Assembly (NCBI GenBank): GCA_973895155.1 | Contig: OZ316891.1 | Span: 29,990,331 to 30,054,330 of the forward strand | Origin: Marsupella aquatica | Lineage: Eukaryota > Plantae > Marchantiophyta | Direction of reading: 5' to 3' | Length of the DNA stretch: 64,000 nt | Shown: positions 1 to 64,000 of the stretch, piece by piece | Position numbering within the stretch: position 1 is the stretch's first letter | How the letters are laid out: each line of letters opens with the position of its first letter | Translations under genes and position numbers: made by a program | The notes under the pieces: generated by a model | The model's database searches: none | The model's input: only the letters and a program-made list of their open reading frames with translations | Told to the model about the DNA's origin: nothing

Positions 1-1001
1 AAAGTTCAGGGACTGCCCAGAACTAGAAGTGCTAGTAGAATCATCAGAACTAGAGGAAGTGGCCATTGAAAAATGCCTCACAAACGTTTAGATGACACGT
101 GGCAGCCTAGTATACAAGAACGCCTAGAGCTAGACCACACCACGGAGCGAGGCTACAGAGCAAGGAAAAAAATATACTATGAGCAAGGCAAAATCAACAG
201 AGCGAGGCAAGAAAATCTACTATGAGCAAGGCAAGAGGGAGGAGGGAAACCAGGGCAGCTGGGCAAGAAGACAATGAAGGAGGAGATGGATGCAAGAAGA
301 CAATGAGGCAAATGAGGTAATGTCTTTGCCTTTTGCCTTCCTATACCCTCACTGCCACGGCCGATCCTACGCCACGGCCGTTCCTACGCCACGACCGATC
401 GTACGCCATGGCCAATCGTACGCGACCTTACGCAACCCAGCCACTTGCTCCCTTCCATGCGCCTGTGAACTCGCAACCCTCATAATGACCTAGCTGTACG
501 GGTATCCATAGATTTTGAAAAATGATGCACGGTCGTACGGGTGTCCACAGAATGCCGATCAGAGTAATCAGACTTTCGGCCTCTTGATGTTGTGAACCCC
601 TTCAGGACAAACTTGGCTAAAGCTTGCTCACAAATGGTATAAAGCTCTACAGTTCCAATCATTTCTCTCTTTTGTATGGCGCGTGCGTTTCTGGTCATTG
701 CTCACTCTCGGTCTCGCCCTTCGGCCCTTGTCTATCTTGCTTCTGTTCGGTGACTGATTCGACTGACTTGGACATTTATGGTTACAAGAGTTCGTGCAAG
801 GAAAGTCCTGTTTCAAGTATATTGCATTAGTTTTGGTGTCCTTGGTTGGCGACAGGTCTTCTATAGTCCTTAAGAGAGGTATTACTTCATCTACCATTCT
901 CTTAATTTCTTCTCTATGATATCCACCAAATATTTGGCCCTAGCTTTATCTTAATATATGGACCTAACTAAGCCCTAGATAATGTAGGGTTCCTAACGAC
1001 A
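1..1001 (-). mobile_element. 5' part of an LTR retrotransposon (LTR ~588-1001 plus start of a gag-like ORF running off the window)
   Basis: Minus strand reads TGTCGTTAGG...TTCACAACA (1001 to 588), then tcaagagg (could be a Met PBS tggtatcaagag lacking 5 nt). Short gccacggccg-type repeats at 350-420. An ATG at 66 opens MATSSSSDDSTSTSSSGQSLNF to the window edge. Confidence 0.5.
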
Positions 1002-1141
1002 CACTCGTCTACCCACACGTCTACACACTTCAATGGTCTAATTCAGCTTAATCATTCCCCTGATTTATTCATTTCCATATTTTCTCTTTTCCTTCACAAT
1101 TCTTGCTTCTCCAGGATTGTGCTCGTCTTTTCTTGCTCTCC

Positions 1142-1574
1142 CCTTGCCTCGCTCCAAGAGCGTCATGCCCTTGCCTCGCTCCACGAGCGTCATACACTTA
1201 CCTTTCATCAGGAGCATCCTGCCCTTTCTTTTCTCCAAGGGCATCCGCTCTCCATTGCCTCGCCATCAGAGCGTCCCTCAACCGCCTCGCCCCTAGAGCG
1301 ACCCTCCATCGCCTAGCCCCTAGAGCGACCCTCATTCACCTTGCCCCTAGAGCGTCTCTCCATCGCCTCGCCCCTAGAGCGACCCTCATTCACCTCGCCC
1401 CTAGAGCGACCCTCCATCGCCTCGCCTCTAGAGCGACCCTCCATCGCCTCGCCCCTAGAGCGACCCTCCATCGCCTCGCCCCTAGAGCGACCCTCCATCG
1501 CTTCGCCCCTAGAGCGTCCCTCAATCGCCTCGCCCCTAGAGCGTCGCAACCTTGCCTCGCTCCAAGAGCGTCCC
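1142..1574. repeat. 27-bp tandem repeat, ~16 units (cgcctcgcccctagagcgaccctccat)
   Basis: Directly visible; explains the LAPRA/SPLER repetitive ORFs. The core is an imperfect palindrome, CGCTC-NNN-GAGCG in the terminal units. Confidence 0.95.
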
Positions 1575-1752
1575 TGACCTTAGAATCCTGTTGTGTAAAG
1601 CCAATACACATAAACTCCCAAATATTTTTTTCCTTTAAATAGAATTCAAATGTTTAGATCTAATATTGTAATATCTAGAGTAGTGCTTATCAGTGTGCAC
1701 ATCAGCTGAACAATTTTTAAATGTTTTTGGATGCAGAGATCCTTTCGCTACC

Positions 1753-4700
1753 ATGAGTAAATTTATGCGAGGGGATGAAGTTTCATAATTGATAATTGAT
1801 GGTTTTGAAGTGGCAATTGGGACCATCCAAAAGGTTGATCCCAAAGACACTATACACAATATTTGTCTTGGGAAAAATCGAATTGGGGTCCTTATCGAGA
1901 GGTGTCTTGAAACATCTTGTCCACTACCATTTCCATCCAAAACATCATCAAGCCTAGGTGATGCAGTTGACTCATGTGTGATCTGGGATTCTTCCTTGGC
2001 ATATTTGAGGTCTTCAACATTGCCGAAAAGAACCGCTGTGGATGGTGTTCCTACTCCAATGGACGGGGATGAAGGATGTTCCGAAATGGATGTTGGTGGT
2101 AAAGGAGGCAACCTTGCTGAAGGAGAGGAGGTTGAGATGTTCATTTTAGATGAACTTGTATCAAAAGGAGTTGTCTTCAATACCAATCCAATGGACACTT
2201 GTCATAGTGAACGACTCGGTGTTGGCCGTGTCAGTATACAAATATCAGAGGTTGTTCAGGGAAATAGAAAATTACCGTATCCACATCCTGGAGCTGACAC
2301 AGTGCAAGAGGCAATGCAGACTTGGGTAATGTGGGATGTTGTTGATGTTTCAAGAAAAGGCTCTATTCGAGGTTCTGGCATGTTTGTTGGTGCAAACCCG
2401 GGTGCAAACCTGTTTAAGGATCTTCCATTGAAAGATTTTACAATGCATTCCAACTGGATGGCAGAGGAAGTTGACTTGTATGATGTTTCTCGTTGTCGTA
2501 AGGTTGCGACAGGGGTTATCACAGTTCCTTTTGAAGCAGGTGCTGTTGATGATGAACTTCTTGGTCCAGAGCATGTGGGTGTAGCTGTTGTGAATATCAA
2601 GGATCCCGCATTATTTCCAAATATCCGTGCTGGTACTCCAGGTTTGGTGAGGTGGGAAATCAAATCTTTGTTGTTGATTTCATCTCAAATGTTTCTCGGG
2701 GATATCCTTGAGAAAGGTTCACATGTGTGGATAGAATTGGGTCGAAATGAGAGCGACCCGGATTTGGATGGTGATGGGAAACCTCCAAAAAGACCTTATA
2801 ATTTCATTAGAAGGACCAAAGTGGATCTGGAGGAGAAAAAAAAAACATTTGCAATCAAGGGCACTTTTGAAAATCACCGAGGAGTCCATTGATTCCATCC
2901 AAAGAGAAGGTTGTTGCAGGTTAAAGTGTTGCTTGAACATGCCAAGAGAGGACTTGGAGGCAATGAGGAGGGAATTTCATGGAATGTCAAGTGACAACAA
3001 AACAAGTCATATCTTCAATCTTTTTGGGTGTAGAGAAGACCAAGTCAAGAGAAAAGGATTTTTTGTTCTAAAGGGACGTGTGGTTTGTAAGGATGCGTTC
3101 ATAAAAATGCATGGGTTTAGTACGGCAAAGTATTATGATTACAAAAATCAGTACGAAGCTGGGTGCAGAATTGGTTTCCATGGAAATCAAGGGCAACATA
3201 AGACACGATCAAGCACCTTGCATGCTCGTGCATTGTTGGAGTCCATTTTAATCCAAAATGGAGAACCAATGCCACATCTTCCCTATGGTGGGTCCAACGG
3301 CACCGATACTGTCGAATATCGACTCCCATCATGTTTCACTAAGAAGGAGATTTTTCAAGAGGTATTTGCAAAGATGGAATTGGACGGCTATGCTAAGGTT
3401 ACTGAAGTTACCATGTACAACATCTGGAAAAATTCTTTTGATAATTTTGACTTTCACAAGGGCAGTGCATTTGCCAAGTGCACATTTTGCACTGAGTTCA
3501 AAGATCAATTGATGCGGGAGAAGAGAAAAAAAGAGCGTGCAGAGATTGAAGAGAAAAGAGCACGACATCTTCGTGAACAAATGTCAAGGAGATATGTTTA
3601 CTATGCTCATAGGGTTCTTGCAAAGAAGGATCCTCAAAACTATCTTTGCATTATTCATGATAAGATGGACCCAGCCAAGACTTGGATCCCCAGATTGGTC
3701 CCCACTCCAAAATCTCTCTCTGGTAGTGGTCAACCTCTGCCCATTGCCCTTACTGGGATGTTAACCCATGGAAGGGATCCAGGAGTGTATGCACACTTTA
3801 GTTTGACTGGCCTTTGGCCTGGAGATGCAGACTTCACTGTGACATCTTTGGCCAAATGCCTTCGAGATTTGGAGGATTACACTGGAGACAAAATGGGAGA
3901 CATGCTTGAAGCTTTCAATTGGAACGCAACTAGGCCAATATTTCAGTCTCTTTTGGACTTTGAAGCATTTCAAGCGGGTTACTTGGAACCCAAAAATGTT
4001 TCAATTCTCAAGTTTCAAGGCCTTGATGACGGTCAGGAGAGCCAAAAAACCAGCACTGTAACAGATGCTGGTTCTAGAGTTGATCCTGAGACTACGAGCT
4101 CTTTCAAGCCCTTACCAAGGCACCTAACACTGCAGATGGACAATTCAGGAAAAGATAATAAAAATCAATATGTGATGGCATTTTGCAGCGAGCTTGTTAG
4201 TAGGGGGGTGTTTGAAACTGTGCAAATGTCATTCCTCATGGTTGGCCACACCCATGAGGATGTGGATGCACTATTTTCTCAAGTATCCAAACAGGTAAGG
4301 TACAAAGAGGTTGCTACCCTCCTTGCGTTGATGGCTGAGGTTTGGGAGTGTGAAAGCATCCATCCCGTACCACGATTGATTCAGGAGGTTGCATCTTACA
4401 AGCACTATTTGAAGGCTTTCCAAGTGAAAGAGATTGAAGGTCACTCAAAACCAGTGGCATTTCTATTCTCCATGAGGGATAATGTGCCAGTGTATCAATA
4501 TAAAGCACATGTCAAACAACCTTGGCTTCCAGCAACAGGGAGGTCAATTTGGAGAACTGATCTCATCACAAACACGCTCATTTTACCGGAGGGCCAACCA
4601 TTTGCAAAACCTATATCGGGGGAGGTACAAAAGAAAGCCGAGGAAATCATCCCATTCCTTAATCGTTACATTGATTTCTTGAGGAAAAGTTGCAAGGATG

Positions 4701-5494
4701 AGACCTCTGCAGCATACCACGAGAGATTTCCTTTGGTGAAATATTGGGAGAGGCTTTTTATGGCACTCTCTGAGGCACTTACAATAGAAGGGGAGGGAGA
4801 AAGACAATTGTCATTGACAACTGATTTCTGGCCAAAGACTAACCATGGCACAGGTTACAAGGTGATTTTGGGGACCTCTCAACCTTCAAGTGAACCTACT
4901 CAAAATTCAGAGATGATGGACCTTCAAAATGAGTACATGGAAGAGATGGAAGGTCAAGCTGCACCCTTCGTTGGTGCACGAGAAGAGCGAGAACTTGCAC
5001 GTTGGATTCCCCTACAAGATATTCAAGAGGGTCACTTTGTGTTTTTACGTCCAGAGGATGAATGGGAGCAAAAAAATGGCAAAGGGCGTTTCTGGTTAGT
5101 TCGAGCTTTGGGTGGTGTGGATCCAAACCATGAGGTTTCTTCACTAGATTTGCAATTTAGTGAAGGGTCTTCTTCAAGGTTTTCTAAGAGCATTCACCTA
5201 AGTAGCATTCCTAAGCGGTATGCTCCTATGTTCCAAGTGCAATGGTGGAGGCCTAAACATGGTAAGCATGATGCAAAGGATGATGTTCGATACGAACGTT
5301 GCTTTCAGACCACTAAGACTTGGGAGCTAGATCCTGGGTTTAACACTATCACTCAAAGTTGGCAGTTTGCAAATTCTGCAATGTATGGGTTTAAGTCGGG
5401 TGCCAAAGAACAAAATATTATGGATAGAGGTTTGACAATTCCCAAGAATGTTTTGAAAACTCTCAAAACTTACATGGAAGGTATTGATGAGTAG
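1753..5494 (+). pseudogene. Sola-like DDD transposase gene A with three N-terminal repeated beta-domains; disrupted
   Basis: ATG 1753 after a ttggatgcag acceptor; in-frame TAA at 1786-1788. An A10 run at 2836-2845 frameshifts ORF 1789-2892 into ORF 2747-5494 (A9 would restore EEKKKHLQSR). Motifs: CC..CC, FAKCTFC, IIHDKMD, QMDNSGKDNKN, FLMVGHTHEDVD, C-terminal FWLVRA...VQWWRP. Confidence 0.85.
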
Positions 5495-5690
5495 AGTGAT
5501 AGAGTGGTCACAAGCTAGTGTCCACTATGTAATGACTTGTAGACCGTAGGAGGGTCAAGTTAATTTCCATGCATTTGTCTAAAGTAAGTGAGAGAACAAG
5601 GCTTGCATCAAATACTCTATGATCTTTCTTAGTTATTGAATGAACCCCAATTTAGACAAAATTGGACTTCTGGATAATTTCCAGATTTTA

Positions 5691-5732
5691 TTAAATACAA
5701 TTAAATACAATTAAATACAATTAAATACATTA
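5691..5732. repeat. 10-bp tandem repeat (ttaaatacaa) x4 between the convergent genes A and B
   Basis: Directly visible. Confidence 0.85.
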
Positions 5733-6084
5733 AGCCCCATTCAAACCTATAATGATATTCTATAAATCAATCATACACTTGTGTTGTCATTGTCATTGAT
5801 TAAACAAATTATGTGTACTCAAATCTTTAATCTCAAATTGCACACTTTTGAGCGAGACCTTGAGCTATAGTAAGGGTCATTTACATAGAAATAAGGAAAC
5901 ATGTACAATCCATGGTTGGTTGTATTGCCTACAATAATCCTGAAATCTTTGGCGTCAAGCTATACTTGTCAAGTATGTATTAAACTAAATTTACCAGTGT
6001 ATCATAATAATGATACTTAATACTGCAGCTGCACTAAGTAAGTACTATCTTGTAATAACAATCATTTTGTATATCCAAGCAAAT

Positions 6085-9000
6085 CTATTCAACATTTTCT
6101 TCTCCATTTCCTGGTACCTCACTCTCAATGCATCTAGTAAGATTGTTTTGTGCTTTCTCAGCATGTCTTTTTGGAATTGAAATCAAACCAGATTTTCCAG
6201 TAGATCGCGATTTGAAACACCATAGCACAGTATTCACACTAATTCTCTCTATTTCGTACCCAGGATCACATTCCCATTTCTTGTTCCAACAATATATTGA
6301 GCCATCGTTCTTTTGCTTGCTCACATGCTGGTTGACCTCGTTTTTTTTGCATGACAGGTCGTAACCATCTCACATCACACATGTGTTCTATCTGGTTTTG
6401 ATCATTTGGACTTCCCTCTTCCACATCACTCACCGCTTCTCCCAAATAGATTGGGTAAGTATCCAAGTCGTGGGTGTCTGGTCTCACCATGACATAAACA
6501 CCCTTTGTAACATCAATCCGTGGGTTAAAAACCTCACGTGGCTTATCCTTCCGAGGCCCCACATAGTCTATTTGTGCATCCAACTCACACGCAACATTAC
6601 GGTATGCTAATGGAACATGCTCCCTCCATTTGGATACAGGCCAAAATCCGTGCACCAACTCATTTCCATCTTCCGGAAAATATTGTACTTCTATACCCAA
6701 AGTGCCTCTCACACGGTTCCAATATTCAATCAGTGACTCCCAACTTGTTTTTTGTTCCTCCACAATGTGACTTCTCCTCATGATCAATTCAAAAAAGTGC
6801 ACTTGCTTCAGTAGACCTTCTCGAACCTCCTCCAACACTTTAACCTCTGTCATTGGTAACCTCTTTGGTGTTCCGGTTGGAAGGTTAGGACGTTTCTTGA
6901 CTGTCCATGACCACATTTCAATTCCGCCATTCGGAAGCCACCCTTGATCCATTGCCTTTAGCTTGTATTGCATGCAAGGCATGCCATCCTCTCGAACATA
7001 CAGTCGAAACACTCGAGGTTTCAAATGGCCCACCAATGTATCTCCCCCTTTCAACATATAAGGTGCTCAGTAACTTTTAAAATCAGGCACTTCTTGTACA
7101 AAATGGGGAACAGGATTTGGTTTTCGTGATTTCATTAGTAGCGACATTAAATCTGGGAGAGTATACGATGGCTGCCTCATTAGAGCTTCCGAAAAATTAC
7201 CAAACATTGCATCAACATCTTCATGAGTATGTCCGACCATCAGAAATCCCAAATGAACTTCTTCGAACACCTCTCTCGCTGTCAAAAGTGACAAATATGC
7301 CAAAATGAATCTGTTTTTGTTATCTCCAGCACAATTATCAAGTTGTAACTTCAAGATCCTTGGCAATGGTCTATATAGCTGTGTCAAAGATGATGTTTCA
7401 GAAGCCCCTGAAAAATAAGAAATTTTAACAATCAGAACAATGGCATGCATCTAGATTGTAATCTCAAACACACTATTACTCAATCTCAACCAAAACAATA
7501 TTTGAGATTTACCCACAGCCCACGGGTTGTAGCCTTTCTAAGAGGCTAATATTTTGGATCTAGAAATTAATTTAAAAAATGCGATTAGAAGATGAGATTC
7601 ACTCCTAGAAGGATAGACTAGTTGCAACACCTAATCAATGCGTGTACTTACCTAGACTATTGATATAGTCTATGTCTTCCTTGAATGCATCTTGAACCAT
7701 TTCTCCCAAGACGGGCATTCTTCCAATTAACAAATTTGAAAAAAGCTCTGTAGAATCTGGTCCTTCAAGCAATGATTTCACCATTGGTACCGGATTTTCT
7801 AGCATTCGAAATATTGAATCCAAGGAACCAATGCAGGCATTAGGATCAGCCGGCCACACTCCAATATTATACTGGGCAATTGCTTTTGGACCATGACCAT
7901 GAGTCAAGATACCAGTAAGAGTAACCGGGACCCTCTGCACACCATCCAACGATTTTGGGCATCGTGGCATTCTCGGTAGTGCAGTCTTGCAATGATCCAT
8001 CTTGTCGTGAATCATACACAAGACCTCCTTTGGCCTATGCACCGATTCAAACCTCCAAGCATGATACAACATTCTCCCTTCGGTATGATCTTTGTGATGT
8101 CTGCCCTCATCAACCTTCAAAAGTTCCCTTTCCTCTCTTCCTCCAGTCATTTTGGATTTGCGTTTATTTAACTCACAACAAGTCGTGCACTTTGAGAAGT
8201 TACTCCCTTTCTTCTTTATCCCCACCTCCTTAACGTGATTGTTTCGCAGAACACTCATAGTCGGTTGGGAAACTGGACCAATACCAAACTCTTTGTTCCT
8301 AGAGTTCACCTTCTTTCTCAAATTCTCCCAATTCAAACCTATTGGAAGTTCTCTAAGTACTTGGCGGGTATTGTCATTCATAGTTCGTAACTTAGCTGGA
8401 TGGTTATCTGCGCATTCGTCTATAATCCCTTTCATTGACATAAGCGCTTGGGAAACTCTTTCAGACATTCGTCGTTTTCCAAGATTCCCATGAGTACACA
8501 TAATTGCCCCTGCCCTTACCATTTTCTTCACCTCATAAAACTGACTTCTTCCTTTTCCGTATATCACCCTCCACGCTTCCAGACAAACCCCTCTCCCATT
8601 GGTTCCCTCCATACCAACTATCACTCTACCGCTAACATCATGGAGTGAGTTCACAATAGCAGTAACTTCATCTTCCTTCCGCATCTGATAGCTCTTTGCC
8701 CAATGTTTCTCTCGGAGATTATGTGCAAGGTCACGGTTAAAAAATTGGCAGCATTGTTCCTCACAACAATCCACCTTACTAATGTTTTTGGCATCCTCAC
8801 GGTCTAGAAACTTGCTTTTCTTTGACAGTGAAATGTTGGCTACTTTACTTCTCCTTGTAATGTTCACATAAGATCGCTTTCGACTGGATGCATCAATCTC
8901 TATAGGAATAGTGCCCTTGTTTGGAAAGCTCAACATATGACCTTCACTAGCTCGCAACAAGCTGAGAGGCCAAGGGACAAGACAATTCTTGTATCTAAGG

Positions 9001-9304
9001 TGCTCATTTGTCGCGCCATCAACAAAATCAGTAATGAGTATCCCAATGTGTGTGTCTCCGATGATAATTTCCCCTAATGTTGATCCTTGGGTCACAAAAG
9101 TAATCAGCGCTACAGCAAAATTAACATTTGCTTCATCAAACACTTTCACAACCATCCCAACTTGTGGTACAACTCGTCGGATAGTGCTAGGATCAACTTC
9201 CCCAGGGACACTATCACGGGCACTGTTAATATTGTCAACTTCATCAACATGGACTTCAGGGTGTTTCTCTCTAAAGGGATGAACTCTGAGATCATTTTTA
9301 TCCC
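6085..9304 (-). pseudogene. Sola-like DDD transposase gene B, 3' portion (its 5' end lies beyond the CACTA insertion)
   Basis: Open frame 9304 to 7652 (WDKNDL...CCEEQCC...FSKCTTC...MIHDKMD). GT-AG intron 7651-7408. Exon 2 has QLDNCAGDNKN and FLMVGHTHEDVD. In-frame TGA at 7067-7069; frameshift near 6300-6348; stop at 6085. Confidence 0.85.
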
Positions 9305-11427
9305 AAACACAAGGAAGTTTTGGTGCTCACCTAGGTAGGCAAACACTAAGTAACCAGGGAAAATACAAGATAGAAGATAATTTTGCCGAGTTTCATGTTG
9401 GTGTAACCTGGTACCTACCTGAAGGTAGGGATATGCAAACAACCAAAATGGGACTATTGTGGCGATTCCTAAAATACCGATGTATACAAAGTGGATAGTT
9501 GGTAGTTCATAGATTCACCACCATAGCATGGATGTCCAGAAATTCACAAATGTGCAAGAATTGGGTTAATGTAGGACAATGGAAAACTCCAATGATAAGT
9601 TTGGAGTTAAATTTTCAAATAATTTAAGCCAATTTCTTATCGGTAACCTAACCTAACACAAGGACACTACACCTTATGAACTTCTTCGTTCCACTGCTGA
9701 TGTTCATAGACCAGCTCCTGTTCAGTAGGTGGTCGAGTGCTTCTTTTGCTTGGGATTTGCTTCGACATTTTGCTGGCATCAGAGTGCTGGTTACATTCTA
9801 GATTGCACTATGCTTCAATCACCGTTGATGCTGGTGCTACGTGGTCTACTCGCTTGCTCAGCATAATCATTTTCTTGTTCACGTTTTTGGACCTTATCCT
9901 CCATAGCCCGCAGGCTCCATGCGCTCCGTCCTTTGCTCTCATGCGCTCCGTCGCTACTCTCGATGTCAGAGCCAATGTCTGCTCGACACATCAAGAAATG
10001 AAGAAAACTAACTGTCTTGGCGACCATGATCGTGACCATAACGACAAGCTTGCGGTTACCTCGATCCCTGCCTGAGGATCCGATCCAATGTCTGCTCGAC
10101 ACGCCAAAGAGATGACGAAACACAAACTGATCGACTAGCCAAGAGCTCATCAGGACCCGACTCGAGACTTCCATTTGCGCCACTCTCTGTTTGAATTCAA
10201 ACTTTGAATTCGTCGTCCTCTCTATTTAAGACGATCGATACTCTCCTGTGGATTCATTCTGCTCTCTCTCGCATTGGAATTGCATTTCAGGATTCTCGAG
10301 CTCCTTGCAATTTTACAGTTCACCTATCTTCTTAGCGTTCAGCTCGATCAAGACTCAATCATTGAGAGCCTGTATCTCGTCGTTGATGTTCGTGGCGAAT
10401 TGAGCTCAATTCGTTGTGGGTGTCAGTTCTTCGTAGATATTTTGGGCGAATTGCGAGGAGATTCAGAGGAGGAATTGTTACTTGCTCCGAGGAGATGGCA
10501 CCCAAGGATGTAGCAGTCGCAGCGACTGAAGGCGCTACGGGAGCGAAGAAGGGTCGAGGCATGCCGAAGGCTGTGAAGAGGCATCCCGCATTGAAGGAGG
10601 TCGGTGGAGCAGATGTAGTGGGATCGAAGAAGAAGCACAGAGTTTGTTTAGTGAATATAATAATTATGCAACAAAGGATTAATACAGCTCTTACTATGAA
10701 CTACGTGAGTCCAACTAACATAATAAATTACCTGATCATAACCTGCCTTTGGCTAAGCACTAGAATAATCAGATTGCCAATCATGTCAAAGTGTCCATTG
10801 CAAAGGAATTCCTCTACTCATTTTTAGGACTTCCATTCCTGTCTCTAGTCTTCCTATGTCGAGAAAGGGAATCACAATGTTTTTGCTTACGGTAGCTTCC
10901 CAAATTTCACACCCTTCTCTCACCCGCTTATTTAGCCAACTCACATGGACATTGATGGAATTCTGTGTTCCTTCATCCAGAGTTGCGTCAACAAAGCTTT
11001 CTTCTTCAGGTTCATCTTGGAGTGTATTTTCCATAGAGTCAACATCCATAGCTTCGGCAAGAGATGAACCTCCTTCAGTCCGGCCCTGTGCTAGATCTTC
11101 AACACTCCTTACAACCGCCAGTCTCAGCCTTCCATGTACACGAACCTCCACCACATCATGTATTTTGGGGTAAGTAGGGCATGTATGAAGGCCATATGTT
11201 TCTATATGTTGACGCTGACTTCTGTCTTGAAGTTCCAGGCATACAATCTCAGAGGAACCTCTTCCTGCTTGTCGACTAATGGGCATAAATTTATGCAATA
11301 AACGAGAAACTGGTCGAAAACTGGTATCACCATAGTGTTCGGCCGTGGCTCCAAGCAATGGCAAACCTGAGAGCTTGTCAGTTATCATCTGATTATCAAG
11401 TGATCTTTGTATACTGAACCACTTGGC

Positions 11428-11902
11428 TGTTGAGCATAGACGATGATCGCAACGGCAAGCCCATGAACCATCCAACGCACAATAGTCGACACAAGAGATA
11501 CGTGGTTCACCTCCTTGAGGCTACATCCACGGGAACACACAAGAGAGCTTTACTGAACTCTAAGCCCGTCGGCTATACCGAGTCTCCACAGTGTAAGCTC
11601 TCCCTATCTCTCAAGTGGCTCCATAACAATGAGCCTTGGTTCTACCTCTCCAAGCACACATGCCTCTTATGATATAGTGTGCAATTTAGTTGTACCTAAC
11701 CACATAGTTGTACCTAACCACATAGTTGTACCTAATCACGTAGTTGTACCTAACCACATAGTTGTACCTAATCACGTAGTTGTACCTAACCACGTAGTTG
11801 TACCTAACCACATAGTTGTACCTAACCACGTAGTTGTACCAACCCACGTTGTTGTACCAACCACGTCATACCTAACCTAGACGTAAGAGTAAATACCCAA
11901 CA
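11428..11902 (-). mobile_element. Copia-type solo LTR (475 bp) inside the CACTA transposase CDS
   Basis: TGTTG...CAACA termini; 5-bp TSD TTGGC (11423-11427, 11903-11907); homologous to 19307-19667. Confidence 0.9.
11687..11866. repeat. 18-bp tandem repeat (tagttgtacctaaccaca) ~10 units within the solo LTR
   Basis: Directly visible; produces the VVPNH repetitive ORF. Confidence 0.95.
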
Positions 11903-14900
11903 TTGGCCTCAAAAAATAACTCCTGGTGTCCCAGAAATTCATGGACAAATAAGTCTAATATGACTGCTCTCCAATTCCAACTGTATTCTGGACTGTCCTC
12001 GTCATCTGTCAATACTACCACATGGTCACCAATCCTGAAAAGAGTGTTCCTCACCACTACAGATTTCAAAGGGATAACTTTAAAATCCATGACAGTCCTA
12101 AACAAGGACGTTGCCAGCCCCTGAAGAGCCCAATGCCATTTGACAAAATTGCTGCCATCCTCAGAAAGTAGACGCTTCTTCGCCTTTGTTCTACCTACTC
12201 CTATTCCTCTAGAGAGAATGGAAATTGCACAATGAGAATCGACAGCAAATCTACTCATATTTTTAACTAGTGAAAGAGCCTGCTCTTGTGATGAGACTAC
12301 AACAATACAATTCTCATGCCATTTAGGGCAGGTAAAGTCACGTTTGTCCCTTGCTGCATGCTCAATTGCTCTGGCTCCTGTTGGCCTCAAACGGTTGTGT
12401 GCTTCCAACAGTGTACGATGCTGTGGCAGAAATCCATCATCATCATTCCAAATCATCATGCATGTTTTAGTAAAAAACTGCCTGACGTGATGGGAGGTGA
12501 AAGTTAGCTCCATTTCCTTGTTGTTGGTGGCAGTCCGTCCATAACCAGAGACCATACGTTCGAACCTGTAGCACCAATACACCCAGTGTGGACCATGTTG
12601 TTCGATGTCATCCAACAACTCACCGCTACCTACAAGACAAATTACATCTCATTTGTAAGATGAGTGATCGAGGCTAAGCAGTCTGCAGTTGCCTTGAAAA
12701 AATAGCATAAAAAATTACATCCTAAAATATTTCTGTAACAAACCTGCAACGTGTTCGAGTATAGAGGCATTAACTCCAAAATGCTCCTCACTCCTCACCC
12801 GCCATGAAGCCAACAGACTTCTTGCCTTCTCCAAAGTTGACTTCCTCCACCCCTCCTCCCTACTTTGAATGTAAAAGAGTCTTCCGATCTCAAATAACAG
12901 CATGCCAATTGAACCTAGAGGATTTTCAACTCCTAATCTCAAGCTATATAGTATGTGCGGTAGACAAAATATAACAAATCGAGTATATTCTTCAGCTTTG
13001 AAGTAACCTAGTCTGTCCCCAGGATCTTTCGGCCATCTCCCATCCAGACCTTTAGGTTTTCTGGCAGTCACTTCTGCTAAGGCCTCCTCTAAAACTTTGG
13101 TTTGGGAAGGTGTCAAACTTTTCATCAATTTTGTTACATAGCTCTTGAATAAGTTGAGCGCAAGTATATGCATGACATCATATACTAAATCAGATATCAA
13201 ACAGAAACCAAAGGTATCGCTTAACCTCCAAGCCTTTGCCAACTGGTTAATTCCATGCTCTTGGGATATGCTTACCCTTGAAACTTCTGTTGTACAAAGA
13301 GAGTACCTCTGGGCAGCATCTCTAATGACCGCCAAATCTCGTTTGGCAGGAGGGTACCGCTGCAAATAAGGATTGTTACCATACACAGTAACTCCTTTGG
13401 GCCCTCTTCCTGAAGTGTTTGATTGTTTTTTCCACGTGCCTTTCACTAGACACCTCCTGCACGGTGCCTTCCCCCTCTGGCACCACCCTCCAAATTTGCA
13501 TTGGGCCGGGTGGTCTCCTGTAAATAACATTAGTCTCACCCTACAAGTACAATCTTTTGAGGTGATAAGGTCATGTATTAGCTCTGGCGCATATGAAAAA
13601 TGAAGAGGGAATCCGGCAACTGCCAACATTTGCACGTCTTGGAAAAATGGCTCCATGAAAGCTTCCAAGAAGTGCAATTTAAGCTTGGTGAGTTTTTCAG
13701 TAGCACTGTTTGGTATAAACAGAATGGGAATAGGTTGTATGTCAGAATGGCTACCCACATTCAGTATACTTATCTCCACTGTCCATGTGCTTCTCATAAC
13801 TGAAGATGCTGATTGGAAACCATCCCAGTGAGCCATTAGTGCAATATTGCGAGGGTCCCCCTGGGTACAATAAGAAAAACAATTTAATTAGCATGAATGA
13901 TCGAAGTCAGAAGGAATCCAAGAGAAAAGAATGATTCTCAGATTAGCAAACCATCACAACGACAACGACAACGACATTCAGAGGCCCATTCAGAGGGAAG
14001 AAAAACAGTTATTCAGATTAACATGCATGTACTGACAGCGCCGCATTCAGAAACGATCAAAGAGAGAGAAACAGGTTTCAATATTCTAAGCATAAGAGCA
14101 TGTAATATATGGCAGCTGGCTGCATTCAGATCGAAGAAAGCAAAGAGTGCAATCTAATTAAACAGGTTTTCAAATAAAATTTATTAGAAGTATCATGGAG
14201 ATTTTCAGAGGGAAGTAATTGAGAGCAGACAAATTCATGGAACATCAACGTACATCATTTGGCTAGTACCTGAACATATACTGGCCTTATTTGGAGCCGA
14301 TTTCCGCAAGTGCACACAATGTCATACATGTGGATGTCTCCCACCAGCTTCAATCCTTGGTTCAAAAGGTCGCATTTCTCTGGGTAGGTAGCATAGCCTT
14401 TCCAACAAGTCTGGCATACCACAGGTAACTCATAGGTGCAACACGGGTCCCAGAAATAGGAGTTTTGTTTGGCTTTCGAGCCATCCCACCATTCGCTAAT
14501 TACATCGTCTTTGAGACTCCCAAGCTGGAGCCAACGAGCTCTCTCCCTCCACATGGTTAGTATTTCATGGCAATAGCTTCGTGATCGACACAAATGAGAT
14601 ATCAATGGCGCAATAGGCAGGTAATCAAACCTTAACATATCTTTGCGCTTGATTCTACACCCGAAGACATCACATCGCTCGCTGCAGGTTTCACAATCTC
14701 TGCACAAAATATTCTTGCATAGAGAGCACTTACAACTCTTGCTCGTTGTTTTTGCTTGGTCATCCTGGATGCTTGGTCCAAAGGCCTTAGGTTCGTGAAA
14801 GTTGTCGTCAGCCCCCAAACACAGACGCCATTGATGTGGTTGAGGTGCGCCCATCACTTTGTAAGCAGCCGCCAAGCCATTGAAAGTCCCCAAGGAAGGT

Positions 14901-16001
14901 ATTCCTAGTGGACCACCATCCCATTGAGTACCAGCATACCTCAGCAGTGAGCCAAGGGGTACATTCCTGTAGTCAATGACTGGACTTGCATCGATTGGTT
15001 TGAACAAAGCTCTCAAAATCTTGTCCTGCAAGTCCATAGAAACTTTAGCAGAATCCAACATGGACTGGAGTCTCCATGTCTCTCTATAAATAGCCTCGCT
15101 CAAAGTCAAAGGAATTTCGTTGAGTACAGCGGTTGAGTAGTCGTTGCATCCAACATTATCAGACAATGGCATAAGAGTTTCTGCACCATCCACCCCATCC
15201 TCTGTTGCACACCCAACATCAAAAGCACAATAGCTTGCTGGGATTGCATCAGGGTCACTTGCATACGTAGACCGAGGGCCATTGACAAAACCAAGCAACG
15301 GTCTGAGGAGTAGCGTGCTTTGTATTCTCCATTTGGAAGTCCTTGACAGCTTTGCAAAATCAGATGGAAGATCTGATTGTTGACGTGAACAATCTCCAAT
15401 CACATCAGAGGACTGCCCTTGCACTATTCTATCTCTTGGTCTTTGGGTCGACACTGCTGCCTGGTGCAAAGGAGGGTGGACCGGAACATGCCGCGCATCT
15501 ATGAGAATGCCTTGTTTATCCTTGAGTCTATGATGACCTCTAGTTCTTTTGCTCACCAAATCAAAGCCGTCAGACATTCGTGAACATCTATACTTGCAAT
15601 CACATCTGACTTTCAAACTCAAATCAAAATCCTCCATGTTGCGCAAGAGTCGTAGACAAATTTTCGCGACAAAAAAAGAGTAATGGACAAGTCTGGGCTG
15701 CCCACTACGTACGTACTAAGTTGTCAAGGTCTATAGTATACTTCTGATTGAGTCATTCATTAGCTTCACAGGTCCTGATCCTGTGCGGTCCCCGGCCTAC
15801 CCTTATCGCAGCCCAGAATTGACTCACAGCCTGGATGTGCTGGGATTTGGTGCTGGGATGTGGTGCATTGCATTGAAAGCATATTTGAGCACTTGTGGGG
15901 CCAGTTAATTGAAAAACAAGCCTACGGTAGTACTATACGTGAACCCAGCTTTGGCCTTTGGGCACATGTGGGGCCAGTTTATCAGTTCTTTGGCGGGCCC
16001 C

Positions 16002-16107
16002 TTTTAAAGTAACATGCATGACTCCAGGATTATATAATTAAGTAATTTAATGTTTTTAAAGCAACATGCATGACTCCAGGATTATATAATAAAGTAATTT
16101 ACTGTTT
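16002..16107. repeat. 52-bp tandem duplication
   Basis: aacatgcatgactccaggattatataat occurs at 16011 and 16063. Confidence 0.85.
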
Positions 16108-19100
16108 GCAGCGCTGGTTAGAATCTAGGTGCGCTTAGAAAAAGGTTTTCTCCCTAAATTATTAAAACATGGGCAGATTCTTGAAATGATTTATCCAAAT
16201 TTGGAGGAAATAAACAATGAGAAGCTACCGTGTTTTGAATTGTGGAATTGGACTTATACCACACACCTTTCTAAATGTATGTTAATTTACATACATTCCA
16301 CCGTTGAATGGAGTTCCCATGGAATAGGCAATTCCTACAATTTGTTGTATGTAACTGTTTCACTTTAATTTGTACATGTATCTCATAAGATGGAATCTTC
16401 ATTCTAAAGAAGTTTTATTAATCTGCTGCGTTGCCGGTTGCCACGGCTCTCACTTGTGCAACGCAGAAAATTTTAATTTTTAATGCCAATTAAACTCATT
16501 AATAAACAGTCCCGCCCAAAGGCACAAATTTCCTGGTCATGAAGTGACAAAAGAACGCGGGATCACTTTATGGTCGGCCGATATTTTCCATTTTTCTCTT
16601 GTCAGCGGGGTAGGGGCTGGGCATGTGAACAGACGATCAGGGATTGAGGGTGCCTGCAAGTTGGACAAGTTAAGCGCTGAGCCGCTGACTCAATCATCCC
16701 ACATTCATCAATTCGCTCTTACTCGGTCTCTTACTTTTGAAATATATATTTTAAAAATTGAGTTCAACCAGTACACAATAAAACATCCTCCTTTGATAAA
16801 TAACTGGCTCTTGTTAGTTGATAGGAGGAGGTTTCCACACTCAGGGGTACACTGGACTAAGCAGCCCTACATTGTAACTATCAACTATAGACCTCTATAT
16901 TCATGGCTTGAGCCAACGACAAGTTATGGCCCATGGCCCAGGGACGTTGCCCTATTTACCAGGAAAAGTAAACCATGCTTGTATGATTTCGATCAGACGG
17001 CGAACGTGGATCAGCAAGGTGCTATGCTTTTCTCTCAGACAAGATTGATTCCTGTAGTGCTCATTTTCATCTTCAACACATTGCTCGCACTTTTCATAGT
17101 TTCTTGTTGATACTTTGATATATAGCTTATATTTTTAGACAAACATAACGTTCCGGTTCTATCGTACTGTACTGTTTATTTTTCAAGGGTCAACAAAAAA
17201 GAAAAAAATGTTTTTTCTTGGTTCACCCTGCGTTGCATGAGGTAACTGTATTGTACGTCAGTAGTTACTTTTAAAGCTACTACAAACATATTGTCTAGCT
17301 AGGCAAACGATGACTAGCTTCTCTAGCCTCATTATCTTCCTTTGACAGATTCCTTTGTGGGGCCTGATACGTGGTCAGCTGATGTGGCCAGGGTTCACTT
17401 GTGACCAACTAGCTGGTCTCAATCTAGCTCAATCCCTGCAGCCAGCCTCTCGTACAATGAGTTCTGCCTCGGGTCCTGCCTAGGCTGGTTCTAGCTAGTG
17501 TTAAATGTTTGGTGTTAGATGATCGATGGTGTTAGATGATCGATCACCGTCACTACAGCAGAATCTAGTTTACTAAATGATATTATTCTTTGTGCAAATG
17601 GGCAACGTGTACTACTCTGGTGGACCACATCAAATGGTTTCTCTTCTTGGAGCGATTCGGAGAATGGAAATGGAACATCTCCCCCAAGTAATTTATTGTT
17701 TACTACGTATACCTGTTCTCTCACGCAGTGGGCCCTCAACTTTTTAACATGCATGTAACAAGTATTTTATCTAAAGCCAGGCGGGAAGCCACGGTTACAA
17801 GGTGGGAAATATATAAGACTTACTCCATATATATTTGATATATATTTGATACAAGTGACCTACATGGTTTTGAGGTAACGATGGATAGGAATCTTGAGCC
17901 TGCTCTGAAATGGCTAGAAGCAAATAATGCTCAGGTACTGAAATTTACTGAAGTTAATTTGATAGATAAAACAGTCAAATGAATTAATCCAGTTTGGCAT
18001 ATATAGTGGGCTCTCCCTAAGTGCAAAATTCATACATGCATAACCTGAATAACTGCAAGCTTCCTCTTCTTGGCAGATGCTGGGCACACTAACTCTTCAT
18101 TTTCTTGCATCTTTTTGTCCGGGCCTTTCGTAAGTGCAAACATAGCTAAAACGTTTTGCTAAATGACACTTTATAGAGTGAAACGTTTTGCTAAAGGGCA
18201 ACTTTATAAGTGCACAACCTGGATAAGTATTTACTAAAGTTGTATATAGCTAACTGTCTTGATCAAGTGCATTCCTTCGAGTGGAGAGGTACAAAAGTTA
18301 ATTAGTAGACTAAAATGAAACTTACCTAACATGGTCGATTGGGTATAAGGCCATTATAAGGAATTAAAACCTTGTCTAAGTATAAAAAGGGGAGTTGCAT
18401 ACTCAGGACTGGGAGAATGCTTAAATACAAACTGGTTTAAATAGTCAAAATTAAAGTCTCAGGTCACCTGAGCCCAAATAATGATACATGCATGCCTTGA
18501 AAAACACTTTGCAACCCAAGTCCTTTCCCTGGTCCTTGCACAACATCTCGAATATTTCCCCTAATATTCTAACATACCTTTAGGATGATTTAATTCCAAA
18601 GGTTAAGTCACACAGCCTAGCATCACCTCCCAAATGCTACAAGCTAGCATGCCTCAACTCATGAGACCTAGTCAGAGCCTTGCATGCACAATATGAGTCT
18701 GAAATGTTTTGAACATACCTTGAGGGTAATCTGGTTTAATTCAAATGTATTATGCACAAAATGTAGAGTCACCTCCCAAATGCAACAAGTATGCCTAACT
18801 TGGACAATGTCTTGAGACCCATTTTAAGCCTTGGATAACCTAGAGCATAATCAAATATTTGTGATATGCTTTCAGTATGCTGATTGACTTCAAAAGGTCC
18901 AAACAGAAAGTTTAGTGTTAATTAGCTTGCAAGACAAAGCAGCTGCAAGCATGCCTTGAACACAGTTTGAAATGGAAATTGTGCACAACTTACCTTGGGA
19001 TCATTGCTACTAACATGCCTTGAGGGTGGGTCTACAATTAAAGCGTAGGCCATGGACGGCAACCATGACACCAAATGGGATATTTGTAACACCTTGATTG

Positions 19101-19306
19101 TACAATTTATAGTTTGGCATGTCTTAAAGCTTCCAGACACATTGAATTGAAGGTACTATTGTGCATTTTGCATGAGTACTGAAACAAACAAAAGTATTAA
19201 GTATTAAGCAATTGAATAATTATATTATGCAATGAGCGCCTTGCCTGGCCTCCTCGCGATTTGTTCCAAGTGTCCTCACCAGGACACCTGCCATGGGGGG
19301 CAGCGA

Positions 19307-19667
19307 TATTCAGCATAGACGACAATCGCAACGACAAGCCCATGAACCATGCAACGCACAAGAATCGACACAGAGAGATATGTGGTTCACCTCCACATGA
19401 GGCTACGTCCATGGGAACACACAAGAGCTTTACTGCACTCTAGGCCGACCAGCCATCGAGCCGGCCATACCAAGCATCCACAGCGCAAGCTCTCCCTATC
19501 TCTCAACTAGCTCCGTAACAATGAGCCTGAGTTCCCTAGGGGCTGGCACCAGCCCTGGCTATATACACAGCATCACTATTACCGCTAACCTTAGCTAAGT
19601 CCTAACCTGAGTTAGCCTAACTGTGGTTAGCTCAAGAGTCACAAGACTAATCGAGCAATACCTAACA
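19307..19667 (-). mobile_element. Second solo LTR of the same family (361 bp)
   Basis: 5-bp TSD AGCGA (19302-19306, 19668-19672). Termini TATTC...CTAACA (TG decayed to TA). About 220 bp are clearly homologous to 11428-11640. Confidence 0.85.
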
Positions 19668-20463
19668 AGCGAGTGGGAGGCAGGGTGGGGGGAGGGTGGA
19701 GGGGGGAGTGAAGGAGGGACGGCAAACGAGAAAAAGATAAGACAGAAAATAGTGAAAAAGGGGGAATAAGGGGGGTTTACTCAGGGGTTTAGTGTTTCAA
19801 AGCAGAAAAAAGGGAAAGGAAAAAAGCAAGGAATAAAACCATTAGACTCACTTTGCCACACTTTGGTGGTGGTCATAGCCTATCTTTGACAAAATGACAT
19901 TTTTTACTCAACAACATCGTTCTTCAATAAGATATTTTGGGCAAACGAATTCTTTTAACATGTACGTTGATGGACCAGACATGTTTTGAAGTGTGACCAG
20001 GCTTCTTGTTTGGGCTGGCTGCCACAATTTTTTTCTAAATGTAAAACGCAGCATGATACACAAGGTTTTCTATATATCAAACCCAGTTTCAAAACACAAA
20101 AACTTTAACCAGTGAACCTTATAAGTGAGGACAAATAACATTTGCATCAATTGTACTTGGTGAACTTAATTTGACCACTTGAATCGCGACCATAGTTTGA
20201 AGTAAACCGGGATGAATCTAAAAAGTATAAACAATGGACCAACAAAAACTGTCTTTGAACAAAATTTGTTTTGTGTTCTCTAACCCATGTTGTTTTTTCC
20301 TCAATGTGAAAGGCAATAGTCCATACAAACCTGTATTTGACAAATTTGACACAAAATGACATCCTTTACACGTACAACAATAACTTTGGTACAAATGAAT
20401 GTCATCTTTTACACATGGTTATCTTTTGCATACCATCATCAATTTCATAAACTACATTTTTAT

Positions 20464-20537
20464 AATATCATTATGCAATTGATGTTGTTAAATAAATGAC
20501 ATCATATACTTAACAACATCAATTGCATAATGATATT
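20464..20537. repeat. Perfect 28-bp inverted repeat with 18-nt loop
   Basis: aatatcattatgcaattgatgttgttaa (20464-20491) and ttaacaacatcaattgcataatgatatt (20510-20537). Confidence 0.92.
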
Positions 20538-23500
20538 TTGTGGAACAAAATCTCTTACTCAAGGACATGTTGTGCATAACATCCTTTAATGTATATTCTT
20601 AATGGTATATTTCATGCAACTTAATCTATTGAGCAACAACTTTTGACTTCTATATGCAGCTCACTGGATTCAACTCGTAGTACATTTTACACACAATCAT
20701 GACCAAATGTTGCAAGACTACTAGACTGCCTTCTTTGGATATTTGTAGGTCCCTCAATTCTAAATGAAATGTGACGCTATGTCATGGCTCACTTGAAATA
20801 GTAGCCAATCTGTTTCTAATGCACCCACAAACATCAGATTCCATTGGATATCAAGGGAGATATATGCCTAGTGTCAAAGTTGGTTGAGTTTATTTGAATT
20901 TTGATTTGTTGCGGGAGAAAGCAATGAATTTGACTTGTTTCATGTCTTTGCTTTGGTCTAGAGATTGTATCCATCCACATCAACACAAAATCTATGACCA
21001 AATGAGAGTCATATCTTGATGAGATTGGCAATGGTTTTTATTTTTATTTTTGAAATACTAAATATCTATTTTTTCAAAATAAATGAAGCCATCCAATCGT
21101 TGATCTGCTTACAACATAATCTTGACCATCCAGTGCTTATTGTATAAAATAAAAATCACTATTCATCCACTCATGGAGGCATATAAGGTATCAAAAAATC
21201 TTGATGAAATATTCTACTAGGGTCACTAGTCTGGGGTTTTGTAATTTTGACAACCAAGCAATATATAAAATATTACATATGAACTCCAAATTACTCAGAC
21301 AATATATCCCTTCATCATATTTTTGGTCTACATCCTCAAATATCCTGAATATGCAATGGTGCAAGGTGTGAACAAACATTTTAATTAAGGCCATTCTGAA
21401 AATGATAAATTGTACACACCATATCCAGAGATTCTGCAAGGCTCTCCAAGGCTTAATTTGGGTCCCAAAATGCTTACAGTTACGATGCGGTGGTATCATT
21501 TGGGAAGCAATTATAGGCCTTGCGAGTGAACCCTTTGAGTCAAATCATCCTAGCCCTCGCCTTATGTAGGAAATATTCCAGAGGTTGTACAAGGCTTTGG
21601 GTCTAAAAAATGTTTACAATGAAGGCATTCTTTTATCATTTTGACCATCTTTTGGGAAGCGATGCGAGGCCTTGTGACTGAACCCTTTGTATTAAATTAT
21701 CCTCACCTTATGTTGAAAATATTCCAGAGATTGTGCCAAGCTTCGGGTTTTATCATTTGTTTTTCAAGGCATGGTTGTATCATTTGGGAAGGGCAAGAAT
21801 AAACAAGGGATTCTCAAGACATGCTCACATCATGTGCTGGTCGACACTCTTTTGTACCAAGCAGGAGCGTCAAGGCCAGGCACTGGCTACAGGAGGGGAT
21901 GACCAAGTGCGAGAGCAATCCTCCGAAATACTTCAAGACAGTTCACCTAAACAGTCAGGTCGATGATTAGTCTGATTTTGCAAAGCTGATGCTGACTTGG
22001 TTCCCTTGTTAAGCAATAAATACTGGCTGCATTTTAGCAGGACTTTACTCACACCCGATGGATATCCTGAGTCATTCCCAGTCAGCCAATTAGTCTTTTC
22101 TTTCAGTTTTGTTTGGTGTGGAGGGACAGAGAACGCTCCTTATATAGTTCCTGCTGGCAAAGTTTTCATGTGTTGCTCTAGATGGAAGGACGGCCCTGAT
22201 GGATAGAGTCGCCTCCAACCGGGCCTCCAACCTTCCTGCCTGACTGTCCGCCCTGTTGGGTGCCTAGTACGTACCCTTATCCTTACATTTAGTTGGTGGT
22301 TTTAGATTTTCCAGTATGTTTTGGCTTGCATAATAGTGCTGTGTTTTCTTTGAGCACCTCTTTCATCAGGCCTATGTGGCCACTTTATCAGTTATTTGGA
22401 TGATTACAGGTCTCCTGGGCTTAGATTGACATTCTCTTGATTAGTTCTTCTCCGGTTATATAATATGGACTTCTCTTCTCCATTAATATAATTAGCTACG
22501 TAGTTTACTGTCCTATGCACAACACTTGAGAGAGTCTAAATGTGTTTCCAACACCACTAATTAGACTCACATAAGCGACTCATCCTATATTCATCATCTC
22601 CCCCAAGCAATTTACTGTTTACTTTCTCAAATTAATTCCTACGCGACCTGTTCTGTCAGGGGGTTAGTAGGCTCAAGTTTTTCACATGCAACACCCAGTT
22701 AGAGCCTTAGTGCTTATGTGCAAAATATCACTTACTGTATATATTTCATACAAATCACACTCTGGTTTTGCTTGGTGACGTGACGTCTGCTGCACCGTAA
22801 GATCATGCTCAGAATCTACTGAAACTTTAATAAACTAAATAGTCAACCCGATTTGCCATATATATATATATATCATTTACAGTTACTACTTTGTGGATTT
22901 TGAATTTCTCAAGTTGGATGAATTTGTAATATCCTTTAGTTTTGTTTGGTGTGGAGTGACCACGATTGCCGCTCAGTTTGGTTGTGGCAATGTGGCCACG
23001 GTTGTCACTATACATGTAAAAACAGCCTTGACAGCTGTTGACCGCTTCACAGCTTTTGACCTTGTTGTCCTATGTGGTAGAGTACTTACGGATGCATATT
23101 TATTAGTTCCAAGTCTTTTTTGATTAAAAGTTCCTGAGAAAACTTATTTAGACTCTCAGAATGGGAGAGTAATATCCACTGTGAAAAGCACTGTTGAGCT
23201 AAGAGGGAGGATAGTCCCCAGAGTCAGTACGTGAGCATTCGTCCCATGAGGGCAGGAGCAGGAGTAGGTGGGACTAGTCCCAATGTAAAGCAGTAGGGCG
23301 GTAAGTAGTGTACGTGTTAGTAACAGTAGTGTGTTAGTTGAGCTTAGCATCTATCCTATTTAAATAGCCCCCTAAATTTCAACATTTTTGGCTTGGGATG
23401 ACCTTTGTTCCTTTCTATTTTTCTGGGGATCAGTGGACTGATGTTGCCCCCGGCCCTTCGGCAGTTTTTGGATGTCTTATGTTCTCCTGGGTTACTATAG

Positions 23501-23667
23501 GGCTCTCATATTGTTCGATTCCCAAAATGAAAAGATACTCTTGAGTCCTACTACTCTTCTAAAGTCTATTGCTTAGCTGCATGCCCCCGTCAATTCCTGT
23601 TCTTACCGGTTCTTCATTAATGTACTTTTGAGTAGGAGTTGTATACCATAATAATATATAGCGGTTT

Positions 23668-23704
23668 CCTCTCTCTCTCTCTCTCTCTCTGCGCGTGTGT
23701 GTGT
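23668..23704. repeat. (CT)n/(GT)n microsatellite
   Basis: Directly visible. Confidence 0.9.
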
Positions 23705-24810
23705 TTTTATCTGAGGACCAATGCAATACTACTCGGTAGTTGCAATTACAATCCCTCTACCTACATGTAGGTCCACTGGTTTGATGTTATATATACCATC
23801 GTAAGTAGTTTCCTACTTATATATTATATTTATATTTAGAATAATATAGCAGAGTTCTTTGGTGGGGGCTTCCAAAGTGGTGTGCGGGTACTTCTAGGTT
23901 GCTTGGACTTGGATTGGTCTTTGTTTGATTATATATATCACTCTCAGATTATAATATGGACTACTTTTCCCCCCTGCCTAATGTTTGGCTTCCGTTGAAT
24001 CCTCATTATTAATAAAATTTAATCTGTTATTTCTTTACTCCCATTGAAAAAATAGGAGCAGAGCCGGCCTGTTATTGGCAGCATCTCCCCCTAGTAATTT
24101 CATTGACAGTCTGGTATGTTCTGGGATGGCGTCGAAACTGCCCGGCCCAAATGCAATTCATGATGAGGTTTTGGAATTTACTGAAACATCAATAAATAAA
24201 ATAGTCAACTGAACATATTCAGAGTTTGGAATTTACTTAAACTTCAATAAAGTATATAGTCAACCCAATTTGGCATATATGCTCAAGTACATTCACTACT
24301 TTTAAGAATTACAGGCATTGCGCTTCACAATTTGACTTATGCTAGCTTGAGAATTCAAAGTTTACTTTAATAGTAGTATTTCGTAAGTGCTAGATAGGCC
24401 TCCCGCCATGTATCAGTATACGTAGACAGATCCTACCGGTGCGGCCTTGTATTGCAAATCATTGTCCCAGACAAATAGTTGAATAGTCTACCATGCTTCA
24501 CGGAGAAATCTTTGGCTTTTAAATGCTAAAGACATTAAGAGAGCCAGAGCACGGTTTGCCAGATAGATGCCCGATATATACTACTATTCGGAATTTGAAC
24601 TTCCCGCTTGATGTAGCGCGCGCCTGCGTTTGCGCCCACGTTTGGAATCAAATCCCATTCGACTCTTTTGGGGAATTACATTTTTGAATGTTAGACTACT
24701 TGAATCAACTAAGTGATCACGTACAAACCCCGAACCTCCCTATGTTTGATTGCACTTCCTGAGTTGCAAAATCTTGTCTAGCTGCTGCTTGTCAATCTGC
24801 CGGCCTAACC

Positions 24811-27800
24811 ATGAGGTCTTCGCTATACGCAATGAAGGAAGGAGAATTGGCCAATTCTTTGGCCAAGTTTCTCAAAATGGATACATACAGACAGAAGATT
24901 GTCGACAATTGCATAGATGGGTCTGTATTTCAATGCTCAGAAGACGAGGTTGATGCTCTTCTCAAGGAGTCTGGGTTCACCATCCCTGGTCATCGAATGA
25001 GAATCAGAAAATGGGTCGAAGAGTGCAAACGCAAGGGATCTGTGGTTGATCAACTTGAGTTCAGCATGCCTGCTCCAGTGCGGCCAACCTTGGGAGAGGG
25101 ATCAGTCAAACATGACTCCCCAACATTGCTACGAAAGAGTGGAACAGTAGGAGAGGTTGGAAAGGGTAAACAATTCTCCATGCAGACTTCAACATCAATG
25201 CAAACCTCAACATCGATGCACACTTCAGTTGAATTTGAGTCTCACAAAACAATGCAGCACAAGGTACGTACGTACAACACAGTTTAATTGAGATTGTTTA
25301 GTATATTTTACTGGTAATGTCTACACACTTGGAGTGTTTGGCACATCTACTGTACGTTAGACCTGGGGCTCATCCCCTATTGTACCCATGCTCTTCTCCA
25401 ACGACAAGCCTGCATGTTCCATGTTGTCTGATGTATTAATCTAGAATGAAGGTGTTAATTTCGATCCTAACGTATTCCCTTATGTCTCGATCAGAGGGAG
25501 CAATTGAGATTTCCAACTTACGAGGAGATATTCAAGCAGAAGAAAACTGGTCGTAAATTACTCCAAGCCTGGCCTCATGCCTGCTTAGCGCATAATGAGA
25601 ACTTGAGGACGATTCGGAAGTGGTTTTCTGAACCTGAACAGAGGCACTTTATGGAGCATGATTTCAAACAAAATGCAAGTCTTCGGACAGAATGCCTTGA
25701 TTTTGCAAGGTCAAGAATGGATGACCTCCGGCCATTGGTATTTGTGGATGATGTAGAGGGAACTGTGGCTTCAATGCGTTGGAAGCTTGAAGATGTCTAC
25801 GAGGCCATCATCAATCGCAAACATGAATTCACCAAGGGTGAAAAGAGGAAATTGGCAAAACTGGGTAAGCTGAGTGGTCCATTGTTTCTCAATATTGATG
25901 TCGGATGATTTAATTTTTTGGGGCTCAGAAGTGACGGAGTAGGGTGGTCCAGTGTTTCTCAATTTTGATGTCGGATGATTTTGTTGGGCTCAGAAGTGAT
26001 GGAGTAGGCAAAGATGTTAAATGGGTCAGACATGCTTTATCTGAGATTGAACTTGCAAGACGTACATTGATTCAGAATCTTAGTTACCATATTAATCTAT
26101 TGAATATATTCGGTTTTGTCAGGTGAAGAAGACGCTTCGCCTACCAAGGCACGTACACCTCAACCCGAACCCCAGGTGATTCTTACCCAAGATGACAAGG
26201 ACTTGCTAGAATTCAATAGCAGGCCAGAGTATGAGATGCTTCTTTATGCCACTCCTACTCAGCTGACAGCCTTAGACATCCACAAAAGGCAAAAGGGAAA
26301 GGATTGCAAAAGAGATGACGCAGACTTATTTGGGAAGGGGAAGGTTCTGGCAATCGCCAAACAAAATCCATATAAAGTGTACCAGATCAAGATTACCCAC
26401 CTCTGTCCTGAGACATCGTCTAGGTTGGCTGAATACTACATTCCGTGTGGCCCACACAGCGCAGACTTTGACACCCAATTGTGCATGCTAGACCTGGTAA
26501 ACTCTCTATTTCTTTAATAAGCTCTTGCATGACGTTTGTATATTGTGGACAAATCACATTACTTCCAATTCAAGACTTTGTCGGCATAGCTCAATCATCC
26601 ATACATGTACTTACAGACTTAATTATCTTTCTTATTGTGCAGGGTACTAAGATTCAAATAGCACAACCCTATACTGCGCTAACTCCACAACCACCAGCTG
26701 ACATCACTTCAGATTTAGTGAATCAAAGTACTGAAGTTTTGGATTCCACATCTTGTGATCAGGACAAATCTGACAATGTGACCATGGAGCACCAATTTCC
26801 TGCAGTTCAGCGAAGATTGAGTAAGGGCAGATCTAGTCTGGGTTCTAATGGGACTTCAGATTCGATCCACAACTTGGATGAATTTGGTAAAAAAATTGTG
26901 CAGATTACTCCTACACGTGACTCATCCAGGTTGTCCAAGTCAAGGAGAACAGTGGATAACTCAGACTCACCCTCCCCTTTGACAGAGGTATATATAGGCA
27001 TAGTTATCAAGGGAATCTCAAGCTACGTATTTTCTTTTACTGTACTACTTCTTTTTGTTGTTAGCTTACCCTATATTAATATATGTTTGTACTTGTTTTG
27101 CAGGTGACTGTCAAGTTGGAAAGTAGCCCAATTGACAAATCTGACAATGTGACCATGGAGCACCAGGTTGAATTTCCTGCAATTCAGCAAAGATTGAGTA
27201 AGGGCAGATATAGTCTGGGTTCTAATGGGACTTCAGATTCGATCCACAACTTGGATGAAGTGGGTAAAATTTTTGTGCAGATTACTCCTACACGTGACTC
27301 ATCCAGGTTGTCCAAGTCAAGGAGAACAGTGGATAACTCAGACTCACCCTCCCCTTTGACAGAGGTATGTATAGGCATAGTTATCAAGGGAATCTCAAGC
27401 TACGTATTTTCTTCTACTGTAATACTTTTTTTTGTTATCTTACCCTGTATTAATATATGTTTGTACTTGTTTTGCAGGTGACTGTCAAGTTGGAAAGTAG
27501 CCCAATTGAATTGCATAGAAAGAAGCCATCACCCAACTTGGCTTACGGACGCAGGATTAGTGGTCAAAAGAAATCACAATCGAAAGCCACATTGTCTAGG
27601 TGTCTTGCTGATTCTCAGTCAGAAAGAGAAATGGAGACAGAAGTGACAAATGAGAAATCCTTTGAGGAGCTCATGTCAAGCCCCTTGTCAAGGCCAACCA
27701 AGTTTCAGGCTAGCTTCAGTAACAAAGAGAACATTTTGGCAAGTTTACCCAAACCAAGGGGGCCATGTCCTGGAGAGGACAATGGTGTGAAGATGAGAAG

Positions 27801-28691
27801 TTTAAAAGACATCACTAACTCCAAACCGTTGTCTGTCACAGCAGTCACAACACCGCTACTTGCTTTCCAGGTTTGTAATTCACATGATTATAAAACTCTG
27901 ACTAGGTCCATGTAATCCATGGACCTACCCATGGACTATGATTATAACAATAATAGAGTTCTGGAATTCTCAGGCTTGTCAGTGTGGGTGTGGGCCTGCT
28001 GGGTGGTGCCTCCTAGTGATCCTGGATTTCCCTTACCTCTATTCTGTCATTTTTGTTGCAGACATTGAGTGGCAGCCCAATTCACCCTCCCGACACTTCC
28101 AGGTTATTTATATTCTATCATTTTCTGTGGCCATTCTCTTTTGCAGGCGTTGAGTGGCAGCCCGGTTCACAAAGTTCCACGTTCAAAATCTACAGCACCT
28201 GTTCTGAACTGCAAGACAAAGGTAATCATTTAGTCTAGATACTTTAGCCCTTATTTATTTGTGCATTAGAGTATTTTTTTTAATTTGAGGTATGAAAAGA
28301 TACTGAAATCCTCATGCTATTAAATTTTGTTTGGTGTGCATGCGCGCAGGAATACACACAGTACACTACAAGCCCTATTACAAGCTCAAAAACAAATTGG
28401 AATCGGTTAACCTATCAAGCCCAAGTCAATGTCTGTATATTGGTCATGAATGTCAAAAACCGTAATGAGGTGGAGACCAAGATAACAGATTGGATTGGTA
28501 CTAAAAATGCTAAATGTAGAGTGGGCAAAAAATTATTTGCTGGACACTTGAAGTATGGCGTGGTTGAAAAAATAGAAATGGTGACCAATTGGGCGCTTGA
28601 TGCTGGAATAGTGGAGATAGTAGATGCTCCACCTATGGTAAAGGGTAGGCTAGATTTAACCATGGATAATCTAAGGCTTGGTGAGGATTAA
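24811..28691 (+). CDS. Multi-exon second gene of the CACTA element with an N-terminal SAM-like domain (exon structure approximate)
   Basis: Exon-like ORFs at ~24811-25263, 25494-25863, 26123-26495, 26643-26987, 27104-27364, 27478-27870 and 28350-28691, bounded by GT/AG. LAKFLKMDTYRQKIVDNCIDGSVF...LLKESGFTIPGHRMRI matches the SAM pattern (Y...IDG...L.E.G....GHR.RI). Confidence 0.6.
26763..27508 (+). repeat. ~371-377-bp tandem duplication of an exon+intron block
   Basis: gacaaatctgacaatgtgacc at 26763 and 27134; both copies include the same intron and the VTVKLESSPI exon start. Confidence 0.92.
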
Positions 28692-29506
28692 TATGATATA
28701 TGTCATGTTTGACTTCAGCAACCGAATCCTAATATATAGAGATCTAGGGTTCACTAGTAGTTGACTAGTAGTCAATAATATATAATGGCCAACATATATG
28801 TTAACTGTAAAAGATACCTATGCAATTAGGTGGATACAAATGTAGTAGACTTTTACCAATTGTACATTGATACAATTATTGTAATTCAATGGAGGCTGGT
28901 GCTACTACCTCTAGCTCCTGCTATTTCCTATATAGTATTATATTTGTCAGTGAATTGAAATACCAGCATGAGTACTTTGTCTTATGCTCAAAAGGTTGAA
29001 TTGGTTTGCTTTGTCTACTAAAAGAATAATGTTTGCTTAAATAAATATTTTAAATTATAAAAATTGGACAACTGAGATGAAAAGAGATCGAGCCTTCTTA
29101 TTAAGGTTGGCAAAACAAGAAACACTTCTCATTATAATATTCAGGTATATACGTTGACAAAGAAAACGTTTACTGTACTAGGAATATTGAATTCTCCAAA
29201 TAGGCTGATGTAAATCAAGGAATATACAAAATACCCAAATCATTTTGCAAAAGTAGGATTTTACAATACGCCAAAGTAGGATTTTACAACATGCCTATGA
29301 TTTATCTTCAAGGACTTTGTCCCACATGTGAAATCTGGGTATATTGAAGTTTCCTATGCCGTCCAAACAGCCAACATAACATCCCGGGGAATGTTTCATA
29401 AACCCATTTAAGGTCAGTTTCCCCACTTCTTTGTCAAAAATATGGGGGAAATGGGTTTACATCTAGGATATTAGCCAAGGTGGGGGTAAGACAGAAACTC
29501 CTTGTG

Positions 29507-29735
29507 AAACAAGAAAGGATCCAATCAAGTGCTTCAAGTATTCTCCATCAGAAAATATGAACTTTTCATCCAAACATTCAATAACCTCCACCATTACATG
29601 ATCCGGACCTAACTCCACCGTGTGACAAATCCTGGTGGGATCACTACTAAAAATCTTTCCCATCCCAACCAATATCTTTGAGCCAAACAATCCGACCATG
29701 TCACCCACTTCAAAAGACAGGATGGTCGTAGACAT
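29507..29735 (-). pseudogene. 5' end of transposase gene B (first beta-domain), displaced 20.2 kb by the CACTA insertion
   Basis: MSTTILSFEVGDMVGLFGSKILVGMGKIFSSDPTRICHTVELGPDHV resembles the N-terminal repeats of gene A and joins 9304 in frame once the element is removed. Confidence 0.85.
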
Positions 29736-32069
29736 TTTAGTTTTGCAATAGCAATATATAATATTTGTTAGCCACTTTACATTATTCGGTTGCCCTTATC
29801 TCAAATTATCCGAATCCCAAAACGATGCCACTCTATCACAAAACTTTCTAAAAAAAAGAAGGTTCTCTAAAGATCAGAGAATAATGTTTTGGATATTATG
29901 TCATCTTTGTAGCTCAGATTGGAATTTAAGGTGCCCCGCATCTGGGCTTTGTTGATTAACTTAACTCAAGGTATCAGTACCCTACCGCCCGCGGGTTGTG
30001 AACAATACTTATTGAGGTATCAGTACCCTGCCGCCCGTGGGTTGTGAACAACATTGATTTCGCTTCATTCAAGAGATGCTCCCTCCAAGAAACAGTATTC
30101 TTTGTTATATATATATATATATATATGTGCAACATCTACAAAAGGTGTCTAGCTAAGGGTTAACTGGCTCTAGTAAGTTTTGACACCAAGTATCATTGTG
30201 TACCCAACAATCAACTCAATACCCCACAACCCACGGGTTGCAGGGTACACAAATTCATCGACCATTAGTAGGCTGGCGGCTGATAAACCTTATCAATAAC
30301 TAGAATGTAATAACATTTTTATGAAAACATTACAAGAAATTCTCTTGAATTCTATCAATCAGAGATGGAGGACCCTACAGCCTGTGGGTTGTGCGGTGTA
30401 CAAATTTTAGGACCCCGGGTGTGGATATATAAACCCTAAACCCTAAATATCCCTATTTCCTCACGGGTTCCAAAGTAGGGTCACAAGAAATTATGATATT
30501 AATAATGAATATTGTCCCCTTTTGACACATGATAGTAGTTATCAAGGGTTCAGACTAGATTTGAGTTTATTCGGCTTCTCAAACGGTTTAGATTTGATTT
30601 CCTGATTAAATTGTTTAATTTGTTACATGATGTTCGGATGTGGTCAGGAGTTCAATTTTAGGGTTGAGATCTCACTCCCTGACTGAATATTATGAAAATT
30701 AATAAGGGCTATTCAAAATTATGAAGGGCTATTTAAAATTGGTTTACTATCTGAACAGATGATTGATGTTGTTTGTTCATAAAATGAGAAACACTTCACC
30801 TCAAGTGAGCAGCAAACTTAATTATTTCCAGCAACTGGTCAAGTCTTCAGGTGAAATTGTGATCTTAGATTTTGTGTTTTAAAGAATTTTAGGGTTTAGT
30901 AGTTACTCCAAAATTTTAGATTCGCGTACATTTCTAGAGCATATACAATATTGTATCTGATTCGAACTTTCACAAAGAACATGAATTGAATGTGAGTACA
31001 TGAATTGAATCTGAATACATGAATTGAATCTGAGTACATGAATAGAGTTTACGTTCATCACATTAGAAACAAAATTGCTTTGATCAGTCACGGGATCAAA
31101 GAAATTTAACACACAGACTCAACCAGAAGAGATATAAACAGGTTACAAATTGTACACAATGAACCAAACAATAAATTAGGGATTTGAAAGTAGACTGCAT
31201 ACCTTATGCTGAGTGACGACACTCTCTTGTAGCTTGAATGTTGTTCCCGATCACTCTAGAGAAGCTAGCTCCTTATCGATCTCCTCAAGTAATCGAGCTC
31301 TCCCTAGATTACTCTCGGTCCTCTGATCGAATTGTCTCGACGTGGGTGACTTTCCTCAATCTAAATGAGCTCAGCCGGTAGTGCTCTCCTCTTGAATGAC
31401 TCCTCTCCTCTAATCAAGCTCAGCCGGTTGAGCTCTCTCCCGCAAGTTTTAAGCTATTATGGGAGAGAGCCTTAACCGATCAAGCTCTCGACCAAGAAGT
31501 ATCACTAAAACAATTGCTATACCTCAAACTTGAAACTCAGACGAGGATTGATTGAAGATGAATGCGCAATGTGAAATAAGCCAGTATCGTGACCACAACA
31601 AAGAGATTGCAAGACAAGCGAGACTAACGCGACCTTACACAAGCGGGTACACAAGAAACATGAGGACTGAAGTCGACTGAGGCTGGTGCAAGGCCTTACA
31701 AAAGAAACCTCGGCGAGAACTGAAGATTGAGGCCGGTGCAAGAGTCTGCATGACGATTCATGCTCACTTTGAGCATCATTCAAATTCAAATTTCAAATAC
31801 AATTCTCTTGGAGGGAAAACTTGGATGCAATTTGACGGCCGGATCCACGTTTTGACAGAATTTGCAACTCGTCATACTGCTTATACTGTAGACGTTATAA
31901 AAATACGATGTTGGACCTACTATGTTTGCAATTACGTCAACACTTTCAACATTGCTTTTTCAATCTGACAATACATTACCTTCCAACATACAAACTAAAT
32001 ATTATTTCAGTTACGTTAAATATATGATTGGGATATTAAATGTACTGTAATATTACTATGGTATATATT

Positions 32070-34915
32070 ATTGTAAACATGGAGCATAGGGATACCTTAA
32101 GACAACCTCCTTAATTAGTTCAATTACACTATATATCCGGACCAGCTAGAGTTGTGCTAACATGGAGCATGGAGATAATTTATCAAACCCCCTTCAACTA
32201 TATATATATATCCAGCATTTATTAAACTATATTTCCATCCAAGGTTTCCCAAACATGAAGCCCATGTGTACCTTATAAAATCCCTCTAGCTTGCATTAAG
32301 TTCTACTTCCTTCTAGGGTTGCACAAACATGGTGCATAGGTACTAATACTTTATAAACCCCCTTCAAAGTGGAGCATAGGGATACCTTATTATAATATCC
32401 CTCCAATTAAATTGCACTTCCTTCCATGTTGCACATACATGAAGCATTGGAGCATCACTCAGGATAGTTACCTCATAAACCCTTCGAATTAAATTGTACT
32501 TCCAGTTAGTAGGGTTGCGTTAACTGTCCGGGTAACTGTCCCCCTTAATACTTTATAAACCCCCTTCAACTAACATGGAGCATAGGGATACGTTATAAAT
32601 TAATACCGGCCCCTTAAATTAAACTAGATATATCTAGCTAGGGTTGGAGTAAGATGGAGCATAGCGACAAGGGTTGGACTAAGATGGAGCATAGCGACAT
32701 GTTATAATTAAATTGTACTTCCAGTTAGTAGGGTTGCGCTAACTGTCCGGGTAACTGTCCCCCTTAATACTTTATAAACCCCCTTCAACTAACATGGAGC
32801 ATAGGGATACGTTATAAATTAATACCAGCCCCTTCAATTAAACTAGATATATCTAGCTAGGGTTGGAGTAAGATGGAGCATAGTGACAAGGGTTGGACTA
32901 AGATGGAGCATAGCGACATGTTATAAACCCAACCCCTTAAATTAAACTAGATTTCTAGCTTGGGTTGCCCTAATTAACATGGAACATACTAGGGATAAAT
33001 TGTAAACCATCCTCCATTAAACTATACTTCCAGGCATCCAGGGTTGCACGAACATGGTGCATGTACTACTGTACAGGTATATTTTCTAAAACCCCGTTAG
33101 TTCCATGAAACTATATACTTCCATCCAGGGTTTCCCAAACATGAACTAAGCATTAGTAGCTCTAAGGTGTACCTTAATTATAAAACCCTGCTTGCACTAA
33201 GTTCTACTTCCTTCTACTAGGGTACCCCTTCCAACCTAATTGTACTTCCAGGTAGGGTTGAACTAAATACATGGAGCAGACTTAGGGATATATATATATA
33301 TATATCATGTATATTTAAAAACCCCTTGCTTTAAATTATACTTCCAGGCATCCAGGGTTGCACTAACATGGAGCATGGGTATACGTTATAACCCCCTTCA
33401 ATTAAACTAGATATGCAGCTAGGGTTGCGCTAATTAACATGGAACATACTAGGGATACGTTGTAAACCCCCTCCATTAAACTATGCTTCCAGGCATCCAG
33501 GGTTGCACTAACATGGAACATACTAGGTATATTTTCTAAACCCCGAGTTCCATTAAACCAATGATATACTTCCATCCAGGGTTTCCCAAACATGAAGCAT
33601 TAGTAGCTAGGTGTACCTTATAAAACCCTGCTTGCACTAAGTTCTACTTCCTTCTACTAGGGTACCCCTCCAACGTAATTCTACTTCCTGGACCAGGTAG
33701 GGTTGAACTAACATAAAATTGAGCAGACTTAGGGATATATATATATATATACGTACGTTTTAAAACCCCTTGCATTATATTATACTTTCAGGCATCCAGG
33801 GTTGCACTAACATGGAGCATGGGTATACGTTAAAACCCCCTTTATTAAACTAGATATGCAGCTAGGGTTGCGCTAATTAACATGGAACATACTAGGGATA
33901 CGTTGTAAACCCCCTCCATTAAACTATGCTTCCAGGCATCCAGGGTTGCACTAACATGGAGCATACTAGGTATATTTTCTAAACCCCGAGTTCCATTAAA
34001 CCAATGATATACTTCCATCCAGGGTTTCCCAAACATGAAGCATAATTAGTAGCTAGGTGTACCTTATAAAACCCTGCTTGCACTAAGTTCTACTTCCTTC
34101 TACTAGGGTACCCCTCCAACATAATTCTACTTCCAGGTAGGGTTGAACTAACATACATGGAGCAGACTTAGGGATATATATACATTTTAAAACCCCTCAG
34201 TTGCATTAAATTATACTTCCAGGCATCCAGGGTTGCACTAACATGGAGCATAGGTATACTTTATAAAACCCCCTTAATTAGTTCCATTAAACTATATACG
34301 TTATTAAACCTTGCTTGCACTAAGTTCTACTTCCTTATAGGGTTGCCCAAACATGGGGCATAGGTATTTTTATAAACCCCCTTCAACTAACATGGAGCGT
34401 AGAGATACCTTATCAAACCCCACGCCTTCAAGTAACATGCATGGAGCAGAGCAACACCATATAAAACCCCTTGGATTGAATTGCACCACCATGGGAAATA
34501 GGGATCTACCTTATGAAATCCCTCGAATTAAATTGCCCAGGTTCCTTCCATGTTGCACACACATGGAACCTAGGCTAGGGATACGTGATAAACCCCTCGA
34601 ATTAAATTGTACTTCCAGTAGGGTTGCACTAACATGGAGCATGTATACTTATGGATACTTTATAAATCCCACTTCAATCAATTAAACTATACTTCTAGCT
34701 AGGGTTTGACTAGCTAACATGGATATTAGGGATACCTTCTAAACTCCCCTAATTCAATTAAATTATACTTCCATCGAGGGCTGCACAATGAACATGGAGA
34801 ATAGCAATACCTGCTAAACCCTTCCATTAAATTAGACTTCTGTCCATTATTTACCCAAACATGGAGCATAGGGCTACCTGATAAACCCCTGGCATTTAAG
34901 TATACTTCCATCCAG
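32070..34915. repeat. Degenerate ~60-65-bp satellite (aacatggagcatagggataccttataaacccc...tacttcca..tagggttgcact) with ~220-bp and ~443-bp higher-order duplications
   Basis: Recurring aacatggagcat / agggttgcactaa motifs; near-identical ORFs at 33402 and 33845 are offset by 443 bp. Confidence 0.9.
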
Positions 34916-35071
34916 GGAATCAACGTACTCAATCAAGTGATAGCATCAACGTACAGCAGGACGAGTATTGTGAACTGGATGATGGTGACGTGTTTGCTCA
35001 CTCGCGCGCGCACTAGATGATGGCGACGTTTTTCCCCACTCGCGCCTGTTTGAGTACTACCGATCACGTTC

Positions 35072-35235
35072 AAGAACTGAATCAAATGATTCAGACTGCC
35101 AAAGACACCGAGTTGACATTGTGCGGAAGAACTGAATCGAACAAGTCAGATTGCCGAAGACACCGAGTCGACATTGTGCGGAAGAACTGAAGCGAACGAG
35201 TCAGACTGAAGGGAGTCGTCGACATTGTGCGGAAG
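35072..35235. repeat. 55-bp tandem repeat x3
   Basis: aagaactga...gacattgtgcgg units start at 35072, 35127 and 35182. Confidence 0.85.
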
Positions 35236-38098
35236 GGAGATTGAGGATCTATATGAGGTTGATCGATATGGCGATTCTAGAGACTACCATTTGATTCAAG
35301 AGGTGTTCAATTGAGAACTGATACTATTTTGCGGACAAACGTACAAAGCATTCATGAGGTGTTCAATTGAGAACTGGATTGCTTTGTACTGATACTATTT
35401 TGCGTCGGGGCAGGGAGCTCTCTTTCTCCAAAAATGAGCTGGACATTTGAGGTATGCAACACCTTGACTGGAACCTAAATCATTTCATTTGGTTCACTTT
35501 GTGAAGTCGCAAGAGTATATCTTCGACAATCGGAATAGTATCATTGTTTCTAGCAAGAAAGGAGGGGAATTAATTACCGTCGGTAGTGACTTTTAGTGGG
35601 TCGGACACCGTTGGGTTGAAATGCCGTTTGGATGGCAAGTGCGAAAGTGAATTGATGAATGAGGAGTTTTGTGTTGCTAGGTTGCATTTTTTGGAGGCAC
35701 CAATGTGTTTTGCGTTGGTTGAGAGCAAACGTCGCGGGAGTGAGGCACGATGTCTTTGTATGTACAAGCTCTGAAAGGTACTAAAACTCACCTATATATA
35801 TATTGTTCAAAGGCTTGTCAATCCTCCTGTCGAATGCTTTCCTAGCCTTGTGCTTCTTGGAATGCTTTCCTGCTTTCAGACTTCTCCTTTTAGACTTCTC
35901 AGACTTCTGTCAGCCTTCGAGCCCCTTCTCCCTAAGTATGTTGACTATGCTTTTTGCGATTTCAGATGCAAATGTGCGTGACAGAGCCTGGATGATCCAT
36001 TGTTGACTACGGATTTTGTGGTGACCACGTTGTGGAGAGCGGTATCCATCCATTGTCAATAATCCATCCAGGTGTGATTGCCTTGCCTTGTATTGCTCGA
36101 CTCATTGTTGGAGACTACATTGGACAGTAAATGATGTGTTTGCCATAATACGTGATCTGCTATGTGAATGATCATGATCTACTATGTCAACAAGCAAGAT
36201 AGTCGCATTTGGGATCTCTCACGGGCCGCTTATTCTGTGAGAAGTCTATGTTTGCATGGGTCTATGGAATGTTGTCAAATAATGTTATCGTTCTCAATCT
36301 TGATGCTTGATAGAGGAGAAGGAACGTAGTTGTTTAGGGTAGTAGTCCTTAAAGCCTGTGTTGTGGTTGTTGTTCGAATTTAATTTTTCATAGTTGTGGA
36401 GCAGTCAAGTTGGTCCGTTTGTGTGCCTCCTGATAACTTAAGCTGCAACCCCGGTTGCACCAAATCTGTTGTTTCTTTGTTAAAGGTGACATTAGTCATC
36501 CCAATAATTTCTAATCTGCCTGCAATCAAGGTAGTCAAGTAGCTCCAAATTCAAAGATCATCAATTGTCTTTCTTCAAAGACATCATTCATCTGGCAATC
36601 GTTCATCGTTCATCTAGATATCTGGAAATCGTTCATCATTCATCATCGTTCATCTGGATATGTAAAGATGACATTTTTAGTTTGAGGTCAGCCGATCATT
36701 CATTGAGCTATGTAATCCCATAGGTAGAGGTTGTCAGGTAGGGATCTATTTGAAATGAGGTGTTGTTTTGGAATGTACAGCGATTGGTGTTAATAGTATC
36801 CTAAACCCTGCTGCCCTTGTTCTCAAATTCATTGGTTTCATAGATTGCTATTGTAGTCCAGAGAGCCCAGCTATGTGGGCCCTCTACAAGTACACAGTAG
36901 GTCACTGAGCCAAATGTCATTATTTTTGGAAATTTGGGAGGCACGAAAGTTTCTCGGCTCTTTGTTTCAATATGTTGTGAGTAATGTGCTGTTGAGATTG
37001 GTTCTCCTGTACTAATTACTCCTTCCCTTCAAGTACTCTGTCAAAGATGAAATCCATGGCCTCCTAATCAGATAAGTGAGTATGGATGATTCCTGTGATT
37101 GAGATTGTGTCTCACTGTGGCTTTGGGTCAAATGTTGTGCAGGTCCATGGTGCTCAGATTCCATAGCCGCCAGGGATTTAACAACAATTTGGCCTAATCA
37201 TCCCAAGCATCTACTCCGACCTGCTCCTCAAAAATTTGCACCCTTGGAATAATTATAGGTAAGCCCCTGGTGTCATATCTAAATGTAATGAAGATGTCAA
37301 AATTTCAGTATCCACTGACTAGTTAATCCATGATTGCATCCACTATCCACTATCCGTGATTGCATCCACTATTCATACCCAATGTTGTTGTGATAAAATC
37401 CTATTGTATCAATGCACATTTGTTAATTTGTTTAGTTTCCAGATTGAAATTTTCAATCTGTCTGTCGATCTTCTTGATCTCAATGTGATTCCTTCTGCCC
37501 GTAGTTGGTACATCTACCGCAACTGCATCACTCTGCATAAAAAAACAAGTGTGTCAATTTGTTTTGCAGGTTTCTAGTGCTTCTCCTGCCTACATCCTTG
37601 ACAAGCATTGTGCGGGGTATAGTCTACCTGCGATGCCTCAATCTTACACACTGAAACAACAATCTGCTGAAGTTTGAAGAGATTAGAGCCCCACAAAATC
37701 CGGGAACAAAAATCTTGAGGTAAGAGCTTTTGGAACTCATTGTCTGGTTCATAGTAAAGATTGTAGAGTTGAACTCGTCCATGAATTGTACGCAATTGCC
37801 ACCAATATTAAAGAGATTATGAGGAAAGACTGTTATCAGGAGATTAGCAATTGTTTGTAATGAGTACTATTACTATTAAAGAAGGGTAATGATTCTTGAT
37901 CCACAGGGGCTACTCTAGCCAAAATATAGATCAATCATATATAAACTATGAAGGGTTGTCTGTCACATAATCCTAGCCCCTCAATCACACCCTCTCGAGC
38001 CTAGCTAACTAGATTTTGGGTCAATTGCTAATGAATATATTGATTAATGAGTATACTATTGATCCGGGGGTTTAGGAGGCTAATAAAACAAGAGAGGA

Positions 38099-38665
38099 CC
38101 TCACCACCCGCGGGCCGTGAGGCTCACTTGGATTGACTGTCTAGCATACCTCACCACCCGCAGGTTGTACATGCAACTCACTAAAAGCTCAACATATCTC
38201 ACCACCCGCGAGCCGTGAGGCTCACTCAGACCGACTGTATAGTATACCTCACCACCCACGGGCCGTGAGGCTCACTCAAACCTATAGTCTAGCATACCTT
38301 GCCACCCGTGGGCCGTGAGGCTCACTTAGACCGACTGTATAGGATACCTCACCACCCGCGGGCCGTGAGGCCACTCAGACCTACACTCTAGCATACCTTG
38401 CCACCCGCGGGCCGTGAGGCTCACTCAGACCGACTATATAGCATACCTCACCACCCATGGGCCGTGAGGCTCACTCAAACCTACTATCTAGCATACCTTG
38501 CAACCCGCGGGCAGTGCGGCTCACTAAGACCGGATGTCTAGCATACCTCACCACCCGCGGGTCATGAGGATCACTTGGACCGACTGTGTAGAACACCCCA
38601 CCACCCACGGACCCTGAGGCTCACTTGGATCAACTGTTTAGCATACCTCACCACCCGCGGGCTGT
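38099..38665. repeat. ~50-bp tandem array (~12 units), each with the imperfect palindrome cctcac-cacccgcgggcc-gtgagg
   Basis: Directly visible; ends ~95 bp before the ATG of the ParB-like gene. Confidence 0.95.
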
Positions 38666-41600
38666 TGGCTGTGTTTGTCATCCATTCAAACAAACTAACT
38701 ATAGAGAGACCTTCCTTTTTAATTAAACAAAATTCCTTGTTTTTTGTGTGACTCCAGATATGGCTCCTAGAAATGGCAGCTCCCGAACAAAGAGCAAGAC
38801 CAAAAGCTCAATTGTTGACCAGCTTGATAAGATGAAAATGATCAAAACATATCGAGGGAAAAAGATACGGGACCTTACCTCACCGGAAGCCAGCTCAATT
38901 TATAGAGTGAAGTCAAGCAACGTCTTTGATTGGGGATTAGTACTCCAGAATAAGGAATTGCGAATATGTTTCACGCACAAGGAGACGTTACATATCGTCA
39001 TGGATGCAGAAATTGTGGGATGCATCTTCAAGTGAAATATGGGGCTTGATGACCTACAAGAAGCATTGGTACTTCTCTTTGACGAAAGAGAAACTGGAGA
39101 AACAATTGGGGTTTGCTTTGATCGAATGGATTATGGAACTTTCTCCCAGCGGAAAGTCACAGAATATCTCACCTCAAGTTCAGAATTGCTTGGTTTGAAT
39201 TGTTGGGAGGGCTTTCCCATTGCACCATTGGTTCCAGATCCAGAAAGTATCTCCAGATACATCAATTCCATTTTGGAGTTCTCAAAACAACCGTTCACCG
39301 AAATATTTTCTGTCACCAGGAAAGGGGGAATTTTGGCATCAAATCCTCCAAAGGATATCACGACGGAGAACGTGGATGAATTATTTTGCAGCTTTCTAGA
39401 ATCATACTCTCATCTGAACATCTTTCAGAGCAAGACTTTTGAGGTGCCTATTGAGAGATGTCACCTGGCACCAAATCACATAAAATGTCGTGACTTTGAT
39501 GAAGATTATGCCACCGAACTGAAGGTTGCTTTCTTTGGCTACTCCTCGATAACCTTTCAAAAAACTCTCTGCTTTCTTGTCCCAATAACATGGGACTCAA
39601 AGAACAAATCAAAAGGTTACTATGGAACTCCTCTAAAAGAGGCACCGCAGAGTGATGATATTACCAACACACTTGTCACTTCTGGATTCTTGGTGGGCAG
39701 CACACAATAATGGCATACAAGGCGATCCTCAAGGAAGATGATAAGCGATGCACATTTCGGGAGGATCTTCGCAAGGTTCAGGCAATTATGTTCTGGTCCC
39801 CATACAGTTTGAAAGAAAACCTCATGATGATGGGGCTCTCTCGAGCCTTGAACAATATCCAGAGAACTCAACTTGACGAGACTAACTTTCCGTTGATAGC
39901 GTCCCAAGCACGTGCAGTATGGAAAGAGTTTGGAAGTCCAAGAAAAGAGAATGCTCAGGCAAAGGGGTCAAAATGGAAGGTAAATTATCAGACACTTCTA
40001 GATAGCATGAGCCCTACAACCCGCGGTTTGTGTGGTAACATTGAATATAATGACTTGAATCTGTATTTTCTGTAGGGTTCTAATATTATATTTTGTAATG
40101 TTTTATATTCAGGTGTTCCTTGAAGCTGCCAAGATTATTGTTCCATGGGCACGGCAGATGAAAATGTTTTCATTTACCGAGCTCAATCCGTTTATCTTTC
40201 ATATGAGCGATGCAACATTCAGCAAATGGATGTGGGTATATGAGAAGTCTCGTACAGGATCCCTTATAGCGTTCAATGGTAAAACGCAAGCTCAGGCAAT
40301 AACTTACAGTAACCGGAAGACTTGGCAACTGAATAGGCGATGCTTCCGAGATCTACAAGGGATGGAGGAAGCTGACATAGACAAGGTTGCCGCCTACTTG
40401 TTGGAGAATTCAAAGATATCTCTTTTGAAGGACCGACCTCATTCAAAAGATTATGATGCTGAAGAAGCCGAAAAGTTTATTTCCATGGAAGAATTTTGTG
40501 TCAACAAGAAGTAGAAGCGAATGTTTGAGATAGATCTGTTGGAGAACTTGGGTGACGGTGGCATGAAACGTACTGAATTGAATAGCCTGAAAAAGATTGA
40601 GAGGAAAGTTGAGGTTGATATCTTGTGCAAGAGGTATCATCTTAATAAAGAAAAGCTGAGCAGGATCAAGGATTCACTAGGAGAGGAGTATCTCAACAAG
40701 GCGTCGCAGAAAACAACCAGTGTTGGAACAATGAAGAGTCTTCTCCCAGAGGCTTTTAAGAGCTTAATTGCCGCAACAAAGAACTCCATTGACGAGTTTG
40801 GAAACCTGAAGCCTCCCCAAATCAAGGATATCCTTCAGTTACACTCGCGGAAAGGTCTGAAAACAAAGAAATTTCTTGACGAAATCTCTGAGTCCCTGAG
40901 ACAACGGGTAAACTTTTTCTATTTTGACTCCACTATTCTATCTGATGACGGTCCATTCATATCCAGTTTTTACTCTATGTTCATCAGAGCAATTAAACAG
41001 ATGGGGACGGTAAATCATGTCCTTGTCCATGTCTTAGATCCTATTGAGTCTATTTTCATGATGAGAGAGTTAGTGTCAACTCCAGGATATTTCCCATTCC
41101 AAACAACTTACGTCCAGAGAAGAGGCACCGAAAAGTCTCATATTTCCCTCTTTAACACAGAGCGGGATGTTACATATACTATGACATATGCATTTTGTCA
41201 ACCTCTCTTATCAAAATCTACCGACATGACAAAGATAGGGGAAGCAATTAAGTCCAGTCTACAAACTCGGGGAACTCTCCTTAACTTTCAGGAGTCTAAA
41301 GAGGATCAGGCTGCTAGGTCTTTCCCTGGTGAGAAAAGTATTCTCTTTTTCCAATACTTGACTCGACTGTTTCTCGACAACGGAAAGCGTGCTGTCTGTT
41401 TTGGAGAAGGGCTAAACTTGGTCAAATGCCTCCTGGTAAGCTTTCAAGTATTATTACAATTCTATTTTTGAATAGCTTTAACCTTATCTTAAGTTCCTCT
41501 AACATCTTGCTTGTTTATTCCAGGAAGAAGGAGTTAAGGTTAGATCTTATTGTAAACGATCATTTCACACAGAAATGAGTGGGTATTTGGTGCCTTGTAT

Positions 41601-42399
41601 CCCAGTAAAGCACCATGTCTCGATAGAAAAAGGCTTGAGGCAATGATGAATGCGAAGATATCTCGAGGAAAAACCTTCAGAGAAGTCAAAGAAGATGTAA
41701 TTGATCATTGTAAAAGCATGCTCACATATAGTGATGAAAACGTTGAGAGAGTTTTAAAAGAGTATGAATTGAGTAACCTCCTCAGCCAGAATTGGATATA
41801 CTATTTCCCATCAAAGATGCCAGTTGGACCACTTAAAGGTTAGTCAGCCGAAACCATATACTTGATTAATTTTAATACATTCACTAACTTGATTGCACAA
41901 ATGAAATTTTGAAATCTGATTGTTGTTCCTCTGTTTCAGATGAGAAGTCTACTATCTTTGAAGATGAAATCAACACTGGAGAGTATGAATCAAGTGAGGA
42001 GGAGCCAAACGTTGCAGAAGAACCAGGGTCAGAATCTGAAAACCAAGACGATGATGAAGAACCAGGGTCAGAATCTGGAAACCAAGACGAGAGCTCAAAT
42101 GAGTCCATGAGTGCAGACAATCATTCAAAGAAGCGGAAGAATATGGGTGACAAAAGTGACATGGAGACTTTACAGCATAAGAGAAGTCAAAACAGGAGAC
42201 GAGTTGATACTCGTCAAAAGTATACAAAAAGGAAGCAGAAACCAACCAGCGGTACCGATGACTCCGAACAGGAGTTTGATGACAATTGGAGGGAGCGGCG
42301 GATGAAAGAAAAACAAGATCAAAAACAGCAAGCAGATGAGAAAGAGCAAAGGCAATTTACATACACTGAAGAAGGAGGAGGGGCGGATGAGGAGCAGGG

Positions 42400-42835
42400 A
42401 AAAACTAACCTGGATGGTGAAGGAGATGAAGATGGTGATCGTGATGAGAATGAAGGATATGGAGGTGGTGCAGGAGATGAGAATGAAGGAGATGGAGGTG
42501 GTGATGAGAAGGAAGGACATGGAGGTGATGATGAGAAAGAAGGACATGGAGGTGATGATGAGAAGGAAGGACATGGAGGTGGTGCAGGAGATGAGAATGA
42601 AGGACATGGAGGTGATGATGGGAAGGAAGGAGATGGAGGTGGTGATGAGAAGGAAGGACATGGAGGTGATGATGAGAAGGAAGGAGATGGAGGTGGTGCA
42701 GGAGATGGAGGTGGTGATGAGGAGCAGGGAAAAACAAAGCTGGATGGTGAAGGAGATGAAGATGGTGATGAGAAGCAAGGAGATGGAGGTGGTGATGACA
42801 AGGAAGGAGACCGAGGTAGTGATGACAAGGAGGAG
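42400..42835 (+). repeat. Coding low-complexity repeat (GGDDEKEGH-type)
   Basis: gatgagaaggaaggacatggaggt units in ORF 41909-43447. Confidence 0.9.
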
Positions 42836-43742
42836 AGCAACAAACAGAGCGATGGATACAAGGGGAAAAATGTAACAGAAGATGGAGAAAGAGAAGAAAA
42901 CTACTGGAACAAAGCCGGTGATAATGATATTGTGAAACTAAATATCCGGAATTATTTTCGATCAGTAGTAAGTCTTGAAGACACAACTCGGCCAGATAAC
43001 ATTTCGGTTGCAGACTGGGAAGTATACTTCCCCGATGAATTGAAACTTCATGCTTGGAATGGGAGACAATTTTGGACTACTGTTTTGAATGATATCTCAA
43101 CTCTAATAACACCTTCAGAGAGAAAAGAGTTCGAGAGAAATAAAATATTTATGGAAGAAGCTTGCTGTCGGATTGGAGAGCCCTCCATTAGCTTGATGGC
43201 CGAGGAGAATGCTTTAATTGACATGACCCGATGCGATCATGCTTGGGCAAAGTTGAATGAAGATACTTCTTCAGCTACAACCCATGGGCCGTCAGATGCG
43301 AGGTCAGATGGCAACGAAGGTGATCAGATGGAACCAAATTCTCTCAATGAAGAACAGGAAAATGAAATAGATGAAGCATACGCCAATGTTTTGCTCAATA
43401 TGCCACTACCTTTCCAAGGGCATAAGGTAAACTTTCTATTATCCTAAGTAGCCTTAATGTACTGTCTAGTTTTATTTCATCGCCTCTGGTTTATATTTTT
43501 GAGCTTATTCTAATATCAAATCACCTCATCATGCAACCAGGTAAAGGATGTTCCCACTTTCAGCAAGAGAATTTCTGCATCGGACAGAAATGGGATACAC
43601 ATCATAACTTTGTGATGAGATATATCAACTAAAAAAGCAGCTACTTCAAAGAGTAGAAATGGGGTCTTGCAAAAATTTAGTTTTGTTTGCATAGATTTTA
43701 TAAAACTATAATTCTCTCATTATTTTTTTTCTTGATGTACAG

Positions 43743-44330
43743 GTGAAAAAACTCATTATTCTTGATGTAAACAAAGTTATTTTGTTAAGTGTGTATTCTA
43801 CCAAACTACTTGACCAAAGTGCCGGAGTTCGGGTCAGGTCTAAGTTCATCTACAAGAGGCCGTATTTGCGCGAGGTTCTAGATTTTTGCAAAGCAAACTT
43901 CGACGTTGCAATTTGGTCCTGCATGCAATGGCACAATCTTAAGCCTATCCTTCAAACTGTATTGACTAGTGATGACAGAAAACAGTTAAAATTTATTGCT
44001 ACTCAACAGGACACAGTTCGAGTTGGCAACCATTTCAAAACCCAAAAACCAATTTTCTTGAAAGAGTTGAAAAATCTGCGTTCGAAACTAGAAAATGACT
44101 ATTATAGTGAAAACATTATACTCATTGATGACTCTCCTTACAAAACGTGCCTAAATCCATTTTACTCTTCTCTCTACCCTGAACCGTATTCTGGACAGAT
44201 AGCGGACAATTTTTTCCCCAACACTCTTATTCCATACCTCAAAACACTCCTGAACTCTTCCGAAACAATGCACAAAACCATACAAAACAAATATCCTACT
44301 TGGTCATTGTCTGCACTAGTTGAAGATTGA
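43743..44330 (+). CDS. NIF/FCP1-like (HAD) phosphatase domain exon
   Basis: KLIILDVNKVIL (degenerate DxD motif), KRPYLREVLDFC..NFDVAIWS, FLKEL, ENIILIDDSPYK; begins directly after a cag acceptor. Confidence 0.85.
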   Translation: MKKLIILDVNKVILLSVYSTKLLDQSAGVRVRSKFIYKRPYLREVLDFCKANFDVAIWSCMQWHNLKPILQTVLTSDDRKQLKFIATQQDTVRVGNHFKTQKPIFLKELKNLRSKLENDYYSENIILIDDSPYKTCLNPFYSSLYPEPYSGQIADNFFPNTLIPYLKTLLNSSETMHKTIQNKYPTWSLSALVED

Positions 44331-44551
44331 GAAGAAAATAGAATGATCTGGTCAACTAATGACACTGTGAGGTTAGAGAGTGACCCACATCACCTCAAAC
44401 AATTTAATGAGTACGCTGACGTTGTTTTTCAATAAATGTAAGGACTCTTTTTTTCTCATGCATATTTAATGTTAATGTTTTATTTAGTTTATTGCCTCTT
44501 TTGTTTTGTATTATTTAATGCTCAATTGCTGACATGTTTTGTGTTGTGCAG

Positions 44552-45175
44552 ATTATAAAATTTGTTTCTACCCGAAAATTACTTCTTTTCCATGTTGAAA
44601 GCATTCTCGTCTTCTCCGCTGGGTTCTCAAGGCATTTAAGAAATTCGACTGCCTTCTGCGTTAAGAAGAAAATGATCTTTCCTAGACCATTTGTTCAAGA
44701 GTTTTTAAACTTTTGCTCTGAAAACTTTGACATTGGATTTTGGTCCCGGAATCATACTGATTGGTATGAAGTGGCCGATCATGTTGATCCACTTCTCACT
44801 GAGAAGGCTCTTGAAAGTTTTAAGATACTATGGTGCCGACGAGACGACCTTAAGTCAAATCAGTGTGGAATGAATATCAAGATTGTTATGAAAGAAGCCC
44901 CTGGGTATTTATATGAAAATGTAGTACTCTTAGGAGAGGCAGCATCTATAAGTTTTGATTCTCCATATTATGCTGCACTTCATCCAAAACCCTTTTACGG
45001 TGATCTAGGTGACCAGTTTTTAGAAAACACTCTCATGCCCTATCTTCTAAGACTTGCTCACTCAAAGGTTAGTGCACATAGATTTATTAAATCCAACTAT
45101 CCATTGTGGTCAATGAGGCCTAGAGAAGAATTCCAAAAAAGTAGAGACATTAAGGTGTCTATTTACAAAGATTAA
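44552..45175 (+). CDS. Second, catalytically degenerate NIF/FCP1-like domain exon
   Basis: RPFVQEFLNFCSENFDIGFWS and ENVVLLGE...LHPKPFYGDLGDQFLENTLMPYL parallel the previous exon; the catalytic Asp is replaced (LLLFHVES). Confidence 0.75.
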   Translation: MIKFVSTRKLLLFHVESILVFSAGFSRHLRNSTAFCVKKKMIFPRPFVQEFLNFCSENFDIGFWSRNHTDWYEVADHVDPLLTEKALESFKILWCRRDDLKSNQCGMNIKIVMKEAPGYLYENVVLLGEAASISFDSPYYAALHPKPFYGDLGDQFLENTLMPYLLRLAHSKVSAHRFIKSNYPLWSMRPREEFQKSRDIKVSIYKD

Positions 45176-47821
45176 ATAGAGTTATTTAAATTTGGTTTTA
45201 GATTAAAGACTACGTTTCATATTGTCTGTGATACTACATTCACTATAATAAAAAGTGTGCAAGTTACATTATCTTTAAAGCTCTATCTTGAATTACTCTC
45301 TATTGCAAATGAATTTGATGTTTATGTTAAATTTTTCATTCCGAGTAAACCTCCATGTACTATGTACACTATATGTTCACAAACAGGATATTTTTTATTG
45401 CTACGCTCCATGGATTGTGAAAGTATTATCCTTGTGTATGGTTTAAAGAGAATCATATACCAAAAAAATACATGTATAATACAATCATAATTAAATATAA
45501 TATTAAATAATATACACTATGAATTCCGGACTTAATTAATTCTGGTTTTGTCTAAATTGGGGTTAATGGACTTTTTGATAATTATTGTTATTTTTGTCTT
45601 AGTACATATATTTCTAGAAAATGATGGCAGTTCTAAGTTACTTGGATGTCATCCTAGTTTGAATATAAGATATTTAACTTGTCTAGCATTTCATTGTTGC
45701 TTAGATAATGATCCTATCCAAGCTAGATGTTTTGAGTATAGATGCTATCCAAGCTTATGTGTTATTACACACGTTCTATCTATTTTCAACCAAATGAACA
45801 CTTTTTATCACCCAAATGTTTTTTTAATATTATCCAAATTAATATTTTCTTTGCCCAAATGTCTATTTTTTTGCTCCAAATTTATAATTCATGATGCTTA
45901 AATTTTCATTTTTCATCCTTCAAATTTACAATTCTTATGCCTAAAAGTGTGTTTTTAAATGCCCAAATTTCCAAATCTTCTTTATAATTCCACTTTTAAT
46001 GAATATAGTGATCTTCAAGCTCAGGGGTTTAAAGAAGAAGGGGTTGGCGCCTTCTACGTTCAAGCTTGGGGGTTTCACTTCCACAAAAATGGCATATCAC
46101 GTGCGACGAAGTATAGGGTCATTTTATTGGTTCAAAGGGAAGACTTAAGAATTTTATGAGACTGAAGAACAATAGGGTCTTTTAAATCCAATTATGAGAC
46201 TTATAAGAACATTACTAGGGGGTCCGAGGCCTAAAAACGTCGCAGGTGATGGGGAGGCATCCATATAGTGAGACCCCCATGCCTTCAAGCTTCCAATCGA
46301 TTGTGGCAAGAGCGGGGGTAAGAGTCTTTCGATCGGATCAAGGTAACAATGTAGTGAAGGTTTTCCTGGGGGTTTTTCTGTTTCGGATGCAAGTTACTTC
46401 CATATAGTGTATTGTTGCCCACTCCTATCGTTTAAATGTTGGATAGTAAGTCCAAGTCTATTCTGCTCTATAAATAGATAGAATGTGCGCCTGGCTCTTC
46501 AACGCCAATTCCATTTTGTATACCTCCGTGTCTCTCAGCGCTCATTACTGCCCCAAGATTGCAGACTGAGTGAACATCCTTTTCTTGGCTAAAGTAGTTC
46601 ACGTATGCTAAAGGAAGGCATTTAATATTAGCCACATGCTTCTACCATTGCAATTTTGTAATATTTCCGGTTGAGTCATTCTTATGGGATGGCTTTGTTC
46701 GGGGCTTTGTTTTAATTGATGTTCATTCTTGTCTCTTCTCTATAGGTGAAGCGCAAGGCTAGGCAAACATTTGCTAGGCTTGTTACACTAGCGGAACAAC
46801 AATTGGGGAGAAAGCAGTGGGGAAAGCAGTCGGTCAACTTTTAAGTGTTGGTGAGTATGCTTAACTTCTTGAAATCTGTACTAGGTCCTCGGATGAATAC
46901 CTTGTGTTAAATTTGCCTTATTCTTCAAGGACAGGATCCCACATGTCTTTTTGCAATTTACTAGCAACACGATTTCGGACCGAACGAGAACTATTTCCTC
47001 TAAACAAGAAGTGTATTTTTATTTTCCGCCGAATCTCGCGAAATCGGCAGTTTTTTTCATCAAAAACGCATTTTTGGGGAAATAATATAATTCGTATCGG
47101 AGTTCGGATTGAAACAACAAATTTAATAATGATCAAAACCAATGAAATTCATGCTAACAAACATTCATATTATCAAGGAACAATTAGATCCAAAAAACTT
47201 TCTCCTCGACCTCATATTCACGCTCTCCGAAGATATATGAAAGGTCTTATCTATAAATCCATATCCATGTTTCGAGCCAAGTGCGATAACTGTATCGAAC
47301 TCCGGATTTGAGCCATGAAAACTCCGACCCAATCTCAGGTTTCTCAGTTTTTGGATATTTACCAAAAATATTTTACATCACAGTCGATAAGAATTACTGC
47401 ACGGTTCGTCAAATTTACCTTGCAGTTACCTCCGCAATTGACCAGTTACCTCCGCAAGTGACCATAGTCAACATGCCATTCTTTCAACAGCAATGCGCAG
47501 TCCGATAAAATTATCGCGAAAACTACGGGCGACAAAAATACTAGTCGACAATACTAAGATCCTTCGGTTCATCGGTTAAATTTCAAAATTCCTATCCATA
47601 TGAAGAAAACTCTTCACAATACCAACATCAGATAAATTTATCGCTTCAATTTCAAAATTGCAACTTCCATATGAAGGAACCACTTTTGCAATACCAACAT
47701 CAGATAAATTTATCGCTTCAATTTCAAAACTATATAATTTTGCCACGATGCACGTATGAGAATGAAATTGGAAATCCAAGAAATATACCCTTTTCTGCTA
47801 TTTTGTCGTTTAGGGTGACAG

Positions 47822-47870
47822 CCAATCAAAAGTGGACACGTGGGCCAACCCCTCAACAGACACTATAAAA
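47822..47870 (+). promoter_or_regulatory. Putative promoter of transposase gene C (CCAAT, G-box CACGTG, TATAAAA)
   Basis: CCAAT 47822, CACGTG 47837, TATAAAA 47864; ~150 bp upstream of ATG 48015. Confidence 0.5.
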
Positions 47871-48014
47871 GGGCCACCGCCGATAAGTTTTTGGCGTCAT
47901 TATCGAGAGTAGAGTTTTGGGAGTTGTGTTCTTGGAGCAACATTCTGTCCGTTGAGCCTTTCGTTTTCCCTGATTGTGGGAGGAATGCAAAGCCCCATAG
48001 TGTCTCGGATAGCC

Positions 48015-51000
48015 ATGTCTCAATCAGACACAGATTCACCTTCCAGTTCAGTTGAATCCTCTCCTAATCTTGTCGCTCGCTGTTTGCCAAGTCGCATACT
48101 TAAAGCTCTACCTCTCTCACAGCAAATAGTGCCCAAAATCTCTGACTCAGATTCTGATGCAAGTTCTGGTCCTGAGCCCAGTGCTTACTATGTGTTGCCT
48201 AGTAAACCTGAGAAGCGTCGTCTCTTGAGCGTTCCATCGCCAAGAAATGAGAAACTTTCAATCCCAAGTTTACGTCCGAGACGTCGCTTCAGGCCATCCA
48301 TCCCGGGTTATGGAGAGGGTATCCGGCGACCGATACGCGTATCACAGTCGGCATTCAAGTCGCCACATTCAACACAAGTTCAACGACGGATCTTTCAGTC
48401 TCCGGGTGAGGATCGGGACACAGAAATACAAAGACCAATACGGCGATCGGTCTTTGCATTGCCTGGACTGGATGTGCGAGCAAGCGAGGGAATCGGACTG
48501 CGAAGTCCAGACTCGGTCCTTTCTCGAATGGTCCGTGGGAATCGTGGTGAACAAGTGCTCAATTTTCCAGCAGCTCGCAGAGTCGTTGGGACTGCACGTG
48601 CGAATCCAGAATCTCCAAGTTCTCAAGGGCGGACTGTCATTGGTTCCAGGCTCCAAGTATCGAGGAGAGGTCTTAATGGCGTTTGGGTTATGTATAGAGA
48701 GCCACGGAGTCCAATTGTGTTTTCAGATGAGTCGAGTGCATTGGAGGACGAAGATGAGGAAGGAGATAGAGAATCCGATATAATAGCACAAGTTGTGTCT
48801 GAATGTTTAGAAGGAGCTGTCGAAGAGAATAGCTATAGTCGTCTATTCAGTGGCCCTCTAAATGCGTCAAGAAGATCTATAGAGGATGGTAGCTCAGCAG
48901 AGAGTGATGCATCTATTCGCGAGGCACCTGAAGGACCCGAAAATGCCAATGTTATGAACGGATTTCAGGTTGTAGAGAAGTCAAATGAGCCTAGTAAAAA
49001 AGATAGGGACCGAATTACTAGGAAAGACAATGTGATAAATGACAAATTGAATAGAAACAAAATGAGAGAAATTCATAAGTATTCGTGTTGTGATAATTAC
49101 TGTCTGCAGAATTTGGGTCTGCTAGCCATGACGAAACAACGCACTTATTAAGTCTATGGGCTATCCTACCCAGAGAAGAACGTCCTTCTAAGAGGATGTG
49201 TGAAGGGTGGGCATGCTGGTGCAAGTGGTTACTCAGTTAGCGGTAGATCCTTTTGTCGAAGAAATTATTTTCACTGGGAAATAATCGTCTCCAAAAAATC
49301 TCGCAGAACATATTTTCTCGGATACAGATTGGTACAGTTTGTCGAGAAAAATCACCCGCATATCTTGGTCTCGTCCAATGGCTAGATGATTTTTTTTCCA
49401 CAAATGTCGAGAGTCTCCCCAACAATGATATCTTTCATTTACCTGACAATTGGACAAAAATAGAAGTTTTTGATGCCTTCCAGTCCGAAACTCTAATGCG
49501 CCAAGAACAAGGCATGACATATTCGTGGTTTGTTCGCATTTGGAACAAGGAGTTTCCTCGCGTGCGCATCCCCAAAAGGAGCCGTTTCTCCACCTGCGCC
49601 CCGTGTACTGAATTCAAAGCACTCCGTGACAAGGCAACACTCGAAGCAGAAAAGAGTAAATTTCTAAACCTGTGTGTTACTCCCGATAATTTTATCGGGT
49701 TGAGTATTCATGTGCTTCTTCTTTGGCCATGTGAGTGAATATATCGTTTGAACAGTTTGAATACTGAACCTGATAAATTTATCGTTGTCACAGTTTTTCA
49801 TTACGGTCTTGTGTTTGAATACTGAACCCGATAAATTTATCGTTGTCAGGGTTTATCATTACGGTCTCGTGTTTGAATACTGAACCCGATAAATTTATCG
49901 CTGTCAGGGTTCAATATTGCGGTTATCATGTTTTGTCCTAAATTTTTTTATTGTTGTAGGAAAATTCTCAACATTGCTAAACGAGCATCGGAAGGCACAA
50001 GCAGTCGAGAGGGAGAAGTTAGCAAAGCACCGGAGCAAATGTTACAAGAGTCCGGAGAAATATTTGGGCATCTGTATTGATGGAATGGATCAAAAGAAGA
50101 CAGAGTTACCTCATTTCATTCGGTGTCCGAAGAATATGGATGAAAAGTATTTCATCCCCGTACACATAGTGGGTTGTTTGATCTTCAACAAACAATTAAG
50201 TTCAAATGTTTTTTTGAACTATCCAAATATTCACAATGATAGCAACCTGACCATCCACGTTATCCAGCATATTCTGAATACCTGGGAAGGTCTGCTCCCT
50301 CCAGTGCTTTACCTCCAGCTTGATAACACAGCTCGGGAAAACAAGAATAAATATCTTATGGCATATTTGAATATGTTGGTGGAGATAGGTGTTTTCCAGA
50401 AAATAAAGGTTGGTTTCCTATTGGTGGGGCACACCCATGATCAAATTGATCAAATGTTTAGCAAGTTTTCTTCAAAATTGAACAAGCGGAAAGCTTTCCA
50501 GTTGGACACTCTTTCAGCAATCATAGAGGAATCCTACAATCCTACGACAAAGATATTTTTCGTCGACGAGGTTGCCGATTTCAAGAAATTTGTGTCAGAC
50601 AAGGATCAAGCAAATGACAAGGATATGGATGGTCAGGTTCTACGTACTCTCCACGGCATAAGTGCTCAAAAACAATTTTGGATTACTAGAGTACTCGAAG
50701 ATGGAAGTGCTCGGTCCGTAAATTCCATGCCAAACATCTTTCAACGACAATCGATTGGGGGGAGACGGTGGATTTTGTTCGGTACATTCCATCATCTGGA
50801 ATGTGGGTCGCACCACAAATGGCATTGAAGTCGGCCACGGGAGCGACAGGAGACAATGAAGAGCAAGAGAATGATGCTGAGGAACAAGATGAGCGGGCGG
50901 CTCAAAGTTATTTGTCAACTCTTCAAAAATATTGAAGAGCAATTGAAGATGGATTCAATTACTTTGACGACGCAGATCGTCTATGGTGGGGTCGTTTTTT

Positions 51001-51556
51001 TTACAAACAAAAAGAAGTGATTCAACACCACCTGAAACCTGCACAATGGAGTTTTGATTGGAGTTGGCCCAAGGTAAACGTACAGAGAGAACTTCCGAGT
51101 AATCCTACGGAAGCAGCAATGGAACCTAGCTTGGTTGATAAAGTAGCGGGTGTGAGGACAGTCATGTATTCCGGAAGTCGAAGAAAAGTCACGGAAATTG
51201 GAGACTTCAAGGATCTAGAGGTGAATACTAAATTTGCAATGATATGTGTAGTAGCCCATCAGGATCCCAAGGGAAGACCATTCTGGATGGCAAAAGTGAT
51301 TGAGATTCTCACAAGAATTAACGACATCCCGGAGCGGATTAAAATCACTTGGTATGCAATGGATTCGGAGGAAGAGTCTGCAATTGAAGGCAAATATTAT
51401 CCGGAGAAAGAGGCTTCGTCTAGCAAAGTACTGGAGGATGAATTGTCCCTATCAGAAACTGCCGTTTATGCGTATAACTTTGCGTTATTGGCAAATAGTA
51501 CTCTCCCTACAAACAAGATGAATCATTCAAAATGCAATGGAGACTGTAGTCATTGA
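48015..51556 (+). pseudogene. Sola-like DDD transposase gene C, one intron (49656-49959), several stops/frameshifts
   Basis: Ser/Arg-rich N-terminus, then CCDNYC, FSTCAPC, ICIDGMD, YLQLDNTARENKN, FLLVGHTHDQID and a C-terminal PFWMAKV..ITWY; split across ORFs 47952, 49253, 49917 and 51017. Confidence 0.88.
49755..49912. repeat. ~58-bp intronic tandem repeat x3, each carrying (C/T)GATAAATTTATCG
   Basis: gtttgaatactgaacccgataaatttatcg recurs with palindrome starts at 49771, 49829 and 49887. Confidence 0.9.
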
Positions 51557-52010
51557 TAGTCGAAGCTAGTTTCAGGTTTAAGTTATAATGGTTATCGTTC
51601 CCATGAATATGTACAGTGGTTATCGTTCTAGGACTATGTACTCCGAAGCTATAATGATATCTTTTTTTTTAAATAATTGCAATGACAAACCAGTTAGAGA
51701 ATACAATGCTGCCCAATAAGATTATCGACAACTCCATTCCCCCAGCAGGAACACCGCGATAGTCCGATATATGCAAAGTCCGATAAATTTATCGCATTAA
51801 TAAATGTGACAAAGGTTCTTCCTCATGGAATATAGAAGTCGATAAATTTATCGACAACTTCATTGGTGATTGACATTATCCTAACGAGCACACGCAACTA
51901 ATCTAATAACATGTCGTTGAGATCATCCTCATTTGGTGTTCTGGGAGGCTCTTCCTCAGTTTCTTCTTGTTCCTCTTCGGTCTTGTAGATAGGCAGTAAT
52001 TCCAAAGTCA

Positions 52011-55000
52011 TGAAGAAAACCGGAAAATTTTTAAATTTTTGAAGTAGTTAAACTATATTTGCTGATAACTCGAGTAAACTAAACTCTGCCGAAGATTAAG
52101 AGTTTAAGAGTTGAAGAGTTGAAGTGTTTAAGAGTTTACGGGTTTACGAGTAAACCCTACTTTAATAGTTTAAGAGTTTAAGAGTTGAAGAGTTGAAGTG
52201 TTTAATAGTTTAAGAGTTTAAGGGTTTACGAGTAAACCCTACTTTAAGACTTTACGACTTTAAGAGTTGCGACTTGCGAACTGGCGAGCCCCGCGATTGT
52301 GACAGGCTACGGCTAACTCCAACGGGACTTTGCAACAAAACGAGGAGCAGGCCTTGAAAGGGAAGGAATGCAAGACATAGGCGCTCACTCCTGACTTCTC
52401 TTCCGCTGCATCTTTCATCGCTCTCGACTCCAAACAATTCTTCACGTAGCTCAGTGAGCAGAATTTGAGCTATGGCTGACTTGAACGCTGATGCACAGTA
52501 TCGTGTTCAAACTCTGGCAATTCCTAAGAGTGTGGTCGCTCGAATTCCTTTGGCGCCCGACAGTTGTGAAAATTTGAGAACATCGTTATAGCAGCTCGGA
52601 TTGGAACATCTACTCGCAATCCCTTGGAATGTGGAGCTCGACTCTTATTTACAGGATTTTGTGAGAGGATCACTGATTGCCCCTGAATTTCGACAAACCA
52701 TTCGAGCTCGGCCAAGTTTATGGACAGTTGAGCAAGTAGCTCATGCCTTCCGCTGCCCCTTAGATGGAGAAGGATTATATTCAAAGAAAAAAGATTTGTC
52801 CACTCCTTACTTTTCAGGGATTCGCCATCCTACCAATGGCTGGAATGTGACACAATGTACCTATCCGGATTTGAGGATTCTTTTAGAATTTCTAGTGCCC
52901 ATTCTCCATCCGAAGAGACCAACTATCTGCCCTGTGGCATTGGCGAATACTATCGTAGCTTCTCACAGTGGAGCTATTCAAGTAAATTGGGCGTTGTTAC
53001 TTTTCAATGTGATGCACGATCAGGTGAGAAGTATGAAGGCAGGCAGACCTACTTGTCTACAAGTCTATCTATCTCAGCTGTATCAAGCACATGACTGTTT
53101 ACATCCGGAGGAGAAAACAGAAAGGGGATTACTTCTGATCGAGTTGGACATTGAGGAAGAAATTAGTGTAGCAGAATCAGAACAGGACATTCTGCTGAAT
53201 TCCACTGATCAGGATGTTAATATGGAGGATGTCTCGATAGATGGTTCGGAATTTCCCCCTGAACACAACATGGAGGTCATTTTATACTCTCCAAGAGAAA
53301 TCAGTGGAACAGATCGACTTGAAGCTGAAGGAGACGAGATTTTTCCTGAGCAACAAGAAGTCGTTGTTGAACCAACTATTACTGCCATACGAGGAGTCAC
53401 CATGCCCCCTTTTTCGAAAGCAGAGTCAAATCAGCAGCTTATTGATAAGTTAATCTCTCTCTTCGGTTGCAGTGATGTTGAACTCTACGATGTTGTCTGT
53501 GATTTGAGATCCGAGGCAGTTAGCTTATCCTCTCCATTTCCAGATCAGCTAACCCCTGTCAGGACCGCTTCTCCCATTGAGAGGTCAGCACCAGAAGAAT
53601 TTGTTGCTCTCACTCCTACTGTCCCACAGAATCTACCTCCAGAGCCAAGTGAACCTGTCTCAAGGATAGGAAACACAAGTTGTGTTGCAATTGTAACTGA
53701 CCTACTGGAATTGCTTCAGTGTGAACCTGAGGAGATAATCTCTGTGGTTAGTGACTTAATTCCGAAGTACACAGAATTCAAAGGCCCTTCCAACCCGGGT
53801 GACTGCATTTATAGTCCAGATTCCAATTATGAGCCAACCGAGGGACCTATTTATACCCAACCACAATATGAACATCCTTCTGTTAGACAGGATCTTCCTG
53901 AGGATTCTGATCCACCCTCTGATTTTGATTCCATCCGATCTTATGACAACTCTGTCGAGTCGTCACCAAGGCAAGGATTTGAGGATGTTGACACTACCTT
54001 AAGATCTGATCCAAATTTAGTGGCAGTTGTCACCTCCTCTACTCAAACACCCCGGTATTCTGTCATTGAGAAAAGATATACACGACATCCAGAGTCTCAA
54101 GTGCAGAGGTACGTGGAGACTTGTAAGATAATGCAGGCCAACAGACCCCCAATTGGAGAGTTTTGGAGATACTACTACCTTAAGAAGACTGAGGCCAGTT
54201 ACATATTTGACCTCAGAAGTTTCGGAACTTCAAGAGTGGAGATGGCTCAATTTGATGAGTTCTGGGCTGACTCAATCTACTTCCGACCCATCCTTGCTAT
54301 GATGCTACTTCAAGGGGATGTAGAAGTAGAAGATCCAGATTTGGTTTTGGCCTATTTCGGGAATTTTGCAGCTTACGCTCTGGACTTTGTGATTTCTTTT
54401 CTCATGCAGAGTAAGAAATCCACTTCTCACCAGAACTCTTACATCCCACGAGAGCCGAAGGTTGTCCTTGTTTCCACCAGTTCCCTAGCTGAGAAACAGA
54501 GGATCTGGAATAATGTCACTACTCAGACCCTGGCTCATTTCAACCGATATTTTAAGGATGTCAGATGGAGACTTCGACCCTTCTATTCCAGGATGATGAG
54601 TAGTGATGAGTTCCTGTTTCATTATCCTCAAGTGTATGCTGCCACCTGCAACAACTATGATGTACTAGGGATGTACAGAGAAGCTCTTCGTATAGATTCC
54701 TGTTATTTGATGAAGAGAATGCCTTTGATGTATCCTGAGAGACAACTAAGGTGCCTACCCTACTCTCGAGGATCACCACGTCAGACTAAGCTGATGGAGG
54801 TAACACAGAATCGGACTGTCACCTACGTGGAGCTGCTCGAACCCGATGATATTCGACAACAAGCTTGAAGGAGACTATCTTTTTAGCTAGTATTGAAAAG
54901 TATAGTACTTTTACCAATTTTTCTAAATGTGTTGTAGAGCTTTAAAAGCTATGAGACTTCTTTAGGCTGTAGTCTGTACCTAGGAAACCCTGCTGGAAAA

Positions 55001-56590
55001 ATTTCAGAGTTTTCCGAACCAGGAGTAGAAAGTTAAAAATAGTTGAATCTACTCAATTTTTAGTATACCGAAATTAAGAGTTTAAGAGTTTAAGTTTTTA
55101 CGTTTTTAAGAGTTTAAGTTTTTAAGAGTTTAAGAGTTCATACTTAGCCATTTTTTCCGGCTTTCCACTTATTGAATCGTCGTTTTGACTTTTTGAGGGT
55201 TATGAAGAGGCATGTCTCTTCGACCCTGTGACCTCTTATTCTGTAGTTCATCACTATTTATACCTCTTCCCCTAGTGTAGAGAGATGGTTAAGTTTTGCA
55301 GTTTTGCCTCTCCCTTGTGTTAAACTAGTTGATCATGAATCTATGAGTTCGAGATCAGGTTTAACATTTGGAGAGACTTACCTCCTTCTTGTATTTTGGA
55401 ACCCAAATACTTGAAGTAAAACCTCAGTTATGAATCTCGTGAATTATAATGTCAGATTCCGCTTTGGTGACACATTGTAATCTCACAAGTTCTTAGAGTT
55501 AACTCATTGAGTTTAAGTTACATTGGAAATGATGTTTTCACCTTCATGTTGCTTAGTACCATCTAAATGCTGAAGTATTTATCCTTTTAGATCTTGACTA
55601 AGTATCACTTAGGAAGAAAGGTCAAGACATGTTGCCGGCATTTTAAAAGGATACTCTAGTATGCAGTTTAGATCTGAAAAGCCGTGTGGATTTGGATTTC
55701 CTTAAAGTCATTCCATTATTACTTATGTCTAAGGAGTAACCTTGGTCTATTCCAGACTCCCTTAAGCATACTCTGAGAGATTTTTCCTTGTGTTTTGTTA
55801 ATTGCAATCTTTTGCTTAATTGAAGGTTATCTGATGTTGAGTTATCATCAAAAACTACTCACCGCTGTGGAGCGATCTTCAAAGTACCTGATTAAAGTAG
55901 TCAAGATTGATTACTATGTGTGACACAAGAGCTTAAGGCTTTATTTTTAGTTTATTTCATCAAACCAACCCAATCTTGTTCTTAACGGGAACGAATACCG
56001 AGTTTAGAGACGTAAAAGAGTTCTTTTGATTCTCTATAGCAAACTACATGAGATTTTTGGCGCCGCTGCCGGGGAACAAATCAAGGATGGTTTGAAGTAC
56101 AGGCAGTGAATGCCAAAAGGAGGTTAATTCAGTGAATCTGGAATAAACAAAAGAAAGGTGGAAGTTGACCATGGAACCCCAAGGAGAATGGGAGTTCCCT
56201 CCATTACAAATTCGATCTTTCACAATGGAAAATGCACCAGAGGCATTTAGGGAGAGATTTGGAGGTGAAACTCCTCCCTCAATTTTGGAAAGAAAGAGAA
56301 AAGCTAAAGCCAAGAAGGAAAGACGAAATGGGGCTTAGTGGGGGAATATCCTTCCCAAGAAAGAGATGGTGAGGAAAAGCAGACCTCAGAAAAGAGAAAG
56401 AGCCTTGATTAGGTCAAGGGATAATCAAACACACACGATTATCAGTGCCACTGCAAGAGAGAGAACAACTATTTTGAGAAGGCAGGTGTCCAACATCAGA
56501 GGAGGAAGCTACTTTTGGGGTGGCGAATTGGTGAAGGTTGACTCCTGGGACACCAATATTTTGTATGATTGTGTATTTGTATGCAATCGC
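52011..56590 (+). mobile_element. Truncated Gypsy (Athila/Tat-like) LTR-retrotransposon-derived insert; boundaries approximate
   Basis: PBS-like TGGCGCCGCTGCCGGGGA at ~56058-56075, shortly after ...AACTACA. ttaagag-type repeats at 52095-52265 and 55074-55140. The segment lacks the host element palindrome. Confidence 0.65.
52472..54868 (+). pseudogene. Retroelement-type accessory ORF (plant-mobile-domain-like N-terminus), one premature stop
   Basis: ATG 52472, in-frame TAG 52589, then 755 open codons. The N-terminus (IRARPSLWT...LLEFLVPILHPKRPT...NTIVAS..VNWA..YLSQLY) resembles, from memory, repetitive bryophyte TE proteins. Confidence 0.6.
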
Positions 56591-56663
56591 TTAGAAACCA
56601 ACAAAGGAATGCTAAAGCCGATAAAAATCTTGCGATAGAGCATGCTGTGAGAGGAATGCTTAC

Positions 56664-58865
56664 CGCGTCACTCAATTTCTCCGCCCATATGCCAAGGACC
56701 GAGACATTTGTTTCGTTGGGAAACATTTCTCTACATGTTGCCCAATCTGGCCTACCAGATATCTGCAAAAATAGTTTCTTCACCTTGGCAAGCTTTTTCA
56801 ACTTCTCACCTTCCTTGTGCATTTGATCCAAAGTGATCACCTTCCCGATAACCCTATTCAAGAGACGCTTGACATGCTCCTTATTTGACAGTCCTTGGAG
56901 ACCTCGAAATGAATTTAAGTTGAGGTCACCAGCAAGTTTATTCATTTTAATCTCCCTTACCGTCAAAGGTTTCACCTTTCCCTTTGCGTTCGTCGTTGCC
57001 ACAATTTTTTTGGGTTGTCCTAAGACAATACCTTTCTCCCGCATCTGGAAAATCTGCTCCTGAAGATCCCAAATTTCACCTGTTTGGAAAGCAATTTGGA
57101 AAGCCGGATCATGTTTGGCCATGGAGTCACGAACTCCTGGCGTGTACTCCATCATGCATTCTTGACAACATGCTTCGCGGACATCTTTAGTCGAGCCCAC
57201 ACCCATTTCAAGGAAAATATTGTGACAAGCGCGAACTTGGTCAATTTTAGTCATGTTCTTCCGATACTCCTGGTCATAGTTATGCTGGAAGCCTAACTTT
57301 CGGACCTCGGATCTCGTAAGCCCAGCGTAAACCCAAGCTTCCAGCTCACCATATATTTGCTTCCCGTACATTTTAAACAACTCAGACTTTGCCCGAGCAC
57401 CATGATTCCCTCCAATAATTCTATACTTCCATACCCTTGACTTCAGGATGTCCCAATCTGCGGTTGTGGGACAATCCTTCGGATCCACACACAGCACGAA
57501 CGGGGCACTGAAGTTGGTGGGGTTTTTCATGAGAAGTATCTTGATATTTTCCACATGCAATCTATCCACTGGTCTAATCAAAGTTGTCAAATCCCCCTCC
57601 TCATCAAATATGAGATTGTCGACATGCAGAAGCACAGTTGTCCTTTGCACCCTTCATTGCATCAGAAGACTGAGCTCTGCCTTGATCGCGTCCGTCTCAT
57701 ACATCGAAAGAGCCGTCTCCTCCTCCTGATCAGCCTACAAAAGCGTTGCAAATTCAATTAAGGAAAGAAACTGCGAGATTTTTATCGGAGTTCGCATTTG
57801 TTCAACATAACTCCACAATCCGCAATTCAGGAAATAAATAGCGAGATTTTTATCGGATTTCGTGTTTGTTAAACAGTACAACGACGTAGTACTTACCAAT
57901 GGCGTCGTAGGAACCGCGACTGGAACTGATGGAATTGACGGAGCTCTATCTACTTCTGCAGCCACCGTCTCAGTCCAGCCAGTCCTCTTCCTCTTTGTGC
58001 TAAGTCCAGAACCAGATGGCCCGGATCCCTCGGATCCTTTACTTTCGCTTGGTTTAACGGATGGTCCTTGATGGTTGCCCCGGCCTCTCCCACTACCGCC
58101 AGTTTCCTGGCTCTTCTTCCCACCGTCAGAGGTTCCCGCGGCATCTCCCTTGCCGCTACCTCTCCCTTTCCCTTTTCCACTTCCCGAAACCCGACCAGAA
58201 GTTGTAGGTTCGTCCACGTCAATATGTGTAGAGGATTGCAATGGTTCTTTCCGCCCCAATATTTTATCGGCATTAGAACCACCGCTTCCACTTGAACCTG
58301 GTTTCTTGAAAACAATTTTGCGGACAGGTTTGAACTCTTCACCCACAAGTCTCTTGTACTCTGCGTTCACCCTTGGAAGCATGATGGCATCACAATCTTG
58401 CACATACTGGCCGATCCAAGCCGAACCCATAACATTCATCTCTCTTGCTGCCCGAACATCGGCAACAAGGGGATCTTCTGGATAACTGTCCATCGATTTC
58501 TCATCAAAGTTATCGAGAGTAACAATGAGAGATGTGAAACCCTTGCGCCCACACATTGTCAAGAAACTAAGGCCCTCTGTCAACACTTTTCCCTCCCCGT
58601 GGCCAACCATGAACTCGACAACGGCAACAGCAATGACAGGGCCATACGAAACATTAACCTTTGCCGATTTTTGCAACTGGACCCAAAGGATTGGGGTAAC
58701 ACAGTCTTCGAAACCCGTGGACTGTAATCTGGCGTCACGGAAGTACCATGACTTCTTGATACACTTGATCTCTTCACAAATGTCTTCACTTGTCCAAATT
58801 GCATTGGTGAGGCTTGTCATGAGACTTTCTGCCTCAGCAGATCCACTCTTTCCACTAGCAGCCAT
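56664..58865 (-). pseudogene. ParB/Srx-like domain gene of the 15-kb element; 3' part lost at the retro insert
   Basis: Exon 1 58865-57897, intron 57896-57735, exon 2 57734-56664 with in-frame TGA at 57654-57656. Motif LHVDNL...IRPVDRLHVENIK...PFVLCVD...YRIIGGNHGARAK...LGFQHN. Confidence 0.75.
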
Positions 58866-59088
58866 GGAAAAGTCTGCAAATAAACAAATTCCAATGCAAA
58901 GAGCGATAAAATTATCGCCGCCAATCTCACAGCACATCTGGACACGACATCTCATCACACAAGGACAAAGAGACCGATAAAATTATCGCAAAAGTGAGCC
59001 TTCTTTAAATTGACGGCCGAGTGTACAGGTCGAAGAATCAGCTACGGAACCCTAAATCCAAAACCTTAAGGTTCCCTAAACCTAAACC

Positions 59089-59802
59089 CTAATCATAGTT
59101 GAACCTCGCCAGAGCGAAGCGTTCGATCCGCTTCTTGGGCCATTGGGGAATATGAGTGACGCAATGATCATAAGCCCACAGCCAATGGAAATCAACTTCA
59201 CCAGTCTCAGGATTCACTACTGCTACTGAATACCGGCGTGACGGAATGTCACGACAAGCATGTGTGCAACATGGACAGATCTCACCATTGGCAAGGACGT
59301 TCGTCCACAGGCAACTTACATAGATCAAGTTAAAGAGCCCACAGACCGGCTGGGGGGGGAGTTGACGAATCTTGTATGAATATAGTTTCCCACCAGTGTC
59401 AATAAAAAACTCGGTGGCAAGAGGATTGTCCAGCTCGTCAATCATATCCTGAATCTCATCGAATGCTCTACGTCTGTTGTCGGCATAGAATTCTGGCTCA
59501 TAAGCAGGATTGCCCTTCACAACATGACAATAGTGGAGTATAAAATGTCTTACTGCACCGGTTTTCAGAAAGAGTAGGATAACTCTTCTAGAAAATCCAA
59601 CATATCTATCCCACCGAATATAAATTTCTCCCCCTACCTGATCTACGTAGAAGTGAAATGCGTTATGGTAAAACAGTTTTACTACCAGCCTGCATATCTT
59701 TAAAATTAGTGACTCATCCAGCCTCCTTAGCTGGTCCAGCATGGCTCCATTCCCCCATTCTGGAGGATCCGGGAAGGGTACAAAAATGCGTCGCTCAAGC
59801 AT
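59089..59802 (-). CDS. Cargo ORF of unknown function (237 aa; C-terminal CPCC..C...DHC)
   Basis: Intact ATG-to-stop ORF with protein-like composition, inside the TIR-bounded element. Confidence 0.55.
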   Translation of the reverse strand: MLERRIFVPFPDPPEWGNGAMLDQLRRLDESLILKICRLVVKLFYHNAFHFYVDQVGGEIYIRWDRYVGFSRRVILLFLKTGAVRHFILHYCHVVKGNPAYEPEFYADNRRRAFDEIQDMIDELDNPLATEFFIDTGGKLYSYKIRQLPPQPVCGLFNLIYVSCLWTNVLANGEICPCCTHACRDIPSRRYSVAVVNPETGEVDFHWLWAYDHCVTHIPQWPKKRIERFALARFNYD

Positions 59803-60094
59803 GGCCTGATCACCGAATAGAAATCAGGAATAAATTTTGGAGAACATACTAATTACAATTCTACAAGTTTCATCCAACTTTACAGTACCTTGTATAACGG
59901 GCTGTGAAGCCAATGCACTTGTCAGCTAATCGTCCGAAGAGGCGCAAAAAAATACACTCTGGACCACACAACTCGAAGTCAGGGGAGGCAGAGTCAATTA
60001 TATTCAAAGTGTTTCTTTACAAGCACCCAAAATCGACTAGAGGAATGAGGAGTGCGATAAATTTATCGGATGTTCGCTGCAATGCCTCATCCAC

Positions 60095-60646
60095 TCAGAC
60101 TCGTCCATGCCATGCAAGAATTGTCCGCTTCCCGCTTTCTCCAAGATTCACCCAAACTCTAAGAAACGCATCTAATCGGTCATACGAGAAGCACCCAAGC
60201 ATATCTATGGGAGGGAGGAAATGAGTTTCCTCTCGGAAGACCCTAGCAATATGTAGGTCAAATGAGAGAAGGACGGCATTAGGAATGCTTGCGAGCATTT
60301 TGTTGATGTCATTGATCTCACGGACTGCATATTTCAATAGCGCCCAAAATCATGTACCAACAACAAGATGGTTCCATTTCTTCGAGGTGGCTCCAAGACA
60401 AATGATTGTTCTCATTCGAGTCAGTCGTTCTTCTAGTAGAAGTTTTAGGTCAAGGCCAAGGTGTTCATCTTGTGTGCAAGACAAGGCTAGGAGGGGCCAA
60501 ATGTGAGATTCAACGAGTTCATCGGGAAGTCCATTCAACAAACTTCCGCATTCCACACCGGGCACTTTTCCTCGAATATATTTCCTACGCTCGTGGGCTA
60601 AAACGGATCCCATCTTTGCAATGATTAGATTCTCCGATGCAGCCAT
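60095..60646 (-). pseudogene. F-box-like cargo gene with an in-frame stop
   Basis: LLNGLPDELVESHIWPLL...CLGATSKKWNHLVVGT*FW fits the F-box pattern; TGA at 60350-60352 is in frame with ORF 60095-60337. Confidence 0.55.
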
Positions 60647-61778
60647 GAAGCAGAGCTACCAAAACCACCAATAAAAATACCTTCAATCACCAGGTGTAAC
60701 CAAACACAGTACCAACCCTGCACGACAGTTTAACGATTAGGACTCGTGACGTATTATATTCGCTGCGCAAGGGTAGGACTTGTTTATTTAAATATGTCCT
60801 TCCAAGATGCGCCTCAATGAAAAGGTCGAAACACTCATCGTGAAAGGTTCACCCAAGGGTCTTCGTTCCAAATCTTACAACAGAAGTGAGCCTGTTTGTG
60901 GTACTTGTTATCAAGACGACGACAACAATAGTTACAAGAAAACTCCAAAGAATGTAAACACGCCGTTAACATCAACCTCGAACGAATTGGAACTCGTGCA
61001 TCATTCATTCCGCAGAATTCAATGCGGAGAGGATTCTGCCTATCTCCAGGATCAGTACCACCCATCCACAATGCTCCTATACCGATGGGGAGAACTTTGA
61101 GTCGCACGAGTCTCTTGTACAACCGGCGTGCACGTTTGACACGATTTTCAAGGAAGACAGCCATTTGTCACAATACCTGTTGTCCACGGAGTGCAATCGA
61201 CCTTCCGTTGTGCCTCCTGAACCCGGCAACACTGCGACATCAGAGATGAAGATGAGTCTCCAAACAAAACAAAGGAAAATGATTCTCACAGGAGGATGCG
61301 ATAAGTTTATCGCACTCCACATTCGAATTGAAAATATGACTTCCTCAAACACCTAAGCCCTGAATTCAATCTTTCACAAAAATGACAACTCCGATAAATT
61401 TATCGGATTCTCAATTACTCCTCTTTCCATGAAAGGAATGGAGACTCCGATAAATTTATCGGAATGAAGGCAACACCTCTCTAAACACATTGGATCAAAT
61501 GATTGCAACAGAGGAATGCAAAATGCGATAAATTTATCGCAGTCCGCTCGGATCTGGATATTTTACACTAAATGACTAGTTAGTCTTACATGGAGAACTT
61601 GAACAGGAATGGCTGTTCCGATAAATTTATCGGGTTTTCGGTAGAAAGAGTCAAATCGCTTGGGAGGAATGTAAGACTTGATGGGAGTTTGGTATTCGCT
61701 CTCAGTCAGGAGATATTTGCTCTGGCGAAAGCAAACATTTTATGGGCAGCCTGCTCCTCTTTATATAGGAGACGCTCT

Positions 61779-61841
61779 AAACCATGGTTAATTTCCCCTT
61801 AACCATGGTTAATTTCCCCTTAACCATGGTTAAGTTCCCCT
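61779..61841. repeat. 21-bp subterminal repeat x3 carrying palindrome TTAACCATGGTTAA, next to a minus-strand TATA (61760-61767)
   Basis: Directly visible. Confidence 0.85.
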
Positions 61842-63342
61842 TTTACCTGGGTTAGTGCATGGTCGTTCCTGGATTACGCGGTTCGGACCAAGTTACTCGC
61901 AGTTCGGACTTTTTCACTGACGGAATGTAAAACCCGATGCACGTATCGCTCCCTGCATTCCCGCGGCGATGCAATGGAGGAAAGTGGCGTTTCAGAGAGT
62001 TTTTGCCAGTTTTATCGGTCATTGCATTGCCTTAGAAAAAAAACGGGATCGGGCTAAACGAGAACTCCGACACACTTCTCGGTCGGTCCGAAATCGTGTT
62101 TAGCACACGTCGGGATTGGAGTTGCGCTTATAGCAGTGACCCAAACAGCGACAGAGAATACTCTGAGGGACTGAGGGTGTGTCAATCAGCGCCAACAAAT
62201 CATAGTGAGTTTATCTAGATTTCCAAAATGCTGACTGGTTTCTGGTGAAGTTCCTATCACGCCCTCCAGTCTGAAACAGAGCGCGGGAGCAGAGCAGATT
62301 AGAGCAGAGCAGAGCAGAGAGTGGAAAGCTCCAAAGTCTAGTAGTTTAGTTGGGACACAACCCATACAGTGCTATTTCTCTTGTTGTCATGCATGGTGGA
62401 GCGGTACCTCTTGTTCTGCTCTCTCCTCCTCCACTCTGTCTCTGTGAGCGCTTGCTTTGGTCGGGGCTTTGATGCGTCTTTTGATTTAACTACCTTCGTG
62501 GGTTGAAGCATTTTGTTGAAGCTCCGCGCATCAATGTCAGCTATGTTAAATTTATGCTTTGTAAGGTCAAGTTGTTCGCACCTAGGTCAAAGCTCTCGCG
62601 CGAAGAAATTCTAGCTTTAGCTTGCTACTACATTTGGTAAAGCTTAGCTTTAAAACTCTATCTGTGCTTGGGCTTTTCGAGCAGTCGGTGATCATTGAAT
62701 TTGATGTACTGAAGTTTTGGGAATTATGGCTCCTGTAGTTAGCTTGACCTATCATTCATTTTGTTGTAACAGGTTTGGAGGTGGGCCAAGGCCGGGGCTC
62801 AACGCTTGTCTACTAGTATCGTATTTGGCCGCGGGGTTACATCACTCAGATAAGGTGACACATCATTTTGCATATTAATTGTTTCTCCTTCTCAGCTATT
62901 TTATGATATGATTTGCGACTACTCTCATCTACTTTGTAATTGCCAATGCAGTCCTGTAGTGTCATTCCGAGTCTCGTTTCTTTTATTGAATGGATTTGTT
63001 TGTCTTCTCCGCAGGTGAAGTGCAAGGGCTGCCCGGAAAGTGTGAGTTGTCTTGAAAGTTTAGGCACATTCAGGTCCGGGATTCAGGTTCTTGGCGTCAA
63101 TTGTCGTGACTGTGAGTAGAAGTCCCAGTAGAAGTCAATCTATAAGCAATATGTCACGTGAGACAAAGGTCAATGCCATATGGACCCTTTCTGTGCAAGT
63201 CATAGGGGCATTTGTGTGCTCTGCAGTCAGATTGTGTACTGAAAATTTACTGTGGACTCTGTTGGGTTTGCTTAGCCAACTATTTTGATTTTTGCATGAA
63301 ATTTTGGAGCGATTCATCGCTCTTGCGCGTCCACCCCTAGAG

Positions 63343-63600
63343 ATGGCTGATGTTGGGGGTACAGAGGCCCCTCATCCTGACATTGTTGGTCATGAAGCTT
63401 TGCCTCTGCACAAGACTTCTACGCCGTTAGTTTCCCGTTATTATGCAGTGTCTAGAGGCCGTAGGCCAGGCATATATGAATGTCACGAAGCCGTTGACAA
63501 ACAAGTCCTAGGTTTTAGTGGGAATAGTCATGGGTCATTTAAGACTAGAGCACAAGCGGAGGATTGGCTAAAGACACAGATCTTGGCCGGGTTGGCATAA
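63343..63600 (+). CDS. Small protein consisting of an RNase H1 N-terminal hybrid-binding (Cauli_VI-type) domain
   Basis: YYAVSRGRRPGIY...QVLGFSGNSHGSFKTRAQAEDWL matches the YYAV.xGR.PGIY.W..C..QV.G.....KSF.T..EA consensus; stop follows with no catalytic domain. Confidence 0.8.
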   Translation: MADVGGTEAPHPDIVGHEALPLHKTSTPLVSRYYAVSRGRRPGIYECHEAVDKQVLGFSGNSHGSFKTRAQAEDWLKTQILAGLA

Positions 63601-64000
63601 TTGTCAATGTAAGACTTGAGTTCATTTGAATATGAGACAAATTTGGAATTGCAGGTGATGCTGTGTGTTTGGAATAGCAGGCTAAAATTTGCGTACAATG
63701 TCTCCAATCTTGACTGGATTGACTTGGACTGTGTCATATCAACAGTCACTTTATCAATGAATCCTGGTTGTCCAAACGTCTTCCACCTGGATCAGGCAGA
63801 TACAGTTGTTCTGGATGATTTTGTCCAGACCCAAAAATAATTTGGGTAAGCTCTAAAATTGTTTTCTGATGAATGATATTCATTGATTGATTGCAGGGCA
63901 ATCGAGTTGATGTACAAGCGAGTACGTACTATAACTATCTATCGTCTTCAATTCATATGCATGTGGAGAGGTTATAGATAGCATTTCATGTACATCTTTA

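Follow-up and report, generated by a model that had tools for sequence, protein, structure and literature searches.

Two broken Sola-like transposons of Marsupella aquatica, their ParB-type accessory genes and their family-specific palindromes: a candidate self-marking system

The window analysed here, a 64,000-nucleotide stretch of the liverwort Marsupella aquatica, contains two Sola-like DNA transposons, B and C (Table 1). Each has inverted ends, a transposase, an opposite-strand gene for a ParB-fold protein and a palindrome of its own, which bears out the three-part design that an earlier note on this DNA had seen twice. In these copies, neither the ParB genes nor the transposases are intact. 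Sola DNA transposons have terminal inverted repeats and a 4-bp target duplication, with a DDD transposase in the Sola1 subgroup. Ends of this type delimit B (19 bp, AATG) and C (32 bp, TAGC), and all three transposases of the window, including that of a further element, A, match DUF7869, which we take to be the Sola transposase, each with three acidic motifs. The accessible part of PMC5751038 does not define the Sola target site.

Table 1. Features of elements B and C, in window coordinates
Feature	Position	Strand	Remarks
Element B, Sola-like DNA transposon	5643..45564	.	39.9 kb including nested insertions; inverted ends; 4-bp target duplication AATG
Left terminal inverted repeat of B	5643..5661	+	19 bp; mate 45546-45564
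Transposase B, main part (DUF7869)	6085..9326	-	Broken; one intron
B palindrome in transposase B intron	7511..7534	.	
Transposase B, likely first exon with N-terminal repeat domain	29463..29735	-	Predicted; i-E 3e-4 with a four-repeat profile
Four B palindromes upstream of likely first exon of transposase B	29980..30396	.	
Twelve B palindromes	38099..38669	.	50-bp tandem array directly upstream of ParB gene
ParB-like gene of B	38760..45175	+	Opposite strand to transposase B; carries disabling stops and frameshifts
ParB domain (GGQH) in B gene	~39423-39790	+	Profile comparison
B palindrome in first intron of ParB gene	40012..40035	.	
Diverged methylase-like domain in B gene	~40740-41436	+	Weak similarity
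Two NIF-like domains in B gene	43749-44258, 44666-45061	+	
Right terminal inverted repeat of B	45546..45564	-	Mate of 5643..5661
Element C, Sola-like DNA transposon	46966..62100	.	15.1 kb; 32-bp inverted ends; 4-bp target duplication TAGC
Four C palindromes, left non-coding end	47284..47715	.	
Transposase C (DUF7869)	47985..51556	+	One intron; broken in window copy
Four C palindromes, transposase C intron	49684..49900	.	
Two C palindromes between 3' ends of transposase C and ParB gene	51781..51853	.	
Remnant acidic tail and stop of lost methylase exon of C	51899..52008	-	tblastn match with exon 3 of L003 (E 9e-5); low-complexity, consistent in position and stop
Retroelement-like fragment in C, replacing methylase exon	52009..56580	+	758-aa ORF; right edge approximate
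ParB gene of C, exon 2	56664..57733	-	ParB/Srx domain (GGNH) and helical HTH-like part
Two variant C sites, ParB gene intron 1	57774..57855	.	Third at 56619, intron 2
ParB gene of C, exon 1	57896..58865	-	Conserved N-terminal domain of unknown family; low-complexity linker
Two C palindromes directly upstream of ParB gene	58904..58988	.	
Six C palindromes and one variant with full outer frame, right non-coding part	60055..61960	.	

The terminal inverted repeat of B is perfect over its 19 bp, a length reached in 2 of 1700 random window pairs, both being the B pair itself; the ends of B are defined solely by this repeat and the flanking 4-bp duplication. Given these common ends, we ruled out that transposase B and the ParB gene of B belong to different elements, and the earlier assignment of this transposase to a ParB gene 29 kb away is supported. 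The likely first exon of transposase B would be split from the main part by ~20 kb of nested DNA. For C, the empty-site joint (46961-62101) is present in four of four sequencing runs from two studies, and the element has the appearance of a many-copy family, with near-identical contigs in the four runs.

The proposed ParB/Srx fold was recovered for C by modelling and structure search and for B by profile comparison. The C model is of middling quality (pLDDT 61); its top nine VIA matches are all of ParB/Srx type (PadC, Z 9.7, rmsd 2.6, 99 aligned; KorB, Z 8.1), and KorB, Noc and ParB occupy the top Foldseek rows (best E 1.4e-3, none under E 0.001). The ParB domain of B, whose fold was assigned by profile comparison only, matched the family with an HH probability of 94.6% and a score of 56.6 (shuffle maximum 32); in a quick tree it sits on a very long branch without clear placement. 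The B gene also encodes acidic repeats and has an open relative, P0188. As to the helical part, the HTH_ParB profile matched 4 of 21 family members (best E 0.011), a Spo0J match had an E of 0.095, and HTH-like structure matches reached Z 3.5-4. At Box II, the family motif is G-x-H-(G/S/T), with arginine after the histidine in 3 of 79 sequences (a redundant set), and the canonical G-x-R-R arginines appear replaced, the register being inferred rather than taken from a residue-level superposition. The accessible part of PMC10245682 describes these arginines as required by ParB and VirB. With the arginines that canonically serve CTP binding apparently missing, it is doubtful that the protein forms a sliding clamp, and the CTP-driven spreading suggested earlier receives no support.

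Overlooked in the earlier note was a further domain: the accessory gene family is a fusion of ParB with an N6/N4 DNA methyltransferase. Four of five related loci (L001-L003, L005) reach exon 3, and all four match PF01555, three above the Pfam cut-off, with motif IV preceding the SAM-binding motif I. Their motifs read D[VI]PY (4/4), NPYQKP and DLCCGTGST (one with G changed to R); their motif IV thus differs from canonical DPPY, the catalytic consensus being (D/N/S)PP(Y/F/W). Elsewhere in the family it reads DFPY (Chara) or DPPY (two distant members), and in others it has decayed. The nearest solved structures are beta-class amino-methylases (E 5e-13). In the four loci, this exon is under strong purifying selection, with a dN/dS of 0.07 for L003/L005 and 0.055 for L001/L005 and saturated synonymous sites in the remaining four of six locus pairs. 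PF01555 was also matched in 11 of the 42 long relatives scanned (10 above cut-off), among them sequences from Chara, Riccia, Adiantum, Ginkgo and marine invertebrates. A first search had yielded no longer homologue among 1704 candidates, a blank that reflects a sensitivity limit, since a later profile search recovered the long fusions. No relative was present in 60 stretches of viral contigs; 301 phage records matched solely the methylase part of P0059, none covering 80%, and these records held no direct prokaryotic donor of the fusion.

Neither window copy retains a complete methylase catalytic domain. The ParB gene of C does occupy 58865-56664 as noted earlier, with a single in-frame stop in exon 2 (57654-57656), yet it does not end there but continues to a remnant last exon (52008-51899). 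C has lost its methylase exon, of which only the tail is left, and a retroelement-like fragment is now in its place. This fragment, which gave no family match in profile searches, bears a primer-binding-site-like motif near 56058, presumably of Athila type; a methylase exon hidden within it was ruled out, as no match was found. B carries a diverged, likely inactive domain with weak similarity to a methylase (Atlas score 0.84; HH probability 6% at a score of 26.5, where shuffles reached 21.6 at most). It lacks the D-x-P-Y motif and did not match the methylase profile built in this analysis, and its model, too poor to judge at a pLDDT of 43, had no significant fold match.

The palindrome of C, CGATAAATTTATCG, occurs 17 times with up to one mismatch, every time within 46966-62100, and is absent from the remaining 49 kb of the window; in 100 shuffles it was found 0.00 times on average and at most 0 times. 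With up to two mismatches, none of 18 sites falls in coding DNA, even though 58% of C is coding, and three variant sites (56619, 57774, 57842) lie in the two introns of the ParB gene. The motif is therefore element-specific and non-coding, as had been claimed, and coding constraint alone can account for its absence from exons. The 18-mer previously given for B has no exact copy, the closest having 2-4 mismatches. A degenerate form has 19 distinct sites inside B and one weak site elsewhere in the window, and a related pattern has a chance expectation of 0.04, both patterns having been drawn post hoc. In this form, the intronic and intergenic placement described for B stands, save for one weak coding site, but not the spread throughout the element: the sites are uneven and absent near the ends, which also disfavours end synapsis, another earlier suggestion, for B.

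Related loci extend this picture. Palindromes are present in all four that have introns, with 1 of 44 sites in coding DNA, and the C-type families have a common frame, SAATR-N7-CGA-N8-TCG, around a family-specific core. Three core types exist among the loci, with no crossing of cores between types. Of 124 core flanks, 70 have AAT[AG] at a distance of exactly 7 nt, tandem copies being non-independent, and any other spacing occurs at most three times per locus. The non-coding DNA of these loci does not align with that of C; L003 has the same convergent transposase arrangement. Every locus carries the ParB gene together with a transposase, so these data do not tell which of the two proteins the motif belongs to.

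B and C are broken Sola-like transposons whose second gene belongs to a ParB-methyltransferase family. On balance, we lean towards a protein that binds the palindrome of its own family and would methylate the element as a self-mark, the C-terminal methyltransferase domain likely shifting the output from plain binding to marking DNA. Our confidence falls along the three inferred steps. The ParB/HTH part probably binds the family palindrome as a dimer. The fused methylase may well be active on DNA, with 6mA more likely than 4mC because motif IV begins with Asp. More tentatively, the mark or the bound protein could protect the element's promoters and introns from 5mC silencing by the host and so keep them open. 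Lacking the methylase exon, C would have to rely on complete relatives or else make do with binding. In favour of the self-marking reading, CpG observed/expected ratios are 0.70-1.30 in C's own genes and ends and 0.81-0.86 in the four related loci, but only 0.46-0.53 in the insert that C carries and 0.39-0.59 elsewhere in the window, a contrast confounded by age and by metagenome contigs that average many copies. Two observations point the other way: L004 has a ratio of 0.57, and 9 of the 18 listed transitions private to the window copy are at CG, which suggests host methylation of this copy.

The main rival, which we regard as unlikely, makes the transposase the reader of the palindromes, with end pairing or self-activation as the purpose, and treats the ParB-methylase gene as separate cargo. 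Transposases and TnpA are described as sequence-specific activators of their own copies in the accessible part of 10.64898/2026.08.24.746577, and the C palindromes do cluster near both ends. However, sites within the terminal repeats were ruled out for both B and C, and B, without end sites, has 13 of its 19 in the array upstream of the ParB gene and in that gene's first intron. In favour of the rival, a palindrome-like tandem of 12 units precedes the transposase of element A, whose visible part contains no ParB gene; A runs off the window edge, so this absence applies to the visible part. Against the rival, red-algal ParB genes adjoin inverted-repeat arrays in an unrelated transposon superfamily, as far as 10.1101/2025.02.11.637652 could be consulted.

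Next in rank, and also improbable, is a structural role in which ParB pairs or compacts a long element, or represses its own genes in a KorB-like manner, with methylation incidental. The many-copy appearance of C despite the missing methylase exon in the window copy is in keeping with such a role, as are the decayed catalytic motifs in B and several animal relatives and the lack of a methylase match in 9 of 31 long relatives; the preserved motifs and strong purifying selection of the methylase exon in four loci speak against it. Least probable is that the element encodes no reader at all and that its palindromes serve host transcription factors or merely arose through tandem duplication: many copies do lie in short tandem duplications, but the spaced frame is kept across families with saturated synonymous sites and non-aligning introns, and the core changes per family.

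Returning to self-marking, a wider and rather doubtful generalisation would have plant Sola transposons carry a private, bacterial-style site-reader-writer, in which a ParB dimer reads a spaced palindrome with a common outer frame and a core that acts as the family barcode, the fused methylase writes 6mA or 4mC against 5mC silencing by the host, and copies without a methylase, C among them, profit from complete relatives. If true, plant transposons would tag their own DNA with a mark of bacterial type, and the protein/site pairs would be natural tools for site-targeted methylation. Matched pairs with different cores from several families make binding specificity and the chemical mark directly testable. 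ParB-methylase accessory genes had been noted in algae, with a role that is only proposed; our data extend the range of the protein family to streptophytes, with members in Chara, Riccia, Adiantum and Ginkgo.

Bacterial ParB/parS, KorB, Noc and VirB, the last an anti-silencer (PMC10245682, as far as accessible), likewise have a ParB/Srx domain followed by a helical DNA-binding part and palindromic sites. Unlike them, the present family appears to have replaced the Box II arginines, lacks a ParA and has a fused methylase and a longer, bipartite site. N4CMT (PMC8885841) and MpDN4MT1 (10.1101/2021.02.12.428880) are also bacterial beta-class methylases in eukaryotes, but they are host genes with SPPY that make 4mC, ParB going unmentioned in the accessible parts of these sources, whereas the ParB-methylase family has D-x-P-Y and is transposon-borne. 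Other ParB-linked methylase clades are described in PMC4738411, in the part available. Arabidopsis VANDAL elements, according to the accessible part of PMC5735166, have family-specific motifs in intronic, intergenic and terminal non-coding DNA, tandemly multiplied, and an accessory protein, VANC, beside the transposase; family-specific, often tandem non-coding motifs are present here too. VANDALs differ in being Mutator elements with another protein, a short motif (YAGTATTAY) instead of a long spaced palindrome and a demonstrated function, and that part describes no methylase. The Bostrychia preprint (10.1101/2025.02.11.637652), in the portion available, names VANDAL as the sole type of transposon for which binding and modification of its own DNA are known. 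Its red-algal Plavaka genes PAG2/PAG3 comprise a ParB-like accessory gene with adjacent inverted-repeat arrays and a PF01555 methylase in the same element, self-modification being a proposal only; there, the transposase is EnSpm/Plavaka, ParB is fused to a 2OG oxygenase and the methylase sits in a separate SET-domain gene. Closest is Sola1-1_Ec32 of Ectocarpus, a giant Sola element with a ParB-like plus N4/N6 methyltransferase gene on the opposite strand, nested insertions and the same proposed self-marking role (PMC12477816, in part); the match is one of architecture by description, not of sequence. Its host is a brown alga, and its main text makes no mention of palindromes, though the supplements may hold such sites. 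The design is thus already published for algae (Ectocarpus Sola1-1, PMC12477816; Bostrychia PAG3, 10.1101/2025.02.11.637652; both as far as accessible). Literature searches, outside subscription papers and supplements, turned up no description of the system in land plants or of its site frame. Set beside Sola1-1_Ec32, the present work covers several plant-type families and adds a site code, evidence on selection and a copy that lacks the methylase; new here are the plant lineage, the frame-plus-core site code and the methylase-less copies.

Elements B and C, two Sola-like transposons of the window, each combine a DUF7869 transposase, a ParB-like gene on the opposite strand and palindromes of their own. 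The three-part design described in the earlier note is confirmed as an observation, and its interpretation is supported in part and extended by a DNA methylase. The window consists of eukaryotic repeat DNA whose introns are of GT-AG type; its repeat types and the named relatives of its proteins suggest a plant host. The three transposases carry DUF7869, a mark of Sola elements.

Features located in and around elements B and C
Feature	Coordinates	Strand	Basis
Transposase A (DUF7869)	2735-5494	+	DUF7869 match
Transposase B (DUF7869)	6085-9326	minus	DUF7869 match
Transposase C (DUF7869)	47985-51556	+	DUF7869 match
Insertion nested in B	9665-15715		CACTA-like start at 9665, second end not found; Transposase_21-like ORFs (E 0.007, below cut-off)
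Multi-exon gene	24763-28691	+	SAM-like N-terminus by eye, one exon duplicated; no Pfam match
Likely first exon, transposase B	29735-29463		Candidate
Shuffled short repeats within B	32000-34950		Dense block
NIF/FCP1-like phosphatase domains, end of B's ParB gene	43749-45061		Usual catalytic motif apparently missing (by eye)
Methylase exon remnant in C	52008-51899		Acidic tail and stop only
Three small ORFs in C	59089-61164	minus	One F-box-like by eye; no Pfam match
RNase H1 N-terminal domain ORF	63289-63600		Cauli_VI, E 5e-14; in the repeat harbouring the C insertion

Element C is bounded (46966-62100) by a 32-bp inverted repeat with a TAGC duplication, and its empty site is present in contigs of all four runs (two studies). 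Element B runs between two perfect inverted copies of 19 bp, at 5643 and 45564, and shows an AATG duplication; no other pair in a control of 1700 random window pairs reached that length. The terminal AAC is common to B and C. Between transposase B and a ParB gene at a distance of 29 kb the motif had been the only link; the shared ends and duplication now support that link. Given the likely first exon of transposase B, the genes of B would have stood head to head before the nested insertions. Element B inserted ~150 bp past the stop of transposase A, which has three N-terminal repeats (region 1119-5494 in the window) and, upstream, a 27-bp tandem array with 12 palindrome-like units.

The element-specific palindromes claimed for C were borne out: the CGATAAATTTATCG core is present in 17 copies carrying one mismatch or none, every one of them inside C, and it never arose in 100 shuffles. 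C sites are found at the two ends of the element, within the transposase intron, between the two genes and upstream of the ParB gene, with variants in both introns of the latter, and none of 18 falls in coding DNA. For B, the literal 18-mer of the earlier note is absent, and a degenerate form stands in its place, with 19 sites in B and a single weak one outside it. Twelve of the 19 belong to a single tandem array that precedes the ParB gene; none is near B's ends.

Five related loci were confirmed among 191 candidate metagenome stretches. Four of them (L001, L002, L003, L005) share with C the frame SAATR-N7-CGA-N8-TCG-N7-YATTS, frequently complete on one side only, with AAT[AG] spaced exactly 7 nt off the core on 70/124 sides; their non-coding DNA aligns with that of C nowhere apart from the sites. 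The core is TAAATTTA in C, GACNNGTC in L001, L003 and L005, and TCCAAACA in L002, with no cross-occurrence among the three groups, and the B palindrome is unrelated in sequence to any of these. L001, L003 and L005 are also closest to each other in protein sequence, which fits co-evolution of site and protein. This pattern does not separate ParB from transposase as the reader. The main rival explanation is that the transposase binds the palindromes instead. The convergent transposase of C is also present in L003.

The accessory genes proved ParB-like, as the earlier note had proposed. The predicted model of exon 2 of C's gene (pLDDT 61) has a ParB/Srx fold; among 48,161 chains its best nine matches were all ParB/Srx (Z up to 9.7), and Foldseek ranked KorB, Noc and ParB first, none below E 0.001. 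B's counterpart matched the family with an HH probability of 94.6%. The first ~190 residues of exon 1 (window 57896-58865; L001 643-1689; L002 393-1208) make up a conserved domain that falls into no known family and is a candidate for a second DNA-reading module. Besides, 56900-56930 aligns weakly with the Spo0J DNA-binding region; one position there, corresponding to a parS specificity residue, differs between families and fails to distinguish L002 from L003.

In all four loci of sufficient length, exon 3 encodes a beta-class N6/N4 methylase (D[VI]PY plus a SAM-binding motif) under strong purifying selection (dN/dS 0.07 and 0.055; 4/6 pairs saturated). In P0010, a family member, exons 2 and 3 are continuous in the sequence, as expected if the predicted splice is right and ParB and methylase form one polypeptide. 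The family comprises 339 clusters at E <=0.001; of 20 examined, those with a named source come from Chara, Riccia, Adiantum, Ginkgo, Branchiostoma, Ptychodera, Holothuria and Clastostelium. P0065, a distant member, has a SAM domain, the type suspected by eye in the multi-exon gene at 24763-28691. PF01555 matched 11 of 42 long members, chosen by length among the 150 matches listed, and our own profile, built partly from those members, matched 22 of the 31 with enough C-terminal length. In C, a 4.5-kb retroelement-like fragment replaces the methylase exon, and exon 2 contains an in-frame stop. The corresponding region of B can be called, at most, a diverged methylase-like domain: its ten best Atlas matches share family or clan with N6_N4_Mtase (score <=0.84) and a weak HH match spans the SAM motif, but our profile finds no match there and the predicted model is poor. 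An open relative with 55% identity shows that this divergence dates far back and has been conserved. Further along B's gene come two NIF-like domains, which could, speculatively, link its protein to RNA polymerase II.

For function, we favour self-marking, each step of which is inferred: a ParB dimer would bind the site of its family where this occurs in promoters and introns, and the fused methylase would mark element DNA nearby and thereby keep the element usable. The mark would probably be 6mA, given that motifs led by Asp are associated with N6-adenine enzymes (PMC8885841). In C as in the four loci, CpG o/e about equals GpC o/e; elsewhere it is about half. This agrees with self-marking, with age as a confounder; L004 departs from this pattern, and 9 of the 18 listed private transitions of the window copy are at CG. 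Sliding of the CTP-clamp type is doubtful, because the Box II arginines required for CTP binding (PMC10245682) are apparently replaced in the family.

Our literature searches listed no paper on such land-plant elements or on a frame-and-core code. We found no kinship between VANC and the ParB-methylase family; the site layout of VANC is alike (PMC5735166). The gene architecture recurs in the Ectocarpus Sola1-1 element (PMC12477816), and in Plavaka elements of red algae a ParB gene stands together with inverted-repeat arrays (10.1101/2025.02.11.637652); both papers put forward self-modification as a hypothesis.

What the first reader, a model, noticed from the sequence alone, without database searches (positions are those of the whole stretch)
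7514..40032. CACAACCCGCGGGTTGTG-like palindrome links gene B and the ParB-like gene into one element
Seen: variants at 7514-7531 (gene B intron), 29983, 30029, 30225, 30376 (upstream of gene B), the 38099-38665 array, and 40015-40032 (first coding-region intron of the ParB-like gene). I saw none inside the intervening CACTA element. Many variants are CpG-to-TpG/CpA changes. Inference: B and the ParB-like gene are divergently transcribed parts of one element of roughly 19 kb or more once the CACTA is removed.
Basis: partly seen in the sequence, partly recalled or inferred. Interest (0 to 1): 0.7.

Follow-up and report, generated by a model that had tools for sequence, protein, structure and literature searches.

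The report
Plant transposons with private ParB-type palindromes
A 19.7-kb jumping gene, probably from a non-flowering plant, carries a ParB-like gene beside its transposase and 19 copies of its own DNA palindrome, while a neighbouring element of the same build has a different palindrome, so each element's ParB-like protein likely reads its own element, an idea already proposed for algal transposons but untested.

Summary
A matrix trained on the 12 array copies finds 19 sites, all inside one element and none in the 20.2-kb CACTA-like insert. The element's ends are 5643 and 45564: a 19-bp inverted repeat, an AATG duplication, and public contigs that carry the empty site. Net length is 19,720 bp. 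Gene B is a DUF7869 transposase split in frame by the insert; both genes are broken in this copy. A second element (46966-62100) has the same ends, a DUF7869 transposase, a protein whose model matches ParB/Noc structures and a different palindrome, 21 of 21 copies inside it. B's gene is homologous to that protein (HH-suite 94%). The build resembles the published brown-algal Sola1-1_Ec32, and ParB self-binding was already proposed for red-algal Plavaka elements. This scan noted a similar animal element earlier (e1-6729163, unchecked). New here are the probable land-plant setting and two mutually exclusive candidate sites. Binding and function are inferred, and the GxxR nucleotide-binding arginine is missing.

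The parts
5639..5642 (.). Left target-site duplication AATG
   Evidence: empty site in public contigs
5643..5661 (+). Left terminal inverted repeat of element B (19 bp, starts AACCC)
   Evidence: only exact 19-bp inverted match more than 1 kb apart in the window
6269..9307 (-). Gene B, 3' part: DUF7869 transposase; predicted intron 7408-7651; in-frame stop at 7067-7069
   Evidence: Pfam PF25273 E 3.1e-35 on 7070-7450; splice and stop check
7514..7531 (.). Palindrome copy in the predicted transposase intron
   Evidence: stretch kept and repeated in a diverged relative
9308..29506 (.). CACTA/EnSpm-like insert, 20,199 bp, CACAAGGA termini, 3-bp duplication AAA (9305-9307, 29507-29509); splits gene B in its coding region; holds no copy of the palindrome
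   Evidence: weak Transposase_21 hit E 0.0073, below Pfam's cut-off
29510..29735 (-). Gene B, 5' coding part (first in-frame ATG at 29735; upstream exons possible)
   Evidence: frame continues without a stop across the insertion point
29983..30393 (.). Four palindrome copies upstream of gene B (29983, 30029, 30225, 30376)
32000..35000 (.). Complex tandem array in the spacer with 12 exact half-sites (YRCAACCC), all on one strand, 4 of them in the CG form
38098..38666 (.). 50-bp tandem array, 12 motif copies, ending about 95 bp before the ATG of the ParB-like gene, in a predicted 5' intron
38760..41468 (+). ParB-like gene, 5' part: N-terminal region, ParB-like domain (about 39420-39900), helical region, weak methyltransferase-like region (about 40900-41435); stops at 39033-39035 and 40512-40514 and a frameshift near 39665
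   Evidence: relatives P0141 and P0145 (56-59% identical) read through both stops
40015..40032 (.). Palindrome copy in the predicted intron 39980-40112
41888..45172 (+). Downstream frames on the same strand: acidic low-complexity region and two NIF-like domains (about 43749-44258 and 44666-45061); whether they belong to the ParB-like gene is inferred
   Evidence: Pfam PF03031 E 2.2e-15 and 7.9e-09
43276..43293 (.).
   Evidence: 16.1 bits with the array-trained matrix
45546..45564 (-). Right terminal inverted repeat of element B
45565..45568 (.). Right target-site duplication AATG
46966..62100 (.). Comparison element C: AACAC...GTGTT ends, 25-bp inverted repeat, TAGC duplication, DUF7869 transposase (+, about 47986-51553), ParB-fold gene (-, about 56660-58865), own palindrome CGATAAATTTATCG in 21 copies

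Best explanation
Element B is a 19.7-kb cut-and-paste transposon of the Sola1-1_Ec32 build whose ParB-like accessory protein likely binds the element's own palindrome, placed in predicted introns and upstream of both genes, and would thereby mark the element as self and probably keep its genes expressed against host methylation. Shown: the element's ends, duplication and empty site; the split DUF7869 transposase; confinement of the palindrome to the element; homology of the accessory gene to a ParB-fold protein; a second element with its own, different palindrome. Inferred: binding as a dimer at the palindrome (about 0.65), and an anti-silencing or self-activating outcome like VANC on VANDAL (about 0.4 overall). 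Binding is more likely static than a CTP-driven sliding clamp, because the GxxR arginine is absent. This copy is dead and was inactivated by the insert, three stops and a frameshift.
For: Each palindrome is confined to its own element: 19 of 19 in B and 21 of 21 in C, against 0.45 and 0.6 expected by chance. Both elements carry a ParB-like gene. C's model (pLDDT 91.5) has ParB or Noc as all 11 Foldseek matches at E <= 0.001, and VIA-align gives PadC Z 11.0 (rmsd 2.7, 99 aligned) and KorB Z 9.4 (rmsd 6.9, 193 aligned). B's domain matches the profile of C's relatives at probability 94.4, score 54.7 against at most 21.8 in 30 shuffles. Of B's 19 sites, 18 are outside coding frames and 16 cluster just upstream of the two start codons. 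In contigs of a diverged relative only the motif-bearing part of gene B's intron aligns, and a 39-nt stretch holding the motif is repeated (joints 7426-7504, 7543-7505, 7551-7638). Published parallels: inverted-repeat arrays beside ParB-like PAG3 genes (10.1101/2025.02.11.637652, passages), and VANC motifs in introns and tandem repeats that differ between families (PMC5735166, passages).
Against: No binding, expression or methylation data. The fold was shown for C's protein, not B's; B's predicted DNA-binding region matches C's family only weakly (E 0.007, score 20.1 against 17.5 for the best of 40 shuffles). The Box II motif reads GGQHT in B and GGNHG in C; none of the six commonest residues at that column (65 of 70 rows) is arginine, and this arginine is required for NTP binding in tested ParB-fold proteins (10.1101/2025.10.10.680097, passages). 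B's methyltransferase-like region is a weak match (probability 8.7, E 0.004) and lacks the DxPY motif seen in 8 of 16 relatives checked. Only two elements were compared, and each also has its own transposase, so the pairing does not single out ParB. Twelve of 19 sites are one tandem array; counted as 4 independent non-array clusters, confinement has p about 0.009. The intron evidence rests on one contig in each of two runs of one study, laid at 85% likeness. CpG depletion in B (o/e 0.53) is no lower than in its neighbours, so no protection from methylation is visible in this copy.
Confidence: 0.6

Rival explanations
1. The ParB-like protein binds the palindromes but acts as a KorB-type self-repressor, limiting transcription of the transposase and of itself, rather than countering host silencing.
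For: 16 of 19 sites sit just upstream of the two start codons. KorB is the best match that spans both domains of C's model (Z 9.4, rmsd 6.9, 193 aligned).
Against: Sites also lie in introns and in a downstream frame. The host DNA is CpG-depleted (o/e about 0.5), so silencing is the likelier pressure. Relatives carry DNA methyltransferase domains (8 of 70 with PF01555), which suggests a chromatin role.
Confidence: 0.17
2. The palindromes are binding sites of the transposase, used to assemble the ends, and the ParB-like gene is an unrelated passenger.
For: Each element has its own transposase (B and C are 27-43% identical in the aligned core). In C the palindrome occurs within 500 bp of both ends. 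Subterminal transposase sites are common in DNA transposons (recalled).
Against: In B the nearest copies are 1.87 kb and 2.27 kb from the ends and most lie mid-element. The palindrome does not resemble the terminal repeats. Short non-autonomous derivatives were not available to test this.
Confidence: 0.12
3. The palindromes are sites for a host transcription factor, or neutral repeats spread inside the element by local duplication.
For: 12 of 19 copies are one tandem array and two more are a 46-bp duplication. Copies are degenerate.
Against: Flanks differ among the dispersed copies while the core is kept. There are no copies in 44 kb of other sequence, including a 20-kb transposon. C repeats the pattern with an unrelated palindrome.
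Confidence: 0.11

Closest known systems
Sola1-1_Ec32 of Ectocarpus (PMC12477816; passages and rows of supplementary file 1 read; its FASTA supplements could not be read)
   Same: Giant element (21,549 bp against 19,720 bp), 4-bp duplication, termini AACCG-CGGTT against AACCC-GGGTT, and a ParB-like gene on the strand opposite the transposase.
   Different: Brown alga against a probable land plant. 282-bp imperfect against 19-bp perfect terminal repeat. Its accessory protein has a predicted N4/N6 methyltransferase, while B has only a weak, motif-less counterpart plus two NIF-like domains downstream. The passages read name no binding site.
Plavaka PAG3 of Bostrychia (10.1101/2025.02.11.637652; passages read, supplements closed)
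   Same: ParB-like accessory gene with neighbouring tandem arrays of inverted repeats; self-binding proposed.
   Different: EnSpm-type transposase, 2OG-oxygenase fusion, red algae. The passages read describe arrays beside the gene, not dispersed intronic copies or a comparison of sites between families; unseen supplements may do so.
VANC anti-silencing proteins of VANDAL transposons (PMC5735166; passages read)
   Same: Transposon-encoded protein with family-specific short motifs in introns and intergenic regions, amplified as tandem repeats.
   Different: Unrelated protein and Mutator-type element (superfamily recalled), 8-9-bp non-palindromic motifs, and function shown by experiment there but not here.
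Bacterial ParB/parS, Noc/NBS and KorB/OB
   Same: ParB N-terminal fold followed by a helical region (model of C's protein); 14-18-bp palindromic candidate sites.
   Different: No GxxR arginine, no ParA partner seen among the frames scanned, eukaryotic intron-containing gene; nucleotide binding and clamp sliding untested.

Membership tests
Cut-and-paste DNA transposon | Terminal inverted repeats with a target-site duplication and an empty site elsewhere | tested here: met
   19-bp repeat and AATG on both sides; empty-site contigs, 27 of 30 letters matching 45569 onward, next best place 22 of 30
Sola1 | 4-bp target-site duplication | tested here: met
   AATG for B, TAGC for C; 4 bp for Sola1-1_Ec32
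Sola1 | AWWT target preference (called a hallmark in PMC3845634, passages) | tested here: not met
   Neither AATG nor TAGC is AWWT; only two sites. Sola1-1_Ec32 is also listed with another bias. Filed as Sola1-like, not as a member.
Sola1 | Transposase grouping with reference Sola1 transposases | not testable with these tools
   No Repbase set is held. DUF7869 hit and three conserved acidic motifs shared by genes A, B and C; reading them as the catalytic triad and DUF7869 as Sola1-type is recalled. No paper held contains the term DUF7869.
Sola1-1_Ec32-type giant elements | AAC...GTT termini | tested here: met
   B AACCC/GGGTT and C AACAC/GTGTT against AACCG-CGGTT
Sola1-1_Ec32-type giant elements | ParB-like gene on the strand opposite the transposase | tested here: met
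   B; C:
Sola1-1_Ec32-type giant elements | N4/N6 methyltransferase domain fused to ParB | tested here: inconclusive
   B: collinear but weak profile match (probability 8.7, score 26.8 against at most 19.5 in 30 shuffles), no Pfam hit, low-confidence model with no fold match, no DxPY motif
ParB-CTPase fold proteins | ParB N-terminal fold | tested here: met
   Directly for C's protein; for B by homology to C's family
ParB-CTPase fold proteins | Box II GxxR arginine needed for NTP binding | tested here: not met
   GGQHT in B, GGNHG in C; column survey of 70 rows; requirement from 10.1101/2025.10.10.680097. Filed as ParB-like, not as a CTPase.
ParB-CTPase fold proteins | Central DNA-binding domain that reads a palindrome | tested here: inconclusive
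   C's model aligns with the KorB DNA-binding domain only at Z 5.2 (rmsd 4.0, 108 aligned); B's matching region is weak; binding not testable here
VANC-type anti-silencing system | Protein binds family-specific motifs and removes methylation from its own element | not testable with these tools
   Only the layout (family-specific motifs in introns and tandem arrays) was compared
EnSpm/CACTA (the insert) | CAC...GTG termini, 3-bp duplication, Tnp2-type transposase (features recalled) | tested here: met
   CACAAGGA ends and AAA duplication; Transposase_21 only at E 0.0073, below the curated cut-off

The most novel reading that the evidence does not exclude
Giant Sola1-like transposons of land plants use a bacterial-type ParB/parS module as a self-recognition code: each family's ParB-like protein has co-evolved with a private CpG-containing palindrome and, without the canonical CTP switch, shields or switches on only its own element. 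This would be a second, independently evolved sequence-specific anti-silencing system in plants beside VANC, with its target sites now named.
Probability: 0.33. Interest if true: 0.8.

Novelty: new variant of a known kind. Interest (0 to 1): 0.56.

Why it matters
Two 2025 algal papers propose that ParB-like accessory proteins bind and modify their own transposons, and one states that VANDAL elements are the only transposons known to do so. This window supplies what a test needs: two related elements, two ParB-like proteins and two mutually exclusive candidate sites, so a reciprocal binding experiment can confirm or reject the idea. Named relatives in Chara, Riccia, Adiantum and Ginkgo suggest the protein family is widespread in non-flowering plants. 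If true, it would show a bacterial segregation protein reused as a transposon self-recognition device, and would offer new sequence-specific chromatin-targeting parts.

Tried and rejected
No whole genome is held, so no genome-wide motif scan or copy alignment was possible. No RNA holder was listed. No loose end at the CACTA junction was among the 24 rows shown (225 not shown), so an insert-free form was not seen in other copies. Pfam gave no ParB family for any of 33 window frames or among the 25 families shown for the 70 aligned relatives, and a sequence search of solved structures found no ParB. A search for longer relatives of B's ParB piece found none among 727 candidates; the near-length searches found one relative each. 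The Atlas gave no usable hit for B's piece; for C it gave DUF3723 clusters first and ParB_N at rank 29. An HMM of 9 methyltransferase regions did not hit B's frame. The model of B's methyltransferase-like frame was poor (pLDDT 40.9) and its fold search is uninformative. Two metagenome scans found no related locus, so no third element could be checked. Rfam found nothing at its gathering scores, so a known RNA is not supported. A dimer prediction was not run; no verdict. The ends of element A were not found. Literature searches found no land-plant report; most subscription papers, Repbase Reports and the bioRxiv supplements were not searchable and may hold one.
Full report
Observation. A matrix trained only on the 12 array copies finds 19 sites at 12 bits or more, against 0.45 expected per 64 kb in 40 Markov simulations. 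The seven non-training hits are 7514, 29983, 30029, 30225, 30376, 40015 and a new one at 43276. None lies in the 20.2-kb insert or outside 5643-45564. A matrix trained on the six non-array sites gave one weak hit in the insert, at chance level. The written consensus never occurs exactly, and the array copies are only partly symmetric. The central CGCG is intact in 9 of 19 sites and the other 10 are CpG-type changes; other positions vary in other ways.

The element. The only exact 19-bp inverted match more than 1 kb apart in the window, AT microsatellites left out, is 5643-5661 with 45546-45564, and both ends are flanked by AATG. Laying public contigs on 5300-11000 gave loose ends behind 5642 in runs X1 (2 contigs) and X2 (1 contig, 8 letters), both from one study. 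The X1 letters match the window at 45569 in 27 of 30 places, the next best place being 22 of 30. This is the empty site with one AATG; it most likely comes from other copies of the repeat that B jumped into. Element B therefore spans 5643-45564.

The insert. A 20,199-bp element with CACAAGGA termini and an AAA duplication occupies 9308-29506. Taking it out in a script gives a frame without stops from 29795 to 7638, so it landed in the coding region of gene B. Net length of B is 19,720 bp.

The genes. Gene B is a DUF7869 protein (E 3.1e-35) sharing three acidic motifs with genes A and C; I read it as a transposase from those motifs and from its place between terminal repeats. It also has an in-frame stop at 7067-7069. 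The gene on the other strand starts at 38760, has stops at 39033 and 40512 and a frameshift near 39665; two relatives at 56-59% identity read through both stops. Pfam finds no ParB domain. I therefore used the neighbouring element C, whose corresponding frame is open. It has 140 relatives at E <= 0.001. Of 10 proteins looked up (9 relatives of C's protein, 1 of B's), five carry organism names: Chara, Riccia (two), Adiantum and Ginkgo. Its model, built on 70 of these sequences including itself (pLDDT 91.5), has ParB or Noc as all 11 Foldseek matches at E <= 0.001; VIA-align ranks PadC (Z 11.0) and KorB (Z 9.4) first. A profile of 119 relatives ranks B's two consecutive frames first and second among non-self frames of 711 (E 1e-4 and 0.044), and B read through its frameshift with X matches at probability 94.4. 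'ParB-like' is thus justified for B's N-terminal domain. The following helical region (E 0.007) and the methyltransferase-like region (E 0.004) are weak matches; the latter lacks the DxPY motif found in 8 of 16 relatives checked. Two NIF-like domains follow; that they belong to the same transcript is inferred. The GxxR arginine, which a bioRxiv survey shows is needed for NTP binding (10.1101/2025.10.10.680097, passages), is absent in B and C and from the six commonest residues at that column (65 of 70 rows).

A natural control. Element C (46966-62100) has AACAC...GTGTT ends, a TAGC duplication, a DUF7869 transposase and the ParB-fold gene on the opposite strand. It carries a different palindrome, CGATAAATTTATCG. 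A matrix trained on 4 of its copies finds 21 sites, all inside C, against 0.6 expected. They lie near both ends, in predicted introns of both genes and upstream of both. Neither motif occurs in the other element at that threshold. In B, a 3-kb array in the spacer adds 12 exact half-sites, and 22 of the window's 27 half-sites are in B. In contigs of runs X3 and X4 (one study) the flanks of gene B's intron do not align while the motif-bearing part does, and in X3 a 39-nt stretch holding the motif is repeated. This is one contig per run at 85% likeness, so it is a supporting hint.

Mechanism. The simplest account is that each element's ParB-like protein binds its own palindrome as a dimer, at introns and promoters, and marks the element as self (inferred, about 0.65). 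In DNA with CpG at about half the expected level, the likeliest use is to keep the element's genes active, as VANC does through family-specific motifs in introns and tandem repeats (PMC5735166, passages). The loss of the Box II arginine makes a CTP-driven sliding clamp doubtful. Against this, nothing here shows binding, each element also has its own transposase, and B's CpG level is no better preserved than its neighbours'. The rivals are KorB-like self-repression, transposase sites (weak for B, whose nearest sites are about 2 kb from the ends), and host-factor or neutral repeats.

What is known. The Ectocarpus element Sola1-1_Ec32 is 21,549 bp, has AACCG-CGGTT termini, a 4-bp duplication and a ParB-plus-methyltransferase gene opposite its transposase; the authors suggest such proteins bind and modify their own transposon (PMC12477816, passages and supplementary table rows). 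The Bostrychia preprint reports tandem arrays of inverted repeats beside ParB-like PAG3 genes of Plavaka elements and proposes the same (10.1101/2025.02.11.637652, passages). The build and the hypothesis are therefore in print. My searches found no land-plant case and no side-by-side pair of sites, but they miss most subscription papers and Repbase, and the bioRxiv supplements were closed. An earlier unchecked note of this scan describes a like element in an animal (e1-6729163). Strict Sola1 membership is not claimed: the two duplications are not AWWT (PMC3845634, passages) and no reference transposases were on hand. PMC4455052 and PMC5751038 (passages) added nothing on this. The host is not identified; a non-flowering streptophyte plant is inferred from the named relatives, the introns and the CpG depletion.

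Verdict. It is a new variant of a recently described kind, valuable mainly because two elements with mutually exclusive palindromes make the published self-binding idea directly testable. Interest 0.56.

Noticed in passing
window 46966-62100: Complete second element of the same build with its own palindrome; it also holds a 758-aa frame (52592-54865) and further frames at 59092-59823 and 60353-60655 with no clear Pfam family.
   Followed up: partly
window 1750-5491: Third DUF7869 gene (gene A), into whose 3' flank element B is inserted; 17-bp and 27-bp tandem arrays upstream (354-423, 1250-1575); its ends were not found.
   Followed up: partly
window 32000-35000: Complex tandem array (443-, 219- and 74-bp periods) holding 12 exact half-sites of B's palindrome on one strand, 4 in the CG form.
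   Followed up: partly
window 36444-36459: Shortened near-palindrome built from the same half-site, between the spacer array and the ParB-like gene.
   Followed up: no
window 56057-56075: Sequence resembling a retrotransposon primer-binding site (resemblance recalled) inside element C, just 3' of its ParB-fold frame; a nested LTR fragment may have cut off that gene's tail.
   Followed up: no
window 52096-52269 and 55074-55138: Direct 8-bp TTAAGAGT arrays bracket the 758-aa frame inside element C, possibly a nested unit.
   Followed up: no
window 9308-29506: The CACTA-like insert holds a minus-strand transposase region (11875-15715), a second multi-exon gene (24763-28688, +), inverted blocks at 18480-21784, and an 81% direct repeat at 11430-11642 / 19309-19534.
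   Followed up: no
window 43704-45172: Two tandem NIF-like phosphatase domains; the HAD motif (recalled as DxDxT/V) looks degenerate in both.
   Followed up: no
window 46590-46860 and 62770-63597: Exon-like pieces on both sides of element C and an RNase H1 N-terminal domain (PF01693, E 4.7e-14) at 63289-63597 suggest C sits in an intron of another gene.
   Followed up: no

Follow-up and report, generated by a model that had tools for sequence, protein, structure and literature searches.

The liverwort Marsupella aquatica carries, in a 64,000-nucleotide stretch of contig OZ316891.1 (hereafter the window), a segment resembling a DNA amino-methyltransferase, and the question raised by this locus is what such a segment is, to which gene and genetic element it belongs, and what it may do there. 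A reading of the letters alone (the sequence-only reading) had proposed a ParB-like domain fused to a degenerate beta-class methylase, interpreted as horizontally derived cargo that may now act as a DNA reader. Related designs have been described: the survey of Iyer et al. includes, in its accessible text, chlorophyte fusions of ParB-HTH with methylases as well as DIRS1 elements whose methylase domains are dead (PMC4738411), and in papers on algae it has been proposed, without tests in the accessible text, that accessory proteins with a ParB and a methylase part bind the transposon that encodes them and methylate it (PMC12477816; bioRxiv 10.1101/2025.02.11.637652).

Our analyses place the segment within a cut-and-paste DNA transposon, a eukaryotic element of 39,922 bp at 5643-45564 (Table 1), in which the inverted repeats, target duplication, transposase and empty site are all those of a TIR DNA transposon. 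Two contigs from one of the sequencing runs used for comparison (X1) leave the window at 5642, and the sequence in which they continue agrees at 27 of 30 positions with the flank that follows the right duplication; these contigs likely stem from a related copy of the host repeat and show the empty site there. At the right end, one X1 contig stops at 45564 and an X3 contig continues 60 bases past it. The window is rich in transposons: a Pfam scan of 32 of its ORFs detected four DUF7869 pieces, two NIF domains and one weak Transposase_21 match. The transposase of the window copy is interrupted by a stop at 7067-7069, which is a sense codon in three runs, and by four extra bases at 6292, which are absent in all four. 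It lies on the strand opposite to the accessory gene that contains the methylase-like segment, and the 28 kb between both element genes contains nested repeats and other genes. DUF7869, for which our literature search found no paper naming it, is presumably linked with Sola transposases. The target duplication of Sola1 is 4 bp long and of the AWWT type (PMC3845634, accessible text); AATG has this length and fits at three of four positions, as a single site next to a neighbouring element with TAGC.

Table 1. Features of the 40-kb element, its accessory gene and the neighbouring element (positions in the window).
Feature	Position	Strand	Evidence or remark
Left target-site duplication AATG	5639..5642	.	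Same 4 bases at 45565-45568
Left terminal inverted repeat, 19 bp	5643..5661	+	Perfect match to right end
DUF7869 transposase pieces (7635-9326, 7067-7450, 6266-7066)	6266..9326	-	Pfam DUF7869 E 3.1e-35, 0.02
16-bp element palindrome in transposase intron	7515..7530	.	
Element palindrome cluster	29984..30392	.	3 within 3 mismatches
Tandem array, 50-bp unit x 11.4, each around palindrome core	38098..38665	.	Ends ~95 bp before ATG
Exon 1: unnamed N-terminal and ParB-like domains	38760..39979	+	Colinear with P0036
ParB-like domain (R.F.E..A..L ... FWILGGQH at 39680-39703)	39414..39920 (approximate)	+	PHROG, profile, second ORF
Intron 1, GT-AG, phase 0	39980..40112	+	P0007 and P0036 read across join
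Best ACAACCCGCGGGTTGT palindrome copy, within intron 1	40016..40031		
Exon 2	40113..41435	+	Splice signals, translation
Helical region of exon 2, family motif FRDLQG	40113..40859	+	Homologs read through
Beta-class amino-methyltransferase-like domain (folded segment)	40812..41435	+	Predicted structure, alignment
Intron 2, GT-AG, phase 0	41436..41523	+	Homolog ORF ends
Exon 3: presumed last strand of methylase-like fold (by eye), short helical part	41524..41838	+	
Intron 3	41839..41939	+	Splice signals and frame only
Exon 4: acidic Gly-rich tail, 27-bp repeats, short globular end	41940..43426	+	
Intron 4, phase 0	43427..43742	+	Splice signals and frame only
NIF (FCP1-like HAD) domain exon, in frame	43743..44435	+	Pfam NIF E 2.2e-15
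Second NIF domain, more degenerate	44552..45175	+	Pfam NIF E 7.9e-09
Right terminal inverted repeat, 19 bp	45546..45564	-	
Right target-site duplication AATG	45565..45568	.	
Neighbour TIR element, 15.1 kb	46966..62100		Ends AAC...GTT like 40-kb element, TAGC duplication

Three-frame translation combined with splice signals delineates a spliced accessory gene with four introns, extending from an ATG at 38760 to at least 43426 and thus larger than the interval 39400..41560 to which the sequence-only reading had assigned it. Its product consists, in order, of an N-terminal domain, the ParB-like domain, a helical region, the methyltransferase-like domain and an acidic tail, reaching ~1,450 aa by the end of exon 4; the NIF domain, whose exon adds ~230 aa, is probably the gene's final part. 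The intact homolog P0036 from Calypogeia fissa aligns with exon 1 and the start of exon 2 at 35% identity over 514 aa (E 8e-105; breaks in the window sequence read as X), and this colinear alignment speaks for the start, for the first join and for a frame that continues across 39033 and 39667. Intron 2 is supported by the homologs, whose ORFs, where they extend to the end of exon 2, stop or diverge right after the same CLL position; the LLEEG that had been read as part of the motif series does exist, joined to it only across this intron. Because introns 3 and 4 are placed by splice signals and frame only, we infer the fusion of the NIF exon. Motif I of the NIF domain is DVNKV, in which the second Asp of DxDx[T/V] is replaced, and the NIF part is a probable second pseudo-enzyme within the same protein. 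The two NIF/FCP1-like domains stand in tandem at 43743-45175, with catalytic motifs altered in both. Calypogeia fissa is the sole named source of homologs (four of the 20 representatives looked up, from 23 found, and one cluster member).

The window copy cannot make the full protein, as five breaks occur between 38760 and 44435: the stops TGA at 39033, TAG at 40512 and TGA at 44328, two extra bases at 39667 and one base missing near 41585. These breaks were checked in contigs from four sequencing runs (X1-X4; two organisms, two studies, one possibly the window's source). Both indels are absent in all four runs, 44328 is a sense codon in four of four and 39033 in three of three covering runs, and at 40512 a sense codon stands in X3, in X4 and in some of the X2 contigs, X1 retaining the stop. 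A frameshift near 39665 had been held to hide the GGQH motif, and indeed GGQH is found at 39692-39703 in the shifted frame behind the two extra bases, at a point where P0036 reads straight into FWVLGGQH. X3 and X4 carry a frameshift of their own at 43138, and by the differences listed, a fully intact accessory gene was found in none of the X1-X4 contigs. Among the 40 difference rows listed, 24 substitutions are private to the window (X1, X3 and X4 all differ from it); 18 are C>T or G>A and 15 of these fall in CG/CHG, the context of 655 of the 2627 cytosines in the compared stretch. This spectrum fits the decay of a methylated copy, and the deamination pattern excludes sequencing error as the only cause of the breaks; both small indels could be assembly slips. 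Each of the four runs also has other contigs whose match is limited to the GGQH codons and their surroundings (39675-39720) and is lost beyond them, which suggests that these genomes contain additional members of the gene family.

The idea of loose, horizontally derived cargo is thus replaced by that of an intron-containing gene of a delimited eukaryotic transposon. Given such a gene with relatives in a liverwort genome, we infer that any transfer from prokaryotes is old. A prokaryotic contig or a recent transfer is ruled out by introns common to the homologs.

The methylase-like character of the segment is borne out by its predicted structure. An AlphaFold2 model of 40812-41435, built from 19 sequences without templates, has a pLDDT of 85.2 and a pTM of 0.85; it derives from a shallow alignment and leaves out the last strand, which is presumed to lie in exon 3. 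A single-sequence model of 40860-41435 was poor (pLDDT 41). When the AlphaFold2 model was compared with 48,161 chains, M.MboIIA ranked first (Z 14.1, rmsd 3.3 A, 172 residues), all of the ranks 1-20 were permuted amino-methyltransferases (Z 14.1 to 8.2), and rank 21, the next fold, had Z 7.2. The best solved match in Foldseek was CcrM (E 3.1e-07); other top matches were TTHA0409, MTA1, M.MboIIA, M1.HpyAVI, M.BceJIV and M.RsrI, and the top named viral matches were N4/N6 methylases. The domain is accordingly predicted to adopt the permuted Rossmann fold of a beta-class amino-methyltransferase, with motif IV ahead of motif I. This fold and the permuted motif order are shared with M.MboIIA, CcrM, M.BceJIV, M.RsrI, M.PvuII and the rotifer N4CMT (Z 12.0-14.1), on which the predicted model superposes with an rmsd of 3.2-3.8 A over 165-186 residues at 5-14% identity; in contrast to these enzymes, the domain described here lacks DPPY/SPPY and FxGxG, is spliced and is fused. 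The claimed order of degenerate methylase motifs therefore goes beyond chance.

The downstream motifs on which that claim was based are present as remnants: DSTI (within VNFFYFDS, D at 40926) replaces DPPY, and FPGEKS (P at 41325) and AVCFGEG (41391) follow. In DPPY-type motifs, the two prolines and the aromatic residue position the target base (PMC4738411, accessible text). The catalytic pattern [DNSH]PP[YFW] is kept in 0 of 16 aligned family members, of which 15 retain the motif IV Asp, and the SAM-binding FxGxG is kept in 0 of 15 family rows, eight of which have FGEG; the EK of the P.EKP motif is common among the aligned members. By eye, and for the window only, the acidic SAM-binding residue of motif II also appears to be replaced in exon 3. 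Since no member keeps either DPPY/SPPY or FxGxG, the methylase-like domain is, as judged from these alignments, a family-wide pseudo-enzyme, and the absence of intact catalytic and SAM-binding residues noted earlier extends to the whole family. The sequence-only reading had named two outcomes that would speak against it together, no predicted Rossmann fold and no homolog retaining the motifs; a Rossmann fold is predicted, and homologs retaining the motifs are lacking in the aligned sets.

Searches by sequence, which count against the fold, returned no methylase: none was found in the PDB by phmmer and profile searches, none for the domain in the ESM Atlas or by phage tblastn, and none among the models in NCBIfam or the PHROG names for the methylase-like family, while 0 of 12 family members match Pfam N6_N4_Mtase or another methylase. 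A scan of metagenome contigs with P0029 gave 67 pattern matches, of which none was confirmed; a word-index search with the exon-2 ORF gave no homolog among longer proteins, which is weak evidence of absence, and the same search with the family profile gave two matches, both already known.

Loss of the catalytic motifs is compatible with a functionless relic, in which the front of the protein alone, or nothing, matters. The five breaks in the window copy and the degenerate NIF domains agree with such a relic. However, frames remain open across the domain in homologs of only 28-59% identity to the window, a level of conservation equal to that of the adjoining linker (26-57%; seven homologs spanning both), the intron position is shared and the fold is confidently predicted, and we consider a relic improbable. 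Taking protein identity as a proxy for selection, these values suggest that catalysis was lost long ago and that the domain has been retained since. That the fold is kept while the catalytic motif is lost argues that binding or scaffolding, not methylation, has been selected.

A retained but inactive fold might also be one half of a heterodimer that steers an active 4mC/6mA methylase, of the host or of another element, onto the transposon. METTL14 is the inactive partner of METTL3, and MTA9 likewise of MTA1. The beta-class fold suits this explanation, chains of METTL3-14 and MTA1-MTA9 are within the top 20 of the structure search, and active liverwort 4mC methylases with TSPPY exist. Yet these chains score below the prokaryotic enzymes, no active partner was found, with no aligned family member keeping the motifs, and the element showed no further methylase gene; we regard a heterodimer half as slightly less probable still than a relic.

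The domain at the front of the protein bears its ParB label plausibly. The window pattern aligns in ParB order (R.F.E..A..L, a hydrophobic strand, then [YFW].[IV].GG.H..A), and the best PHROG match of P0036 is the ParB-like family 1033 over the right residues, at E 0.13. No match for the domain was obtained in Pfam or NCBIfam, and its score against a reference profile of 37 bacterial ParB domains (37 of 39 loci) was 15.7, a value that shuffled sequences exceeded (up to 21.3). The arginine motif GxxRxxA is typical of CTP-binding ParB. It is present in the bacterial reference set, whereas the window and P0036 have GGQHTxxA, which is without the arginine. A second GG.H ORF in the window, 56496-57653 (-), has GGNH and likewise lacks the ParB arginine; it is homologous to the family profile (score 28.7, reached by 0 of 60 shuffles), matches PHROG 1033 at E 0.023 and has DUF3723 (0.95) and ParB_N (0.92) as look-alikes in the ESM Atlas. 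Compared directly, the ParB-like region of the window and this ORF show no significant similarity (53 of 500 shuffles reach the score), and a word-index search with the second ORF found no homolog among longer proteins, which again is weak evidence of absence. The proposed ParB-methylase fusion thus holds in so far as a methylase fold and a GG.H domain are joined in one frame, the ParB label itself being weak. In the ESM Atlas, the second ORF comes closest to fungal DUF3723 clusters, and our literature search found no paper naming DUF3723 together with ParB.

The 40-kb element also contains a candidate target for such a protein. The 16-bp palindrome ACAACCCGCGGGTTGT has 11 matches within three mismatches in the window, against 0.12 expected, and all 11 lie inside the element; this confinement alone is modest evidence, as the matches form only four clusters and the element makes up 62% of the window. 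A different palindrome, CCGATAAATTTATCGG, has all 17 of its copies inside the neighbouring element. Neither palindrome occurs in the other's element, and both contain CG sites. The CGATAAATTTATCG palindromes, considered as part of the accessory gene, were rejected, being located in the neighbour element only. The neighbour carries a DUF7869 transposase (+, about 47913-51556) and a ParB-like gene (-, about 56496-58982), the downstream part of which was not found there.

From these comparisons we favour, with a probability of about 60%, the reading that the accessory protein recognises its own element via the palindromes, with the dead methylase fold employed for binding or as a scaffold, and thereby aids anti-silencing or transposition. 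In this view, binding to the palindromes of the upstream array and of the introns in both element genes would fall to the ParB-like and helical parts, and the methylase fold would write no marks but grip the DNA or act as a scaffold. Such binding might protect the expression of the element's genes from host cytosine methylation, in the manner of VANC and VANDAL, or might keep far-apart portions of a very long element together when it transposes. VANC of Arabidopsis VANDAL is an anti-silencing accessory protein with family-specific target motifs in tandem repeats of the element (PMC5735166, accessible text); the likeness is a functional analogy only, anti-silencing having been demonstrated for VANC and being proposed here by analogy.

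A host-domesticated reader of methylated DNA, a reading hinted at by the DNA reader suggested at the outset, could likewise account for a retained dead enzyme fold and for the CG sites in both palindromes. Against it, the gene lies within a delimited transposon that has an empty site, and the window copy decays by deamination like methylated repeat DNA; this explanation appears very unlikely, and the anatomy is better accounted for by a protein that would bind the palindromes of its element than by one that reads methyl marks. Least probable of all is an active methylase with non-standard motifs that marks the element palindromes with 4mC/6mA, as proposed for Ectocarpus, for in spite of the common EK, the motif IV Asp and the FGEG of many members, the prolines and aromatic residue for the target base are absent in 16 of 16 and the acidic residue of motif II is apparently replaced.

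The nearest published design is that of Sola1-1_Ec32 of Ectocarpus, a 21.5-kb giant DNA transposon with an accessory protein proposed to bind and modify its own element, encoded by a gene that lies opposite the transposase strand and joins a ParB-like to an N4/N6 methyltransferase domain (PMC12477816, accessible text). The 40-kb element has this type of accessory design, with its ParB half weakly supported. It differs, in a comparison by description with the accessible account, in its land-plant host, in its length (39.9 kb with nested insertions), in the family-wide loss of the methylase motifs and in the added acidic tail and NIF domain(s). In the Bostrychia Plavaka element, a ParB-like accessory gene (PAG3) stands beside tandem inverted-repeat arrays, and there too ParB is weakly detected (HHpred E 0.29); however, PAG3 has a 2OG-oxygenase, the methylase is on the separate PAG2, and the transposase is of the EnSpm/Plavaka type, compared with DUF7869 here (bioRxiv 10.1101/2025.02.11.637652, accessible text). 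Marchantia MpDN4MT1 is, like the domain described here, a prokaryote-type amino-methyltransferase in a liverwort, but it is an active host enzyme with TSPPY, whereas the present gene is transposon-borne and lacks this motif (bioRxiv 10.1101/2021.02.12.428880, accessible text); a further account reports it, in its accessible part, without extra domains (PMC8885841).

The design has hence been published before, in Ectocarpus Sola1-1 and, together with arrays, in Bostrychia PAG3, and supplements may hold closer relatives; our literature search, subscription journals aside, found no land-plant element of the ParB-methylase accessory design. New in the present work are the delimitation of an element over its full length, the testing of the dead domain by structure, the probable NIF fusion and two adjacent protein-palindrome pairs. 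A broader possibility, which we put forward tentatively and consider less likely than its opposite, is that giant land-plant transposons use a private, ParB-parS-like self-recognition, in which each family would have a ParB-like pseudo-methylase and its own 16-bp palindrome, the two adjacent pairs being examples, and in which anti-silencing would be unrelated to VANC. If true, this would be a second sequence-specific anti-silencing system, assembled from two prokaryotic domains with discarded catalytic sites. As each of the two neighbouring elements has its own ParB-like gene and palindrome, cross-specificity is directly testable. Were the favoured reading right, it would describe a further way in which very large transposons survive where plant genomes are methylated, and sequence-specific DNA binders could be drawn from such elements.

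Several other features of the window were observed. The insertion site of the 40-kb element lies immediately downstream of a third DUF7869 transposase gene (flanks 1789-5642 and 45569 onward), which has a 919-aa open frame 29% identical to the element's own transposase; related copies of these flanks supply the empty site. Within the element, 10786-15715 (-) is a nested, CACTA/Plavaka-like gene set with the weak Transposase_21 match (E 0.0073); a 480-bp insert of very high copy number (11423-11902; TTGGC duplication), missing from an X1 contig, interrupts it, and a related copy lies at about 19300-19670. Also inside the element, a spliced gene at 24763-28691 (+) has a first exon that by eye is SAM (sterile alpha motif)-like, with no Pfam match, and contains an internal duplication (26794-27436). 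A complex satellite-like block at 32060-34930, again part of the element, has periods of 74, 219 and 443 bp. The neighbouring element contains an insert of ~3 kb (52085-55160), which has TTAAGAGT 8-mer arrays at both ends and encloses a 758-aa ORF (52592-54868; no Pfam match).

Follow-up and report, generated by a model that had tools for sequence, protein, structure and literature searches.

A disabled Sola1-like transposon copy in Marsupella aquatica and a ParB-methyltransferase gene that likely marks its family's own palindromes

The element and its genes

In this article, I describe a 15-kb element at 46966-62100 of a 64,000-nucleotide window from Marsupella aquatica (Marchantiophyta; assembly GCA_973895155.1, contig OZ316891.1, positions 29,990,331 to 30,054,330, forward strand), the ends of which are terminal inverted repeats (TIRs) and a 4-bp target-site duplication (TSD), TAGC. 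The left TIR (46966..46997, plus strand) begins AACAC and the right (62069..62100, minus strand) ends GTGTT; an inverted-repeat search gave these 32-nt arms, 88% complementary with identity unbroken over the first 18 bases, as the longest among 133 inverted pairs in 44-64 kb, and there was no third full match to the TIR start in the window. The two TAGC copies (46962..46965 and 62101..62104) were read from the sequence and from an empty-site joint, 46961 to 62101, that skips 15,139 bases, retains a single TAGC and occurs in contigs from all four public runs compared. Contigs of these runs cover all 30 bins of the stretch, and two further runs, X5 and X7, were left out for thin or partial coverage. 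The X3 contig with the empty site carries 33 differing letters per ~310, so at least that one is a paralogous empty copy of a repeated flank rather than a proven allele. A 5-bp duplication (TAGCA) fits the empty site equally well, but was rejected since TIR symmetry is lost. The limits given by the initial annotation are thus correct, and the empty site that it had proposed as a check exists in 4/4 runs, with the X3 reservation. Also, single-contig depth in the ParB exon described below is 510 (X1) and 866 (X3) against 56 and 52 at 45000-45570, a rough sign that the element is multi-copy in the genome, and a contig joint from 47890 to 61283 reveals a 1.7-kb internally deleted derivative.

The first gene (47985..51570, plus strand) matches the DUF7869 profile at E 9.3e-51, and its motifs DGMD, LQLDN and GHTHDQID, the aspartates of which I take to be the DDD catalytic triad, align with two other DUF7869 transposases. 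A predicted intron (~49656-49959) holds four of the palindromes discussed below. Judged from its reading frames this transposase copy is disabled, with stops at 49149 and 50933 and frameshifts near 49315, 50720 and 51507; in the contig comparison, the lesions at ~49149-49151, 50720 and 51507 are missing from other copies. The initial annotation had overlooked that the copy is dead, and the transposase and two cargo genes contain stops or frameshifts; its gene order, a plus-strand transposase first and minus-strand genes convergent to it, agrees with the open frames. The Sola superfamily is defined by a DDD transposase, a 4-bp TSD and TIRs of 11-1124 bp (PMC10741241), and here we find DDD motifs, the TSD TAGC and 32-nt TIRs at 88%. 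The termini, AACAC, resemble the AACCG of the brown-algal Sola1-1_Ec32, whose best match in the accessible text is a Physcomitrella Sola1 (PMC12477816), and the transposase looks Sola1-like. The earlier reading as a cargo-carrying, DDD-driven, Sola-like plant DNA transposon is therefore borne out by TIRs, TSD, DUF7869 transposase and empty site.

Between the transposase and most of the cargo lies a truncated LTR retroelement (51985..56580, plus strand; ORF frames and contig joints), with an inferred 4.06-kb LTR (TGTAG at 51985 to CTACA at 56048) that contains an ~800-codon ORF (52472-54868) with one stop and no Pfam match, presumably a primer-binding-site-like motif at 56058-56075, and an internal stub of ~0.5 kb without a 3' LTR. 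Contig X3-16 tracks 56069-56580 and then departs, other contigs join 52404 to 54539, and near 56581 there is a loose end just before this position in X1 and a 66-bp repeat joint in X3. Since no contig among the matches listed joins straight across the insert, I adopted a deletion reading in which the retroelement would have inserted near the end of the third exon of the gene described below, and most of it would have been lost in one later deletion that also took ~1.3 kb from exon 3 and intron 2. The ~10.5 kb that had been given for the element without its insert is confirmed as a count (10,539 bases) but not as a full length, because ~1.3 kb were probably lost under the insert and the intact element would be ~11.8 kb.

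Three small minus-strand genes occupy the right side: an open 237-aa gene of unknown function (59089..59802; two homologs at 66-67%, with no Pfam match and no usable Atlas match), a ~180-codon gene (60101..60646) with an in-frame stop near 60351, and a 109-aa Cys-rich gene (60835..61164) that has no Pfam match and is 28% identical (pairwise E 4e-07) to an ORF located upstream of exon 1 at the related locus L005. The ~180-codon gene was labeled F-box-like by eye only, and neither half gave a Pfam F-box match at E<=10.

A probable ParB-methyltransferase gene and its relatives

Comparison with related loci indicates that one three-exon gene on the minus strand has as its exons a 406-aa ORF, the ParB-like ORF and a short tail at 51984-51898. 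Exon 1 (57897..58865), identified through its relatives, encodes an N-terminal domain of unknown fold and a low-complexity linker, has no Pfam match and is 31-32% identical to the equivalent exon of L001, L002 and L005; predicted intron 1 (57735..57896, GT..AG) holds two variant palindromes (57774, 57842). Exon 2 (56664..57734), interrupted by one in-frame stop at 57654-57656, has 19 homologs at 46-80% identity and, according to its structural model, encodes a ParB/Srx-fold domain and a helical region, the nearest structures being PadC (Z 7.8), KorB (6.7) and the Pnob8 ParB N-domain (6.3); the best four matches are all ParB/Srx (Z 7.8-5.4, rmsd 3.1-5.1, 86-178 residues aligned), with Z values that are middling and a pLDDT of 61. 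No Pfam match was found for this exon, matches to PDB sequences were weak (Spo0J, E 0.069), and none of 65 pattern matches in viral contigs was confirmed as a relative. The ParB motif reads GGNHG, which I take to lack the arginine of the ParB CTPase motif. The ParB-like gene of the initial annotation survives as a fold, but as exon 2 of a larger gene and not as a separate ORF. Of intron 2 the part at 56581..56663 survives, cut at 56581 where contigs break, and of the methyltransferase domain the tail alone remains, a remnant of the last ~28 codons (51898..51984) that is acidic, is the best match in the window, though weak (E 0.067), of the methyltransferase-exon profile, ends like the homologs P0046 and P0050, and lies at the place, with respect to the transposase, that it has in L003. 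The intact protein would measure ~1,050 aa. Several minus-strand genes had been correctly recognized as a cargo block, but the main one, the methyltransferase exon, was overlooked because it is deleted in this copy.

In all three loci that reach that far (L001-L003), the third exon is a beta-class N6A/N4C DNA methyltransferase (PF01555) above the Pfam cut-off, with the PF01555 fold and motif IV preceding motif I, and the family of the Marsupella element would carry this exon too, although it is seen in these related loci and not in same-species copies. Of 28 homologs, 26 have the motif D[IVL]P[YF] and two are fragments, and NPYQKP and DLCCGTG follow the beta order. The nearest folds are CcrM, M.MboIIa and M.BceJIV (Z 8.4-8.6), and the best 11 are all amino-methyltransferases, with a model pLDDT of only 44; the best PDB sequence match, N4CMT, is weak (E 0.013), and none of 49 pattern matches in prokaryote genomes was confirmed as a relative. 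Behind the methyltransferase of L003 there is a convergent transposase tail (54% over 165 aa), and there is another where the L002 contig stops. dN is 0.16-0.30, and synonymous sites are so saturated that dN/dS is not computable.

Either domain may be inactive, because DIPY deviates from the canonical DPPY/SPPY and GGNHG is without the CTPase-motif arginine. One could then imagine an accessory protein that binds the palindromes with a methyltransferase domain devoid of catalysis, serving as scaffold or decoy, a role suggested for the DIRS1 methylases, which have been called likely inactive (PMC4738411); the non-canonical DIPY/DVPY and DLCCGTG point this way, as do distant homologs with DMP or DVP followed by other residues. 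However, homologs down to ~50% identity keep the motif IV aspartate, proline and aromatic residue, QKP and the glycine-rich SAM motif, and three distant homologs have a canonical DPPY, so I hold a dead domain to be rather improbable.

Palindromes, CpG content and the proposed self-marking

The element is strewn with a 14-bp palindrome, of which all 22 copies (at <=3 mismatches) lie inside the element and in non-coding DNA, with none in coding DNA though this makes up 66% of the element; resampling 200 times gave a mean of 0.07 and a maximum of 1, against 18 copies. A motif scan places five CGATAAWWTTATCG-type palindromes in a left cluster with the transposase promoter region (47284..47894), three between two convergent 3' ends (51714..51853) and five in a right cluster (61299..61632). 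The relatives own family-specific CGA-N8-TCG versions: L002 has 20 CGAT-N6-ATCG sites, and L001, L003 and L005 have 10, 8 and 3 copies of another such palindrome. Family-specific motifs in an element's non-coding DNA are what is seen in VANC-type systems. In the finding followed up here, the initial annotation made no mention of this dispersed palindrome.

I therefore read this locus as one inactivated copy of a Sola1-like cut-and-paste transposon, present in many copies, whose family would carry a ParB-methyltransferase that, with somewhat better than even confidence, marks the element's own palindromes and so lets it escape silencing. The accessory protein, as a predicted dimer, would read CGA-N8-TCG sites, its methyltransferase would write N6-methyladenine near them (predicted from D-x-P-Y, with N4-methylcytosine as the alternative), and the mark would keep the transposase and cargo promoters open, or 5mC off them. 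Clustering near both ends and persistence in the derivative joined at 47890 to 61283 are instead expected of transposase sites and speak against self-marking. The palindromes might thus serve end synapsis and self-activation by the transposase, with the ParB-methyltransferase a passenger, active or passive, that has another target; their retention at both ends of the 1.7-kb derivative favors this, and the accessible text of one report describes transposases that activate cognate copies in a sequence-specific manner (10.64898/2026.08.24.746577). However, 12 of the 22 palindromes are intronic or intergenic, kilobases away from either end, the TIR is itself no copy of the palindrome, and the motif is missing from the two other DUF7869 transposase regions in the window, which makes this account unlikely, if the strongest of the rivals.

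Self-marking might also leave a footprint in base composition. With the motifs masked, the CpG O/E of the element is 0.81 against 0.50 elsewhere (10 versus 51 1-kb blocks, p 2.4e-5, the blocks not being independent); it is 0.77-0.86 in four of five related loci and 0.57 in L004, and 0.37 and 0.55 in the two other DUF7869 genes of the window. High CpG could also come from youth, from horizontal arrival or from coding constraint. Among 26 differences picked from the best-supported ones, 19 listed C>T/G>A changes are specific to this copy, and nine of these fall at CG, against a 19% background; this copy loses CpGs, so that protection in trans, if not absent, is incomplete.

The initial annotation had likened the element to fungal Starships. 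Starships are mobilized by a tyrosine-recombinase captain, are far larger and carry variable host-adaptive cargo. Both have the mobilizer as first gene with several genes after it, but here the mobilizer is a DDD transposase of the DUF7869 type, and the element has TIRs and a TSD. A Starship- or Pack-like vehicle with captured, variable cargo kept for host benefit would be in keeping with L005, which lacks the 237-aa and F-box-like genes between its small ORF and exon 1, so that part of the cargo varies. Yet the ParB-methyltransferase gene keeps its place and orientation even in relatives with no more than 50-56% identity, cargo genes have the element's palindrome in introns and promoters, and none matches a known host function in Pfam, leaving such a vehicle very improbable. 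The analogy is weak for a fixed accessory gene that joins a ParB fold to a DNA methyltransferase, and the best reading is a predicted self-marking, VANC-like anti-silencing module.

Known systems and implications

The architecture is already published for Sola1-1_Ec32 of the brown alga Ectocarpus, a giant Sola1 that shares with the Sola1-like Marsupella element a 4-bp TSD, termini starting AAC and nested insertions and has, on the opposite strand, a fusion of ParB-like and N4C/N6A methyltransferase domains (1104 aa; the one inferred here would have ~1,050), for which the accessible text proposes self-modification as a hypothesis (PMC12477816). This likeness rests on architecture as described rather than on protein sequence comparison. 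In the same text Sola1-1_Ec32 has 21.5 kb, a 282-bp TIR and TSDs biased to end in A, whereas the Marsupella element has ~12 kb, a 32-bp TIR, TAGC, a land-plant-type host and three further small genes, as well as dispersed family-specific palindromes and CpG retention that the accessible text does not mention for its algal counterpart (PMC12477816). Similarly, giant Plavaka transposons of the red alga Bostrychia have PF01555 methylase and ParB-like genes (the accessory genes PAG2/PAG3), and inverted-repeat arrays were proposed as ParB sites for self-modification; as far as the accessible preprint text goes, these transposons have an EnSpm/Plavaka transposase and two genes, one joining the methylase with SET and the other ParB with a 2OG oxygenase, and their repeats adjoin PAG3, whereas the Marsupella palindromes run through all introns (10.1101/2025.02.11.637652). 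The VANDAL/VANC system of Arabidopsis likewise has short element-specific motifs that have accumulated in non-coding DNA (introns, intergenic stretches and termini), frequently as tandem units, and that vary among related families; however, in the accessible text VANDALs are Mutator-like, VANC is no methyltransferase, its motifs are not palindromes, and its anti-silencing function is demonstrated where that of the Marsupella module is a prediction (PMC5735166). MpDN4MT1 of Marchantia and N4CMT of bdelloid rotifers are also eukaryotic beta-class amino-methyltransferases, described in the accessible texts as host-gene products with (T)SPPY that make 4mC, whereas the family discussed here has D-x-P-Y, a ParB-fold partner and a transposon for a vehicle (10.1101/2021.02.12.428880, PMC8885841).

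In the openly accessible literature searched, there was no land-plant Sola with a ParB-methyltransferase gene, and this family extends the algal architecture to land-plant-type genomes. Self-modification of giant DNA transposons through ParB and methylase proteins is a proposal of two recent algal genome papers, in their accessible text (PMC12477816, 10.1101/2025.02.11.637652), for which the family provides a precisely defined candidate target, CGA-N8-TCG, the core of which is particular to each family; sites differ among several families, which allows swap tests, the catalytic motifs are conserved, and CpG retention is a measurable footprint. Furthermore, related fusion proteins stand unexplained in annotations of Chara, Riccia, Adiantum, Ginkgo and marine invertebrates, and the module may therefore be widely distributed and, as an origin of non-5mC DNA marks, so far overlooked. 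A bolder suggestion, which I make tentatively and with less than even confidence, is that transposons in green plants, from Chara to Ginkgo, have for a long time carried a sequence-specific epigenetic writer, with a ParB-fold reader that co-evolves in each family with a parS-like 14-bp palindrome and a functional enzyme of bacterial type that places 6mA or 4mC on the element and so blocks 5mC silencing. If true, no transposon before it would have been shown to place a DNA mark other than 5mC on its own sequence, and plant genomes would contain an unrecognized source of 6mA/4mC, together with a natural collection of retargetable methylases.

Element boundaries, copies and transposase

The transposon occupies 46966-62100 (15,135 bases), with inverted-repeat ends and TAGC on each side. 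Its terminal inverted repeats span 32 nt with 88% complementarity and exceed in length all others of the 133 inverted pairs in 44-64 kb; the outermost 18 bases of both are identical and the target-site duplication TAGC lies directly outside each end, so the delimitation proposed in the initial annotation holds. The empty site envisaged there was also found when contigs from four public runs (two studies) were placed on 45000-64000, since a joint 46961->62101 with a single TAGC is present in all four. The record from run X3 is a paralogous empty copy, because the flank of the element is repeated and the contig diverges by ~10%, while the joint in X1, at depth 48 versus 56 for a unique contig close by, may be an allele. 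Every run covers the element region in 30 of 30 bins. Single contigs over the ParB exon reach 9 to 17 times the depth of one contig outside, which gives a rough hint of many copies. In two of the four runs (X2 and X4), a joint 47890->61283 marks an internally deleted, non-autonomous derivative of ~1.7 kb. The target DNA (45634-46965 and 62101-64000) is itself repeated, with a very high-copy stretch near 46216 and a right-flank ORF (63343-63600) of RNase H1 N-terminal type (Cauli_VI).

The plus-strand gene matches DUF7869 (E 9.3e-51) and shares the motifs DGMD, LQLDN and GHTHDQID with the window's two other DUF7869 genes. Sola transposons combine a DDD enzyme, a 4-bp duplication and terminal inverted repeats (PMC10741241), and our element likely belongs to Sola1, since its termini resemble those of Sola1-1_Ec32. 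The window copy is dead: two stops (49149 and 50933) and three frameshifts interrupt its transposase. Nearly all other contigs covering 49151, 50720 and 51507 lack the lesions found there, which are thus copy-specific. The other two Sola-like genes lie tail to tail at 2735-5494 (a single 919-codon open frame) and 6266-9326, and both are CpG-depleted. Minus-strand CACTA/Plavaka-like transposase pieces occupy 11872-15715 (Transposase_21, E 0.0073, under cut-off), and a 27-bp inverted repeat (18480-18506 and 21758-21784, 3.3 kb apart) is a possible small TIR element.

An insert at 51985-56580 starts with TGTAG, reaches CTACA at 56048, followed by a motif that we take to be PBS-like, and ends after ~0.5 kb of internal sequence. 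One X3 contig tracks it to 56580 and then departs, and X1 contigs run from 56581 into different intron-like sequence. One retroelement insertion and one deletion, removing the 3' part of the retroelement and ~1.3 kb of its host element, would account for this arrangement, and the intact element may have measured ~11.8 kb, judging from the metagenome locus L001. The inferred 4-kb LTR (51985-56048) contains an ~800-codon ORF with no Pfam match; long and short LTR forms coexist, since other copies omit 52404-54539.

A probable ParB-methyltransferase gene and its relatives

The ParB-like protein that the initial annotation listed as a separate gene keeps its fold but not its independence: the 406-aa ORF (57897-58865) and the ParB-like ORF (56664-57734) are exons 1 and 2 of a single minus-strand gene with GT..AG introns. 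Exon 2 has 19 homologs (46-80%), and when its model (pLDDT 61) is compared with 48,161 chains, the four best matches are PadC, KorB, Pnob8 ParB-N and sulfiredoxin (Z 7.8, 6.7, 6.3 and 5.4). A metagenome scan gave five related loci (L001-L005), and exon 3, which passes the N6_N4_Mtase Pfam cut-off each time, is present in all three that extend beyond exon 2 (L001-L003), the L004 and L005 contigs terminating within exon 2. Among 28 exon-3 homologs, D[IVL]P[YF] occurs in 26 and the region is missing in the other two; NPYQKP and then DLCCGTG follow, which is the beta order. The exon-3 model is poor (pLDDT 44), with CcrM, M.MboIIa and M.BceJIV leading (Z 8.4-8.6) and amino-methyltransferases making up all top 11 matches, and the Atlas places exon 3 amid phage N6_N4 methylases (0.94). 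We think it improbable that the methylase domain is a dead scaffold.

In L003 a convergent transposase C-terminus (54% over 165 aa) lies ~350 bases behind the methylase, L002 retains 17 transposase residues at its contig end, and L001 has no such C-terminus up to its contig end. The window has an acidic tail (51984-51898) that is separated by ~330 bases from the end of the transposase and finishes in the same way as the homologs P0046 and P0050; it is the top match of the exon-3 profile among 2003 window segments, although a weak one (E 0.067). Because the metagenome relatives have exon 3 where the window copy keeps the acidic tail alone, the methylase exon was probably lost here.

The 237-aa ORF is, on the strength of two homologs at 66-67%, a real conserved gene, for which neither Pfam nor the Atlas gave a usable match; the gene starting at 60646, F-box-like by eye, is interrupted by an in-frame stop, and a Pfam search retrieved no F-box for it. 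Upstream of its exon 1, L005 carries an ORF homologous to the 109-aa one, and, since neither the 237-aa gene nor the 60646 gene lies between the two there, this part of the cargo varies. That the cargo is DNA of benefit to the host seems to us very improbable.

At E<=0.001 the profile of exon 2 matches 348 representatives; the exon-3 profile also matches 19 of the 146 examined (E<1e-4), and PF01555 matches 9 of 38 long ones. Named clusters among 20 proteins looked up come from Chara (2), Riccia (3), Adiantum (2), Ginkgo, Holothuria, Ptychodera and Clastostelium, and the Chara protein P0066 has two ParB-methylase units in tandem. In a 38-row tree (midpoint root, several long branches), the window protein, L001 and L002 fall in a 10-row group (100/100) nested in a 27-row group that includes every named row from green plants (96/96). 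The clade of the window protein itself contains no named species, and the host is probably a land plant or a close relative of one.

Another ParB-like gene, distant in sequence, made of several exons and with a GGQH motif, lies within 39036-45175 (E 0.0016 against a profile of distant fusions); its last exon resembles a degenerate methylase by eye, with no score, and two NIF/FCP1-like phosphatase ORFs follow. A perfect 19-bp inverted repeat (5643-5661 and 45546-45564, 40 kb apart, E 0.013), its right arm exactly where unique depth stops, could bound a very large element including these genes or be chance.

Palindromes, CpG and a proposed self-modification

With <=2 mismatches allowed, the palindrome CGATAAATTTATCG has 18 copies in the element (10,539 bases once the insert is removed), against a mean of 0.07 and a maximum of 1 in 200 resamplings. 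At <=3 mismatches all 22 matches of the 64-kb window lie inside the element, none in the insert and none in coding DNA, which makes up 66% of the element by our own annotation. L002 has 20 CGAT-N6-ATCG sites, another palindrome has 10 copies in L001, 8 in L003 and 3 in L005, the count in L004 is 0, and CGA-N8-TCG is common to all these palindromes. The target motifs of VANC, the Arabidopsis VANDAL anti-silencing protein (PMC5735166), and the Bostrychia repeats proposed as ParB sites (10.1101/2025.02.11.637652) share this layout. With its motifs masked, the element has a CpG O/E of 0.81 versus 0.50 elsewhere in the window (p 2.4e-5, from 10 versus 51 non-independent blocks); four related loci give 0.77-0.86 and L004 0.57, and the two other DUF7869 genes 0.37 and 0.55. 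Among 26 of the best-supported rows, 9 of 19 copy-specific transitions fall at CG (background 19%), which counts against full protection of the element.

We lean, by a modest degree and from sequence, towards an accessory protein that binds palindromes, has methylase activity and counters silencing. The element would be mobilised by its DDD transposase, the ParB-like half would bind the family's own palindromes, and DNA close to them would be methylated; that the palindromes are transposase sites instead is an unlikely reading, if the least unlikely of the alternatives. DPPY is typical of bacterial N6A enzymes and SPPY of N4C enzymes, so that the mark predicted for the accessory protein is probably 6mA; the source of this distinction also cautions that domain structure is no proof of the methylation product (PMC8885841). 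Canonical DPPY occurs in three distant homologs (P0167, P0174 and P0191); Marchantia DN4MT1 has TSPPY (10.1101/2021.02.12.428880).

A ParB-methylase Sola1 is already in print, as the 21.5-kb Sola1-1_Ec32 of Ectocarpus carries an opposite-strand gene that combines ParB-like and N4C/N6A methylase parts and whose proposed role is modification of the element in which it lies (PMC12477816). Our literature search found no land-plant case of a Sola with such a gene, the part of Iyer 2016 available to us has no such clade among those it lists, and de Mendoza 2018 deals with C5 enzymes in retrotransposons. The element is real and is a new land-plant case within a recently noted, proposed kind, and it supplies a concrete candidate site for the proposed self-modification.

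Follow-up and report, generated by a model that had tools for sequence, protein, structure and literature searches.

The 64,000-nucleotide stretch of Marsupella aquatica DNA analysed here (the window) contains a 15,135 bp DNA transposon (46966-62100) with terminal inverted repeats (TIRs) and a 4-bp target-site duplication, and raises the question of what the short palindrome scattered through this element is for. The original prediction described it as a 14-bp palindrome retained by selection as the binding site of a dimeric protein.

Palindromic sites of the 15-kb element

Eighteen sites (at most 2 mismatches) were found, compared with 0.14 ± 0.38 expected, and none of 100 shuffles reached 18, so that a chance origin was rejected. 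All 18 lie within 46966-62100; the other 49 kb of the window and the retrotransposon-like fragment have no site at this threshold. The predicted confinement to non-coding parts, between the TIRs and outside the retro insert, holds for 18/18 sites, even though only 34% of the non-retro element is non-coding (coding status was taken from manual exon annotation, the introns being placed by GT/AG signals and by positions conserved in relatives). All nine copies described as perfect were recovered; among the 11 described as variants, eight have 1 mismatch, while 57774 and 57842 (3) and 56619 (4) are more degenerate. Copies that had been overlooked are 47284 (2 mismatches), 51714 (3), 61935 (4), 62004 (5) and 62068 (degenerate). 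Sites occupy introns and most intergenic gaps, as had been claimed, the ORF4-ORF5 gap (60646-60834) having none. The features of the element, with strand where it applies, are:

46962..46965: left target-site duplication TAGC (empty-site joint 46961-62101)
46966..46997, + strand: left TIR, 32 nt, 88% complementary to the right one
47284..47715: motif copies 47284, 47503, 47630 and 47702, upstream of the transposase
47985..51556, + strand: DUF7869 (Sola-like) transposase gene, Pfam PF25273, E 1e-50
49656-49959, + strand: predicted transposase intron, GT/AG ends
49684..49900: motif copies 49684, 49771, 49829 and 49887, inside the transposase intron
51714..51853: motif copies 51714, 51781 and 51840, between converging 3' ends
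52060..56575, + strand: LTR-retrotransposon-like fragment replacing the methylase domain, borders approximate
56619..56632: degenerate motif copy, within what is left of ParB intron 2
57774..57855: motif copies 57774 and 57842, in ParB intron 1 (57735-57896)
58904..58988: motif copies 58904 and 58975, in the 5' non-coding part of the ParB gene
59089..59823, - strand: cargo ORF3, not assigned to any Pfam family
60055..60068: one motif copy, in the ORF3-ORF4 gap
60095..60645, - strand: cargo ORF4, interrupted by a stop, with an F-box-like stretch recognised only by eye and no Pfam match
60835..61170, - strand: cargo ORF5, Cys-rich; L017 has a homolog of it (E 3.5e-4), lying upstream of the ParB gene there
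61299..61632: five motif copies, downstream of a TATA-like box at the right end
61935..62081: three degenerate copies in subterminal position (61935, 62004, 62068), of which 62068 overlaps the TIR
62069..62100, - strand: right TIR, pairing with the left one
62101..62104: right target-site duplication TAGC, matching the left one

The empty site (joint 46961-62101) was present in three of four runs, and a deletion derivative keeping both ends and their sites (joint 47890-61283) in one of four; the subfamily of the window element is multi-copy and retains the sites. The 4-bp target-site duplication and short TIRs of Sola1 are both present (TAGC, 32 nt); the target preference given for Sola1 is AWWT (PMC3845634), and the sole insertion observed here has TAGC. 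The transposase gene is disrupted by stops and frameshifts in the ORF list, and was assigned by Pfam DUF7869 alone, a domain that we take to be linked to Sola transposons. The window has two further DUF7869 genes, with no ParB gene near either. The retrotransposon-like fragment contains a 758-aa ORF, an LTR-like high-depth part and a primer-binding-site-like word near 56060; it has no Pfam match, its identity being read from sequence and depth, and no joint spanning it was among the joints listed (15 of 98).

Structure, conservation and family specificity of the site

The site is larger than first described: the palindromic core CGA-N8-TCG was confirmed, and a second sub-motif that had been overlooked, AAT, lies 11 bp outside it; in 14 of the 18 window sites it stands precisely at -11, on one side or on both. 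Among the 20 listed copies, flank identity was at most 0.5 (mean 0.27) in 187 of 190 pairs, compared with a core identity of 0.89, and more than half of the distant flanks was common to 3/190 pairs only; the flanks differ as had been claimed, and the copies do not all sit inside longer duplicated blocks. Some are locally related: 47630 and 47702 have a further 41-nt block in common; three of the four transposase-intron copies belong to a 58-bp tandem unit, which other copies of the element have in varying number (joints 49726-49813 and 49733-49870); and the 56619 unit is duplicated in other copies (joint 56646-56581). Short tandem duplications would create new sites, which would diverge afterwards. 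Positions variable among other copies comprise 1 of 70 core bases and 35 of 331 others (Fisher p 0.011), or 1 of 95 and 35 of 306 when the AAT pentamers are counted with the cores (p 0.0008), both tests being biased by contigs that are seeded and end at the motif.

ParB homologs numbering 140 were found with HMMER, and a word-based search for long ParB relatives returned 0 of 2033 candidates. Four of the five metagenome relatives (L013, L014, L015, L017) have a 14-bp core of their own (CGAGACnnGTCTCG, CGATCCAAACATCG, CGAGACGGGTATCG), occupying the same introns as in the window and with the same AAT; the window's core does not occur in these four loci, nor do their cores in the window element. 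Their sites are non-coding in 17/18 (L013), 20/20 (L014), 8/8 (L015) and 3/3 (L017) cases. The AAT rule was predicted from the window and then checked in these relatives: AAT stands at -11 in 30/36, 20/40, 14/16 and 4/6 half-sites, respectively, and at any other offset in at most 3 half-sites of those four loci. L013 and L015, whose proteins are 80% identical, have their core in common; the cores of L014 (64-66% protein identity) and of the window (50-56%) differ from theirs. The family specificity is drawn from four independent families, all from one metagenome. The fifth relative, L016, whose ParB gene has a stop codon, shows no site in its one visible intron of about 100 bp.

That the sites serve a host factor, or that tandem duplication produced them neutrally, is highly improbable: some copies do lie in tandem units, but four different cores obey one spacing rule in a single metagenome, the flanks are unrelated and the cores are conserved among copies. 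This explanation is largely refuted, and neutral duplication as the origin of the sites was rejected on the flanks and cores.

The ParB-like gene and its predicted methylase

The following parts of the ParB gene were recognised:

57897..58865, - strand: exon 1, conserved domain of about 180 aa plus a low-complexity linker
56664..57734, - strand: exon 2, predicted ParB nucleotide-binding fold plus a helical DNA-binding part
51898..52011, - strand: leftover acidic tail of the methylase exon, recognised by homolog matches

The element is predicted to encode a protein folding like ParB/Noc, DNA-binding part included. The exon 2 model (pLDDT 89.7) gave as best Foldseek matches Noc (7ng0, E 8.7e-6) and ParB (7bnk, E 9.2e-6) over 275-286 columns; in VIA-align KorB was among the top matches (Z 8.9, rmsd 12.8, 167 aligned), and the DNA-binding domains alone matched 1r71 (Z 5.5) and 6s6h (Z 4.6). 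Pfam HTH_ParB scored 20 bits with a cut-off of 22.6 and was present in one of three exon-2 sequences scanned, and no ParB came up when PDB was searched by sequence, using exon 2 and its profile as queries. Exon 2 carries a premature stop (57654-57656). Box II reads GGNHG in the window and close relatives and mostly GGxH-S/T/C in others; with the register set by eye against the ParB motif, the GxxR arginine (CTP-binding) appears to be replaced by Gly, Ser, Thr or Cys. This arginine is reported as required for nucleotide binding by ParB (10.1101/2025.10.10.680097), so CTP sliding is doubtful; the numerous sites may substitute for ParB spreading. The exon-1 domain has no Pfam family and no Foldseek match at E 0.001, with weak, repeated rows for DNMT1 RFTS; its best VIA match was the M18BP1 SANTA domain (Z 6.2, rmsd 3.0, 88 aligned), followed by PH-like folds, and a PH-like barrel is tentatively predicted.

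In all three loci that reach far enough (L013, L014, L015), the ParB gene runs on into an exon for a predicted N6/N4 DNA methylase. PF01555 scored above the Pfam cut-off in these and in 8 of 39 homologs scanned, the motif D-[IV]-P-Y was present in 15 of 16 aligned sequences, and the exon is 50-74% identical in 14 of 15 relatives. The methylase profile did not match the window's ParB copy, where the tail alone remains, and 9 of 29 methylase-exon homologs match the element only at 51898..52011; judged from these matches, the window's copy has lost the methylase exon to the retrotransposon fragment. Scans of viral contigs for ParB, methylase and transposase found nothing, a motif scan of them gave 12 single matches without any cluster, and a methylase scan of prokaryotic genomes gave one weak match.

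Selection for a dimeric protein site is supported by cores kept in unrelated flanks and by the single variable position, out of 36, that falls in the cores of other copies; it fits the predicted ParB/Noc fold and the family-specific cores at matching intron positions in relatives. The methylase domain of the intact relatives had been overlooked. The core diverges together with the protein, but the element as a whole diverges with them, and therefore the ParB protein is not singled out over the transposase. Binding of the bipartite site (AAT plus core) by the transposase itself, activating its own copies as the AtMu1 transposase and Spm TnpA do, is quite unlikely: a degenerate CGA-N8-TCG (62068) lies inside the right TIR, 20-33 bp in from the right end, and transposases can act as sequence-specific activators, but TnpA sites are described as clustering at termini (10.64898/2026.08.24.746577), not in internal introns. 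Moreover, the two ParB-less DUF7869 genes of the window have no dispersed palindrome, and ParB with inverted repeats is reported to co-occur with a different transposase superfamily (10.1101/2025.02.11.637652).

Motif-bearing elements retain more CpG than neighbouring transposons: coding CpG observed/expected ranges from 0.71 to 0.83 in the element and from 0.73 to 0.79 across the four loci, compared with 0.38 and 0.55 in the two other DUF7869 genes (p 0.0002 for one of these, 0.065 for the other and 0.16 for the retro ORF; ages may differ). This bears on two further roles for the ParB protein. As a transposition helper it would condense or pair the ends of the 15-kb element and recruit the transposase, the methylase being secondary; the clustered sites and degenerate copies close to both ends, the deletion derivative and the multi-copy methylase-less subfamily fit such a role, which the equal density of sites in internal introns, the well-conserved methylase exon and the CpG retention make unlikely. 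Repression of the element by the ParB-methylase (self-restraint, as with KorB or the transposon-marking rotifer 4mC enzyme) is very unlikely: both promoters are flanked by sites, KorB is among the top structural matches and the methylase-less subfamily is multi-copy, but CpG retention is higher, not lower, and the tandem gain of sites resembles that of VANC targets (PMC5735166).

Proposed self-marking and known systems

We consider it probable (roughly 60%) that the repeats are binding sites for the element's ParB-type protein, which in intact relatives is joined to a predicted N6-adenine/N4-cytosine methylase and would mark the element's own DNA against silencing; the protein may thereby help the element to escape host silencing. 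A protein dimer would read the 14-bp core; the constant AAT would be a base methylated at a fixed distance by the conserved methylase, or a second contact; the outcome would be lower CG methylation and higher transcription. For the window's copy, intact copies may supply the function in trans, or its own methylase-less protein may do so. Counting against this reading are the degenerate copy in the TIR, where a transposase would bind, the sites kept by the window's methylase-less subfamily, the site-less intron of L016, the HTH_ParB score below cut-off and the apparent replacement of the Box II arginine. A more specific version is possible, though less likely than not: a programmable address-plus-writer system from phages, in which a ParB-type dimer would read the family core and the methylase tethered to it would place 6mA (or 4mC) at the invariant AAT, one helical turn from the core, as a private mark shielding only cognate copies from 5mC silencing.

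By analogy, the sites most likely work like those of VANC/VANDAL, in self-marking against silencing. There, introns and upstream regions contain a short motif specific to the family, which is gained by tandem duplication and proposed to co-evolve with the accessory protein, and anti-silencing was shown experimentally (PMC5735166). The element here likewise has a family-specific non-coding motif with tandem gain and loss, but a DUF7869 transposase and a ParB-fold protein in place of the Mutator transposase and VANC-family protein; the VANDAL motif is described as 9 bp, non-palindromic and in one orientation, and VANC as unrelated to ParB and not a methylase (PMC5735166).

Transposon genes of the ParB-methylase type have been described before, in Ectocarpus, as has ParB with inverted repeats in red algae. 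Sola1-1_Ec32 of the brown alga Ectocarpus is a giant Sola-type transposon whose opposite-strand accessory gene fuses a ParB-like domain to an N4/N6 methyltransferase; nested insertions are fixed among copies, and self-modification was proposed (PMC12477816). The ParB gene here also lies opposite the transposase, whose end converges on it in L014 and L015 too, and is fused to the methyltransferase in relatives. The likeness is one of domain layout: the window's copy is without the fused domain, the host is a plant, and sites, grammar and family specificity are defined here, whereas the available text on Sola1-1_Ec32 reports no cis sites (PMC12477816). Plavaka elements (PAG2/PAG3) of Bostrychia have a ParB-like accessory protein with inverted repeats nearby, proposed to bind its own element, and also a PF01555 methylase; their transposase is of the EnSpm superfamily, the fusion partner of ParB is a 2OG oxygenase and that of the methylase is SET, and the repeats form tandem arrays beside PAG3 rather than being dispersed over introns. 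In red algae, ParB and inverted-repeat arrays are reported to travel with unrelated transposases (10.1101/2025.02.11.637652).

Bacterial ParB, Noc, KorB and VirB resemble the element's protein in predicted two-domain fold and palindromic sites; sites of this type are 13-16 bp long, the same range as the 14-bp core. The protein here differs in its eukaryotic intron-containing gene, its extra N-terminal domain, the extra AAT, the lack of ParA and the apparent absence of the Box II arginine. VirB is described as an anti-silencer. Fusions of ParB to an N6/N4 methylase are reported to be common in phages (10.1101/2025.10.10.680097). Marchantia DN4MT1, which is without extra domains, was rejected as the same thing. 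No description of the land-plant family or of the site grammar was found in the literature searched, and Repbase entries and supplements may already hold such elements.

Two 2025 papers propose self-binding or modification by ParB-like accessory proteins (PMC12477816, 10.1101/2025.02.11.637652); the present family adds the cis side that had been lacking. Four natural variants of the core with matched proteins of 50-80% identity offer material for cross-binding and methylation assays, the constant AAT names a candidate methylated base, and the genes of L014 are apparently intact. If the address-plus-writer version is true, the system would be retargeted by exchanging the core together with the helix that reads it. 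If self-marking is true, land plants would have, alongside VANC and TnpA, a second and independent system against silencing, and plant genomes a source of DNA marks other than 5mC.

Distribution and form of the site

The 14-bp palindromic core is present at 18 sites with two or fewer mismatches in the 64-kb window (0.14 expected; 0 of 100 shuffles reached as high a count), all inside the transposon at 46966–62100 (the element). The original prediction was right that none lies outside its TIRs (the other 49 kb) or in the retrotransposon-like insert, and that copies are restricted to non-coding DNA (0/18 coding by manual exon annotation). The positions given for nine perfect copies and eleven variants were also correct, three of these variants being looser matches with 3–4 mismatches.

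Features of the element:
46966–62100: DNA transposon, 32-nt TIRs, TAGC on both flanks; DUF7869 transposase gene rightward, accessory (ParB) gene and three cargo ORFs leftward
51898–52011: acidic tail, the only surviving piece of the methylase exon
52060–56575 (+): LTR-retrotransposon-like fragment
56664–57734 (−): accessory gene, exon 2
57897–58865 (−): accessory gene, exon 1
61777–61842: threefold 21-bp repeat lying upstream of the TATA-like box at the right end, sharing a short word with positions 1–15 of L013 (a metagenome relative)
63289–63600, just outside: short ORF that encodes an RNase H1 N-terminal (Cauli_VI) domain

Of the 190 site pairs, 187 have unrelated flanks (mean identity 0.27 vs 0.89 for the core), so tandem duplication accounts only for local clusters; the copies do not all sit within longer duplicated blocks, the objection that the prediction had itself raised. 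With copies oriented, xAAT[AG] begins at −12 in 15 of the 20 originally listed sites, compared to three or fewer at any other offset. The element's site is bipartite: the core plus an AAT block.

Across a 401-bp stretch that contains five sites, other element copies vary at 36 positions, one in a core and none in AAT pentamers; variants were fewer than elsewhere in the stretch in cores (p 0.011) and in cores with pentamers (p 0.0008), a test biased toward the motif, at which the contigs seed and end. A host factor or a neutral origin as the explanation of the sites is very improbable. Contigs of the public runs cover the whole element in 4/4 runs, with many diverged sequences, and include the empty site (46961 joined to 62101) in 3/4; joints reveal motif-bearing units gained and lost in other copies. 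One joint (47890 to 61283, run X3) corresponds to an internally deleted derivative of ~1.7 kb, retaining both ends and their sites. The window's copy is decayed by stops and frameshifts.

The predicted ParB-type protein and methylase

The exon 2 model is confident (pLDDT 89.7, 53 sequences); Foldseek returned 14 matches at E 0.001 or better, all ParB or Noc among the matches listed and spanning both domains. VIA-align added PadC, KorB and the DNA-binding domains of KorB, ParB and SopB, and the Atlas leads were DUF3723 and ParB_N. This protein is probably the binder of the sites; what its binding is for is less certain. CTP-driven sliding is doubtful, because the Box II arginine appears replaced (alignment register by eye). 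Exon 1 encodes a conserved domain, a predicted PH-like barrel (best match M18BP1 SANTA, weak, Z 6.2; weak DNMT1 RFTS rows as well), which may be a chromatin-contact domain.

An N6/N4 methylase scored above the cut-off in 8 of 39 scanned homologs, mostly long ones selected from 140. The homologs of named source are from Riccia, Chara and ferns, and the host is probably a non-seed plant. In Riccia sorocarpa the locus tag of a DUF7869 gene adjoins that of a ParB-methylase gene, and a Chara braunii protein (P0007, 1825 aa) carries two tandem ParB-methylase units. Profile search found no methylase domain in the window's copy, its place being occupied by the retrotransposon-like fragment. Read depth over this fragment in the public runs is similar to that over the rest of the element, indicating that the methylase-less form was likely amplified.

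Relatives and ParB-less genes

The metagenome scan gave five loci (L013–L017) at 50–63% identity: L013 and L014 hold the complete three-exon gene, including the methylase exon, with intron positions as in the window; L015 holds exons 2–3; a converging transposase end is visible in L014 and L015, and an ORF5 (cargo) homolog in L017. The window's core is absent from all five. Four, from one metagenome, have cores of their own: CGAGACnnGTCTCG (L013, L015), CGAGACGGGTATCG (L017) and CGATCCAAACATCG (L014); L016, a locus of 1086 bp whose exon 2 is interrupted by a stop, has no site in its single intron. The core patterns were picked from each locus's repeated words, which makes the site counts post hoc; 48/49 of these sites are non-coding. 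The AAT at −11, predicted from the window, was found in 68 of 98 half-sites. More similar proteins have more similar cores, the families being too few for a statistical test.

Features in the rest of the window:
354–421: 17-bp tandem repeats
1119–1627: 27-bp tandem array with spaced inverted word TCGC-N7-GCGA, upstream of the first DUF7869 gene
1789–5494 (+) and 6266–9326 (−): two converging DUF7869 genes, both broken
11651–11894: 18-bp tandem array
11872–15715 (−): fragments, weak Transposase_21 (CACTA) match (E 0.007)
38727–45901 (+): multi-ORF gene region with acidic 27-bp repeat, possibly cargo of another large element
43704–45175: two NIF phosphatase-like domains within that region

These two DUF7869 genes, 38–43% identical to the element's transposase in the transposase core, lack both a nearby ParB gene and a dispersed palindrome; it is unlikely that the sites are bound by the transposase. 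Coding CpG o/e is 0.71–0.83 in the element and 0.73–0.79 in the four motif-bearing loci, compared to 0.38 and 0.55 in these genes, 0.46 for the retro ORF and 0.53 for L016 (significant in one of three direct comparisons, age uncontrolled), a hint of function from CpG retention.

Proposed role and known systems

We favour, at a probability of roughly 0.6, a model in which a ParB-type dimer would bind the core, the fused methylase would mark DNA nearby, perhaps the constant AAT, and the mark would lower host silencing. That the protein instead helps transposition is unlikely, and self-repression of the element is more improbable than either transposition help or transposase binding.

Comparable systems are described in Ectocarpus Sola1-1_Ec32, with a ParB-methylase gene opposite the transposase (PMC12477816), and in Bostrychia Plavaka elements, with ParB-like PAG3, adjoining inverted repeats and a separate methylase (10.1101/2025.02.11.637652); Iyer 2016 lists further ParB-linked eukaryotic methylases. 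TnpA is described as binding at terminal clusters (10.64898/2026.08.24.746577), and VANC motifs as filling introns via tandem duplication (PMC5735166); the element resembles VANC/VANDAL in its likely mode of action without belonging to that group. A family-specific core with a second element at fixed distance was not found described in the literature searched (supplements and Repbase lying outside it). The palindrome finding is real and informative. The element is best classed among the ParB-methylase accessory systems, as a variant from plants carried by a Sola-like transposon of unproven Sola1 membership.
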